From positions 26,102,001-26,166,000 of the forward strand of contig OZ260663.1 of the NCBI GenBank assembly GCA_965285935.1: 64,000 bases of DNA, read 5' to 3'. A program made the translations under genes and the position numbers. How positions within the stretch are numbered: the stretch's first letter is position 1; each line of letters starts with the position of its first letter. Positions 1 to 64,000 of this stretch are shown here, in pieces. The notes under the pieces were generated by a model that worked only from the letters and a program-made list of their open reading frames with translations, ran no database searches and had not been told where the DNA came from. This stretch comes from Ophelia neglecta. Its lineage: Eukaryota.

Positions 1-210
1 ATGATTTTCGCAATATTTCTTAGAATCTGCAGAGAAGGCATTACTTGATGCCACATGGTTTTCCCAACGATGAACTGTTTGTTGGCTATCGGCTCTGATG
101 TGCAGTGTTCCTTCGAAAAACACCTGCTTGCACACTAACATAAGCAAGGCCAATGATGTTCCTAACAAGCTTCGTTTACACACCTTACTTCTACTGCAGA
201 TTTTGAGCAT
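1..210 (-). CDS. Probable first coding exon of a divergently transcribed gene encoding a signal-anchor (type II membrane-like) protein; runs off the window edge
   Basis: ATG at 210 in AACCATG context just after a candidate acceptor (cctaccag). 70 open codons to base 1: MLKICSRSKVCKRSLLGTSLALLMLVCKQVFFEGTLHIRADSQQTVHRWENHVASSNAFSADSKKYCENH. Basic N-terminus then a hydrophobic stretch. Absent from the ORF track because there is no stop in the window. Confidence 0.45.
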   Translation of the reverse strand, partial: MLKICSRSKVCKRSLLGTSLALLMLVCKQVFFEGTLHIRADSQQTVHRWENHVASSNAFSADSKKYCENH

Positions 211-1607
211 GGTTTTCCTGGTAGGTATTCATACCCTAGAGACCTAAACCACAAGGAATATATTTTCTATGTTCAAGGGAAGAAGATTGAATACTCTGTT
301 AGATATATCAGTCATCGGTCGACAAACGCTACAAGCAGAATACTGCGGATAACAGCCGTATTTATGTATAGTCGAGTGACATTAATGGATTCTGAACCAA
401 TACTACAGAAACGAGGCAATCAATACTAAACCAATATGAACGGAAACCGTGTGTCATTGGAAGACTAATGTTACGATGACGTAATTAATTCTTATGTTAC
501 GATTTCATATTGAAGATGATTATATAAAAATAAAACTTATTACATATGGTATTTTCCTAAAGGGGCGAACTTAACATGCTGTTTGTAAGTAGATATCAAC
601 ATTTGCTGATTCACAATATTGGGTATCATTAAAGACTACATGAAAGGCTTACACATCATAGAACGATGATGATTCATCAATATTTATCGTCAATCCACAC
701 GAGTATTAAATGTCGAGATTATAATGTACACTTAATATCAATCTTATACTGGGCAAAATGTCACGCTGCATTTAAATAGTGACACTTTGGTAGTTTTATT
801 TCAGGGCCTGAACTAGCCATATCCTCTGTCTATGTTGTCGATCAAAGGTTGATCAGTCTTAATGGAACAATATTGAGAGATATTGAGCCCCCTTGTCACA
901 ATTGAGATCGAAGTAAACACTCCTTCATCCGTTTAGAAAACTGGTAAGCATGATCTTCTTGTAAATTCTTACTGTGCGGGAAAATTTTGCGTCGCAGCGA
1001 ATTTGGACCGGCAGATTTGTTGATAGTTGTAAACACATTTTCTCTTACATTTTTGTGAGTTCATTAATTTTAACCTTAATTAATCTAAATAGTTTTTTGT
1101 ACACTTAAGGCAATAAGGAAAATGTGATTTAGTGATCTCTGCAAAATATTGGATGATACCTGCGCCACAGAATCATGCCAGTTGGAACATACACGCCGGG
1201 CTTTCAATTCTTTTCAATGACAGACACAGTTAGCTTAATATAAATCGACTGTCCACCTCCTTTGTAAAATTATTAAATTCAATTAAAATTAAGAAAGCGA
1301 TATTTCAATCGTCCACCCGTAACATTGTGTGCCTTTGGAAAAAATAAAGTGCCCAATTTATCGGTTTTTCGTCTGACAGCGGTTATTTGCATTTCAATGT
1401 TCATGGGCTGGTTAACTCATTAACACTGGTCAACATTAGCTTTCGACCTTAGGGTACGAAGTGCGTCTGTCGCAAGGGTCCAATGAGGAAGACAGAGAGC
1501 AAACGACTACAATGGTTGGTGGATTGACATTGCATACATAGCTGCCTAGTAGTAAGGTAGTGTGCATTCACTGATTATATCTCATAGGACATTATTTGCT
1601 GCTACCC

Positions 1608-1637
1608 TTGGTTCCGATTTCCCCCAAACCGAAACTA
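1608..1637 (+). promoter_or_regulatory. Conserved kB-like/IRF(ISRE)-like motif upstream of OAS copy 1
   Basis: TTGGTTCCGATTTCCCCCAAACCGAAACTA; near-identical copies at 9618, 12603 and 37906 in much more diverged flanks. Contains the IRF core AANNGAAA(CT). Confidence 0.5.
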
Positions 1638-2540
1638 GGCCTAGGCCTATATTGGGTCGATTCACTGCTTGGCGAAGTCAGATCTCAAAGCTGTGTTGTC
1701 GATCAAAGGTTGATCAGGGGGTTGAAGCGACTTATGTACAGAAGTAGATTAGTGATAAGATATTGATTATTTGATACATTCAGCACTCTGTACACTGGAG
1801 ATCGTAGTAAGCACTCCATCTCCATCCGTTCAGATCACCGGGGCGTAGGCATATTGTAAGTACTAAATTACTTTGGTGGGTTACTACTACTGTTAGGTGA
1901 GCGGATTTGCTAATAATTCTTAACACACTTTCTCCTAATATGTTGCTTGGACACGCATTTATAGTCCGAGAATCTCTTACGTTAAATGGCCTTCCTAATG
2001 TATTTTCCATTGTATACCTCATTTGATGTGCGCCATTTAACGTCCGAGTCTATATGCACCATAAACAACGTATAGACATTTGGTTATGTGTCTGGTGTTA
2101 GAGAAAGTTTGCAAAGTAAATCTTGTTTTGACAATTGCATTTTTTGTCCTATGATCCTCTTGACGTTGTGTATGAACTGTTATTTAATCAATATCTAATT
2201 CGGGTGGCTCTCACAGTAGCGACAAGTACTTGTCTTTGGTGATAGTCTCACTGACCTATCCCGCATACAAATGTTTATATTGTTCTTCTTATTGATTCAA
2301 CATACATGAGTGTCCACTTTTTTTCATTTGTAAATTTAATTACCTTTGTAGTAGGTCTCAATAAAATTCGTCTGAATCTGAAGCTGTTTTGACAACTTTA
2401 TATATCAAATGATGGATCTTTTATGATTCATACTCAATACTTTGTATCGCCATTTGCTCTCCTTTGTTCGTAGACGCTACAGCAATATAGCTCATATTCA
2501 TAGATATTAAATCCATTGTGTGGCTTTTTTCTCTTTTTAG

Positions 2541-2561
2541 ATCAGCGAAACTGAAAACTAG
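2541..2561 (+). other. Candidate 21-nt non-coding micro-exon of OAS copy 1 containing an ISRE-like GAAACTGAAAACT
   Basis: Strong polypyrimidine acceptor (ttttttctctttttag) directly before and G|gtgaga donor directly after. Confidence 0.35.
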
Positions 2562-4089
2562 GTGAGATAGAAATACAATTATTACAATTATGATGAAAAT
2601 GCACAGTAAAAGAAAAGTTATGTTTGAAGGAAGAACCTTTTTTTTTTACTTTTTGTTGTTTCCCTAATAGAATATAGTGTCGGATACCTTACTGGCTGAT
2701 AGTTTTGTTATATGGCTGCTTTTTTGATGGATCAATGCGAATCTTTATAGTTAATAAAGGTTGACGTGTTGTTTTGTTACCTACAGTCTGGACTTTAAAA
2801 CTTTATAATTGATTTTATCATGTAATGGCCAAGATGAGTTATCCAGGTCGATTGGCATTTAAAGGGTCTAAAAGAACATGAGGCCAAAGTTTAGTTTTCA
2901 TACAAATATGCCTTGATGGCCAGGGAAGTGTTGCTGAAATACAGTAGTACAATATACTTTTGTTCCGCTGGGAAAAGCTGTTGTGGTAAATTCCCCTCAT
3001 TAGACAACGTATACGCAACTACAAAAGGGACACACTGTTACGTGGAGTCACTCTACTGGCGCTTGTGAATGACAAATGATCATCTACTGATTGTCCTTCA
3101 TTGTTTATGATAACAGTATGTGCATTAGACAGTTTTGGTAAGCATTATTGTTCACATCTATATATTGTTGTGTGAGACCGATGTTTTGTCCATGTAATAA
3201 CGGCAGAAAACTAAACATACTTCCCCCAATATTTATGTTTATTGATGCATTTCTTGTCTCAGTGTCGACTAAGCCTTTCGATGCAATGTTTCGATTAAAC
3301 TTATTTTCCTTCGTCAAATTCTCATGCTCGTTTTGGTGAATAGTAACTCCGGCGGTGGCAGGGGGGGGGGGGGGGTTAGTCGCCGATTACCGCTGGTTCA
3401 ATATTTATTGTCTCATATATGATAATTTCCCTTTCTTCTTTGGTAATTTCGGTTTCTACTATGTATAGTATGCGGAATAGTTGTTTTCATTTGAACTCCG
3501 AACCTGCTTTTGCTGGATGATAGGGATAAAACAATTACATGTTTTTTTCATTTTCATTCAATTTGTTAGTCTCCTACAATTGTAGTGGAGCGGCTTTTAA
3601 GTCACTTGCAGACCACGAATTTCTAAGTAAATCTGGATATTGGGTCAATTCGGAATATGTCTGGTTGCTGTGGAAACCGGCTCAACAAGGACAATTGGAC
3701 TTCGCCTTCATTCGTTGATTCTCAATACACAATAGTCAATAAGTAACCATAGAAACCGACCTTCCAATAAACAAACCATGCAGTAGATTTTCATCAGTAG
3801 TAACTTGAAGTCCAATTTAGACGCCCATCGGTCAGCCCTTAACCCCTCTTCTTCTTTGCAAAAGCATTGAAGCCTTTATAAGAAACCTTTTAAATCATAT
3901 GTATATATGAACTCACTTATCATTGGATTAATTATAGTTGTTGCATGGAGATTTGTCCTTGTGGGCCTGCAGCCGCTGGATACAGCTGATTTTAATCCAA
4001 TCTAGTTGCTTATTCATGACTAATGATTGATTCCACTATTTTTGTATATAACGTTAATTATGTTTTTTTACGATGTTAAGAGCAGAGCA

Positions 4090-7000
4090 ATGTCTTGTCA
4101 CACACGAGCGTTCAACTGTCAAAATTGTTCGGCATCATTTCCAACTGGGCCATGTGCGAGGGGCCATACTAGGAGGGAGCATGGCATTCCGTGTGACGTG
4201 ACTGACTGTAGCCGAAAATTGATTGGAACGGATGGTCTTGCCCAGCATAAAGAGGCCAAACATACCGACAACCCAGAGTTAGTGACACACATACATTTAT
4301 ATATACAGGGTAAAAATGGAATATAAATCGAGTCAATTGCTTACAATGAAGGTATATTGTTCCCCGTTTAAATAGAATTTATTTAAATGGGGTACTATTT
4401 AATAGCAATGACAACCGAGTGTAGTTGACATACACACCGATTCCACAAACACAGCATCGATGTCAACACCTTCTCAAGCAACAGGTCCAATCCATAATTC
4501 ATTCAATTTTTCCTATAGTTGTATACTTCATAAACATGCAGCGACATTATTATTAACACTTTCAGGAATATTAAAACCCCATGTGAACAGTGCAACCGAA
4601 CACTGACTGGCCAGAAAGGCCTAGAGCAACACCAACAACAAAAGCATTCGGATGAAATACAAAAGTAAGCCCCATTTTATGTATCTACCAATCAAAAAAT
4701 ATTCCTCGATTTCACTATTCACTTTCTATCAATAATTTTAACCTATATTTCCAGTACTATTGGTCAATATGTACTTACTATTGAATTCACATATATGATA
4801 TTCTTTCATTATTATTTTCTAAAAATCAGTGAAACAAGTTTATTATCATTTTCGAAACAGCAATAAATCGTTTTTTTTTAAATTAGATATAAAGCGGCTA
4901 TAAAACAGACGTATTGTTGAAGGTGTAAAATTTTCCTATTGCTGCCTCTTACGTCTTCCATGCATATACAGTTTCTTTAAAAAATAGATAAACATTAATG
5001 TTAAGAGGCACTTGTCCACAATGACGTGTCTCACTTGATATTCGAAGGGTCAATGGGTTCAAATAAATCAATCATTGCAGGGAAAGAAGCACTAAATGTA
5101 AAGACTGCAAGGCCAAATTCTTTGACAATCTTGGGCTGAACCAGCACATTAAACATACGCATCCAGGTATAATTGTCCTACCATATTTGTTCTTTGCTCC
5201 AGACAGTGTAGCACAAAACATTATTGCAAAAAACTCAAAACAGTCTGTCAAGTATTCCTACTGAGGTTCACCATTATATGTATCTTTTATACTATTGTCA
5301 GCCGTGTTGCCAAGAGAGTCAATTCTGAACTTTGCGGGTAGAAACTTGAACTCCTACATTAAAGACAACCTACAACCCAATGAACCATTCAATACCAATA
5401 TGAGTAGAGCTGTTGACAAAATAGCCTCCTTTTTAAGAGAACATCCCGATCTGAGTGTCAGTAGAGTTGTAAAAGTAAGTGATAACGAATGGTTTCAGTA
5501 AATGTTGCAATATCCAATGCTGTTTAGGCGCCGCGCATTGTGGTCCGTGTTGAGCTGCTGCTCTGGCTTTCGTTCAGAATGGTGGGTTATTAGTGTTGAA
5601 TTGTAGTCTAATATTATATTTTCATATAGCATCTCAGAGCTTAGAGCGCAGCACCAATTAAATACAGTTTGCAAAATACAAGATTTTGATGGCATTTTAA
5701 ATTTATGTCCACACATACGACTTGTGGGTTATCTCAGTGAACTGTATTCCAGGGAGGATCAATGGCAAAAGGCACAGCCGTCCGAAACAACTCAGACATT
5801 GACTTGGTTTTAAATCTCAATCACGATCCTAGCATGCGCGAATTTGAAAAGAATAGAGGGGATCATCTGAAGCAAATACAAGGCTATTTACGAACGTGGA
5901 AAGATGACAACATAAATATACAGGTTGACAAATGTTCGTATTACGTGCTGAAATGCAATGCAACACTCAAGGGGTACAAGGACCAAATACCAGTTGATTT
6001 GCTAGTAGGCCGTGACATTCCTAAACCAGAGGTAAAATGACACTCAATGACACCGTTCGGATGTCTCGTGATCCTTAAAAGAGAATAACAAATTAAATGA
6101 ATGATATAATGTCTTAATACGACAGTTCTATTATAACATAGATTATAACTATATTAGGAATATCCTTTCAGCAGTTATACAAGGAAATGAACCAATCAAA
6201 TGCAGCCCAGTTCTCCTCCTCACTGGCTTTACTTCAACGAGATTTTGTAAGATCTCAGCCTCCCCATGTCAAGGACATCATACGATTAGTTAAAGATTGG
6301 AAGATTACGCATCTCAAAGTAAACTACAGAATTTCGAATTATTTTTCGGACAAACATGTGTATGAGTAGTAACACATCGTTTTATTTTGTTTATGACTTT
6401 AATTTGACATAACTATGGCTATAATTAAACACCAGGGGGTCGAAAACGTGCCAAACTCGTATGCTTTGGAGCTTATCACAATTAACGCATGGGAGAAAGC
6501 AGGAAAGCCACAAAAATTCAAGACTGACCGGGCTCTAAAGCATATAATGGGAAGTCTGAAGAATAACCGAATGATAGACGCGACATGGAATGTCAATTAC
6601 AATCCTCATGACTACAAAGGGCAAGCAAGTGACGAACCGTAAGAACATTTCTTGAGGAAGTATGGTAACATTCAAATAAGTACAATACTTTAAAAAGGGG
6701 TTAATTTCATACTTCTGCACACACACTTTATTTTTTTTATATATATATAGGCGATGCAGTGGCGGATGCAGAAATTTTGGAAGGGGGGCGAAAGAAGTTC
6801 CAAGGGTGACCTATGCTTTATAGGACGGGATTGCAGACAATTTTCAATGATACACAATGTAGAAAAGCTTTACATTGTCCCCGCTACCAACCCTCTGAAA
6901 CCACCTTGCGTGGGTCCTGAAATATGCCCTGGCCCGGCCCCCCCCCCCCTCCCTGAATCCGCCTCTGCGATGGCATGTTAAACATTTCCTTATACCCTAG

Positions 7001-7254
7001 GCCATTGCACCTAGTTGCTCAAATTACATTATTTTATTTTTTGGATATTCTTTTCTTACAATATAAATATCCGTTCATCTCATGGAAATGATCTGTAATA
7101 CGCCTCTCATTTCAGGGATGTACCATTTTTGTTGGATCCTGCTAATCCTTTTGAGAATGTTGCTGCTCGTTTCGACTGGAAAGACATTTCTAGAATGGCC
7201 GATGCTTCTATGAATAGTCCAGGATTGAAAGATGTTGAAGCCGGCTGGTGCTAG
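4090..7254 (+). CDS. OAS: OAS copy 1: 4x C2H2 zinc finger + 2'-5'-oligoadenylate synthetase, about 437 aa, 8 coding exons
   Basis: Exons 4090-4277, 4566-4664, 5081-5166, 5302-5474, 5753-6031, 6172-6318, 6436-6638, 7116-7254; all GT-AG, phases 2,2,1,0,0,0,2 join in frame (1314 nt). OAS motifs: VVK|GGSMAKGT, SDIDLV, third Asp in PVDLL, LQRDFV, IIRLVKDW, PNSYALELITINAWE, LLDPANP. Fingers: CQNC-x12-H-x4-H, CDVTDC-x12-H-x4-H, CEQC-x12-H-x4-H, CKDC-x12-H-x4-H. AATAAA at 7275. Confidence 0.92.
6757..6967. mobile_element. MITE (about 211 bp) in the last intron of OAS copy 1
   Basis: Imperfect 15-bp TIR CAGTGGCGGATGCAG...CTGAATCCGCCTCTG, internal G and C runs, CGATG on both flanks as a possible target-site duplication. 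Confidence 0.7.
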
Positions 7255-8234
7255 GCATTTGGTATTATCTACACAATAAACAATCATTAACTTCCCATTA
7301 ATATTATTATAAACAATGGTGATAGTTTCCCGATAAATGTCAATGTCCGTTGTGTAACGTCGCCTTTCTAATATGCATACAATTTATAGAATTAAAAGAT
7401 AATAGTGCGTATATCGTCATATTATTTGCATAATCTGCCAATAGGAAATCCGGGTGTATTATACGAGTTCATTATCTATCTGCTGTATTGGGGTACCTGC
7501 CGTTCTGGCACCTCATTATAATAAGCTTATATAATTTTTAAGTTGATAATAAAAAATAATTCTCCTTTGCATTTCGGATTTTTTATTTGAATGGATTATT
7601 ATAAATTATTCTTTCAGTTAAATAGCTATTGTTTGCTAGATGCCTAGTGCACCGATGACCATTTATGGGCCTTTTGTGATATGTAAATAATTATGTTAAC
7701 TTTTCCACCAACCCGCGCACTGCATGAGATTACCTATACCCGGCGTTCATAATGTTCTTTTCAAATAAGACCAAATATATGTGAACGGCAGATACATATA
7801 GAAATGGGTGAGAATAAAGTTTCCCAATTTCATAGAAATCTTCCGTCCGATTTGATAATTACGGCCGATTCACGAAATAACGTACGTCCTTTTAGAAGGG
7901 GGAGGGGGGTTTCAAGAGCACATCATACAAACTATATATTTTGTGAAAGCTGTCACCGAGCCCAGTCTTAGAATTCCTGTTATTTATTGTCGTATTTCTT
8001 TGTTTTGTTAGCTTTCGAATTTATGAAAAATTTATTTGATATTATTGAGGTGTTGTACAAATTTGTAACAGGTCACATGTTGGCAAAGGTGTTACAAGAA
8101 ATTTTGTAACCTACTGTGGTGAATAAAATTGTAATAGAGTGTACTTTGGTTTGTTTTTTATTGTTTTTGCTAGCTTAAAGATTGTGTCCATATGATTTAA
8201 TATAAGCGCAATAATCTTATGCCGGATTGCCTAA

Positions 8235-9213
8235 AGCCCCTGTCACACTGTGACGAGTTTGGCTCACGAGTTACCACGAGTTACAACTCGCCACAACTCT
8301 TCAGGTGTCGTGTAGGACTCGAAACAATGTCTTTGCATATCGTAACGATGTCTCTTTATGTCGCCTTTACTCGTCAAGCGGTGGCGAGAATTTTAAACGG
8401 TTTAAAATTGTCGTGCGAGTTTTCGTCTCGTACACATGTTGAAGACTTGTCGTAGAGGTGTCGCCAAAACTCGAACACATGTGGTAGAAATGTCTTCAGT
8501 TGTCGTCACTTCTCGCCCTGTTGTAAAGTCGTTCGATGGGCTACGAGTTTATCTGCGAGTTTGGGCGACATGAACGCGATCTCTGCTCGACATACAGCGA
8601 GATTGTACGTCTTCCCTTCAACATCTGTACGAGTTTCTGCGAGTTCTGTTCGACATGTCCTCGACATTGCTGCGAGTTGTGGCGATTCTATAAAAAGATC
8701 GTCTTCAGCAGCATCCTCTTCCATCTGGGCCAGAAATTCAATGTTTCTCAACCTCTGAGCCATGGCTGTGATGTTTTTTCCTACAAGAACCAACTGGAGA
8801 TTGATCCAAAAAGTGCTGGACCACCAGAATTTATACCCAAATTACTATATGTTGGCCTCACTCGTAAATTTCTCGTAGCTCACTCGTCATAACTCGTCAT
8901 TAACCCGTACACATGTCGCCAAAACTCGTGTAGTCTCGCCTAAACTCGTACATTCTCGTAGAAATGTCTTCAGCTGTCGAGAAGATGTCGTACACAGGTC
9001 GTACAGATGTCGATTAAACTCGTGTTAAATAGAATGTTATCGTACTAATCTCGTGTCAATGTGGAAGAGAACTCGAGCACAACTCGAGCAGGAGTCGAAC
9101 TGATGTCTCCATCACTCGAAATCATGGTCAACTCGTCGAATTTTCGGCGAATTATAACTCGCCAGCACTCGTCGTAACTCGTGGGCCAAACTCGTCACAG
9201 TGTGACAGGGGCT
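8235..9213. mobile_element. Non-autonomous PIF/Harbinger-type TIR element (979 bp)
   Basis: About 47-bp TIR AGCCCCTGTCACACTGTGACGAGTTTGGCTCACGAGTTACCACGAGT with 2 mismatches to the right end. TAA duplication at 8232-8234 and 9214-9216. Many internal ACTCGT/ACGAGT motifs; no transposase recognised. Confidence 0.88.
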
Positions 9214-9617
9214 TAAGAGAGCACCTGTCTCAACGCTCCTCCTTGGTTGTGATTACTTCTTCCTCGAAACTGATCGTTATATCAATAGATTTTAGCTTTC
9301 TAAAAGCTACTACCTTTGTATCATTTTTTGGCTTGCCTATATCAAGGGATAGGTGAACAGCAAAGTGGTCTGACATTGGACAAGACACATGCAAAGTGTT
9401 GATGATATTGTCATGATGGCATGAACAAACAAGAAAATATTGTTTAACCCAGCAGTATTGCGATCCTTTCGTTTTCCTTTAATTTCAGCGGCAAAAATAT
9501 ATGGACGAAAAATCACTTAAAATATGGTAAAATATTAGTATTTTCACGATTCTCACTTTTCAAGACGATGGGTGTCACGACTACATATCATATGTCAATA
9601 TTACTTTGTTGTAACGC

Positions 9618-9647
9618 TTGGTTCTGATTTTCCCAAAACCGAAACTA
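9618..9647 (+). promoter_or_regulatory. kB-like/ISRE-like motif copy
   Basis: TTGGTTCTGATTTTCCCAAAACCGAAACTA, followed about 270 bp later by a candidate first-exon donor (cag|gtacga near 9914). Confidence 0.5.
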
Positions 9648-12602
9648 ATGTCGAGAGTGTGAATTTTCCAATCTCGATCAAACTTAACAATGGACAATGA
9701 TTCACCCTCAGTATGTCCTACATAGGTTGTATTGAATAACCGCTCGTCGTTGTGAAATCTTCAGTCTATATTGCCGATCAAAGGTTGATGAGGTGTTTGA
9801 AGCAGTCGATGTCCGGAAATAGTGTTATGTGTTAGTGGTACACTATTGATTCATTCGGCCTTCTCGATACTAGAGATCATACATAGTAAACGCTCCCGTC
9901 ATCGTCTCAACAGGTACGAATGGATTTTCGTTAAACTTATTATTTGGTGGGAAAATATTACATCGTAGTGACATTAGGTCACGGTGGCCATATATGTTAA
10001 TAGTTGCGAACATACTTCTCCTAACCTGTTGTTGACAAACGATTTTTTAATTATTATATCGTTATCTAACCTGGGCTGTTATCTGTAAGGCACTTAGGGC
10101 AATGTGAGTTACAGAGTTACATACATACGTTGTATAAGAGGTACAACTAACGATGTCATCTGGCACAATAACCTAGTCATGTGTCCCATTTTTCTTTCCT
10201 ATTAAGCACCAGCCGGTCTCTTTTTACGAGCCTCAGACCCTTTCCTTAAGAACATATTTTAAATGACACAGTGTTCCTGCATACACTGGCTGTTATCATG
10301 TGACTTAAGGTGGGCGCGGGATGAGGCAAACTTGGGGGATTCTTGAATTGGGGGTAGAAAGAATGGTGATAGTAGTGAATGTAATGGAGTGGAAGGGGTG
10401 GTGGGGTAATATGGATTATAACTCGGCCACAATATGGCGAGTTGAAGCAAATACAATTATCGGAATTTATCTCACATCAGACATTTCTGCTTTTAACAAA
10501 TCGGCAGTCCTCGTCCTAAATGTAAATCAAGGTATAACACGACGAAAAGCCAATTTAAACTGTCTTCCCTTAACACTGTATATCGTCGGATGCGATCAAG
10601 CGGCAATTAGGTCAGGATTGCATATGAGATACTGGGTTTTGCCATTCCGTGTTAAGAGGCTAGTTATATTATAGTCCATAGCTTTCGATAAGTGCTAAAA
10701 GCTTCTTTCTCATGAGCCAACTTTCCAAATTACATTGACGCTGATTAATTGTTCTATCAGCAAATACAGAGATAATTTGAATAAACAAAATTGGGATGTA
10801 GCCAAGACACCCGAATTCTTTATATTGGCTTGATTAACAATTGATACATTTTAATATCGGTTCGATAGCTTGTCAGTTAATGGATGGAAAGGCTCATTCA
10901 CTGACTCACAGACATAACCAAAATAATAATAACATATCGTAGGCGATCCACTACTTATTCGGAGCGTACCTATACCCATGTTTGCTCATGTTCCCCCCCC
11001 CCCCCTTATATAATGTTCTTCAGTGCAAAGCATTAGTAATTTCTAAGGCTGTACTACCCAGTGCATAAGTATTTCCAATAGAAATTGTTCTTTAATGCAA
11101 TATAAGTAAATTATGTCACACAATTTCCTCAATATTCCGAGTATTATCGTTTTGAATTTGGAGTATATCGTAAACCTAAATTAGCTTTCCCGACCCCCGA
11201 CCCCAATCTTGATTTCGCGCCTTATGCCGCTGATGTAAAGTTGGTTCCCACCACTTTGATATTCCTTCCTTCGCCTCTGCAAGCGCATCCCTCAACTTCT
11301 ACACGTTAGACGTCATAAAGAATAACTGCAGTCATTTCCACTGACATAGGGAGATAGTTAACTTACAACGGCACCTCTTAACTCGTATATGATACACATG
11401 ATAACTGAAATATGTTAGGAAATAGAAATACATCTTTTTTGTCAACTTTTGAAAGGTCGAGTTCAAAATCCTCACTGCACGATGTAATTATTGCACTACC
11501 AACAGTCTGACTCAAGTGGTCCCCCACTTTCTCTTCCCTGGATTGGGCGCAGGTTACGGTCTAATCTCTTGGCCTTGTGCCTCTTTGCCTTTTGCCCTAG
11601 TTTTGCGAGCAGTGTCTTTGCCTGTTGCTTAAGGCTTGGCCGCAGGCTTTGACCAAGTCTCATGGCCATGGGCCTTTGGATCAGGCGTGGTCTTTTGTCC
11701 AGGTGCCTTAGGTTTGGGTCAGGCTTGGAAGCAGCTTTTCCAGTTTGTTGCGCTAGTGATGAAGGTTTATTCAGCATAGGGTTTGCGACTGATATCAAAG
11801 GGAGTGGATCCTTTACACGAGTTTTGCGCGTCTTGACCCAACACTTTACCAGCACCTGTGCCAGTCACGTTTATTGGCCTAGGCGCCTTGGGCAATATAG
11901 TCTTGTATATAATGCATGTAGCCTTAGATATGAATGGTGTCTCAATGACGTATGCGCTTTGGCTAAAATTAGCCCTACTGGAATGTCCACGAGGCAGCTG
12001 TATGCACCAAACCTCAGCACCAACCACATGCACCAAGTCTGGTTTAAGCAACATACTAGAAATAAAAGCAGACTAGGACACATATGTTTATGCAGAAAGA
12101 GTATGGTATTGAGGCCTGATGGCCTGCTGCCATGTAAGCAGGGAACACTAAGAATGTTTAGCATTCGCACAGACCATAACGTGGATTAACACGAGTCAGC
12201 AGAATCAGCATGCATGTTCTGTACTTTAGTTTTTCTTCCCAGGCTTTCTGGGCTTAATAACGATAAGATACCTTTACCATATAGTTTCAAATAACATTGT
12301 TTGAGAAATGGGTAGAAACTTGAGCATGCAGGTTGAAAAGCAGGCATCAGAAAAGGAGTGCATTCATATACAAAATGGCTGCGCTGTGATGGCGATATAT
12401 GATAGCATGAACAGACATAAAACTACTGTTTCAACTCAGTAGTATTGCGACCCCGTCGTGCGCCTTTAATTTCCGTGGCAAATAAATACTGACGAAAAAC
12501 CAGTACAAATAAGGTTAAATATTAGTATTTTATGATTCGCAGTTTTTTTTAAGAAGATGGGTGTCACGATTACATCTTATATGTCAATATTATTTTGTTG
12601 TT

Positions 12603-12638
12603 TTGGTTCTGATTTCCCCAAAACTGAAACCGAGACTA
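12603..12638 (+). promoter_or_regulatory. kB-like/ISRE-like motif copy upstream of OAS copy 2
   Basis: TTGGTTCTGATTTCCCCAAAACTGAAACCGAGACTA, with an extra GAAA-like half-site. Confidence 0.5.
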
Positions 12639-14845
12639 ATGTAGAGCGTGTGAATTCCCAATCTCGATCAATGGACAATGATTCACCCTCAGTCTGTTCC
12701 ACGTAGGTGGTATTGACAAACGGCCCGACGTAGTCAGATCTTCAGTCTGTGGTAACGTGTTAATTTTTACTCTGTCAGATCTCGAACTTGTTATGTGTCC
12801 CTTTTGTAATACGTTTATTTCAAGTTTGTTTTACCCAAGGGCCCCTGCTACTTCTTACCTAACTAGTGTATGGAGTTTTAAGAGAGCTGTTAGACCAATT
12901 ATACGTAGAAGTCAGCCTATATAATACGTAGGTTAACATTATACCTGGGATAGAAGAAACATTCTTATATCCCACATTTTACATGTATGGGCATGGCGTG
13001 CATTTGGTGTGTATGAAAATAGTGTGTATGCGAATATCGAACAAATAACTATAGAAGTGTCACGTAAAGAATAACATTGTTAGCATCTGCCTCCCTGTTG
13101 ACTTTCACTAAGAAAAAAGCCTAGCGGTTCTTGTATTTTATAAGTGTTCACTGCCTTAAGGTGAATTTGACAAATCTGTGTTTTTCTCACATTTGTGTCA
13201 TATCCACGCTTGGATGAGGTCGCAGTTGTGCGCACGCGCACTTCCCGACTGTTTTACCTTGTATTTTCAGCCCGACCTAGTAAGTAGGGAATGGAAATAC
13301 ATATCTTTAGGCATAAGTAATAAGATATTGAAATATTCAGCCGTAATAAACACCCCGTCATCAGTTTAAAAACAGATTCGTTGAACTAATTATGTCGGTG
13401 GGAAAAATATTACATCGCTTTGAAGTTATGGGGCAGAGAGTTGCGAACACACTTCCCCTGATGTGTTGCGGGCACATGCATGTTCAACTTAGATACCATT
13501 AACTAGCCGAGGTTGTTTTTTGTAAGGCAATACGAACAATGTGTATAGAGTCTCCATCCGTTTTCCGAGGGAACATGATATTTTCATCGATCCATTATTG
13601 ATCCGCTCAGTATACTGGCATTCGCTGCCTGTTATCATGTGACATGAAGTGGATGGGAGAGGCAAAGTACAGTGGGAATTAGGGGCTAGAAAGGAGGTTA
13701 GAAGTAGATGGAGTAAACGGGGTGATTGGATAACATAGATTATATCTGGGATACAGATTCACGCCAGATGGAGCAAATAGAATTATCAAAATGTATCTCA
13801 ACGGTAGACAACTATGATTAAAATAAATCTACCAGCATCCGCCTTAATATATATATATCAATGTTGATTACAATGAAGAAAGGCCACCAGTAAGACTGTA
13901 TACAGCCGAATTCAATAAAGCCGCACTTATATCTGTAAAGTATATGATAAGAATATGTTTGCCCTTCCAGTGTTCGGAGTCAAGTAATTTCAGTATTATG
14001 GATCATAAGTTTTCGATATGTGCCTCAAGCGTCTTTCACACGGGTCGAATTAACAACCAACACTGATACAGCATAGTTGGTCTACCACCAAATAAAGAAA
14101 CAAATTTGAATGTACAAAATTGGGATATGGCCCTTTTCTTCGTAAAGCACATCTAACATTAATTTGTTAATTACCAATGACACCTCAGCGTATAAAATTT
14201 AAATTCTGTCCAATAACTTTACGGTTAGTCGATGAAAAAGGCATTACTAAATAATAATAATAATGTTAATAAAAATGAATACATGTAGTATGCTTTTTGA
14301 CTAGCTACCACCATTTAGACAAATATTTGTTTATGCCCCATTTACATTTGTAGAAACGGGTTTAGGTGGTCAAAACAGTTTTGCTATAGTCGACAATCGA
14401 CCAGATCATCAGTATAAGTTGCGGCTGTTTGCCAGGGTATTACTTTAAGGTCCTGTGTGCTAACCCAGTGATATGAATTACGTTGGTTAAAAGGAACACT
14501 TTCACCAAACTATCTAAGAATGAACCACGACGTAATGACTTGTTTCTAGTTTTCAGTATTTTAACATCTAGACCAGTATTTGTTTTGCTAGAGCATGGAA
14601 GCCACACACAATGACTTTTTTCATGCTCCTTAACCCAAACCTTTGACCCTGTCACTCTTTAGTCTACCTTTATCAGTTTACCCAATATTAATCACCCAAC
14701 GGCTGAACAAATCTCAAATTTTTATCAGGATATTCTAATACATCAGAATGGGAAACTATATATTTAATTTTGTAACGTATAAAGCTTATATTACAGCAAA
14801 CTGTTTTCCTCAGATCATCTACTTCCCGGTACAAACGAAGCAAAC

Positions 14846-16980
14846 ATGGCATGGTTTACCCAGACAGGTACTTCTTGGATATATCTATAATCTTTTTGTT
14901 TTACTGGTTCGAAGAAAGCAGACTTGCATTATGCATTATCTGTCTATCATTACTTTTATTTTCAATTTCGCAATTGATTAATCGGGCAAATTTACAACTC
15001 AATTAAATTATCCCAAACAATAAAGCAGAGGTAGATATAATATTAACTAGTACGTTTCATTACAGTTGCATTGCCTTATGGTTCCTTCCTGGCGAATTCA
15101 AGCACCAACCTGAATACTTATATTGATGACAACTTACAGCCAGTGGAACCATTTAATACCAGAATGAAGGAGGCCGTTGACCAACTGGCATCGTTTCTCA
15201 GGGAGCATCCACAGCTTAACGTTAGTAAGGTGGTTAAAGTAAGTTCAGAAATATTTATGTTATATTTAGTTTTAGATTTGTGAAATCGCTGACCCATCCC
15301 TGTTATCCTACACATAAGCAATGTCTAGCTATGTGTTTAACCGACGGAAATAAAGTTACCGACACAATATGATATATTATTTCTGAAAAAAAAAATACAT
15401 GAAAAAATTAAATGTATAGTTGGTAGAAGGTGTTGATTAGGGGGTAGGGAAGAAGGTATTTGGGAATTTGGAGAGGATTTCTGGGAGGATGTTATTAGGG
15501 TTGCGACGGGTCGGTTGGTAGGTCATGTAGGTTGTTATTTTATTTGCCTACTAGTTAGCTACTTCAAGGTATACATAGCAGTATCAATTAGTTGCAGTCA
15601 AATATTTCAGAATTCATGTAGATTATTGAGGCCTTCAGACATTGACGCCAATTGTTTTGATAAATGCGCATTATTTTTTATGGTTCTTTCGTTGTCTCGC
15701 ACTATTTGGTTAATATTAAATTTTCATCAAGAGTGGATCCATGGGAAAGGGAACTGCCATAAAAGACGATGCAGACATTGATTTAGTCGTGTTCCTGAAT
15801 GGTTACAACTCCATGGCAGAGCTTGTCAGAGACCGAAGAGCAATGCTACAGAGGATAGAAGGCTACATCAGAGAAAGAGAAGTTACGAAATGGATATTGT
15901 GGTAAACAACACGTCTGAGTACGTTCTGGGCCTGACGGTGAAATTACGATCACATTCAGAAAAAATACCAGTAGACCTATTGATAGCCAGAGACTATAGT
16001 AGCTGTCAGGTATGTCATCCACCCATTGACTTAATAACTGTCAGTTTTTGCAAGTAGTATCAACTGCCGAAGTACTATTTAATTAACCTTGATTTTAGTG
16101 ATTATCGAACATGTACAATCTAAATAGCGCAATGGGTTGATCACAAAATTTTGACCTCAGGACATATACAGGGAGATGACATCTGGTAACTATGGTGCCT
16201 ATTCTACTTCACTGGCCCAACAGCAGCTGGACTTCGTCAGAGCAATGCCTCCAAATATCAAAAACTTGATACGACTCGTAAAACACTGGAAGAATACACA
16301 TCTAACGGTACGCCCAATAAATATGTCAAACAATACAAAATATAATCTTTAATATATTTACGGTGGACAATGTTCACTGCTTATTTCAAATTCTATGGAT
16401 TTCATTTCAAAATATTTTATTATTTATTGAAAAGGGCCGTACTGCCCCAAATTCATATGCCATGGAGCTCTTGGTTATACATGAGTGGCAGAAAGCTGGG
16501 AGACCCCAGCGATTTAACACAGACGGAGCATTCAAGCAGATCATGACAAGTCTGACATCCGGACATACTATCAAGGCTTATTGGGAAGAGAACTATCGAT
16601 ATGCTGACTTTAAGGGACAGGCAGCGGCTACAACGTAATACTAAAACATTTTTATAATATCCACAATAACAACTGAGATGCAACTTGCTGTTTTAGTTAT
16701 TTATCGGCAGAAAAGTCAATACTTTATATAGTTTTGTATTAATTACCACTTGTCAAAGAAGTATATATTTTTAATAGAAGATGGTGCACAAACGACGCCT
16801 AAAGATCGACGATTAAAAAAATATGAATCGTTCGGTTTCAGAAATGGTCCATTTTTGTTGGATCCTGCTAATCCATTTGATAATGTTGCTGCTCGCTTCA
16901 ACTGGCAAGATGTACCGAAAATGGCCGGAGCAAGTTTGGAAAGTCCAAAGCTTCGGTGTGTGCAAGCTAGATGGAACTGA
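14846..16980 (+). pseudogene. OAS: OAS copy 2: zinc-finger-less OAS with a 1-bp frameshift (pseudogene, null allele or sequence error)
   Basis: Candidate start exon 14846-14867 (MAWFTQT, phase 1), then 15066-15238, 15732-16009, 16161-16307, 16435-16634, 16842-16980. The catalytic exon is 278 nt versus 279 in copies 1 and 3 (GAAAG-AGAAG versus GAAAGGAGAAG near 15877), giving TAA at 15903-15905 before the third catalytic Asp. Confidence 0.82.
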
Positions 16981-18246
16981 GATGTTAGTTGTAAAATGTG
17001 TGTGCCACATGTCAAGCGTGAAAAGAAACAAGCAAAGTGTATGTACAATGTCACTTTAGTTAATTTGCAAATGAGATATATAGAAAGAGAAAAGTGCACA
17101 TTTAAATTTTGTCTTTTGTCTTTTTTGTTTGATTTAGTTCTAGCACAATATCATAATATTTGGCTTAAGGTTCTCATTAATAATTGGCTCATTTTTCACT
17201 GTTCTATTCAACTATTTAGTTGTTCCTGTGGTTTCGGTATATGTTTTTATTTATATTTATCTAGTATACTATATGTGCCAATGTTAATTCTACCGTAGTT
17301 TAGTGAACGTAATAAAAAAGTTTTGGGTGATTTTCAGTCAATGGATTCTTGATGCTCGTTTTGGAATATGTGTCCGAGCAGCCGACCTAGATTTAATGCT
17401 TGTACATTATTGATTTCCGTTCAAGCACAAAAAGTTCCCCCGTATTTAGTGATTATCCTTTTGGTTTAACTTTTTAAAATTGTAATAGGCAAACTATAGG
17501 GAGATTACTTCAATTAAATTTGGATGTTGTCTTGTCAGGCTCCCAGATCCCCCGGCTATGACTTTAGAAAATACGCCCCTTCCCCTGCACCCAGACATAT
17601 GGATTGAAATACACCCCCATGTGCCGGATAGGCAGTTTTATTTTAACTCCCCTCCTCCCATCCTGGACAGGGATGTCCTCTCCCCCATTGTCCGTGGAGG
17701 ACAATTTCTGGAAGAGCCCTTACTTTGTCTATCACCAGTAGCGTTGTATCTTTAACTCGTTGACGTATGGAGGTTTGCTGAAAGTTACTGCCTTATATTT
17801 AGTGTATTTTTTATTTTAGTATTTGGTGGCCGAATTGGAACATCCTGCTCTCTATTTTGTGTTTGCATTTTTTAAATCTGCATATACTAACACAGTGTCA
17901 AACCCAGCCTTTAACGTTCAGGTTCATTTTGTTTCTGCAGGCGAAATCTTTTGTGTCGTATTATATATGTTCAACACTTTCAGTTTAGCCATGGTGACAG
18001 GGAAAACTTATGCTGTATTAATGAAATAAGTATGCAAGCCTCGGATATTTTGCTTTTTAGCCTTATTAATATGATACTCCAATAGTAAAATAGCTGTTTT
18101 GTTAAATAGCTGCTTACCTTTAGAAGAGTAGATTTCAGTAAGATTAATTAATGCTCTTGGTTTACTGTTAGGATAAACTCAATACTGTTGGACAAATCAA
18201 ATATATATACTAAGAACTTAACCATAGTAAAGAAGCGTGATATTGA

Positions 18247-19800
18247 TTAAATGATAATCATCAACTGTTCCCAAACAATTTCTCTCCACGTAATCCTTGC
18301 TCTGTGTATTTTCGTCTTGTTGGAGAATCCTTTCAATGGAAATTTATCTTGTGTCAGCTTCTTAATTATACTGTTCACACTAAAGTTAAATTTGAAGTAA
18401 TGTCTAAATCCTAAAAGAAAAGTCACGACAATAGAAACATTGTATTTATTGATCTTTTTTTTGCAGAATAACAGGAAATATAATGCTTTATTTGATTGTA
18501 AGCATATGTTTACCAATAAAGATATAAGTAGTCGATAAGTTGCTCTTATTCATTAAAATATTTGTGGATAGTAAACTGTTGGTGAATCAAGATTAATGCA
18601 TTTATAAAACGCCATATCTGCTAATATTATTCTCTATAATAAAAGTATTTTTCATAGACAGGTATCGTAAACACTAAAATAAAAACTAGCTTCCCTGTTG
18701 TTCCCATCAGCTTTGAGCGTATGTTACAAAGACATATTACTGCGCAGAAGGTAATAAAGAAATCTATACCATCTAATTGATTCAAGCAAATGGTATTTAT
18801 ATTCCACTACCACTATCATTTGAAATATTTCAGAATAGAAATACTGTAGTAAAGTAAAGTGAATGACTAATAGGACACTTCGCTCTTGTCTGTTTTATTT
18901 TGGGCAGATTGGATCTAGACCTGATCTGGACCATATACTGTATCATTACACAACACCTCCACCAAAGATTCCCTATAACCTTTAAAAACCGATTCCGTAC
19001 GCTAGATCGATTTATATAACAGGGTTTGGTCATAAACGTTCCTTCAAATCTGTTCAATCCACAGAAGAATGTTGACCTTGTTAAAGACCAACGGAGCGTC
19101 TGATCATAACGCTTTCTCCAAGCCATAACTGTCGGTTAGTGATATGCTAACGCATAGACAAGATAACTAAAATATGGATATATGGACCAATATATAATAT
19201 ATAATTAGGTGCAAAGTGTTTAACAAGATACCAGCGCAAAACATGGACGTTTTCTCTTCTTTAAGTGCGATGTTGGGCACGATTTTGGTCTCGTGTAAAC
19301 ATATTATGGGAGTTCTACCTATTTTCAAATCTTATCCCGTTGCATTATTTATGGTAATTCTTTGTGATTTTCATTCTACTCTACTCGAATGAATAGGGCT
19401 ATACAACAATTCAGTAAAAAAATAGTTCGTCTATTTTAATAACACGTACTGTAGTGTGTGTACTTCTGCATGGACATAACACACGCCAGTATGGAGAGAA
19501 AATATTTAGAATTACATATGAGTAATACGGTTAAAAGTCCTTGCAATACTTTAGGAACAATTGCACTACAAGGTACATACAAAGTTCCCTGTGAATGTAC
19601 ACAAAATAAAAAAATAATATTTAGTAATATTGAACTAAAAAGTTTAGAATTTGCTACCATGCAAGAATAGTTGAAATATCTAATTTGACCAATTACCGAT
19701 TATAAGCATGTATGGCGGTAGTGTCGAATATGTAGAAATGCCGAAATACCGAATATGGAGTAATGCCGACTATAAGAAAAATTGCGGAAGTACAGCCCAC
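18247..19800 (+). repeat. Block X, three copies (about 18247-19800, 24265-26160, 35600-37310)
   Basis: Long near-identical non-coding stretches, e.g. AACCTTTAAAAACCGATTCCGTACGCTAGATCGATTTATATAACAGGGTTTGGTCATA in all three. Confidence 0.88.
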
Positions 19801-20350
19801 CTTCTTTTGCCTTATATCCAATACAAATAGTAGTTTTATATAATCGAGGCAAATGGTAACAAGAACAATGCTGTAATGGGTTACCAATAATAATACTACT
19901 ACTTTTCAGCTTTGAAAAGAGCCAAAAAAGAGAAGAAAAACAAAAGACAAGGCCCAAAGAACTATAAGCAAAGCTGTAATTGCAGACGAAAAAAAATAAA
20001 GCCAAACAACAAGGAAAGCCTTAATATAGAAAAATAATAATAGTTATACATAAATACACGCACATCCATATCATACATACAACCCATGCTTATAATGCAT
20101 ATTGTTGTTTAATAAGTGATTCTTTAATTGACCTTTCACAAAGCCCAATGAGTTCACATTACATTTTAGTCTTGAAACACACACACCAATGCTGTGGGCC
20201 AGCATATGTTAGAGTATTTTATCTTAAAGATGTTCTACAATTTGCTAAATTATATGGAGATCCCTGCCGGCTTATGTAATCATGCCTCTCTCCCTGAATA
20301 TTCAGCATTTCACTGAATAAAAACAATAATCTGTCCAATTTGACATTTTA

Positions 20351-20630
20351 ACATAAATAAGCAACAAATATATCTCTTGTAGAAGAGGTTACTGGTGATC
20401 TTTATATCCAACATTATATATTGATTGTATTATCCTCTTCTGCAACCAGTGTAAATTTGACAAGTAAATGTTTGGAGCTTAAAGTAGTTACTTCATCACA
20501 TAAATAAGCAACAAATATATCTCTTGTAGAAGAGGTTACTGGTGATCTTTATATCCAACATTATATATTGATTGTATTATCCTCTTCTGCAACCAGTGTA
20601 AATGTTTGGAGCTTAAAGTAGTTACTTCAT
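20351..20630 (+). repeat. Direct tandem duplication, about 147-bp unit x2
   Basis: Unit starting ACATAAATAAGCAACAAATATATCTC at 20351 and 20498; second copy lacks about 13 bp. Confidence 0.9.
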
Positions 20631-21749
20631 ATGGTTTCATATTGACCTTTGCTATTATTTTCGCTAATTATTCAGGGCAACATTAATAAAGTATTTAAAT
20701 CTACAAAACAACTTTCCCATTTCAAATCAGATACTAAAAATGTAGTCGGTCAAATTATTAATGAGATTCTTTCAGTGTAGAATTGATAAGTGTCTCATGC
20801 TTATTAACGAAAATCAGTAAACGTTTACTACAGACTGGATATAGGCCTAGATTGTGAATTACGCGTTGTTGGCGATTTCGTTTCGCATTGACATAATTCA
20901 GTTGTGGAATCAAGCAGGAAACACGTGATTACGGTAGCACCGCTAAATTTAAACCTCTGCCATCCCCACCTTCACCGGTTTGTTAAAGCCTTAATTCCGT
21001 TTGATTTTCTAGTGCACGGCATTTAATTAACCGGGTTCAATCGTTAACGATACACTGCAGATAAACCGGAATGCGGGGGAAGGGGGGGGGGGGGAGGTAA
21101 ACAAATGTCCTATTACATGGCCCAGTTATACAACATGAATAGGTGTTGTCGCACATCGATACCATAATCGCAAAGTTGTTTCATTAATAGGCAAGAGATA
21201 GGTTAGCCATCATAGCAGTTTCTATCAGTAATTCCCGGGTAAAAATCACATCCTCTTCATTACATGATCAGTCAAATACCCACTCTAGATTTTCGCGTTT
21301 TGACTGTTCATTTCACTTAGTCATTATACCTTAACAGAAAAAGGCACATCTCATGGTGGCACGTTCGTGAATATATATGCATATAAGGCGTCAGTAATAT
21401 ATTTGGCTTTAGCCCTATACATCACATGTCGAGCAATCGAACATGTGCAAAAACACAGAATTAACTAGAATATAAATTAAGTATGACATGTGAAGACATA
21501 ATAGTGCAAACCTGTGCGTTAAGAGGAAACTTGAAAACAATTTCATTGCAATCGCAATGTGACAATACATACACTCTTCTATAACAATCCAGTACCAAAG
21601 GCAATCACCTGATTCCGTGTAGTTTTTCAGTATATCAGTACCTTCTTATAGTTAATTTTACACAAATAATACTTCGTTAAATATCAGCATGGCTATGAAT
21701 GACAGTAACATGTCTTTTGTAATAAGATTTATACCATTAACATTGATTG

Positions 21750-24265
21750 ATTGATTTTTCTTACTGTTGCCAAAAAATATAATTTATTTATACAATTTTA
21801 AAATGATTAAATATTAACATAAGATGCCTTCCCACGGGTGAGTCGAGCCTAGCTCTGCTTCAGCATTAACAATGGGAAATGACTCAGCCCGCCTTTGAAT
21901 GCGTATGGACTATTGATCCACCGTCCGGCATAATCAGACCTCCATCCTGAATCGTTGATTAAATGTTGAGTGGTTGAAGCAGCTAATACGCTGACGAGTG
22001 TTTTTGTGTTAGTGATGCAATATTGAGAGTCATTCAGCCTTCTGGTCACATCGGTTTGTAGTAAAAGCTTCGTCAACCGTTTAGAAAGAAAGTTAGGTAT
22101 GAATCTTCTTGAAAATGTTTACTGTGTTGGAAAAACAGTGGAAAGCAGTGAAGGAAGTTTGGCCTATTTTGGGTCTTAGTAGGGAATCCCTCTATGTACC
22201 ATTGGATTATACGTGCTTGTTCATGGCCTCCCAGGGAATCCCTTATTCCAGTTTTAGTTCAAACTTCATGTATGGTACACGACATAATAAATTCAGTTTC
22301 TCGAGGATCATTCATTCTAAATTTGGCATATTCAATATATGACCAGTGTATTATGCAATCAGCGGGCCTCTTGTCGGCGTATAACCACAGTAGTGCTCCC
22401 ACTCAAATGGTCGGATAGTTATACGCTCTACAAGCCTAGAGCAATGATATTCTAGCAATCACACCTGTCTTAATGCGTTTGAACTTAATCATGAACCCAG
22501 GAAGATTCATATTCATAGGCAAAAAAATTGTTGGCGGGCAAACAGGTTTTGTGGACTGGGTGCAGTGTTCGCAACATTTAGGGCAGTCCTTCAGAGATTC
22601 AGTGTTGCCGATCAATTCAGTTTGCGCTTAATACAACGGTAGTAGTATAGGTGTCGTCTGAAAGTAGTACTTGATCCCTTTTCGATACACCGAGACAAAA
22701 CACGCATTATGTAGCGGTTCTGTCTGTGAACATAACTCACAATGGCCACCATATTGACCTGATACTTAATACCTCGAGCTGAGATCCAGACAGTTGGGAA
22801 TGTTAACGAGACGTCTTTTCCTTTTAATTCTAATAATTACGAAAGAACGTACAGCTAATAACATATATTCCTACTGAATTGTCTTTGATGATGCTTTTAG
22901 TCGTGCGGGTGTGTGTGTGGGTGTGTGGGTGAGGGTGTGTGTGTGTGTGTGTGTGGGGGGGTCTATCAATTGCTATGGATACCTTTTTTTAATTAATCAA
23001 CGCTTTTTTCATCCGGGATTAAATCCGTGGCTCAGTAATTAACATTTTCGATTTGGCGGATCAAGATTTCTTTAATCAATATTTATGGAAATACCATCTC
23101 TCTGCAAGCTCATGGTAACCATTTATTTGTCTAATTGTTTCAACGAAGATTGAGTTAAGTGTACTCGTCCGTCTCGCTACAGAGTAACTTTATCGTACAA
23201 ATAAAATGGGTGGTTCTGCAATGATTGTAGGCCTATACATGTATTATGAATTAACCATAATCAATTTAATTTTAGACTTACAGTGTTTGCCTTCACTGAA
23301 ACCGCGGCATAGCCTATATAAATGTACCAATCATATTAGCTCACCCTGCTGGCAGTCATAAAAATAATTGATTTTTATCGGTATTATGGAAAATTTACAA
23401 TGGTCTTAGCAAAATCTATTGTATGTGTTCTGTCTGTATTTATTTTATTACATTAAGAATACTATAATAACGAAGAAACTTAAATATCTTTTAAATTTAT
23501 TCACACTTAATGGATGACTACTATGATAATGGATATTTAACAGTTCACATTTCCTATCGCTTTATGCTCGCTTGGGGTCCATCGTTTACGTGTAAAGTAT
23601 GTTATAATGTATTGAATGCAGTTTATATATATGTTTACTACCCGTTTGGATCAGAAGGTTCGTTGCTCGACCCTCACATTTGAATTAAGGTGTTCTTGGC
23701 GTGGGTTTCCAAGTGTTCATTACCTAGTTTCAAGCATTGTACATTGTACAATACACATATCAGGTATTGGCAACGTTCAGCTAATGGACAGCCAAATTCC
23801 GTGTAGTACAGGACAGCTCACGAATAGATAAATGATTCATATTATTCTGTCCAAACAACAGGCTGATGTCACTAGTGGACTTTGTATGGTAGATAAAGAA
23901 CGAGGTGGAGATGACTCTTGATAATAATACCATCGAGAGTGCTGCTCGAGGGTCGTCCATATCGAGTGCACTATCACACTTAATATATCTGTAGGTTGAC
24001 TTATGTTTTTGGATAACCTGGTAATCTAGCAGGCAATCTCTGGTAAACTCTCAGGCAGTGCCCTGTACAATTGAACAATAAAGGGCTGGTCATTGGCCTG
24101 AAAAGTGCAGAACATCGTTGACCCATAATATGTTGACCATACACATAATTAGGCGATTAAAACAAGGACTTCGCTTATTAAGCCCTGCATGGCTAAGGAT
24201 TTTAAATCCTAATTTTTATTCATTGTATACGACACAGTCAGTCTGGCTGTTTATACTCTGTACAA
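21750..24265 (+). repeat. Block Y, three copies (about 21750-24265, 26180-28590, partial 37330-39330), including the promoter/5'-exon module and a (GT)n tract
   Basis: Shared GTGTTAGTGATGCAATATTGAGAGTCATTCAGCC and GGGATTAAATCCGTGGCTCAGT; (GT)n at about 22909-22955 and 39003-39031. Confidence 0.88.
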
Positions 24266-27200
24266 ATGATAATCATCAACTGTTCCAAAACAATTTCACT
24301 CCCCGTAATCTTTGCTCTGTGTATTGTTTCCTCTTGTTTGAGAACCCTTTCAATGGAAATTTACGTTGCGACAGCTTTTAATTATACTAAAGTAAAATCG
24401 GAATTAATGTCTAAATCCCAAAAGAAAAGTCACGACAATAGAAACATTGTATTTATTGATCTTTTTACAGAATAACAGGAAATATATAATGCTTTACTTG
24501 ATTGTAATCATATGTTTAACAATCAAGTTATAAGTAGTCGATAAGTTGCTCTTATTCATTAAATTCATTGTGGATAGTAACCTGTTGGTGAATCAAGATT
24601 AATGCATTTATAAAACGCCATATCTGCTATTATTATTCTCTATCTTAAAAGAATTTCATAGACAGGTATCGTAAACACTAAAATGAAAACTAACTTCCTT
24701 GTTGTTCCCATCAGATTTTAACTTATAATACAAAGAAATATTACTGCGCAGAAGGTAATAAAGAAATCTATACCCTCTAATTGATTCAAGCAAATGGTAG
24801 TTATATTCCACTACCACGGATCAATTAAAATATTTCAGAATAGAATTACTTTAGAAAAGTGAAGTGAACGACTAATAGGACACTTCGATCTTGCCCCTCA
24901 AATTAGATTTAGACCTGATCTGGACCATATACTGTATCGTTTTCAGGTCATCTGCCACCAACACATCCACCAAAGATTCCCTATAACCTTTAAAAACCGA
25001 TTCCGTACGCTAGATCGATTTATATAACAGGGTTTGGTCATAAGCGTTCCTTCAAATCTGTTCAATCCACAGGAGAATGTTGACCATGTTAAAGACGAAC
25101 GGAGCGTCTGATCATAAATTCACAATGCTTTCTCAAAGCCATAACTGTCGGTTCGTGATATGCTAACGCATCGACAAGATAACTAACATATGGATATATG
25201 GACCAATATATAATATATAATTATGTGAACGCTGTTAAACAAGAATACCAGTGCAAAACATCGACGTCTTTTTTTCATTAAGTGCGATGTTAGGCACGGT
25301 TTTGGTCTCGCAAAAATATATTATTGCCTATTACTTTACATGACTGTAGTCATATTTGGTCGCTTAATTCAATCATTTCTGCAATATATTTGGTTTTACT
25401 TATTGGCCCATGTATGCCCCGTAGGCTTTTATGTGTATCTCACCTCCAGTATATAGTAGGCTGTATGGGTAAAAAGAGCGTCCCATGTCATTCATAGAAT
25501 TAATGCAAATATATGTGGTTTCTTATAGCAAAAAAACATTCAATGTTACATGCTTACTTGTGTTTTCCGGTCGAATGTTTCCTAATAGAGAAGTTCCTGC
25601 AAATAAATGTCCCAGGCGTGCACCTAACCCAATGTAGTGTGTTCTTCAATCTAAAAATTTAGGTGTTAACCTTTCTTTGGCATTTGACTATGTCGGCCAC
25701 ACCAACAAGATAAAGTAATTAAAAGTGGAGGTTCAACCTATTTTCAAGTCTTATCCCGTTGCATTATTCATGGTTTCATTCTACTCTACTCGAAAGATGA
25801 GCGCTATAAAACAATTCAGTAAAGAAAATAGTTCGTTTATTTTAATTCATTATTAAGTTTACTTCTGCATGGACAAAACACACACCAGTATGGAGAGAAA
25901 TATTTATATACGAGTAATATGGTTAAAATGTCCTTGCAATACTTTAGGAACAATTGCACTTAGGTACAAGGTACAAAAAAATTCCCGGTGAATGTGCACA
26001 AAACAAAATGGAGCATTATTGAAGTTAAAAGTTTAGAAAATGCGACAGTACCAAAATAGTTGAAGTACCCAACATGATCAATTGCCGATTATAAGCATGT
26101 ATAGCGGTAGTGTCGAATATGAAGAAAAATGCCGAAATACTGAATATGGAGTAAGGCCGAAAAAGGCACTTCTCGTGATTATTCTTATTGTTGCCAAAAG
26201 ATATAATTCATAAACACAATCATAAAATGATTAAATATTTACATTAGATGCCTCCCTACTGGTGGTTCACATGCTAGCGTTCAACGTTTGAACTTAATGG
26301 AAATCTCCGAGATACATATTGCACTTTATACTTAAATGTATACAATTTTGTTATAATTATATACTGAACGATCCCGCACTTGAACGCTTAAACAATATTG
26401 ATCCACCGTCAGACATAATTAAACCTCCAATCAGAAATGTTGATCAAATGTCGAGTTGTTGAAGCAGCTAATAGGCTGACGTGTGTTTTTGTGTTAGTGA
26501 TGCAATATTGAGAGTCATTCAGCCTTCTGGTCACATCGGTTTGTAGTTAAAGCTTCGTCAACCGTTCAGAAAGAAAGGTAGGTATGAATCTTCTTGAAAA
26601 TGATTACTGTGTTGGAAAAACATTGAAAAGCAGTGAAGGGTCTTAGTAGGGAATAACTCTCTTTACCATTGGCTCTAACGTGCTTATACATGGACTCCTA
26701 GGGAATCCCTCATTCCGGCTATAGTTCAAACGTCATGTATGGTACACGACATTCTAAATTCAGTATATCGAGGATCATTCATTCTAAATTTGGCATATTC
26801 AATGTATGACCAGTGTTTTATGCTATCAGCGGGCCTCTTTTCGGCGTATAACCCCCAATAGTCCTCCCGCTCGGATGGTCGGTGGTTATACGCTCTTCAA
26901 GCCCAGAGCAATGATATTCCAACAATCACACCAGTCTCAACGTGTTGAACTTTATCATAAACCTAAGTTGATTCATATTGATAGGCAAAAATTGGTTGGC
27001 GGGCAAACAGGTTTTGGTAGACTGTGTGCAGTTTTTGCAACGTTTAGGGCAATTCTTCAGAGATTCAGTGTTGTCTGTCAATTCAGTTTGCGTTCAATAC
27101 AACGGTAGGTGTCGTCTGAAAGAATTACTTGATCCCTTTTCGTTACACCGAAACAAAACACGCATTATGTAGCGGTTCTGTCTGTGAACATACACATGTA

Positions 27201-29757
27201 ACTCACAATGGCCTCCATATTAACCTGATACCGAGCTAAGAGGGGGGGGGGGCTCTTTCAGTTGCTATGGATACCCTTTTAATTAATTAATGCTTTTATC
27301 AGCCGGGATTAAATCCGTGGCTCAGTAAATAACATTATTCGATTGGACGATTCAAGATTTATTAAATCAATAATATTTGGAAATATCATCTTTAAAACAG
27401 TCACAATGATCTCTGTCAGTTAACACAATGTTCTCTGCAAGCTAATGATAACCATTTATTTTAAAAATTGTATCAACGAAGATTGAGTCAACTGTATTCT
27501 TCCGTCTCGCTGCAGAATATGGCAAAAATAAAATGGGTAGTTCTACAATGAGTGTGGTCCTATACATGTATCATGCATTAAGCATTTTTATATTTGAATT
27601 ATACAGGATATCCCGTCCAGTTTTTGCCTTCATTGAAACCGCGGCATAGCCTTTACAAATATTCCAATAATATTAGCTCACCCTGCTGGCAGTCAGATTT
27701 TTATCGGCATTATGCATAATTTTCAATGGCTATACCAAAATCTATTGTATGTGTTCTGTCTGGATTTATTTTATTGCATTAGAGATACTATAATAACGAA
27801 GAAACTTAAATATCTTTTAAATTTGTTCACACTTAATGGATGACTACTATGATAATGGATAATTGACAGTTCACATTTCATATCGCTTTATGCTCTCTTG
27901 GGGCCCATCGTTTACGTATAAAGTATGTTATGATGTATTGTAAGCAGTTTATATATATGTATATTCCAATGATCTTATAGGCTTCTCAGGTAGATCTGCT
28001 CTTGGAAGGAATAGGCTATACTACCTGACTTCTTACACCGAGTTTCCAAATGTTCATTACCTAGTTCCAAGCAATGAGCAGTGTTCAATACAAAATATCA
28101 GGTATTGGCCGGCCAATAGCAACGTTCAGCTAATGGATAGCCAAAAGGCGTGTAGTAATCGACAGTTCACGAATGAATAAATGCTTTATATTATTCTGTC
28201 CAAACAACAGGCTGATGTCACTAGTGGACTTGGTAGATAAAGAACGAGGTGGAGATTACTAATACCATATCGAGTGCAGCACGATGGTCGCCTATATCGA
28301 ATGCATTATCACACTGAATATACGTTGACAAATGTCTTTGGTAAACCTGGTAATCTACCAGACAATCGCTGGTAAACTCTTAGGCCTTGTACAATTGAAC
28401 AATGAAAGGCTGGTCATTGGCAAGAAAAGGGCAGGAGATCGCGGACCCATAGTATGTTGACTATACACATAATTAAGCGATTAAAACAAGGACTACGCTT
28501 ATTAAGGCCTGCATGGCTGAAGATGTTAATTGCTAATTTCCGATCATTGTATACGACACACTCAGTCTGGTTCTTTATACTCTGTACATGGTATAAACCT
28601 GCGGTTCCCAGTTGCAAAAACATTCTGCTATCACAAAAGAAATCTCGGATATACCTTGCTTAAATCGACATGACACTGTGACGATTTAAAAACTGATGAA
28701 ACGTATAAGCTTGATTATGTACTATTGTTTTAGAAAGGTTCAAAGTGCAAATTGCCATCAGTGCGCAATGTATCATGCTTAAGCAAAGTATGAATAATGA
28801 ACAGAATCCATACCTATAGTTGATATATACATGTATGTATACCTGATAAGACACTTTATTTTTATTTATTTTGTGAAAAGATGTGATTAGATAAGGCGTA
28901 GTAACATTGCTAGCCCTTGTTGGATGACATAAGTACACTACAACACGTATCAGCTACTTAGTCCACATGAAGTTTTTTCTTATTTACCTGCTATGTAACT
29001 GAAACCTGCCTGAGTCGCCTATTTAGTTTGCTTGAAACACAGCAGAAACATGGCAGTGCATCCATGTGCAGTAGTTTTCCCAAGTCTGAGAATCTCTCCG
29101 AAATTCGCATTGTAAATAAACTATTAGACACTGTGTTTATCTGCCAGTCTGTGATAATCTACTAGCCACTGCGATCAGACAGCCTGTCTGATATATTACC
29201 CGAATTAATCTATTGTGGCAAACATTACAAACGTATGCTCACACATGTTATTCGTAATATCTGGGGATCAGCTGATGGATAGTGCCAGTAGTGTGACAGG
29301 GCAGAAGTAACGTTAGCAGATGTGATTCTTGCTTGTCGCTCAAAAATATTTCTAAACTATTTGTCAAGGAAAAGTGTTATCACGAAATGTCAGATCTATT
29401 TAATGTGTATTTTGAAGGAATACACTTTTTCACTCAGCCTTTAACAAACCTGTAGTTTAGAATACACATGTGAGTGTAATGGATTGTAAGTTTTTTTTTA
29501 TTATTATTTGGTTGTAATTTTTATAAAGAGTCAAGGAGCTGGGGATACATTATTGTGGAGCTGCTGCTATCTTATGTGTTAGGACCAATTTAAAGGCACT
29601 TTTTGATTAACGATTTAGTTTTATCTGTGAGATATCCACTACAGTGTTTCTCACATCACTGCTAGGTTGTTGTGCCCAATATTTGAGGTGGACATTGGTC
29701 AGTGAATTCTGATTTATCATTATGCCAGGTGACATTCGAGGAGCGCCAGAAGACACA

Positions 29758-32700
29758 ATGGCAACACATTGTTTATTTTGTGACAAAAGTTTCATCGACC
29801 GAAAAAAACGCAGGAGCCACGCAAAGAAGGACCATGGCTTACCCTGTTCATTATGCAAGAAAAGAAATTGCATTGGGGACCAAGGATTGGCTGAACATAC
29901 GAGAGTCAAACATGCGGGACAACCTTTTGTCGCTCAACAAAAGGAGACTAAGTCAAAAACTAGTAACCGGTAAGGGTATCATAAATCGGTTCATTCTAGT
30001 AGCATTTATAAGGTCAGTGCCGAATGAATTTATTGCTGACTTAATAGAAAATATCTTCTTGTAAACATTCAATAAGTCCTTTATGGTACAATCATAAAAC
30101 TAATTAACAAATATGTTATCAATGTTTTAGTATTCAAATATTCCCTTTCACGACTTTTTCTCATTCACGGCTATGTTTCTAAGTGTTGTTTTAATCATTG
30201 ATTAGCAAAAAGAAGAAAGTGAGACTGCATCCTATATTTACATCCATTTATTTTAGTATACCGTGTGACCAATGTGGTCGAATACTTAAAGGAAAACATG
30301 GACTAAAGCTGCATAAAAAGATGAAGCACGGCGATTCACATTCAGGTAATCATTGTTTCATTTTTTGCGAAAAGAAGATGATATGTTAGGCGGTAGTTCC
30401 ATAATGTTAGTTTGTTCTAAATGTTATATATAAGGATTATGCCTGCCGTCACTTATATATTATGATCTTATTATGTGTCATTTCTGTGCCTGCAGCACAT
30501 TTCCCAAAAACATATATTATCATTCGAATTCAGTTGTACTTTGGGTTGTTCGTGTTCAACAGGGCAACATAGAAAGGTAGCATGCCTATGAATAAAATAG
30601 CTGAAGATGTGTTATGCAAATTACGTGTAAATAATAATCTAATACAAACTGGGAGTCAGTGGCCTACATGCAAATGTCTTAGCACATAAACAGGTAAAAG
30701 TCATAACGTATGATGTCTTCAACACATAATGGACATGTATCCATAGCCTACACCAGATTTTATTTTGGTTATGCATTGTTTCAATTCATGTCGTAACGGA
30801 AGCCTTGGTAAAATGAAATATGTTTGGCTATCGTAAGAATTTCCAATGTCCGAATTCACCGTAGCCAATTCAATCTAACCATTATATACGTTCCGCTTAT
30901 TGGGTTCAGGGATGCATTTTCATATTCCGCACAAAAGGGCGAATTTCAAGATTTCACCTTTCATTCCTTGTATTTACGCCTTTATGTTTGGTACCCCCCA
31001 CCCTTTGGGTAATTTACGCCGGCTATATTGGTGTTTGTTGCTTTGCTTAAAGTAGAAAATATGTATAGCCCTAAATGCATACTTACAAATAACTTAGCAA
31101 AGCATGTATTGTGCAGCTCTTTTCAAGCCAGGATATGATTCCTGAAATATTCACATAATGGATGCGCAGTGATTTTGCAGCAAAGAAACGGGGATTGTTG
31201 AAAGATAGTTATCTGAACAAAATAAAATATTCATATTCGGAAATTACTCTCTGCTAGGTGATACCCTGAAATATCGAAGGAGTCGGGAATGATGAACTGT
31301 TGAAAAGAACACACATGTAAAATTAATATAGCCGCTCAGATATCGGTCCTTCGGTGTTTTTACAATTGTAAAAAACCCTCTCCTTGGTGGAGGTGTGAAT
31401 GCTAGTTGACAAAAAAACTAGTGTTTAATTACATGTAAAAGCGCCTGCTCAAAACTATAGATTTATTCAGGGGTATAGGGCGTTTGAATATTGTTTTCAA
31501 CAAGTGATTCAGTTATTTTATTTCGCATCGACATCTCCATGTTTCGACATACACTGCTCTATTTTCTCCAACCATGGGAGCTACACCGTATTTTGGTGCC
31601 CACAATGTTGACCTCCAAAATGAATTAAGTTTGTTTTTCTTCGTATTATTATTAGTATCTTGATTTAAAAGAATATTTAGTAAAGCTTGGTTTCCAGGTA
31701 TGTTTTCTCACTATCGTACATGCCATGGTGGCATGCCATTTTTTTATTTTTACAATTGTGATGACAAATAAACACCATTGGCTCATTATGATTTATTTAT
31801 CAGGGTAATTCTTTCGCCGGCAGTCATTATATAAGTGTGTATTTGTTTGTACATCGTATTACGGCGTTTGTGTTTAAGAAAACAATCATTCGTGTTTAAA
31901 TTATTACGTACATGTGGTAACTATTGTGGTCACTCCACAAAACATTTAAAGCAGGCGGGTGATTTTATAAACGCCATGTACACATTTTTTTATTTACGCT
32001 GTGCCCCGATTTCAATGTCTCCTGTGTGCAAATTACTATCCAAGTGTTATGAACTATGCTGGTTAAAAGGAACACTTTCACCAAACTAAGAATGAACCCT
32101 AACGTAATGACTTGTTTCTAGTTTTCAGTATTTTAACATCTAGACAAGTATTTTTTATTTTTTTTTGGTAGAGCAGGGAAGCAATACACAATGACTTCTG
32201 TAATGCTCCTCAACCAAAAACCTTTCATACTGTCACTCTTAAGTCTACCTTTTTCAGTTCACCCAATATTAATCACCCAATTACAACTCAATTGAATTAT
32301 CCCAAACAATAAACAAGGGGGAAATATAATATTAACTAGTATGATTCATTACAGTTGCATTGCCTAATGATTCCTTCCTGGCGATTTCAAGCACCAACCT
32401 GAATACTTATATTGGTGACAACTTACAGCCAGTCGAACCATTTAATATTAGAATGAAGGAGGCCGTTGACCAACTGACATCGTTTCTCAGGGAGCATCCA
32501 CAGCTTAACGTTAGTAAGGTGGTTAAAGTAAGTTAAGAAATATTTATGTTATATTTAGTTCTAGATATGTGAAATCGCTGACCCTTCCCTGATATCCTAC
32601 ACATAAGCAATTTCTAGCTATGTGTTTAACCGACGGAAATAAAGTTACCGACACAATATGATATATTATTTCTGAAAAAAAAATACATGAAAAAATTAAA

Positions 32701-34267
32701 TGTATAGTTGGTAGTAGGTGTTGATTAGGGGGTAGGGAAGAAAGTATTTGGGAATTTGGAGAGGATTTCTGGGAGGATGTTATTAGGGTTGCGACGGGTC
32801 GGTTGGTAGGTCATGTAGGTTGTTATTTTATTTGCCTACTAGTTAGCTACTTCAAGGTATATATAGCAGTATCAATTAGTTGCAGTCAAATATTTCAGAA
32901 TTCATGTAGATTATTGAGGCCTTCAGACATTGACGCCAATTGTTTTGATAAATGCGCATTATGTTTTATGGTCATTCATTGTCTCGCACTATTTGGTTAA
33001 TATTATATTTTCATCTAGAGTGGATCCATGGGAAAGGGAACTGCCATAAAAGACGATGCAGACATTGATTTAGTCGTGTTCCTGAATGGTTACAGCTCCA
33101 TGGCAGAGCTTGTCAGGGACCGAAGAGCAATGCTACAGAGGATAGAAGGTTACATCAGAGAAAGGAGAAGTAACGAAATGGATATTGTGGTAAACAACAC
33201 GTCTGAGTACGTTCTGGGCCTGACGGTGAAATTACGATTACATTCAGAAAAAATACCAGTAGACCTATTGATAGCCAGAGACTATAGTAGCTGTCAGGTA
33301 TGTCATCCACCCATTGACTTAATAACTGTCAGTTTTTGCAAGTAGTATCAACAGCCGATATACTATTTTATTAACCTTGATTTAAGTTATTATCGAACAT
33401 GTACAATCTAAATTGCGCAATTGGTTGATCGCAATATTTTGACCTTAGGACATATACAGGGAGATGACATCTAGTAACTATGGTGACTATTCTACTTCAC
33501 TGGCTCCACAGAAGCTGGACTTCGTCAAAGCAATGCCTCCAAATATCAAAGACTTGATACGACTCGTAAAATACTGGAAGAATACACATCTAACGGTACG
33601 CCAAATAAAAATGTCAAACAATACAAAATATAATCCTTAATATATTTACGGTGAGCAATGTTCACTGCTTATTTCAAATTCTATGGATTTCATTTCAAAA
33701 TATTTCATTATTTATTGAAAAGGGCCGTACTGCCCCAAATTCATATGCCATGGAGCTCTTGGTTATACATGAGTGGGAGAAAGCAGGGAGACCCCAGCGA
33801 TTTAACACAGACGGGGCATTCAAGCAGATCATGACAAGTCTGACATCCGGACATACTATCAAGGCTTATTGGGAAGAGAACTATCGATATGCTGACTTTA
33901 AGGGACGGGCAGAGGCTACTACGTAATACTAAAACATTTTTATAATATCCTCAATAACAACTGAGATGCAACTTGCTGTTTTAGTTATTTATCGGCAGGA
34001 AAGTCAATACTTTATATATTTTTGTATTAATCACCACTTGTCAAAGAAGTATATATTTTTAATAGAAGATGGTGCTCAAACGACGCCTAAAGATAGACGA
34101 TTAAAAAATATGAATCGTTCGGTTTCAGAAATGGTCCATTTTTGTTGGATCCTGCTAATCCATTTCAAAATGTTGCTGCTGGCTTCAACTGGCAAGATGT
34201 CTCGAAAATGGCCGGAGCAAGTTTGGAAAGTCCAAAGCTTCGGTGTGTGCAAGCTGGATGGAACTGA
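29758..34267 (+). CDS. OAS: OAS copy 3: 3x C2H2 zinc finger + OAS, about 412 aa, apparently chimeric
   Basis: Exons 29758-29969, 30257-30345, 32355-32527, 33019-33297, 33449-33595, 33723-33922, 34129-34267; phases 2,1,0,0,0,2 compatible (1239 nt, open). Motifs SGSMGKGT, ADIDLV, PVDLL, LIRLVKYW, PNSYAMELLVIHEWE, LLDPANP. Confidence 0.85.
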
Positions 34268-37200
34268 GATGTTGATTGTAAAATGTGTGTGCCACATGTC
34301 AGGCGGTAAAAAGAAACAAGCAAAGTGTATGTATAAGCAACATGTACACCTACACTATAGGGGATAGTGGATTTATATTTTCAAATGAGATAGAAAGAGA
34401 AGAGTGCTCATTTAAATTTTGTCTTTTGTCTTTTTTGTTTAATTTAGTTCTAGCACAATAACATAATATTTGGCTAAAGGTTCTCAATTATTATTAGCTG
34501 ATTTTAAAGAAATTGTCCTGCTGGGGGGGGGGGGCGGGTAATTTTCATGTAGACCACGTCACTCCCTCGGACACAACTTCTTGTGAAAACCCCAACACCA
34601 TTATGTGCCAATCTTAATTCTACCGTAGTTGAGTGAACGTAATAAAAAAGTGTTGGGTGATTTTCAGTCAATGGATTCTTGATGCTCGTTTTGGAATATG
34701 TGTCCGAGCAGCCGGCCTACATTTAATGTTTGTACATTATTGATTTCCGGTTAAAGTTAAAACACAAAATGTTCTCCCCGTATTTAGTGGGTATCCTTTT
34801 GGTTTAACTTGTTAAAATTGTAATAGGCAAACTTTAGGGAGATAACTTCAATTAAATTTGAATATTGTCAGGCTCCCGGATCCCCCGGCAATGACTTTTG
34901 GAAATAGTCCCCTTCCCCTGCACCCAGACATATGGTTTGAAATACATCCCCATGTGCCGGATAGACAGTTCTATTTTAACCCCCCTCCTCCCATCCTGGA
35001 CAGGGATGTCTTCCACCCCCACCCCCCCGGCACCCCCCCCCCACCCCCGGACAGGAATGTTCTTCCCCCACCCCCGCCCGTGGAGGACAATTTCTGGAAG
35101 AGCCCTTAGTTTGTCTATCACCAGTAGCGTTGCATCTAGAACTCGTTGACGTATGGAGGTTTGCTGAAAGTTACTGCCTTATATTTGGTGTATATGTTAT
35201 TTTAATATTTGGTGGCCGAACTGGAGCATCCTCGTCTCTACTTTGTGTTTGCATCAATCCCAGCCTTTCACGTTCAGGTTCATTTAGTTTCTGCAGGCGA
35301 AATCTTCTGTGTCGCCTTATGTTTAACACTTTCAGTTTAGCCATGGTGACAGGGACAACTTATGCTGTATTTATGAAATGAAGTATGCAAGCCTCAGCTA
35401 TTTTGCTCTTTAGCCATATCAATAAATTACCCCTATAGCAAAATAGCTGTTTTGTTTATTAGCTGCTTACCTTTAGAAGAGTAGATTTCTGTAAGAATAA
35501 TTAATGCTCTAGGCTTACTGTTAGGATAAACTCAATACTGTTGGACAAATCAAAAATATTTACTAAGACCTTAACCACAGTAAAGAAGCGTCATATTGAT
35601 TAAATGATAATCGTCAACTGTTCCCAAACAATTTCACTCCACGTAATCTTTGCTCTGTGTATTTTCGTCTTGTTGGAGAATCTTTTCAATGGAAATTTTC
35701 GTTGCGACAGCTTTTTAATTATACTGTTCACACTTAAGTAAAATCGGAATTAATGTCTAAATCCCTAAAGGAAAGTCATGACAATAGAAACATTGTACTT
35801 ATTGATCTTTTAACAGAATCACAGGAAATAAAATGCTTTATATGATTGTTATCATACTTTTACCAATAAAGTTAAAAGTAGTCGATAAGTTGCTCTTATT
35901 CATTAAAATATCTATGGATAGTAACCTGTTGGTGAATCAAGATAAATGCATTTATAAAACGCCATATCTGCTATTATTATTCTCTATCATAAAAGAATTT
36001 TATAGACAGGTATCGTAAACACTAAAATAAAAACTAACTTCCCTGTTGTTCCCATCAGATTTTAACTTATAATACAAAGAAATATTACTGCACAGAAGGT
36101 AATAAAGAAATCTATACTCTCTTATTGATTCATGCAAATGGTAGTTATATTCCACTACCACGGATCAATTAAAATATTTCAGAATAGAATTACTTTAGAA
36201 AAGTAAAGTGAATGACTAATAGGACACTTCGCTCTTGTCTCTTTTATTTTGGGCACATTAGATTTAGACCTGATCTGGACCATATACTGTATCGTTTTTC
36301 AGGTCATCTGCCACCAACACCTCCACCAAAAATTCCATATAACCTTTAAAAACCGATTCCGTACGCTAGATCGATTTATATAACAGGGTTTGGTCATAAA
36401 CGTTCCTTCAAATCTGTTCAATCCACAGGAGAATTTTGACCAAGTTAAAGACCAACGGAGTGTCTGATCATAGTGCTTTCTCCAAGCCATAACTGTCGGT
36501 TCGTGATATGCTAACGCATCGACAAAATAACTAACATATGGATATATGGATCAACATATAATATATAATTATGTGAACGCTAAGTGTTAAACAAGAATAC
36601 CAGCGCAAAACATCGACGTCTTTTCTTCTTTGAGTGCGATGCTGGGCACGGTTTATGTCAAGCATAAACATATTATGTGGTTTCTTATAGCAAAAAAAAC
36701 ATTCAATGTTACATGCTTACTTGTGATTTTCCGGTCGAGGCCTTCCTTATAGAAAAGTACCTGCAAATAAATGTCCCAGGCGTGCACCTAACCCAATGTA
36801 GTGTGTTCTTCAATCACAAAATTTAGGTGTTAACCTTTCTTTGGCATTTGACTATGTCGGCCACACCAACAAGATAAAGCAATAAAAAGTGAAGGTTCAA
36901 CCTATTTTCAAGTCTTATCCCGTGGCACTGTTCATGGTTTCATTCTACTCTACTCGAGAGAAAAGCGCTATAAAACAATTCAGTAAAGAAAATAGTTCCT
37001 TTATTTTAATTCATTATTACGTGTATGGACAAAACACACACCAGTATGGAGAGAAACATTTATATATGAGTAATATGGTTGAAATGTCCTTGCAATACTT
37101 AGGACAAATTGCACTTCAAGGTACAAAAAAATTCCCTGTATATGAACACAAAACAAAATGGAGCAATATTGAAGTTAAAAGTTTAGAATATGCGACAGTG

Positions 37201-38998
37201 CCAAAATAGTTGAAGTCACCAACATGACCAATTGCCGATTATAAGCATGTATGACGGTAGTGTCGAATATGTAGAAATGCCGAAACACTGAATGTGGAGT
37301 AAGACCGAAAGAGGCACCTCTATTGATTATTCTTATTGTTGCCAAAAGATATAATTAATATATACAATCATTAAAATGATTAAATATTTACATTAGATGC
37401 CTTCCTCCTGGTGGTTCACATGCTAGCGTTTAACGTTTGAACTTAATGGAAATCTCCTAGATACATATTGCACTTTGCTCTTAAATGTATAAAATTTTGT
37501 TATGATTATATACTGAATGATCTATTATATTCTGCCAACCAATTCATGTATACCAGTGTGAATAAATAAAATATGTCATTGTCAATATTTCTTGAGGGAC
37601 CAATACCCATGTGGGAATATATCATAGCTAAGTACATGTACTGTGACTAGAATGACATTAGCTCTCATATTCGTACACTGACGTACTTTGAGACTTTGAT
37701 CACTGTTAATAGATTAAATAAGTGTACGGTCATCCCTTGGCGCATTTCAAATATTTAGCTTGGAAGTTTTCTCTTTACAATTGGGTTCTGAGGTAAAACA
37801 GTATAGACAAAAAGTACGACTTGGGTATAATGTAAGTTTTTTGATTTGTGATAAGGATCTGCTTCAAGTTTACATGTCGCATGATGATTATCGTCCCCAC
37901 TTATTTTGGTTCCGATTTTTCCCAAAACCGAAACTAAACTGGTACTAAGTCGAGACTCTTCATTAAAAATAGGAAATGACTCAGCACGCACTTGAACGCG
38001 TAAACAGTATTGATCCACCGTCAGACATAATTAAACCTCCAATCAGAAATGTTGATCAAATGTCGAGTGGTTGAAGCAGCTAATATGCTGACGAGTGTTT
38101 TCGTGTTAGTGATGCAATATTGAGAGTCATTCAGCCCTCTGGTCACATCGGTTTGTAGTAAAAGCTTCGTCAACCGTTCAGAAAGAAAGGTAGGTATAAA
38201 TCTTCTTGAAAATGATTAGTGTGTTGGACAAACATTGAAAAGCAGTGAAGGTAGTTTGGCCTATTTTGGGTCTTAGTAGGCTATAACTCTCTTTACCATT
38301 GGCTCATACGTGCTTGTTCATGGCCTCCCAGGGAATCCCTCATTCCGGTTTTAGTTCAAACGTCATGTATGGTACACGACATCCTAAATTCAGTATCTCG
38401 AGGATCATTCATTCTAAATTTGGCATATTCAATGTATGACCGGTGTTATCAGCGGGCCTCTTTTCGGCGTATAACCCCCAATAGTCCTCCCGCTCGGATG
38501 GTCAAGTGGTTATACGCTCTTCAAGCCTAGAGCAATGCTATTCTAGCAATCACACCAGTCTCAACGAGTTGAACTTTATCATAAACCTAGGTTGATTAAT
38601 ATTGATACGCAAAAATTGGTTGGCGGGCAAACAGGTTTTGGTAGACTGTGTGCAGTGTTCGCAACATTTAGGGCAGTCCTTCAGAGATTCAGAGTTGCAG
38701 GTCAATTCAGTTTGCGCTTAATACAACGGTAGTAGTATAGGTGTTGTCTGAAAGTAGTACTTGATCCCTTTTCGATACACCGATACAAAACACGCATTAT
38801 GTAGCGGTTCTGTCTGTGAACGCAACTCACAATGGCCTCCATATTAACCTGATACCTAATACCTCTAGCTAAGATCGAGACAGCTGGCAATGTTAACGAG
38901 ACTTCATATGTCTTTTCCTTTTAATTCTACTAATTACGAAAGAACGTACAGCCAATAAATATATTCCTACTTAATTGTCTTTGATGCTGCTTTTAGTC

Positions 38999-39033
<35 letters not shown>

Positions 39034-41790
39034 GAGGGGGGGGGGCTCTTTCAGTTGCTATGGATACCCTTTTTAATTAATTAACGCTTTTATCAGCCGG
39101 GATTAAATCCGTGGCTCAGTTAATAACATTATTCGATTGGACGGTTCAAGATTTATTAAATCAATAATATTTGGAAATATCATCTTTAAAACAGTCACAC
39201 TGATCTCTGTCAGTTATCGCAATGTTCTCTGCAAGCTAATGATAACCATTTATTTTTAAAATTGTTTCAACGAAGATTGAGTCAACTGTATTCTTCCGTC
39301 TCGCTGCAGAGTATGGCAAAAATAAAATGGGTAATATTGCTAGCCCTTGTTTGATGTCATAAGTACACTACAACACGTATCAGCTACTTAGTCCAAATGT
39401 AGTTTTGTCTTATTTGCCTGCTATGTAACTGAAACCTGCCTGAGTCGCCTATTTAGTTTGCTTGAGCCACAGCAGAAACATGGCAGTGCATCCATGTGCA
39501 GTCGTTTTCCCAAGTCTGAGAATGTCTCCGAAATTCGCATTGTAAATAAACTATTAGACACTGTGTTTATCTGCTAGTCTGTGATAATCTACTAGACACT
39601 GCGATCAGACAGCCTGTCTGATATATTACCCGAATTAATCTATTGTGGCAAACATTACAAACGTATGCTCACACATGTTATTCGTTATATCTGGGGATCA
39701 GCTGATTGATAGTGCCAGTAGTGTGCCAGGGCAGAAGTAACGTTAGCAGATGTGATTCTTGCTTGTCGCTCAAAAATATTTCTAAACTATTTTTCAAGGA
39801 AAAGTGTTATCACCAAATGTCAGATCTATTTAATGTGTATTTTGACGGAATACACTTTTTCACTAAGCCTTTAACAAACCTGTAGTTTAGAATACACATG
39901 TGAGTGTAATGGATTGTAAGTTTTTTTTTATTATCATTTATTGTATTATGTATTAGGACCAATTTAAAGGCACTTCTTGATTAACGATTTAGTTTTCTCT
40001 GTGAGATATCCACTACAGTGTTTCTCACATCACTGCTAGGCTGTTGTGCCCAATATTTGAGGAGGACATTGGTCAGTGAATTCTTATTTATCATTATGCC
40101 AGGTGACATTCGAGGAGCGCCAGAAGACACAATGGCATCACATTGTTTATTTTGTGACAAAAGTTTCATCGACCGACAAAAACGCAGGAGCCACGCAAAG
40201 AAGGAACATGGCTTACCCTGTTCATTATGCAAGAAAAGAAATTGCATTGGGGACCAAGGATTGGCTGATCATACGAGAGTCAAACATGCGGGACAACCTT
40301 TTGTCGCTCAACAAAAGGAGACTAAGTCAAAAACTAGTAACGGGTAAGGGTATCATAAATCGGTTTATCGCATTGGATGGAACTATATCTTAAATGCTGT
40401 ATTAACCAGAAGAATGAAAATGTTTAATTCCGATTCGCTTTATAATGGTTTATAATTGTTGCAGCTCGAGGGAAGATTATGTCAATTTGAAATCGGGGAG
40501 GCTCGATAGTAAATTCTCAATTGGGTAATGCCCATATCAATATTGACAAGGTCAACTCAAATTTCAATCATTCTGTATCCCCGAACTTTTGTAATTAGAC
40601 GGCAATTTTTTTCTAGAAACCACTTTTCATAAAATAACGTTTAAAGTGTCATTAAATTGTAAATAGTCAAACTATAAATCATCAATGTCCAGCACACGGA
40701 TTCATTCTAGTAGCATTTATAAGGTCAGTGCCGAATGAATTTATTGCAGACTTAATAGAAAATATCTTCTTGTAAACATTCAATAAGTCCTTTATGGTAC
40801 AATCATAAAACTAATTAACAAATATGTTATCAATATTTTAGTATTCAAATATTCCCTTTCACGACTTTTCCTCATTCACGGCTATGTTTCTAAGTGGTGT
40901 TTTAATCATTGATTAGCAAAAAGAAGAAAGTAAGACTGCATCCTATATTTACATCCAATTATTTTAGTATACCGTGTGACCAATGTGGTCGAATACTTAA
41001 AGGAAAACATGGACTAAAGCAGCATAAAGAGATGAAGCACGGCGATTCACATTCAGGTAATAATTGTTTCATTTTTTGCGAAAAGAAGATGATATGTAAG
41101 GCGGTAGTTTCATATTGTTAGTTTGTTCTATATGTTATATATAAGGATTATGCCTGCCGTCACTTATATATTATAATCTTATTATGAGTCATTTCTGAGC
41201 CTACAGCACATTTCCCCATAACATATATTATCATTCAAATTCAATTGTACTTTTGGATGTACGTGTTCAACAGGGCAACATAGAAAGGTAGCATGCCTAA
41301 GAATATAATAGCTGAAGATATGTACGCAAATTACGTGTAAATAATAATCAAATACAAACTGGGAGTCAGTTAACACATAAACAGGTAAAAGTCATAACGT
41401 ATGATGTCTTCGACACATAATGGACATGTATACATAGCCTACAGGAGTTGTTATTTTGGTTATGCATTGTTTCAATTCATGTCTTAACGGAAGCCTTGGT
41501 AAACTGAAATATGTTTGACTATCATAACAATTTCCAATTTTCGAATTCACCGTAGCCAATTCAATCTCACCGTTATATACGTTCCGCTTATTGGGTTCAG
41601 AGATGCATTTTCATATTCTGGGCAAAAGGGCGAATTTCAAGATTTCACCTTTCATTCCTTGTATTTACGCCTTTATGTTTGGTACCCCCACTCCCACCCA
41701 CTGGCTAATTTACCCCGACCATATTGGTGTTTGTTGCTTAAAGTAGAAAATATGTATAGCCCTAAATGCATACTTACAAATAACTTCAGG
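32020..41790 (+). repeat. Segmental duplication unit B, paralogous to about 14450-31100
   Basis: Same order as unit A: OAS core, block X, block Y, zinc-finger exons. Roughly 90-96% identity by eye. Confidence 0.9.
37906..37983 (+). promoter_or_regulatory. kB-like/ISRE-like motif plus AP-1 consensus upstream of OAS copy 4
   Basis: TTGGTTCCGATTTTTCCCAAAACCGAAACTA at 37906-37936, TGACTCA at 37977-37983, candidate donor aag|gtaggt near 38190. Confidence 0.5.
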
Positions 41791-44700
41791 AAGTCAGGAA
41801 GTCAGGAATAATGAACTGTTGAAGAATACGCACATGTTAATTTAATATTCCCCTTAGAAATCGGTCCCGCACTTCGGTGTATCTATCTGCTTGACAATTG
41901 ACTGCTTTAACAATCTATACCAGCTTGCCTCCATGGGTAAACTATGTTCAATATAATAAACATACTCTAAAATTAATAATGCCTTGCAGGCAGCCTGGGT
42001 GGTGCGGCATGGATGGGTGTTCTAGGTCTACAGAACAATATCCGCCAAAGCCTGAAGGCGGCTGCTGCTCCGCAAGTGTACAATAGCATGAATGTTATTG
42101 GTAACAGCGGTAGTGGCGTGCGACAATATGCGACTCTACCTGGTTTTCACGGTCAAAGTAAGCACAACTTTAACTTTTCAAACTTGACAAAATCTCTCAA
42201 GCGTGATCTGACCTTGACCTTTAAGGGTGAGAGCTGATTCGCTCAGTGTAAAGCCATAGAGATTAATATTCAAATTATTGTATAACCTGATGGAAGCAAC
42301 AGGACGTTAGTTGAGCACGGTGACGACAGTGTATATATAGCTAGCGGCTATGAGTTTCCTTCTCCTTCTCTGCCCAAAGGGACTCTATGCCGCCACTTGT
42401 ATGCAAAATTTAAATTCCATTAGTTGCATGATAATCTGATAATTCGCTACATGTATGCATTAAAAAATGCCTTGTTAACATGTCTTAAGGACACAATGCT
42501 TTCAAATATTGTATTTAGTATTCTGTCGCTGTATGGTTGAAAACTAAAGATGAACCTACACGCTATCCGTACGCATCTCTTCAGAAATTTGATTGAACAG
42601 GATTTACATGTTTTTTTACACAATTTCTGATAGTTGTTTTGTGTGAGTACATTATTAAGCAAATTTCTAATCCCAGTTTGTTCCTTTTAATATTATAGCC
42701 TATTACTTGATGCCCGCCGCTATTTCTTAAGGCTTATAACAAGCCTGACAGTTACATAAATTAATTAATGAATTAAAAATGGTTAAGCTACTCCAATGCA
42801 GCTATGCATGGTTTGTCTCATGCACAGATTTGAATAAGTTGGAAAACATGACTTGCTTTCATATGCCCTGCTTGGTCAGTATGTCAAATATAATAGATGT
42901 ATGATATATATCCAATATTGGGTAGCGCATGTATAGACTATTTTCTTGGCTGTTTTTGCATATAAGTGGGCAAAATCATTCTGTTTTTGCCCCATTTGCT
43001 CCGCGCTTAATATACAGTAAATATACTTTTTCATGGTGAGCGCCGATAATAAGTTTATATGTTCCACAGATGTATAATGTAAAGCTTAAAATATATCATA
43101 ACAATAATACTTAGGTACACATTAATCAAAGTATTTTATGTTATAGTAATTGCTCAGCGGACGAAAATGCACTAATAATATCGAACAATATACTAATTCT
43201 TAAAAACTGTCTATTATTCAAGTAGTTTGTAACTGTCAAAGCCAAGAGCAAAATATATACAACTGTAATGACACAGAGAGAAAGTATTAGTGATTCCTCT
43301 AGTGATTTGGTGATGAAAAGGGAGCATTATTGATGACTATGCGTTTTACAGGCACACATCCTTATAAGTTCCCCGGACAATCATCGGTCAAGCTTCCCCC
43401 AGCTACTCCTGTCTCCCCAACCGGAAAGCAGTCAAAGGGTAAACACACTTAATATGTTTTGGCGAGGCGGTGAAAATATATTGCCCAGACATTATAAAAA
43501 TTATTACATTGTTGTCATCTAGTTATATCCTGTTTCCTTATTCGACATTGCTTATTGATTGAACTAGTCTATGATTCGATACACGACCTTGCTTTCTTCA
43601 AGTTCCGGTGTCCATATTTTTTAAATGTCTTACTTAATTTAAGTAATCGAGTATATTTCTGTTTCTCTATTCGACATTTCTTATTTTTTGTAATGAAGTT
43701 AGTTCCTCTATACCTATTCCAAATTCCTTACCTATTCGAGTCAAGTTGTTGCCTGTTTCCTTTTCTCGACCCTTAATTTTTGAAGCAAGCTAGTTTATTA
43801 TCCAATTGGCTTCAACAATTTACCACCCCAGCTTTATAGTCTTCAAAGAGAGACGAATTAATTATTTGGTCTAAACAAAAGGCAAAGTCATACTTCTTTT
43901 TAATACTCATCGAAAATAATATGGATTCAATGTTACCATTTTAAGTGTCAACTACCGCCAAAACTAACACTAGGCCTCAATTACTTCAGCCACTGAAAAC
44001 GCATTTTATAACGAAATATCTTAATCTTTATAACAGAATCGAATCCTGCAGAATCATTCCTGAAAAAACCTGATATTGATCTGAACACTTTCATAGTCGA
44101 TCACCTTCAGCCAACCGAAACATTCAATACAATAATGAGCGAGGTCATTAATGAACTCGCAACATTCCTCAAAGGTCAACAGGGCTTAAATATCAGTCAG
44201 ATTATTAAGGTAAACTTGTTAATTCCCACTTATATGGAAAAGAAATCAAACTTTGGTTAAACAACAAACTTCTTAATTTCTTGTTGGTCGTAATGAAATA
44301 GATTGTAGATTTTTAATGTTAATGCCTTGTCTTTATCTTGACATCCTGATTCAATAATAGCTAGATTTTTAAAGCATAGTTATTAGATCCCCTTCTCCCT
44401 AAAGCAGCGTTTTAATGATTTTAGGGTGGATCGATGGGAAAAGGCACAGCAATAAAGGAAAAGGCCGATATAGATATGGTGTTGTTTGTCAATGACTACA
44501 AAACAATGGCTGAGCTAATAAAGGGCCGTGCTGAAATGTTGGAGCGTATAGGGCGTGCTTTGGAAGGGTGGAAGATCAGCAAAGGCGAGGTAGAAATAGA
44601 CAAAGCCACCAGAACCGTTCTCAAAATTTCGGTAACAAAAGATTGTAAGGGTGAAAGAATCGTAGTACCGGTTGATGTGTTGATTGGGATGAATATTCCT

Positions 44701-46262
44701 CGTGATAAACTAAAGGTGAGGCTATTTACTTATTTATTTTGATTATTATTTTGTACATTTATCATTGTAAGCATTACATTGTCAAACGTAAATTACAATT
44801 GTGCCATTTGTGAACATCCAAACAACAAACTTGTCAAATACGTGTAGATAACTGTTTTTGTTTGTACAAAAGCCTAGTTGGATGAGGGGGTAAACTCTTA
44901 AATTTAACGGATATTCGCATATGTAACGTTGTCATTATTGGTCCATTTCCGTAGGCCTCATATGATAAGATGACAAAAAGGGATCACCAGGAATATTCGA
45001 CATCCTTGGCTCCTTTTCAATGTGAATTTGTCAGGGCGCTGCCTGCAAGCGTCAAAAACCTTATACGTTTGGTTAAACACTGGAAATCAACGCACCTGTC
45101 TCCGGTTTGTTCTTAAATATTGATTTAAAAGAAACACGCTGTAGTTTTTTTGCTGAGTTTAACTGGTATTCTAACTAATCCAGACTCGTTTGTAGGCTTT
45201 GAAATGGGCTCCAACATCATATCCGATGGAACTAATAGTAATTGACGAGTGGCAAAAGAATGGTCACAGAATGGAACGATTTGAAATTGCTCCCGCTTTC
45301 AAGCAAATAATGAAAATCCTGCTCGACAGTAAAAGCATAAGGGCAATATGGAATGAAAATTACTCATACAACGACTATTTTGGAAAGGCAAAAACACTCA
45401 GGTGATATACAGGCTTCGGCCGTAATTACATATCATGTTGTTTTGTGCTTTTCACCAGCTAGAAATCTTGCGCTCCTACTAGTTCCTACGTAGCTTTGGA
45501 AATACATTTGTGTAATATAAGGCGTTCGATTATTATTTCATATTGCTACTTCATGTATGTTCATCAGCAAACTGGTGTGGGTTTGTTTCGAATTTTGTAT
45601 TCAACGGAGTAGTTTCAATGAACATTGACATTGTGTGAATGTTCGATTACAGGTTCAATGAGCTCCGTGATAAATCATGTTGGACCACAAATCAGAAATG
45701 ACTATGACTAATGATGATTTTAGACTAAGCTAATATGGTTGAGCTTTTTTATGCATTCCTAAATGTTTAAAGTTGGGAAGAAATAACAACTACTAATTCA
45801 CATTGCAAAATAAATTAGACATTAAAGAATGACTACCTCTCCCGTATGCTAGCTATTTGATTCCAGTGGACCAACAAGATATATAATAGGGACAACGACA
45901 TATAGTTCCTTTCAATTTGTATGTCCTAGTTTATTTTTTACATTTAAACTTTTTTGTCGCCTCAGGGCAACTCTTTTGATGCAACCATAGTCAGTTGTAT
46001 TGCTCGTCTCAACGAGTGAGTTGTTAATAATCGGCCTAGCACCAACGGTAGACAGCTATTGGAAGGAATAATACCAGCTATTTCTATTAACATGTCACTA
46101 TTTCTTTTTGTTTTCAGCGATGGGCCATTCTTATTGGATCCCGCTAATCCTTATAACAACGTTGCTGACCGTTTCGATTGGGGAAATGTTGCTAAAATAG
46201 CACAGGAGTGTCTGTCGACTCCTCTGGTGAGAAATGAACGGGCAGGCTGGTACTCTTCATAG
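40132..46262 (+). CDS. OAS: OAS copy 4: 3x C2H2 zinc finger + linker + OAS, about 506 aa (about 421 aa without two optional linker exons)
   Basis: Exons 40132-40343, 40968-41056, [41990-42157], [43352-43438], 44037-44209, 44425-44715, 44955-45104, 45196-45401, 46118-46262; all phases compatible. Motifs IIK|GGSMGKGT, ADIDMV, PVDVL, FQCEFVR, LIRLVKHW, PTSYPMELIVIDEW, LLDPANP. Confidence 0.9.
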
Positions 46263-48078
46263 ATTTGTTACTGCTGTTTACAAATAAGGGATTCGAGAAA
46301 TAACTACGAAACGCGGGGTGGGGGTGAGGGGTGGAAGCAGCGGTCGTTTACCATTGTTCGAAATTAATAGTAGTCGTACAAAAGACAACAATTTTAGTCT
46401 CAATGAAAGCCCTTCCCCTTAACTATTTCGACATACGTTTTTTCATCCAACAGTGCTTGTTTTTACCCAATGTTAAGTGCTGTTGAAGGTTACCTTCTAT
46501 AATAGAGTATTGAAAATATAGTGGTGATATTACTTCAATTTTAGTATGCTTAACGATATACACCACCTTTGACTGTTTTTACAGGATATATAACGTTACC
46601 TTTATACAAACACATGGTTTGGCACAAAAGTTATTTAAGAGAGGGTGGCTTGTGATTAACCTACACGAAAAACCGCATTTGCAAAGGCGATATGCAAATC
46701 GCATTTGGTATGCATATAAACAACATAACATTAAACGTTCACCGCCTCTCGCTAAGACTAATTCATAGTACGCCCATACATATACCCAAGAACTTATCGA
46801 TATATATTTTTCATTGTCTCATCCCTTTTAATTCTCAAAGGCTTTATGATGCCTATACTAATGCCATTTTTAGCAGTTCATTGTTTTATATAATACTTAT
46901 AATAATGGAACAGTGGTGTAGTCCGTGTTCCAATAACACAACATAATTAAATTGAGCAAACTCTGATACCCATTGATTAGTTTATTGTGTGAAACAGTTT
47001 AATCAAACATGTTTTATAATGAGTCAATTAAAAATATTTTAATTATCATGTATCTTGCTTTTCAGAGTACATTTTCATAATTATTTATTCTGTTCATAGT
47101 TGATTTTGTGTTGCAATTATACTTAAACATTTCGCTTAACACTTCATTCCATGAATTACAATAAACTATACATTTATGAATTACTTGTAATGTCATGTAC
47201 AAGGGATCTATGGCTTAAGTGGTACTGAATAAAGGTTGACAAGAAGTAGATACTTTGTTTTTACCACGGGCTGATTCCGATAATTCATGTTGTCGAGCTG
47301 CCCGTCAAATAATGAAAACAAAAGATCTTCAGTAATGCTGACTGGCTTAATTAATTTATTTATCAAGTTTATTGGGCCTACAAAGATCTTTTAGCATTTG
47401 TAGCCTAATTACAAGTGGAAACTCAGAAATTGAATAAACAGCTTTAAAAGCATCGATTTCAAACAGTTTTTTGGTCAAATGTGTTCGAAAAGCAAACTTG
47501 AAAATTTGGTGTACCAATCGTTATTCCAAATTTATTACTTTCATGCTATTCATGTTCTGAAATAAGGATTATTAATAAACACTGTTAACATAGAAGGTCA
47601 ACTAGTTGATTTCCAAATATGGCCAGCATGTTGAGATAATGGATGCCAATCAGGGGTTCATTGGACATGCTCGCCTGAGACTATATAAAAATCATTCAGA
47701 AGCCTTACGTAAGATAACATTTAAAATTAAAAGCTTGAGTTTTAGAATTGCTTACAAGCACATTGAAACTATAAGCACATATAAAAAAACACGCGTTAGG
47801 GCTAACAATAGACGTATCCAAACAATATAACGTACATTTTCTCGTTATTAAACAATTTGCAACGGACTCGTAAAATGTGCTGTACATTGTTTCTCAATGG
47901 TACAGGACTAGTGATGTGTTTCATGATTATTAGGGACACGTCGTCACTAACGAGGGGACAGGACCGACACTCTTCCGTAGCCGCCCTCACCCTTAGAAAT
48001 CGAGTCCACGTCACATTCCGAGGTAATTTCAGTTTCGAATTGTCGTCACCAAATATCCATGGATGGAAGGTCCTGACC

Positions 48079-51000
48079 TCACAACTCGATGATCGAAGTT
48101 GATCTGATCACTTGAATGAGTGTAACCAGGCTATGACGCAACATCCCGACAACCTTTTAGAAAAATTGTTATCAAGATAGTTGCAAAAGTAAATTATAAA
48201 AGAAATATATCGATTGACTGTAGCACAACAATAAGAATAGGCATACTGGAAAACCTGATACGAAATACGAAGGAAATACGAGATACACAGATACGAAAAA
48301 TTAAGATTGAGTTGGATTATGACAGGGTAAGGGGTAGGGTTAAGCTAGCAACCTAACTAAACCATAACTTACTTTACCCTTCACCCTAACCCTAACCTAG
48401 TCCATATGGCTACGTTTTAAACACCTCGTATCTCGTATCTGCGTCTCGTATCTGGTATTTCGTATCAGCTTTTCCAGTATGCCATAAGAATAGGTATTAA
48501 TTGTAAGGCATTATCAAAGTCAATACAGGGGTTTAACTATTTGACGCAGGCTGTCGTCTTACCTGAAATGCCATTACTACTCCGGCTATGACTGTAAACG
48601 CAAAAGTGATTGGCTGGATAGAATAGTCTATTTTGTCTGAATTACCCAGAGTACAGTTGTATTCCACCGACACATCGGCTACCTGCCATAAATATATGAA
48701 TATGATAATGATTATTAAGTAATAATAGTATGTAGTGTTTATCCAATAGAACATGTTTCCAAAATTTTGTCTGCTAGAGAGCAGCTTCATTTCATGATGG
48801 CAATCACTGTATGAACAACTGCTTGATTGACGAGTAGGTATGGGAGGGTAGCTCGTGTAGTGTGAGGGACGCCTATGGACAGCAGTTAGACGTATAATAC
48901 AAGGTGGGAGGGTAGGTGTCCACGAAGAAGGGTCCAAGTAGAAAACACAATGGGTTGGGTTGGGCCTTTATTTGAGAGAGGGCAATTTGGGGTAGGAGGG
49001 ATGTAGGGCAATGAAGTAACATATGCTGTAGGGCAGTCGTGTCTCATAGGGGTTAATAAGGGGGATAAGTTTAAGAAAGGAAAGAAATTAAAGCTAGGAG
49101 GGCGGCCTATTTACTTCAAAAGCGCATAGCATGGGTATATATCATCGGTATATTTTGGGTATATTCTCCACCTGCCTGTGGCATAGGGAACTTGGCACTT
49201 AGAGCATATACTCTCTTGCCTCCTTATTTCCTATGGTCCCGTAAATATTTGGAAAACAATATAATATGTATATACGTGATAGGACAATATATTGGCAAAT
49301 AAACCATAAGGTGGATATTTATGGGTTATATTCATAAGAATATATATTCATCTTTGCCCCATATTCAACTTATATCACAAAAATTGTATAGATTTTATCA
49401 ACAAGCAATTGATAAAACAAATAAAAAGATATGCATAATGAACAATAACTCAGCCTGCCCTTGGAAGCTCAATCTTCATATATTTGTATATGGTAACATG
49501 GTTTCCACCATTTTTTTGGCTCGTTTTAGCAGCATAAGTAAAACTTTGTTTCGTGAAGTGGAATCCTCGGATTGCACAACTGTAGTTACTTTAAATGGTC
49601 TCCTTCCAAGAATTTAACAGTTCACACAATTTTACATTGTGACCGTATTTGTTTTTATGCTAAGAATAAAAAGAAACTCTAAACATGTTTTGAAATTGCG
49701 ATGAGAATCAAGAATGGTAAATATCAAACTACAATCATAACATACCTGTAATGACCCGACAAGTACAATAAACAAGACGTTTATCATGAAAAATGCCAGT
49801 ACAGATTTATTTCGAAGGTCCTTTAGATTAGCTGACAGCTTGGTTTTATACTCAGGATCAAAGTCTATAGGTTTCAGGTACTCCTTGATTAACTTCTTCC
49901 AGAACTCTATCTGTGAAGGAAAACATTTGATCAATTGTCATGGGAAATAAGTGTTAGCGCATAATATGACTGAATTATTCACTAAGTTACTTTAATGAGA
50001 TCACACTTTGGATGGCCCTCCTAACAACAGTACCACGAGTTTGCTGATTGAATGGACATGTTTTTATGGCTATTGATTAAACGCGGAGGCTATGCGGAGG
50101 CGGAGGTCATGGGTATATCTGCATGGCACGAAGCAACAAAGTGGCAGTAGGCTCGGGCGTTATCTTAAGGTTAGGGAGCGGGGTAGAGACAGGGATATAT
50201 AGGTCAAGTGTTCTCTCATAATCTCAGAATGTACCCCCGTCAGGCTCCGCTTTTAATCAAAAGTCTTTTTATTCAGTATTTTGCTTAATCTAATTGTGAA
50301 AAAGTGTATATAATATCGCGCATCTCCCACATTCATTTGTCATCGACATATTTTTAGTAATATATAATATTTGACACAGTTAATTTGTTTCGGCGTCATC
50401 TTATCTATAAAGAACACGAAACTTTATCTACAACATTATAATTTATATTCGTAAACCGTGCATCATCGTTAAATCACATTAGCGGAATGCAACAAAATGA
50501 ACAGAACGTACATTTAGTACGTCGAGGACGCCAATACCGTCAGGTTTTGAAATACGCAGTGTCTTAAACTTTTGTCTAATGCACTAAATTCACAACGACA
50601 TGCATAAAGTAGTATCTTGACCACGATTTGGCCGTGAAATAGAACAAATGGAATTTTGGTATTATAACCTTTGAACCTAGTGCCAGCATTATGTACCATT
50701 AGGGAAGTAGGGTACATCAAACTGGCTGTGCAATATATTTCCAAAACAGGTCCCTTCCTAATTTTCCACCAATATTACATTATCTTTTTGAAAGCTTTTT
50801 GATTAACTATTTACACACATTCATTTTTGGACAATATGAGGGATGACAAAACGCTATCTACTCCTCAACAATGTGCAATCTACCCAAGTTTGGTCATGCA
50901 TTTCTTAAGATCGGAAAAAAAAATCGAAAATCGTCTGTGGGGAAGAATGCACTAAATCGGTGCGAACTAATCAGGAATCATCGGCAACAGACACTTAAAC

Positions 51001-54000
51001 ATCAACTCCCAGCCTCTCAGTATTGAATAAATAACAAAATACAATACATATATCAGTCCAGTCGGCTCGTTACTGGAAGGTTTCAAATAGTGCATGGCCC
51101 AATGCATAGTCAAAGTCCGATGTTTACCTCTGTGGGGGGAAGATCACCCTTGAGGCCTTTTCCTAGATCATCATCCTCGAGCCATTTCGGATTAATCATA
51201 TCATCTCTTACGGGCTTAGTAGCCGGGAGCGTAGTAGGTTCCGATTGGTCAGGGGACGGATCATTTAAGGACGACGGCCTACTTAATGTTGTTTCAGTTG
51301 GTACTACTGCAATCTCCTGGTTCCCTTGTGAATCATTCGATAGTGCATGATTACTGCCTGCAAAATATTAAAAATTAATTATTTTGCCATGAAACGTTAC
51401 CTAACACGTGATACGTATGTACTTATATCAAGGTACCAATCAAATATCACAGGAATGTCCGTTTCCAGTTTACACACCTTTCAACTGAAGAGCCACGGAA
51501 TCATACCCCCGATTAAAAACAGTATTGTTTTGGTTAGTTTTCTTATGATTGGCTGCCGCTGGCATTTGAGGTAAGTGGTCAACGTCTTCCTGGAAAGACA
51601 TGCGCGCAGCTGTCATGGTCTGCAACATGGACGTCGTAATCAGGTAATTTATATTTATTAATACTATTTTTATTGCCACAAAATATCACAAATTAACAAA
51701 AAAGATGAGCAACAAGGCATCTTGTACATTAATCTAGAAATATATGTTGTCTATATATATGGGGAGGAATGTACCGGCACTAAAGTTGGCAATGAATTTG
51801 AAAGACACATATTTAACTGGCCCTTCAAAACGAACAAACATATCCGATCGCGGAAGGTAAAAAGATAATCGTAAATATTGTTAAGGGGATAGTTTTCACC
51901 AGTAGAATATAACTGTAGATCAAACGGACCACCTTTTGGACAATTCTGACCGGTGTTGATAAGGAGTAAATTAATATCCATTTTAAGAAATAGGGTAAAT
52001 ACAACAAAGTATTCAGTTTCCGTGCAAAAGCTTTAAAATGCTTCATGATTATTGTTTGCTATACACATGAATGTGGCTCATTGGCACACATGGTCTGCAA
52101 AATGTAAAGTAAATAGACAGACCATATTTTTTGTCAAAAAAAGGAAGTTTTACTACGTTCTTTCGTATGTCACTAACCTTTCCAAATACTGACCAAAGTA
52201 CTGTAAGTTGTTTTTTGTTCAAATCTGAAAATTAAGATTCCACCGAGACCGAGGCTGTGGTCTGTATCTTTTACACCACTGGAGGATGTTCATGTTAACC
52301 GTATGATGTGACCTTCACATGGGTGCAATTATTTTTACAGTGCAATAGGGAATTATGGCATAGGTTTTTGTCTGTGGCAACCCTCGTGAAAGGAGAGAAA
52401 TATGGGGTTAGGTTTTAATAGAGTAATATAGGGAAATTTCCTTGTGACAGGTTTTTGGCCGTCCTTTACCATGTGATTATATGCAAACAAATGATAATGA
52501 GCGATAACACCGGACATTGGGTTCATAATTCATCTAACATTGCTTGTGATTGATATATCAATGTTTATGCTACCTCATTAATGAGCTACCTTCTTTGTAT
52601 ACTTTACATTAGTTACCCGTGTTTTATATTTCATTCTTCTACTTCCTCATTTATTTCTTGTCCATTAATACAAAGTACATAGCAACATATTACGGATATA
52701 CAACACAATATCGCTAATGATACATGCCTCTCGGAGAACTGGAGTATCCCTTTCCCTTTCCGCCTGTTTTTTGGTGATTTCTCTGGTGCCCCAGCTGATT
52801 TTGTTAAGGTTGCACATCGAGTACACAACAAGTATCATATACATAGTCGGCACAAAGAAGAAGTAGACAGGTAAGTACAGGATAGTCATGCCCTCCTGAG
52901 GATGGAGTAGGGTTGCAAGGCCGAAAACCCCCAGGACCCATATTATAATCCAGGTGGCCGGATTACATAAACCATCCTCCCTGTATGGATTGTAAACAGA
53001 CTCAATGATATCATAACGGGGACTAATCAATGGCATGTCTGCTCTCATACTTGTTTGCTAGTGTTTAGCGCGTTCTATTGATACACTGATACTATACTTC
53101 TACCGTACATCACAATAATTATTAGGCCGACCAAAACCACCATTTGGAGGATCATAGTTAGACCTGCCATCACTGCAGCTACCTTCAACTGAAAATAACT
53201 GACATTACTACGGTAGCCTAGGCAAGTATTGACATAAAAAGCATTATGTGAAGTTATGAGTTATATCATGAAAACATGTAATAGAGTGAATCATCGGAAA
53301 TGTAACTTCCACGTCATATCCAAAGCTAAATTGTATAAGATATTGCAAGTGTTCATTCCGAAAAGATGCTCATTTGCATGATACCTGAGTGTAGGTCTTG
53401 GTGGTGAGGGCTATTATGAAGAATATCAAGAATGGGATGAACACAATTATGGAACTAATCCAACCGCCCCCTGTTATACTTCTCATGGTGGGTTGAATTC
53501 CTCCGATGATCAACAAATATATGGTCCCTGGTCCAAGAATGGAAGCAATAAACACAGTGGCTTGATAGGCAATGAATAATCTAAAATGTAAAGGAACCAC
53601 CGAACATGTCAATAGGAAATGAAATCGATATACCAGTGAATGAAGATAGATATACAACAATGCATTATTTTAGAATAAGCCATGGGATATTGCTCGCAAC
53701 CCCCATGCACCCCCACCCAAAGCCATTCAGCATATAAATGTTACCTTCCTTTGTATCAGCATTTAGTTTACCAACCACAGCCTACAAAGCCGAGTATGCA
53801 GTAATTTAATCATTAAGCAGTCAGTCTTGTATCTTCCGCTTGTTCTGAATGGTTGTGACGTTAATGTAACTACCGTACATGTAGCATTGAAGTAGTCTAT
53901 CACGGGTAACATAAAGGGTTTTACTCGGCGAATACCAAGGTTCTATGCCGGGGCTGCTTCTCTAATTTTATTGCACAACGATGGCATGTCAAGCGGGTAA

Positions 54001-57000
54001 GGATTTTTTTCTGTATTTCTTTTGCTGACGATATAATTACAAAGGGGAAAATTTTGATGAAATGATTATGTAAACAAATGTTGAAATAGAAAAGAGTCTG
54101 ATATGACTACAAATTGACCAATTTACTAAAATATTTTAAAAAAGTTGGAAAAAAGGTATTCATGTGAGCAGTTATTTGCAAATCATTTCCGTAATTGTAT
54201 ATTTCTTCTTGTACTTTGCTTTCTGTTTTTTCCTTATAATACATATTATTTAATGTAAGTGCAATGTATAATAAATGATAGGAAATGCAAAAAAAAAACC
54301 ACTTTGTTTTAATATTCAGGGGATGCATACTATAAAATAATAATAAACGTTTGTCCTACTGGTTAGTCCTATTATTGAAAAATATATCCAAGTCGCAGGA
54401 GAACCGGGAACACTCACTTGGATATTGCTTCGTTTTTTTTGATAGTTTTAGTGGATGTCTCCAAAAGACTTATAAGATTCAACATTGACGAAAAGGTCCA
54501 TCGTCTGCGTTGATTGAAGAACTCTTTTAGTCCCTCTGGGGCGTAGGTCCTGACGTCGGCGATCGCAGAGTACTTCAACCGGTAACCGTGCTGAAGGAGG
54601 AGGGTGGACAACCACCTGTCTTCCCCTGTAACAAATCTCTGTTGTTCTTATAATCAATTAGATTAAGCATACCACAGATATGGTTTATGCATTTTCAGAT
54701 GTATATAGCAGGCAATTACTAGTTGTATGGCCTCTGTAGTCGTTGTATAAGTGTTTGCCATGTTGTTGAGTTACCTTGATCGTACTGGATATGCTGTCGA
54801 GCTGTGTCTGCTGTTTTACTGTAGGTATTCATGACATCACCCATCAATGACGATGCCCGAAATAACGAAAAGCAGCCAGAACAACAAATAACGGATCCCA
54901 GCACGTGTTCTGTGGCCTTTTGGAGCCAGTAACCGAGAGAATACTCAAACTTCTGGTACCATATCAAAGGCCCTACATATATACAATATAACAGTTAAGA
55001 GATAAACAGGAACATCTATTGTTTACAAGCAATATGACTCTTTCATATATTATTCGAACGGTAGACCCATATGATAATCAAATTTAAGTGGAGATCAAAG
55101 CTTATTGAAAGGACCCAACCTGATCCAATAGGATGAATCCTACCACAAACTGCGCCCATTCTGTGGTGGCGTTTCATCAGGTCGAGAAGAAGAATTATTG
55201 ATTCCGGTTTGAAGTCGACGTCTCCATCCAGAGCCAGTAGAAATGTGTTTCTGGCTCTGATTGCCTTGCGTGGTTCGGACATTGTTGATGCTTGTATGTT
55301 ATGACTGACAAAGTAATGCATAAACATCACCTAGAGGTATAAAAGAAACAAGAATAAATGAGAATTAAAAGCGATCGTTAATTCTGAAAACGATTTCAAT
55401 ATCAAGGTCGTACATTTAGCGATTTACTCATGTCATTGTGAGAAAATACATGATGTTCATTTTGACAACAAAATCTTATGTGAACAAAGCACATTTATCA
55501 TGGGACAATTCATCACAAAGCACAATTATCATAGCCAACATGGATTAAATATCAAGAAAATAGGTCACCTGACTCCATCTTTTTCTATGTCTGATTTTCA
55601 TTTTGTCCTTCATGTGCACATACAATTTGGTGCCAAACGGTAAGGTGTATTCCAGCCTACCGCCATACGGTGTCGGGTAGCGTCTGGGCTCCTCAAGTTC
55701 CCTCTTCTGCTTGTACATCGAGCTGATATGAATTGTAACGTGTAAGGGAAACTATTGATTTAAATAATAAAAAAGGTTAAGAGAAATATATATCTGACTT
55801 ACAAAGAAACTTTCTTTATGGCAGCTGCAAGTTGTTTAACAAAACTATTTATGGTGTAATCACTTTCTTCTTCAGCGTGATGTTCAAAGGCATCGTCAAA
55901 GAAAATGTGGCCTGCAATGCAACAACCAACGCCTCAAGCATAATAATATGGCATAATGACATAAAAAGTAACAAAGCTAATAAGACAAGACTCGTCCAGC
56001 GGTCGTTCTATATGAAATTGGCCTTAAACGTATCAATTATGATATCACTTACTCTCTAGCTCATAATACTCCATTTCTTTTACACTGAATTGTTCTCTTG
56101 CCAATCGTCTTATTGAATTATCTTTATCCAGCCTACATAGAAATAACATAGCTGTAGGTTGCAGGGAAATAAATAAATCTTCTATCTCTTACATATTAAA
56201 GGACGGGTGAAATCAATATCCGAAATTCCAAAAATCATACCATCGGATATCACAACCTATCTACTATTCAAAAGCATGCTATCTAACACATAAACCAGGC
56301 AATCCAGATATGTTTTCTGCCCGTTTTTGGCCAATCACAAGCCAGCTTGGCCAATATTATTATCGCCCTAAGGATTCTTGCAAAACTACCAGGACAAGGT
56401 AGAAAGGTTAATTACCTAAGGATCGATTTAAGTATCTGGGCCATCTCATCCACACTTTCATGCCACATTGTGGCACATAGTTTGATACAGGGTATATAGT
56501 CAGCGTTTGTCACAGACGATAACTCTTCCGATATCCGAGAATTGGACAATCTGACCTGACAATAACGAACATTTCTTTTATTTGACTAAAGACTGAAGGT
56601 TTTATTTAGTTGTTATCAATGTAAAAGCTATACCTTAATTTCGAGGAGGTCACACTCTTTGTCGTTTCGACGTTTGTTGTAGACCAAGGACTGTTCGATA
56701 AGTGTCCCACAATAAGCTGGGTTAACCCAAATACTGGAAAACATTTACTAAGGTGAATGAAAAGCAAAAACAACATATGAAGATCACATGGATTTAAGTG
56801 TTCCGTTGTTAATATTACTATTACTTTAAAACATTACATATTACATTAACTACAGTATATGAGCATAGAGACACAAAAAGCATTCTATATTGCTCAACGG
56901 GAACCAAGTTTACCCTTGTTTAGATTGTTACCTTTAAGTTATTTAAGTTTAAGTTTTCCTACCGGTCAATATTATCCAGTCGTTCTGTTCGTGGCATCCA

Positions 57001-58929
57001 TAGATGTCTGGCGATCCACAATTGGGAAACCCACCAGATAAATCCAAAATAACTCCATCTTTCATTGGCCACATTCGACCAGTTCTCCCATCCGCTATAA
57101 CAATTCCAAAAAGCGTAGGTACCTAAACTCCACACTCCGCTTGTACATGTGATGCATGTCCATTGGAGAATTCCAAGTGTGGTGGGCGTGGCCAACAAAA
57201 TAGCGAGGTTGTACGTTTCTTTCTGGACGGCACCCATGATAGAAAGGCCTATAAATAAATGGGCCAACAAACTACAACCCGCCTGCACTCCGAATACTAT
57301 GAGCCAATCATAAGTAAAATTGTCTTTTCCGGTAGCGTTGCAAGTTCCGGAATCAGGCAGATAAAAGTTTTCGCGATATAAAATTCTTTTCACATCTTGG
57401 GATGGGTATTTCAATTTGAATACGGGGAAGATTAACGCGAATGTGAATGCCAATTTCCACATGTAAACAATTAACATTACTTTGGCTCTTGTATTGTGGA
57501 TGGTCGTTTTCAGGTTCCACAGTTTTTTTCCAATACTTCCAAAGCTATTTTCATTATCAATGAAGTTTTCCCAGTAATTTGTCGAAATTAGGATTAGTGC
57601 TAGAGGGGTTGGCCAAAACTGGCTCCCGGTCTCTTCCAGGCCTGTATCGTCGGGCCAATATCCAATGTCACAGGTAGCATTGGCATAAACTGGTTTCGCT
57701 GCGGTGAACACCGGGTAGAATAAAGATGCTGATATCTGGATAAGTAGTGAAACTCCATCAAAAATGATAAGGGCTGTATGTTGTTTGATGCTCAGCCGAA
57801 GAAGGGAGGGGACGAGTCCAACGCCTGTCATCAGGAGAACTGCCCTGGTGACATCGAGTTGAGGAAGGACCCAGAACAGGAGGAGCATCAGCCCGATGGT
57901 GTGGAGGCTCTCCATCAGCAATACCTGGTGGTATAAGCAAATTTTAATGGAAAGCACTGGCATATCGTGTCAGCACCTAATCCATGAAGGCACGTTGTTC
58001 ATTTGAATGCTTTTGATATATGTGGTGGTAAAATGCAACAATTTAACCAGGCAACATTAATAAGCTTCACCAATGTTAAGAATAAATTAATACTGACAAT
58101 TGAATTCCATGGTCCTACTCACGTAAATAGTTGACCAAAATTTTGCTGCTTCATATTTCTTAACTATAATTTTTTTGCAGCTTCTGATTAGACCTACGAA
58201 ATAGGGAAACGATATACACAACAGTAGACACCACATCCAGCGAACACCCTCTAAACGACTAGAGGAAGTAGTAAGCAGACATCCTGGAATTCCACACTGG
58301 TTTTGGTTTAAGGGCAGAGAAGTTCCATTTATTGAACAGCTTTTGCTAGTAGTGAAATGACTAATATTGTTTGCAAGATGTAAATTTGACGTTATAAAGA
58401 CCACGCCCATTTTACTAGCCACAGTGGATCCTAATATGATTAATAGACATATCAGAATGAATGCCAGTTTCAAGAGTTTTTTCAAACATTCATAGCATCT
58501 CTCGGAACCGGGAGCCTCGTCATCTTCGCTAGAATGCTTGAAAGTATTCAAAGCGAATTCTGTTGTTGACGAGTGGCTATATCTGTAAGGTATATGGTAA
58601 TGGTTAATAGTTATTTAACTATTAGATATATAAACATATTTGCGATGTTACCATGCTATGCAGATTCTATACAAGATGTAGATTATTAAACATTTTTATC
58701 TTACTCTTCGGCTTTTGATGCCACATTTTCATTTTCTGTGATTGCTGTGTTTTCCTTTGAATCCGTGAAGCCCATGTTCTGGCGAGCCCAGTTTGGGTCT
58801 GATCCACTGCTTCCATTGCTGATGGTGCTGGAGTTATCCAAGTCAATTGAACACCAGAATATCTTGTCCGGGGATTGCATATTGACTGTTGTCGATCGAT
58901 GTTCGCCGTTGATAGTAGGGAGGTTCTCT
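48079..58929 (-). CDS. CHS: Chitin synthase (GT2 family), about 20 exons; 5' end uncertain
   Basis: Exons include about 58705-58929, 58123-58582, 56963-57924, 56634-56733, 56416-56555 (CATMWHE), 56053-56132, 55803-55911 (FFDDAF), about 55570-55723 (PTPYGGRL, KIRHRKRWSQ), about 55120-55330 (DGDVDF), about 54775-54972 (QKFEY, GCFSLFR, QYDQ), about 54418-54626 (GEDRWL, QRRRW), about 53385-53581, about 52740-52980 (SWGTRE), about 51478-51619, 51128-51357, 49746-49910 (LKDLRNK), 48563-48682, 48079-48153 (stop). Confidence 0.95.
48240..48483. mobile_element. MITE (244 bp) with 9-bp target-site duplication (Mutator-like) and telomere-like internal repeats, in the last CHS intron
   Basis: TIR GGCATACTGGAAAACCTGATACGAAATAC (29 bp, 1 mismatch); ATAAGAATA at 48231-48239 and 48484-48492; internal GGGTAAGGGGTAGGGTTA and CCCTAACCCTAA. 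Confidence 0.88.
50069..50265. mobile_element. Degenerate MITE in a CHS intron
   Basis: GCTATTGATTAAACGCGGAG...CTCCGCTTTTAATCAAAAGT imperfect inverted ends; internal GGTTAGGG; T-rich flanks without a clean duplication. Confidence 0.5.
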
Positions 58930-61900
58930 AGATTGTACTAATTGTGTTAGGCTGTCCTTCATAGGGTAAGAGTTAATTACATATGTAAATGGGGGTTAAT
59001 TATGACACCCGAAGTTAATCTTGTAACCAATGTCCTACAATATATCGAAATAATAATTGATTTTCTATTCTTAAATATTATTTACTATCACGGGAGGCAA
59101 CTAGAGTACCACAAAAAGTGTGCGTTATCCTTCGCTTAAGCATGCGTCGTTTATGTCTATCGAACGTTCGGCATTTTAATGGCATGTATATAGGCTGTTT
59201 TATAATAATGGAATTATGTCCTGAATGGTGATCACCTCAATCGAGACCGTTGCATTACGGTTTAAGGTTTTTTTTCGCAAGAAGCGTGGGCTAAAGATAG
59301 TTTAACCAATTAGATGATATGTCAAAGGTACCAGTGTTTATCAAAACAAAACATGCATAGTTCATAATGTTTATTATAGGTTAATGTGACCGCAGCATTA
59401 TCAAAATCAAAAGTGAAATTCCAAATGTTCCTTTTAATGCATATTAGATCATTTACCAGAATACGAACCTCGCCAACCTATTCATTATTTTAATTGACAG
59501 AATGCTAGAGGGCCAAGCATGCACTCGGTAACTTGCGCAGAAAAGATAGTAACGCCTGCATAACTTCAGACTCTACACAGATCTTTCATATTACATGATT
59601 ATTCATTATTATTGTAATAAGATGGGTGAGGAAATTCGTCTGTGTTTCTACACACTTCTCTACGAGTCGTCTGTGGATGGCTTAGTGAAAGGTAAAATAA
59701 TTAGGAATCTAAAATGTAGTATGCAAACCTTACTATGAAGGTCATTCGCATTGCAAGAAATCAAAAACATCTCCATAAGGGTGATTTACATTACTGCATC
59801 TGTAATTTGCTTACAACTATTTCGCAGAATTTGAATATAGGAATATTGATCGCAATAGCAGCGACCTCCAAAAACAACTTTTACATTTTGTACGTTATTT
59901 TAAAGCATTTACTTTATTTTATGGATGGCACATTTTGGAAATACTCAGAATATGATGAATTAGCATGTCAATGTCATTAATTAAGTCTATATAAAGATGA
60001 TTGGTTTGGAACTATGGCAAGGGTAACCATAGCAACATTTTCAAATAAAAAAGAAGCAATTACTAAAATGACTCTCTGTGGAATTTTAATATCATTTTGG
60101 TATGAATATGCATGATATTTATTATCATCTCGGTATGAATATGCATGATATATACTTCTATTGTCTATGTATCTGTCACAATCGGTCAGTATTCGCATAG
60201 AGATCGTTCATCCTGATTGAGAAGGGCATTACCAGACTACTCCCAAAGAGTAATGCAGGAAAGTCCCTACACTTAAGCCACACCATGTTTTTTTTTTGTT
60301 GAATGACGAAATCAGGTGACCCAATTATGCATGCACAGTAGCGCGTAATATTGCAGTTGATCCTGGATCACTTCCAACTGATTCCTGCTCTCCAAAATAA
60401 AGTTAATAGTATGTCAGACCTCTTGAAGTTTTCTGAGGGCATCCAGATATAATCCATGTTCGAAGATGCAGACTATGATATGTTCACTTACTATAGATCA
60501 TTTGGTTGCCATGGATGTCATGCCTTTTTACAAGAAAGATAACAGAAGATTGAGTTGCATAGACCATGTAGACAGTAGCTGCTTTTCCAATCCTGTAGTA
60601 TTGTTCTTATTATACAAAAAACATTTTTAGATATGCAAAAACATCCATTTTAACTAACACCTGCATAGTCCATTGGACATTGGAGGGCTCCTATTTGAGT
60701 ATAAACTAGCTTATAGGTGATTATAAAATGGAAACATAGTATAATAGTATAATATTAGCCATTGGGCAGCATCAGACATGTAAATGCATCTATCATGTCT
60801 TTGTAAATTTGATTGCATTAACCAAAATTGATGCATAAGCAACAGGACAGCCATCTTAATACTCTATCTGTATACTCTAGTATATGCCAATGGCCCTTTA
60901 AAGTCTAGGCGAATTGCCTACAATAGGAGGTTAATGATCAGCATAGTTAATTTTCAATACAGTCATCAATGACTTGCATACCATCATCACGTGACACACG
61001 CATTCAGACAAAAGATAATGATCTATTTAGGGCATTCTTCTCGTATAGATACAAGGAGTAAATGTTGATTTGGTTCAACACTCAGAAAAGTCAGCAATGC
61101 ACAGGAACTTCTCTCTACAAAAGGTAAGGACAACTATACCATTGCTGTTTGTATATCCTTACCATTTAAAATATACTATTAGATTAACAGTGATGTTCAG
61201 TATGTATAGAGTCACCCTAATAATCCAGATGAGCACTCATTATCATACTGGCCTGACCCTTGCCTTCGGCCCTTTGGCTTTGGGCTGTCCTCTGACCTTG
61301 GCATCCCGTGTCGGTGGAGAGGAATCCACTCTCTTTCTCCTAGAAAGGTAGTCCCGCGTCCCCTCCCCTGACCAACACCCATATAGACATAGAGCACGGG
61401 TAGGATGTGTGGATAAGAAAAATAGGCAATTTCATAATCTGGGACATTTAAGCTCAGGATTTGTGGTACCACAGGGAATAAGCTATGCCCCGCATGCCGA
61501 TATATTGAGCTCGTGTATCCCTCCCGAGTCATAGGAAATTTAACGGACCACGTCCCGGTCATGGTAAACGAAAATCCTTGATCCAGGATCTCAGAAAAGC
61601 GTCAAATCCCTTTTCACGAAATATTCTCCCATCACATATAAATGAAAAAAGCCGTTCCAGATAACAGGAAATACGCATACCAAAACGGTTAATGGCAAAT
61701 CGTCACGGGCATCGCACCTGAAAGCACACCATAACTAAAAACAGTCACAGTGTGTGTATGCAAGCAGTGCATATAATCTGACGAATAGGGTTGTGTCGGC
61801 GAGAACACATGTAAAAAGAAAACACAGAAACTGTTCAATATAATTCTGAGGAGGAATAACAAAAGTTTGATTATATTTGTATTCATAATGAATCACCCCT

Positions 61901-64000
61901 AAAGGTTATTGTCGTATTTCCGGCATTTTATATCATTTTGCCTCATGTCCAAGTATCAGTACCGAGAATAATCAAATATGTGTGACATGTGAGCTGGTCG
62001 GAGTTCGGGGTCTGGGTTTTTGGCAATTCATTGGAAGTAATTTTTGGTTGCTCTTAAGGATCGACAGGTTATATTTGTCCCTTTTCACGTGCGATTGATA
62101 AGGAACTCTCCCTTTATTTAATGTGCTTGTACATGTTTTTCTTCAGCAAGGCGCATGTCCGTGTTCAAATGAAAAGTAGTCCCGTTTAGTTCTGGTCACT
62201 TTCTGGGTGCGACCACCGTACCAGCTGTGATTTATTTAACAGTTCATACTGTGAACGACGCTAGAACCATGGTTAATGCCCGTGCCTTAACGTTGACTTC
62301 ACTTGGGTTGTAAGTAAAGGCCACGTGTTTCGGTGTGTTAAGATTCAACAAGCAAAGTGCCAAACCCTACAATTCATCACAACCGCCTCCTAGTCATCGA
62401 CCTATTTTATATTTAATGTTATTTTCTTCTATGTTTAATTAACTTGTTTTCTTTTTTCTTAAACCAAATGGTGCCCTTATGGTGATATAATTGTCAGTAA
62501 TTTTCATCCAGTTTATCAATTGGTGAGCAATGTCCTCGCTATTGAGGACTTCTGTTTCTAAACTATGGCTAGTGTACTTTGTGAACGACACGCATCATGT
62601 CTCCCCCTGCGATCTACAGTGTTCGCATAGTGTTTTGGAACATAGGGCTAGCTTCATTAAATTGCAAGTAATGCAAGTCCTCAGGGTGTGTTTCCTTTCA
62701 ACCATTGCTATGATGATTGTCATTTTATTGAGGCACTGTAAGATCCTTGCCACTAAGGTACTACATTACATCTGAAGGATCTGTCACCGAATTTGAAACT
62801 CATTCAAAAACATCCTAATAATGTTTAAATTAGGCCTAGATCTAGGTAGAAGCACACGGGTGACAGGATAGTCGATCAATAGATAGAGTATCAACTATAA
62901 TCATGGGGTCCTCAGTGGTAAGGAATAGTCGTTGATCTCCACAGAATACCGGACAGATATACATTAAAATTTTATCAACCCAAATAATATACAAGTCCGA
63001 ATATGTCCCGCCAACCAAACGATATCAGTGGAATTTTCAACGGTAAAAAGTAGGAAACTTGTTGAGAGGTTTTATGTTCTATATAGGCAGACCATTCGTA
63101 GGTGAAGGAGCTATGGTCATGGCATTGTGGCAACGTTACCCAATGATAAAGAGTAACCACAAAACCAAGCATTATATCTAGAGAGCCACGTTTCTTACAT
63201 AACACGAGAGAAAACTACAAGTAAATCACAAAAATATATATTTCCTCACCTGCACTATTTTCTCGTCGAATTTCGCTAGTTGATACCGTGTAGTTCTAAA
63301 TCCTAGTTAGTTTTTACCAAATATATACGTTGAAAATTAAATTTAAAAAATCAGACCTTTACTACAAGCCTGAAAAAGCGAACATGACAAGTCTGACCTT
63401 TCATACTATCAACAGGGTGTAATGTGCAGTTTCGGGTGGCTGAGTTCGTCCACGAATTAGTTTGCAGAAAGGGGGATGGACTGAAAGTGCCGGTTCACCA
63501 TCACACAAATGTTTAAATTAATGTTGAGGTCATTCTCAACGGAGGGCGGTTAAACTAACACGGAAAATAAGTGATACCACAAAATAATGTGATAAACTGT
63601 ATTCCCAAATTGTTCCTAAATTGATTATATGTCAATTTGCATGTGAATTTTGCTCACGGACAAAATACCTTTAATTAAGACCCTCAAAACTAGCGATGTT
63701 CATGGTACCAACAGATCACTTCATATAACCCCCTCCCCCCTGGATTGGATTTATGTATATGCAAAACGAGCGAACGAGTGGTATTTAAGGTTGACGTGAT
63801 CGCGTGAAAGGTGGGTGTTCAATGTTTTTCACTAGCTATATAATAAAGAATGTCAAGTCTTAAGGGAAAAGAAACTGCATCTCCTTATTGATAAAGAGCT
63901 GAGTCATATCATCAAAACGACAACTAAGACTGTTCCATTTATACAGACTTTAGAATGCAAATAAATTTATTTAAATACTAATTTTAAAAGAAATGGGCAA

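Follow-up and report, generated by a model that had tools for sequence, protein, structure and literature searches.

A cluster of OAS-type genes with predicted N-terminal C2H2 zinc-finger exons in Ophelia neglecta

OAS enzymes are old, and to our knowledge neither their activator nor the reader of their product is known outside jawed vertebrates. The closest known design to the genes described here is that of ZFR/Zn72D, where several RNA-binding C2H2 fingers likewise stand N-terminal to a domain of the nucleotidyltransferase (NTase) fold. The fingers of ZFR are of the U1/JAZ kind and differ in this respect from the classical H-x4-H fingers of the present genes. The NTase-fold domain of ZFR, DZF, has a template-free nucleotidyltransferase fold and is structurally related to OAS (PMC3467086); it no longer has the catalytic residues and provides a surface for dimerisation (PMC3467086; bioRxiv 10.1101/2022.06.15.495552).

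Within the OAS family itself, vertebrate OAS1 (PDB 1PX5, 4IG8, 4RWN) starts directly at the OAS unit and carries no fingers, whereas here the start codon of this unit is gone and three to four fingers come first. OAS2, OAS3 and OASL resemble in principle the design predicted here, as a module added to the OAS catalytic unit alters signalling or the range of ligands (described in part in PMC10400998), but their additions consist of inactive OAS units or of ubiquitin-like domains at the C-terminus, not of zinc fingers, and originated in jawed vertebrates. We found no earlier description of an OAS design with a finger array, and zinc is mentioned in neither PMC10400998 nor PMC6307210, both on OAS evolution. 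An array of zinc fingers on an intact OAS unit, as predicted here, would give a handle on what activates invertebrate OAS.

The window, a 64-kb stretch of the Ophelia neglecta genome, carries four OAS paralogs on its + strand, with matches to PF10421 (OAS1_C) above the curated cut-off at four places. With the copy 1 exons as tblastn query, the same five OAS exons, D to H, were recovered in each of the four copies. Copy 1 opens with exon A (4090–4277), which holds the start codon and fingers 1 and 2, separated by an H-GIP-C linker, and ends at a phase 2 donor (GA/GTTAGT). Finger 3 is encoded by exon B (4566–4664; 99 nt, symmetric phase 2/2) and finger 4 by exon C (5081–5166), which is entered in phase 2, left in phase 1 and followed by an intron of 135 nt. 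Exon D (5302–5474), which has no starting ATG, aligns to residues 7–43 of porcine OAS1 and encodes the helix at the N-terminus of the OAS unit. The NTase core resides in exon E (5753–6031; GGS...DID...VDLL), where PF01909 scores 26.2 bits for a cut-off of 21, and the OAS1_C domain (6172–7254) is spread over exons F (6172–6318), G (6436–6638) and H (7116–7254, ending with the stop).

The other three copies lie further downstream on the same strand. Copy 2 (15066–16980) has no finger exons upstream and consists of exons D (15066–15238), E (15732–16009), F (16161–16307), G (16435–16634) and H (16842–16980). Copy 3 possesses finger exons A (29758–29969, fingers 1–2) and B (30257–30345, finger 3) and OAS exons D (32355–32527), E (33019–33297), F (33449–33595), G (33723–33922) and H (34129–34267). 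In copy 4, finger exons A (40132–40343) and B (40968–41056) precede exons D (44037–44209), E (44425–44715), F (44955–45104), G (45196–45401) and H (46118–46262). Open models of 437, 412 and 421 aa were obtained for copies 1, 3 and 4, respectively. A preliminary description of this DNA had proposed that three of the four paralogs are spliced in frame to upstream finger exons. All predicted junctions of these three copies are indeed GT-AG and in frame, including those that connect the last finger exon to exon D (5166/5302, 30345/32355 and 41056/44037, all canonical and in phase 1); splicing across them is a prediction.

The OAS unit is apparently complete and catalytically competent. It corresponds to vertebrate OAS1 over the same NTase core and OAS1_C unit, from the first helix to the DPxNP motif, and the G-S, D-x-D, third Asp and RLVKxWK elements are kept in the window copies. 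PF10421 reaches 28–45 bits per exon in all four copies (cut-off 19.9), and the PDB matches of the OAS exons are restricted to OAS1, OAS2 and OASL. In copy 1, GGSMAKGTAVRNNSDIDLV aligns to G60–S62 and to the D-A-D pair of porcine OAS1; the GGS...D-I/V-D motif is also present in copies 2–4. The third catalytic Asp lies in IPVDLL in copies 1, 2 and 3 and in VPVDVL in copy 4, aligned with VDIL/VDLV of the homologues. The three catalytic Asp positions reported earlier as retained are found in every copy, as a D-x-D pair and a third Asp. An identity as a DZF protein (ZFR, ILF2/3) was considered and rejected, as DZF_N scored 14.6 bits, short of its cut-off of 27.1; unlike ZFR, the window copies keep the catalytic triad, and their domain is recognised by the OAS1_C and NTP_transf_2 models instead of DZF.

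Ten C-x2(4)-C-x12(13)-H-x4-H motifs were detected on the + strand, all of them 5' of copies 1, 3 and 4. Under the relaxed definition, 10 motifs are observed where Markov resampling predicts 0.26 per window, and under the strict definition 7 where it predicts 0.04. The ten motifs amount to four fingers in copy 1 and three each in copies 3 and 4, in line with the three to four C2H2 fingers per gene first reported. The four zinc-ligand positions are invariant in 10/10 fingers (consensus PC-x2-C-xRxxIGxxGLxxH-xxxKH), and after the second Cys most fingers have L or F at +4 and L at +10. Just 3 residues separate fingers 1 and 2, the remaining linkers measure 10–22 residues and the last finger ends 2–5 residues before the OAS unit.

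Several lines of evidence suggest that these fingers are of the classical C2H2 type. Searches were run exon by exon, and the best Pfam scores (zf-C2H2, zf-C2H2_4 and zf-C2H2_2, 18–20 bits) fall below the cut-offs of 25–27, as is usual for single fingers scored in this way. AF2 applied to a 12-finger alignment predicted a beta-beta-alpha fold (strands 3–5 and 12–14, helix 15–26) with a pLDDT of 85; the single-sequence prediction of exon A had a pLDDT of 41. The top 50 Foldseek matches of the finger model are all C2H2 fingers (TM 0.6–0.77, rmsd 1–3 A), with E-values that are weak because the model comprises only 32 residues. A PDB profile search with the fingers returned classical C2H2 matches and a matrin-type finger only at E=7, and the ESM Atlas yielded only generic small C2H2 clusters. 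The preliminary description had likened the fingers to those of JAZ/ZNF346. This U1-like type was rejected: PF12171 (E 0.08–0.2) and PF12874 (E 0.016) both remain below cut-off, and the H-x4-H spacing and the three-residue linker between fingers 1 and 2 differ from the H-x5/6-H and long linkers expected.

That the fingers form an N-terminal module on a complete OAS unit is the most economical reading of the predicted gene structures, and this core of the earlier proposal is retained without its JAZ/ZNF346 analogy. Exon D lacks a start codon in all copies, and a stop lies just upstream of it. It begins at about OAS1 residue 4–7, exactly where a relative's contig (L005) has an ATG. Conservation, both among the paralogs and with OAS1, covers the part of exon D that precedes its first internal Met, and this part is therefore probably translated. 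Finger-exon phases, 2 then 1, are common to copies 1 and 4, and finger exon A has only three matches in the 762-Mb genome, at the three cluster loci. A contig from another organism (L003:9170–9760) contains one ORF in which a Met and two fingers are joined through a basic linker to a helix like that of exon D; an exon with GGS...DVD comes next. No OAS1_C exons are visible before the end of this contig and its finger ORF has no significant match in the O. neglecta genome; this finger-OAS ORF may therefore be convergent or a dead gene. No fingers were seen in three other relatives' contigs; contigs L004–L008 keep the D–H exon layout with no fingers in the DNA examined.

Starting from the exons, frames, splice signals, catalytic motifs, domains, duplication map and finger-exon uniqueness observed at this locus, we propose an explanation that we hold, taken as a whole, to be somewhat probable. 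The cluster would be a lineage-specific group of OAS-type 2'-5' nucleotidyltransferases in which coding exons from upstream took the place of the ancestral start codon. These exons would encode an N-terminal classical C2H2 array, built from a tight two-finger unit and one or two single-finger exons, and would be spliced with the OAS exons into one mRNA. Through the fingers, the enzyme would gain a further surface or tether for binding nucleic acid, most likely RNA, comparable to the ZFR fingers or the inactive domains of OAS3. Ligand binding would then switch on the synthesis of 2'-5'-linked oligonucleotides, which would act on an effector other than RNase L. If the fusion is expressed, it would represent a catalytically active counterpart of the ZFR design, which pairs fingers with a dead NTase fold, and would add to the domain shuffling in invertebrate nucleotide-second-messenger immunity.

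The canonical OAS–RNase L pathway was considered by searching the genome for an ankyrin-pseudokinase-KEN effector. The KEN domain (PF06479) occurs at one locus in the whole genome, where the exons further upstream specify a luminal domain of the IRE1 type and a kinase that looks active, with no ankyrin repeats. The sole KEN nuclease of this genome thus appears to be IRE1-like and RNase L, the partner of vertebrate OAS1, appears to be absent, which agrees with the effector having been left unnamed in the preliminary description. Other invertebrate OAS also occur without RNase L (PMC6307210, PMC10400998).

The history of the cluster can be read from the comparison of its copies. Copies 1 and 4 share 42% identity in their OAS exons and 39–41% in exon A, values that point to old paralogs, and their upstream regions have no significant block in common. 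Strict consensus scans gave no match for ISRE and one distant match for kappaB, no more than chance. Two tandem duplication units (~14460–31349 and ~32036–41867) cover the region 14460–41867, and the first contains an internal repeat in which 18249–24264 resembles 24264–28588. Copy 2, which the preliminary description had not recognised as broken, is a pseudogene: it has lost 1 bp at 15876, which shifts the frame and leaves an exon E of 278 nt, and the deletion is reproduced without gaps in a read-derived Logan contig (X3 record 21, 15838–16064). The sequencing runs containing the locus are three, of DNA type and from one sample. The finger exons of copy 3 are ~97% identical to those of copy 4 and its OAS exons ~94% identical in DNA to those of copy 2, and the junction of the duplication units falls inside the copy 3 intron. 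Judged from these identities, copy 3 arose recently as a chimera: its promoter and finger exons were duplicated from copy 4, its OAS body is a duplicate of the copy 2 type, and its fusion is a by-product of the position of the duplication breakpoint. Tandem duplication with intronic breakpoints can in this manner spread a new sensor architecture.

The frameshift of copy 2 and the intronic junction of copy 3 also fit a different picture, that of a largely decaying cluster with only one or two functional copies, in which copy 3 above all would have arisen by a duplication accident and have no function. Between copies 3 and 4 the finger exons carry 6 substitutions, 6/6 of them non-synonymous (not significantly different from neutral), and dN/dS between copies 2 and 3 is 0.74; the recent copies therefore show no sign of purifying selection. 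However, copies 1, 3 and 4 all keep open frames, splice signals, zinc ligands and catalytic residues, and a high dN/dS would also be usual for immune genes under diversifying selection. We regard decay on this scale as possible, if on the unlikely side. At the opposite end, the fingers might confer a ligand specificity new to OAS, by recognising the sequence or structure of ssRNA, DNA or a viral motif, and a receptor with no relation to RNase L would read the 2'-5' oligonucleotide product. The locus would then belong to an independent invertebrate sensor-messenger pathway, with the variable finger number and the chimeric copy 3 as signs of an exon-shuffling arms race, a proposal that we consider doubtful in its full extent.

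The fusion could also be real and the fingers serve to place the enzyme (in the nucleus, on chromatin or at a protein partner) or to regulate it through protein–protein contacts, with no part in ligand sensing. The nearest matches of the fingers are found in the DNA- or protein-binding C2H2 fingers of BCL11A, CTCF, Wiz, Helios and EEA1, the SUF4/ZNF207-like structure 6j0d shares the H-x4-H spacing, the basic linker after the L003 fingers is NLS-like, and dsRNA-binding finger families gave no match. Against this, OAS enzymes are activated by nucleic acids, NTase-fold proteins with added modules that bind nucleic acids are already known from the additional units of OAS2 and OAS3 and from ZFR (PMC3467086), and the closeness of the last finger to the start of the OAS unit would favour a role in ligand binding. 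A pure placement function seems to us unlikely, and the nucleic-acid surface or tether proposed above is preferred.

Least probable, and in our opinion very unlikely, are finger exons that constitute separate small zinc-finger genes, the OAS genes starting at other 5' exons or at an internal Met of exon D: the introns before exon D in copies 3 (2.0 kb) and 4 (3.0 kb) contain numerous chance ATG-to-GT candidates, a candidate for a short first exon exists in copy 2 (ATG 14846, good Kozak, donor 14867, phase 1) in a segment absent from copy 3, and translation of an N-truncated protein lacking the fingers could begin at a Met conserved within exon D, but the gap in copy 1 is only 135 nt with phase-matched donor and acceptor, the finger exon is found genome-wide only at these OAS genes, phase and order are kept between old paralogs, protein-level conservation extends before the internal Met, and the single ORF of L003 holds fingers together with the start of an OAS-like domain.

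Comparison with protein collections places the cluster among the invertebrate OAS. No close homologues were found among 15 billion predicted proteins, an exhaustive HMMER search with exon E gave nothing above 43% identity, and the L003 finger ORF and copy 3 exon E returned no matches as protein-search queries. A word-based profile search recovered 42 OAS proteins, with the finger array in 0/42. The nearest sequence relatives, at 30–52% identity per exon, are invertebrate OAS of the 'OASb' group (PMC10400998) and the OAS1-like proteins of Mytilus, coral, starfish and hemichordate; they differ from the window copies in that the finger array is present in 0/64 retrieved proteins. Eight Mytilus proteins share a single conserved N-terminal C-x2-C-x15-H-x6-H motif, not recognised by Pfam, which may be a distant counterpart of the fingers described here.

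An OAS1_C domain (PF10421) above the curated cut-off of 19.9 bits was found by six-frame search at four places on the forward strand of the window and at one more in the genome, on contig C2. All five exons of the OAS unit, D to H, are present in each of the four copies (tblastn, copy 1 exons as query). Searched exon by exon against Pfam, exon E matched NTP_transf_2 (26.2 bits, cut-off 21) and exons F, G and H matched OAS1_C (35, 45 and 15 bits), while the only solved structures matched by the OAS exons were OAS1, OAS2 and OASL. Exon D aligns with OAS1 residues 7-43, and the whole OAS unit is therefore present. The closest OAS relatives are from Mytilus, corals, starfish and a hemichordate; together with a chitin synthase gene downstream of the cluster, they fit no narrower origin than a marine invertebrate. 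Retention of the three catalytic aspartates, proposed in the preliminary description, was borne out: exon E begins with GGS and carries D-I-D, the counterparts of G60-S62 and the D-A-D pair in porcine OAS1, and the third Asp is located in VDLL or VDVL.

Upstream of three of the four paralogs, predicted splicing likewise placed finger exons in frame with the OAS exons, encoding four, three and three C2H2 fingers. In copy 1, finger exons A (4090-4277), B (4566-4664) and C (5081-5166) precede OAS exons D (5302-5474), E (5753-6031), F (6172-6318), G (6436-6638) and H (7116-7254). In copy 3, exons A (29758-29969) and B (30257-30345) precede D (32355-32527), E (33019-33297), F (33449-33595), G (33723-33922) and H (34129-34267), and in copy 4, A (40132-40343) and B (40968-41056) precede D (44037-44209), E (44425-44715), F (44955-45104), G (45196-45401) and H (46118-46262), all on the forward strand. 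The predicted products measure 437, 412 and 421 aa for copies 1, 3 and 4. By frame and phase, every predicted junction is GT-AG and in frame; the copy 1 lineage and the copy 3/4 lineage share the same exit phases, 2 for exon A and 1 for the last finger exon.

A pattern scan of the forward strand returned ten C-x2(4)-C-x12(13)-H-x4-H motifs, every one upstream of copies 1, 3 and 4, against 0.26 per window in resampled sequence; with strict spacing, seven were observed against 0.04. The four zinc ligands are invariant across the aligned fingers (consensus PC-x2-C-xRxxIGxxGLxxH-xxxKH), and only three residues separate fingers 1 and 2 (H-GIP-C, H-GLP-C). Pfam C2H2 models scored 18-20 bits on the finger exons, under their cut-offs, the exon with fingers 1-2 best matching the two-finger model zf-C2H2_2. 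A profile of the ten fingers matched only C2H2 fingers in the PDB. AlphaFold2, given a 12-finger alignment, predicted a beta-beta-alpha fold (pLDDT 85), and the 50 best structural matches to this model are without exception fingers of the classical C2H2 kind. The suggested analogy with JAZ/ZNF346-type fingers found no support: profile and fold matches are to classical C2H2 fingers, with no sign of the JAZ/U1 type. That the fingers bind nucleic acid would be a reasonable inference.

Several observations speak for the joining of fingers to OAS. In every copy the exon D frame has a stop just upstream and lacks an ATG, whereas a relative on L005, a contig from another organism, has an ATG at the matching spot (K-M-L-P-H-D versus A-V-L-P-R-E). 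Residues ahead of the first internal Met of exon D are conserved among the paralogs and with OAS1; they are therefore translated, and an upstream start is needed. In copy 1, only 135 nt separate the last finger exon from exon D. Exon A has three matches across the genome searched (a eukaryotic assembly of 762 Mb in 223 contigs), exactly at copies 1, 3 and 4, and is thus not a dispersed or transposon-borne module. Copies 1 and 4 are old paralogs, sharing 42% identity over the OAS exons and 39-41% over exon A, with no nucleotide similarity. Fingers, ligands and phases are retained in both. The finger-OAS architecture of the cluster is probably real: we consider it likely in copy 1, somewhat less so in copy 4, and slightly favoured in copy 3.

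Self-comparison revealed two tandem units, at about 14460-31349 (with an internal repeat) and about 32036-41867. Both begin ~0.3-0.6 kb ahead of an OAS exon D and end ~0.8-1.0 kb inside the intron after finger exon B. From these boundaries, copy 3 combines a duplicate of the copy 4 5' end with a duplicate copy 2-type OAS body. Its finger exons are 98% identical to those of copy 4 (6 differences in 297 nt) and its OAS body is 94% identical in DNA to that of copy 2. Selection tests on these young duplicates carry little information: the finger exons of copies 3 and 4 show six non-synonymous and no synonymous changes, and copies 2 and 3 a dN/dS of 0.74. The internal tandem repeat of the first unit (~4-6 kb; 18249-24264 resembling 24264-28588, 82-87% identical) lengthens the spacer from copy 2 to the fingers of copy 3 relative to its counterpart.

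Copy 2 is a pseudogene. Its exon E is 278 nt long, one G missing at 15876, and a read-derived contig reproduces this, ungapped. Over the 7.8 kb ahead of it, neither pattern scan nor tblastn found finger exons. At 14846-14867 lies a candidate for a short first exon without fingers (ATG context GCAAACATGG; donor CAG|GTACTT, phase 1), 197 nt ahead of exon D, within a 292-bp segment (14700-14991) absent from copy 3. This candidate may be where genes of the copy 2/3 lineage originally started, or may be due to chance.

Elsewhere in the genome, a fifth, far more divergent OAS-like gene lies on the reverse strand of C2 (34110000-34114500) with motifs GSLGTGTTTRSRMDIDFIL, VKVVKHWR and RDPANP; the ~9 kb upstream of it showed no finger exons. 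The only KEN/Ribonuc_2-5A locus (C8:73452000-73461999) has exons for an IRE1-type luminal domain, a kinase with VHRDIKPHN, and KEN, and looks IRE1-like. RNase L is therefore absent from the genome, matching expectation (PMC10400998, PMC6307210), and any effector of the pathway would be something other than RNase L.

The nearest known design is ZFR, with RNA-binding fingers ahead of a DZF domain that has the NTase fold of OAS and is catalytically dead (PMC3467086). Unlike in ZFR, the window domain is not DZF, scoring 14.6 bits where the cut-off is 27.1, and its catalytic residues are retained. No account of a finger-OAS protein turned up in full-text literature searches, the OAS evolution literature examined makes no mention of zinc, and none of 64 retrieved proteins carries the finger array. 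Eight Mytilus OAS proteins (P0024-P0027, P0032, P0036, P0040, P0061), including transcript-sized Logan contigs, share a conserved N-terminal C-x2-C-x15-H-x6-H motif, e.g. FPFLCNICGPEDRRFKSEKDQQRHDEMTKRH. Pfam does not recognise this motif, and it may represent one zinc finger on the mussel enzymes.

A further argument for the joining comes from P0009, a 149-aa ORF resembling exon E that an exhaustive protein search retrieved from L003, an 85.9-kb eukaryotic contig (ENA ERZ25071447 ctg84550). Directly upstream, one unbroken ORF (L003:9170-9760) runs from a Met through two C2H2 fingers and a basic, NLS-like linker to a helix like that of exon D; beyond a short intron comes a GGS...DVD...VDLL exon (NTase core), the whole stretch spanning 9170-10315. 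The finger ORF best matches zf-C2H2_2, as does the window exon; similarity between the two sets of fingers is not significant. No exons F-H were seen before the contig end, and a retroelement lies downstream.

The window, C5:26102001-26166000 of the assembly, is AT-rich (GC 0.32-0.42) and free of N runs. The stretch 3542-3568, which reads TTTCATTTTCATT (other strand: GAAAATGAAA), lies about 530 nt ahead of the start codon of copy 1 and is an IRF/ISRE-like core. Neither the strict ISRE nor the strict kappaB consensus shows enrichment across the window. Downstream of the cluster, a chitin synthase gene occupies 49600-58600 on the reverse strand, with ChitinSynthase_IV_N in ORFs 56959-57963 and 58087-58551 (57.6 and 18.8 bits) and a WGTRE motif and weak Chitin_synth_2 match in ORF 52665-53048.

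What the first reader, a model, noticed from the sequence alone, without database searches (positions are those of the whole stretch)
29758..34267. OAS copy 3 is a sensor/catalytic chimera made by tandem duplication
Its two finger exons differ from copy 4 at only 7 of 301 nt. Its five catalytic exons and introns are about 95% identical to copy 2 and only distantly similar to copy 4. The layout coreB-spacer-ZFc-coreB'-spacer-ZFc'-coreC is what duplication of [coreB...ZFc] would give, and the shared phase-1 intron keeps the fusion in frame. Inference: module shuffling pairs a sensor with a new enzyme. Near-identity ends near 31095, but weaker similarity at 31280-31360 versus 41800-41880 hints at crossover or conversion between older homologous introns.
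Basis: partly seen in the sequence, partly recalled or inferred. Interest (0 to 1): 0.78.

Follow-up and report, generated by a model that had tools for sequence, protein, structure and literature searches.

The report
Chimeric zinc-finger OAS gene from tandem duplication
In an invertebrate's only cluster of antiviral-type OAS genes, a roughly 10-17 kb tandem duplication joined the zinc-finger exons of one gene to the enzyme exons of another; the new hybrid reads as an intact gene, and the gene that gave the enzyme half is now broken.

Summary
Copy 3 (29758-34267) is a seven-exon, 412-codon open frame with GT-AG at all six introns. Its two C2H2-finger exons differ from copy 4 at exactly 7 of 301 nt. 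Its five OAS-core exons are 96.5% identical to copy 2, and 46.5% identical in protein to copy 4.

Two collinear direct units, 14458-31357 and 32034-41880, have the layout core-spacer-ZF / core-spacer-ZF / coreC. Neutral divergence along them is roughly uniform (JC about 0.06-0.09). This fits one tandem duplication with both breakpoints in the conserved phase-1 ZF/core intron, like an anti-Lepore fusion.

- Copy 2 has no finger exons. It also carries a 1-nt deletion, seen in short-read contigs too, that gives a premature stop at 15903. The "B" core therefore survives intact only in the chimera.
- The weak 31281-31357 match is the tail of the same duplicated segment, displaced by a 185-nt repeat insertion.
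- 676 nt at the junction match nothing else in the genome.
- Gene interiors are significantly less diverged than unit edges, which suggests later gene conversion.
- ZF-OAS proteins are already annotated in gastropods and an annelid.

A tandem-haplotype artefact is unlikely. Expression is untested because no RNA runs were found. The "sensor" label and which copy is the derived one remain inferences.

The parts
29758..29969 (+). Copy 3 ZF exon 1 (two C2H2 fingers). Donor GT at 29970, ends in phase 2. An in-frame ATG 36 nt upstream (29722) is also conserved in copy 4.
30257..30345 (+). Copy 3 ZF exon 2 (third C2H2 finger). AG/GT splice sites, ends in phase 1.
30346..31095 (+). First part of the chimeric intron, homologous to the copy-4 intron 41057-41786 (JC 0.068).
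31096..31280 (+). 185-nt insertion specific to copy 3. Its core (31166-31252) is a short interspersed repeat with at least 9 other genomic copies at 75-81% identity.
31281..31357 (+). Tail of the ZF-side duplicated segment (78% identity to 41800-41880). Homology with copy 4 ends here.
31358..32033 (+). 676-nt junction stretch with no match elsewhere in the window or the genome. It is tiled without mismatch by short-read contigs.
32034..32354 (+). Last part of the chimeric intron, homologous to 14458-15065 upstream of the copy-2 core. Homology starts abruptly, and copy 2 has an extra 259 nt at 14700-14958.
32355..32527 (+). Copy 3 core exon C1 (173 nt, enters in phase 1).
33019..33297 (+). Copy 3 core exon C2. 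Nucleotidyltransferase active site: GS...KGT, D-I-D and the third Asp in VDLL.
33449..33595 (+). Copy 3 core exon C3 (OAS1_C).
33723..33922 (+). Copy 3 core exon C4 (OAS1_C).
34129..34267 (+). Copy 3 core exon C5 with the stop codon at 34265-34267.
14458..31357 (+). Duplication unit 1: copy-2 core, an 11.6-kb spacer carrying an older internal duplication, then the ZF module now used by copy 3.
32034..41880 (+). Duplication unit 2: copy-3 core, a 4.7-kb spacer, then the ZF module of copy 4.
15066..16980 (+). Copy 2: five core exons only. A 1-nt deletion near 15877 in exon C2 gives a premature stop at 15903. No C2H2 exon lies in the 7.8 kb upstream. Read as a pseudogene.
40132..46262 (+). Copy 4: apparently intact ZF-OAS gene. 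ZF exons 40132-40343 and 40968-41056; core exons 44037-44209, 44425-44715, 44955-45104, 45196-45401 and 46118-46262. Some boundaries are modelled only.
4090..7254 (+). Copy 1: divergent ZF-OAS gene with three ZF exons. The last ZF exon also ends in phase 1. Used as the outgroup.

Best explanation
Copy 3 is a chimeric ZF-OAS gene formed at the junction of one tandem segmental duplication. This is the anti-Lepore type of arrangement, in which the fusion gene lies between its two parents.

Proposed history:
1. The ancestral arrangement was geneB core, spacer, then geneC (ZFc plus coreC).
2. A segment running from the ZF/core intron of gene B to the ZF/core intron of gene C was duplicated in tandem.
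3. The first copy of ZFc, with its 5' flank and presumably its promoter, then lay upstream of the second copy of coreB.
4. That intron is phase 1 in every family member, so ZF exon 2 (ending at 30345) can splice to C1 (starting at 32355) in frame. This gives a 412-aa protein with three C2H2 fingers and an OAS core that keeps the catalytic Asp triad.

Later events:
- Copy 2, the upstream coreB, has no 5' finger exons and acquired a frameshift with a premature stop, so it is a pseudogene.
- The interiors of both halves were probably kept similar to their paralogs by gene conversion.

Shown here: the sequence relationships, the intact ORF and splice signals, the decay of copy 2, and read support for the junction. 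Inferred: a single event, which copy is derived, transcription of the fusion, and any role of the fingers in nucleic-acid recognition.
For: - Collinear direct units 14458-31357 and 32034-41880.
- Domain discordance: ZF copy 3 vs copy 4 is 93.9% aa and 7/301 nt. Core copy 3 vs copy 4 is 46.5% aa. Core copy 2 vs copy 3 is 92.3% aa.
- Neutral divergence is similar across the unit: spacer JC 0.062-0.088, core noncoding 0.065, ZF-side intron 0.068. This fits one event.
- The spacer is specific to this locus apart from a ~270-nt interspersed repeat. The collinearity is therefore not a chain of shared transposons.
- Copy 3 has a 1239-nt ORF without internal stops and GT-AG at all six introns.
- The phase-1 ZF/core intron and the 173-nt C1 exon are conserved in copies 1, 3 and 4.
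- OAS1_C hits on exons C3-C5, and the catalytic motifs align to human OAS2 and OAS1.
- The genome holds only these four cores and three ZF modules.
- Short-read contigs tile 31066-32507 with zero mismatches and carry copy-3-specific letters in ZF2 and C1.
- ZF-OAS single proteins are annotated in Haliotis asinina, Gigantopelta aegis and Owenia fusiformis. ZF and core therefore normally form one transcription unit.
Against: - No RNA data exist for this organism in the run index, so the fusion transcript has not been seen.
- The junction is not a clean Y|X join. 676 nt (31358-32033) match neither parent nor anything else in the genome, so at least one further event is needed, such as a deletion upstream of copy 2 or in the copy-4 intron.
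- The supposed parent, gene B, has no finger exons now, so its original 5' end is unknown.
- Which copy is derived cannot be polarised. The nearest database relatives are only about 35-50% identical.
- pN/pS between the copy 2 and copy 3 cores is 0.75, and the ZF differences are 7 nonsynonymous to 0 synonymous. Constraint on copy 3 is therefore not demonstrated.
Confidence: 0.66

Rival explanations
1. The derived copy is copy 4, not copy 3. ZFc plus coreB (copy 3) is the native pairing. A unit [ZF-coreB-spacer] was triplicated. The first unit then lost its ZF through a 5' deletion, giving copy 2. A Lepore-type deletion fused the third unit's ZF to the core of a downstream gene, giving copy 4.
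For: This would explain the 676-nt unique junction stretch as native intron sequence lost from both neighbours. It would also explain the abrupt breakpoints at 14458 and 41880. No outgroup is available to exclude it.
Against: It needs two duplications and two deletions, both ending in the same intron. The preferred model needs one duplication and one deletion. Copy 4 is an intact gene with no trace of a lost coreB-type core or an extra ZF downstream.
Confidence: 0.12
2. The chimera is real as DNA but is not a working gene. It may be untranscribed as a fusion, or a young neutral by-product that will decay as copy 2 did.
For: No transcript evidence was found. Core pN/pS is 0.75, and all 7 ZF changes are nonsynonymous, which is compatible with relaxed constraint. 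The tandem partner, copy 2, is already dead.
Against: About 1.2 kb of ORF and 12 splice signals are intact at a divergence where the flanking noncoding DNA carries many indels. It is the only intact carrier of the B-type core. It inherits the 5' flank of an apparently intact gene at about 96% identity.
Confidence: 0.12
3. There was no duplication junction. Four old ZF-OAS genes were patch-wise homogenised by gene conversion: ZF3 with ZF4, and core2 with core3.
For: Identity is heterogeneous. Gene interiors (JC 0.02-0.03) are significantly more similar than unit edges (0.07-0.12), with Fisher p = 5e-6 and 6e-4. Some conversion therefore probably occurred.
Against: The homology is continuous and collinear over about 10 kb, including the whole intergenic spacer, and is shifted by one unit. 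That is the signature of a duplication, not of short conversion tracts. Copy 2 has no ZF module at all.
Confidence: 0.05
4. Assembly artefact: two haplotypes of a single [coreB...ZFc] segment were laid end to end.
For: All read data come from one sample and are held only as short contigs. Absolute depth relative to the genome could not be calibrated.
Against: - The units differ by 6-9% plus a 7-kb spacer length difference.
- A haplotype join would put sequence resembling 41881 onward or the region before 14457 at the junction. Instead there are 676 nt of unique sequence.
- Contigs assembled independently from each run cross 31095, 31357 and 32034 with no mismatch.
- Contigs specific to copy 3 have about half the depth of contigs in which two paralogs collapsed. 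The junction is therefore as deep as each unit.
- No alternative contig for this locus exists in the assembly.
Confidence: 0.03

Closest known systems
Haemoglobin anti-Lepore type fusion genes, and chimeric genes at tandem-duplication junctions in general (my knowledge)
   Same: The fusion gene lies between its two parental paralogs within a tandem duplication. Its 5' part and promoter come from the downstream parent and its 3' part from the upstream parent. The frame is kept because the breakpoints lie in equivalent introns.
   Different: The breakpoints lie in sequence with no detectable homology, and the join contains 676 unmatched nt. Simple homologous unequal crossover is therefore not shown. 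One parent (copy 2) is now a 5'-truncated, frameshifted pseudogene.
Annotated lophotrochozoan C2H2-OAS proteins: Haliotis asinina XP_067657394.1, Gigantopelta aegis XP_041357507.1, Owenia fusiformis CAH1792685.1
   Same: N-terminal C2H2 fingers followed by NTase plus OAS1_C, in proteins of 384-440 aa. The Owenia finger shares the C-x2-C...GL..H...KH pattern.
   Different: The core exon is only about 35-40% identical. The fingers are not alignable beyond the C2H2 pattern. None is described in the papers searched.
Vertebrate OAS family (OAS1, OAS2, OAS3, OASL)
   Same: NTase core with the GS / D-x-D / D catalytic motifs plus an OAS1_C domain. From my knowledge, that family also diversified through tandem duplication and fusion of modules: OAS2 and OAS3 are repeated cores, and OASL is a core plus ubiquitin-like domains.
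   Different: The accessory module here is an N-terminal C2H2 finger array. Sequence identity is low (E = 1e-4 to 3e-3 for one exon). 2'-5' synthesis and any downstream effector are untested.

Membership tests
2'-5'-oligoadenylate synthetase (OAS) family | OAS1_C domain (PF10421) downstream of the NTase domain | tested here: met
   Exons C3, C4 and C5 hit PF10421 at E = 2.3e-7, 1.9e-11 and 3.4e-3, covering profile positions 19-172. The exons were searched one by one; the joined protein was not searched.
2'-5'-oligoadenylate synthetase (OAS) family | NTase active site: G-S motif plus three catalytic Asp (D-x-D and a third D) | tested here: met
   Exon C2 aligns to the active domain of human OAS2 (9h1z, E = 1.2e-4) and to OAS1 (1px5, 4rwn). 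GS...KGT, D-I-D and VDLL lie opposite the corresponding OAS2 residues. The PF01909 hit scores 17.7 bits, below the curated cutoff of 21.
2'-5'-oligoadenylate synthetase (OAS) family | dsRNA-activated synthesis of 2'-5'-linked oligoadenylates | not testable with these tools
   This needs a biochemical assay.
C2H2 zinc finger | C-x2-C-x12/13-H-x3-5-H spacing, repeated | tested here: met
   Three matches in copy 3 (29770-29835, 29845-29913, 30264-30329), and parallel sets in copies 1 and 4, from a regex over all six frames of the window. One further match, probably by chance, lies on the minus strand at 53488-53556, and there are none upstream of copy 2. The protein atlas places ZF exon 1 among C2H2 clusters.
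C2H2 zinc finger | Pfam zf-C2H2-type model above the gathering score | tested here: not met
   The best hits are PF12756 at 18.6 bits (cutoff 26.9), PF00096 at 15.3 bits (25.2) and zf-C2H2_jaz at 12.5 bits (22.6). The fingers are divergent, and the dsRNA-binding subclass is not established.
Chimeric gene formed at a tandem-duplication junction | Two collinear direct repeat units, with the gene spanning their junction | tested here: met
   Units 14458-31357 and 32034-41880. Copy 3 runs from 29758 to 34267, across the junction.
Chimeric gene formed at a tandem-duplication junction | The 5' and 3' parts have different closest paralogs, and both flank the chimera | tested here: met
   ZF is 93.9% aa identical to the downstream copy 4. 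The core is 92.3% aa identical to the upstream copy 2 and 46.5% to copy 4.
Chimeric gene formed at a tandem-duplication junction | Both parental genes identifiable as complete genes | tested here: not met
   Copy 4 is complete. Copy 2 lacks any finger or first exon and has a frameshift with a premature stop at 15903.
Chimeric gene formed at a tandem-duplication junction | Fusion transcript | not testable with these tools
   No RNA run is indexed for this organism. The species' proteins are absent from the protein library, where the best hit to exon C2 is at most 56% identical over part of its length.

The most novel reading that the evidence does not exclude
In this lineage the C2H2 finger array may act as an exchangeable recognition head for OAS cores. 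On this reading the single OAS cluster evolves by birth and death, module swapping at a conserved phase-1 intron, and gene conversion. The chimera has functionally replaced its core parent. Its fingers are diverging from copy 4 under positive selection: 7 nonsynonymous to 0 synonymous changes, mostly in the finger helices and three of them altering charge.
Probability: 0.15. Interest if true: 0.6.

Novelty: new member of a known kind. Interest (0 to 1): 0.4.

Why it matters
This is a clean, datable example of exon shuffling in an innate-immunity gene family outside vertebrates. The structure is resolved almost to the base.
- A conserved phase-1 intron between an accessory finger module and the OAS core lets a plain tandem duplication create a new, in-frame combination.
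- The only intact B-type core in the genome now depends on fingers and a 5' flank borrowed from a different paralog.
- C2H2-OAS fusion proteins exist across Lophotrochozoa, but no paper found here's searches describes them.

If the fusion is expressed, the locus offers a natural pair for testing what the fingers add to an OAS enzyme: the same fingers on two cores, and the same core with and without fingers.

Tried and rejected
- **Finger exons for copy 2.** A sensitive tblastn with the fingers of copies 1 and 3 (E up to 50) and a C2H2 regex in six frames found none in 7300-15065.
- **Source of the 676-nt junction stretch.** No match in the window at word size 7 or in the whole genome. A templated insertion from another locus is therefore unsupported.
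- **Transposons as the cause of the collinearity.** The spacer and the region upstream of copy 2 are specific to this locus. The exceptions are a ~270-nt repeat and a young ~985-bp terminal-inverted-repeat element at 8232-9217.
- **Alternative haplotype at 31095.** The loose end seen in all three runs is simply the copy-4 contig, an exact match at 41787-41816.
- **Non-reference letters as alleles.** 35 of 39 equal the paralog's letter. They reflect cross-laid or bubble-collapsed paralog contigs.
- **Polarising the copy 2 / copy 3 amino-acid differences** with copies 1 and 4. The result was 7 derived in copy 3, 4 derived in copy 2 and 12 ambiguous, which is uninformative.
- **Close orthologues to settle which copy is derived.** The library has nothing more than 56% identical to exon C2, and only over part of its length.
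- **Literature on ZF-OAS.** Three full-text searches and two papers gave nothing relevant.
- It was used only inside scripts: to count stops, to count codon differences and, for the copy-2 core exons, to place the premature stop. No whole-protein Pfam scan, structure prediction or length-matched homologue search was done.
Full report
**Context.** The window is G000:C5:26102001-26166000 of a 762-Mb, 223-contig assembly. It contains no N. The DNA is AT-rich (GC 0.32-0.42) and carries intron-containing genes. The nearest database relatives of its OAS exons come from gastropods (Haliotis, Gigantopelta, Patella) and the annelid Owenia, at about 35-53% identity over the matched stretches of these hits. 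The organism is therefore probably a lophotrochozoan without annotated proteins in the libraries. I did not determine the species.

**Gene content.** A translated self-search with the copy-3 exons finds four OAS-type cores and three finger modules, all on the + strand:
- Copy 1: fingers 4102-5162, core 5307-7248.
- Copy 2: core only, 15066-16980.
- Copy 3: fingers 29758-30345, core 32355-34267.
- Copy 4: fingers 40132-41056, core 44037-46262.

Whole-genome searches with exon C2 and with ZF exon 1 return only these copies. This window therefore appears to hold the organism's whole family at that sensitivity.

Pfam assigns OAS1_C to exons C3-C5 and gives a sub-threshold NTP_transf_2 hit on C2. 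Exon C2 aligns to the active domain of human OAS2 and to OAS1, with the GS, D-x-D and third-Asp positions conserved. The fingers fit C-x2-C-x12/13-H-x4-H three times in copies 3 and 4, but stay below Pfam gathering scores.

**The observation.**
- The copy-3 model has seven exons: 29758-29969, 30257-30345, 32355-32527, 33019-33297, 33449-33595, 33723-33922 and 34129-34267.
- These total 1239 nt and 412 codons, with no internal stop and GT-AG at all six introns.
- The finger exons differ from copy 4 at exactly 7 of 301 nt.
- The core exons differ from copy 2 at 33 of 937 nt plus one indel. Aligned noncoding sequence differs at 6.2%.
- Protein identity is 93.9% (ZF, copy 3 vs 4), 46.5% (core, 3 vs 4) and 92.3% (core, 2 vs 3).
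- The finger module ends in phase 1 (212 + 89 = 301 nt). C1 is 173 nt and begins in phase 1 in all copies. The third finger exon of copy 1 also ends in phase 1.

**Duplication structure.** Self-BLAST shows two collinear direct units:
- Core: 14460-17195 matches 32036-34505.
- Spacer: 17272-19316 matches 34602-36685, and 24264-27539 matches 35602-39333.
- Finger region: 28901-31095 matches 39331-41786, and 31281-31357 matches 41800-41880.

Substitution distances are similar along the unit: spacer JC 0.062-0.088, core noncoding 0.065, and the intron after ZF2 0.068. Unit 1 also carries an older internal duplication of the spacer (JC 0.10-0.12), of which unit 2 keeps only one copy. Apart from a ~270-nt interspersed repeat, the spacer occurs nowhere else in the genome. 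The collinearity is therefore a true segmental duplication.

The layout coreB-spacer-ZFc | coreB'-spacer'-ZFc' - coreC is what one tandem duplication produces when both breakpoints lie in the ZF/core intron. The gene at the unit junction is necessarily ZFc plus coreB'.

**The junction.**
- Homology with the copy-4 intron runs to 31095.
- It is then interrupted by a 185-nt insertion. The core of this insertion is a short repeat found at nine or more other loci.
- Homology resumes at 31281-31357 at 78% identity and then stops.
It is not evidence for older homologous introns.
- Homology with copy 2 begins abruptly at 32034 / 14458.
- The 676 nt in between match nothing in the window or the genome.

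A clean Y|X join is therefore not seen, and one more event is required. The most economical one is a later deletion upstream of the copy-2 core. That deletion would also explain why copy 2 has no finger exons.

**Copy 2 is dead.** No C2H2 exon lies in the 7.8 kb between copy 1 and the copy-2 core. Exon C2 of copy 2 has a 1-nt deletion relative to copy 3. This leads to a stop at 15903, before the third catalytic Asp. The same deletion appears in a short-read contig ("left out 1" at 33164, alongside copy-2 letters), so it is not an assembly slip. The B-type core therefore survives intact only in the chimera.

**Reads.**
- Only three runs were found, all from one sample and held as Logan contigs. 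They cover introns, so I take them to be DNA. None is on record as RNA.
- Contigs with zero mismatches cover 29990-30463, which holds ZF2 with the copy-3 letters.
- Further zero-mismatch contigs tile 31066-31362, 31102-31585, 31565-31905, 31883-32131 and 32116-32507. These cross 31095, 31357 and 32034 and run into C1.
- Of the 39 listed non-reference letters, 35 equal the paralogous letter of copy 4 or copy 2.
- The contigs carrying those letters have roughly twice the depth of copy-specific contigs: about 23-27 against 12-16 in X1, and 37-42 against 15-16 in X3. I read them as paralogs collapsed during contig building.
- On that reading the junction is as deep as each unit.
- Neighbouring contigs overlap by only 16-23 nt, so continuity at three points rests on the assembly. 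Absolute depth could not be calibrated.

Together with the unique junction sequence, this makes "two haplotypes laid in tandem" very unlikely. Long reads would close the matter.

**Selection and conversion.**
- All seven finger differences are nonsynonymous: T3S, K16Q, D25E, E46D, R71G, L89Q and K92E. Given 241 nonsynonymous and 59 synonymous sites, 7:0 has p of about 0.2, so it is only suggestive.
- Core pN/pS between copies 2 and 3 is 0.75. Polarisation with copies 1 and 4 is uninformative.
- Gene interiors are significantly less diverged than unit edges. The C1-C2 intron has 14/491 mismatches against 34/310 at the upstream edge (p = 5e-6). The ZF 5' flank, exons and first intron have 44/1389 against 47/725 in the next intron (p = 6e-4).
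- I take this as probable gene conversion after the duplication, so exon identity underestimates the age of the event.
- Conversion from the pseudogene copy 2 could in principle carry its frameshift into copy 3. This is an inference.

**Which copy is derived.** A tandem array can also be read as three [ZF-coreB-spacer] units with deletions at both ends. That reading makes copy 4 the chimera and the 676 nt native intron. It needs four events rather than two, with both deletions ending in the same intron. I give it about 0.12. Only an outgroup locus can settle this.

**Comparison with known systems.**
- Mechanistically this is a chimeric gene at a tandem-duplication junction, flanked by its parents as in anti-Lepore haemoglobin (my knowledge). 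Here, however, there is no detectable homology at the breakpoints and one parent is degenerate.
- The C2H2-plus-OAS architecture is not new as sequence. It is annotated in Haliotis asinina, Gigantopelta aegis and Owenia fusiformis.
- I found no paper describing it.
- Calling the fingers "the sensor" is unsupported. In characterised vertebrate OAS enzymes the core binds dsRNA (my knowledge), and the weak zf-C2H2_jaz hits (E = 0.18 here, 0.002 in Gigantopelta) are only hints.

**Limits.** The joined sequence was used only inside scripts, to count stops and codon differences and, for the copy-2 core exons, to place the premature stop. No whole-protein family scan, homologue search or fold was run. 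Expression, enzymatic activity and finger function are untested.

**Verdict.** This is a real, well-resolved structural chimera and most probably a functional gene. It is a new example of a known evolutionary mechanism in a little-studied branch of the OAS family, and of moderate interest.

Noticed in passing
window 8232-9217: A ~985-bp element with ~50-nt terminal inverted repeats. More than 40 copies elsewhere in the genome are 92-100% identical, one of them 100%. It looks like a very young, probably non-autonomous DNA transposon, and it lies between copy 1 and copy 2.
   Followed up: partly
window 18249-28588: The spacer of unit 1 carries an older internal tandem duplication: 18249-24264 versus 24264-28588, at JC about 0.10-0.12. 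Unit 2 keeps only one copy, which is closer to the second one. It also lacks the equivalent of 27540-28900.
   Followed up: partly
window 9413-14132: Another old local tandem repeat upstream of copy 2: 9413-9767 matches 12399-12748 at 78%, and 10279-10803 matches 13618-14132 at 65%. It has no coding signal and is otherwise unique in the genome.
   Followed up: partly
window 56959-58551, minus strand: Two long open exons (334 and 154 aa) match the chitin synthase N-terminal putative transporter domain (PF23000, E = 1.4e-15 and 8.6e-4). A chitin synthase gene therefore lies downstream of the OAS cluster on the opposite strand.
   Followed up: partly
window 37315-37590: A ~270-nt interspersed repeat inside spacer unit 2, with dozens of copies at 76-90% identity on several chromosomes.
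   Followed up: no
window 40344-40967: The intron between the two finger exons of copy 4 is 624 nt, against 287 nt in copy 3. The difference is a ~337-nt insertion or deletion in otherwise 98%-identical sequence.
   Followed up: no
window 4090-5166: Copy 1 has three finger exons carrying four C2H2-like fingers, against two exons and three fingers in copies 3 and 4. The exon phases are compatible with adding or dropping finger exons.
   Followed up: partly
The true N-terminus may therefore be 12 residues longer.
   Followed up: partly
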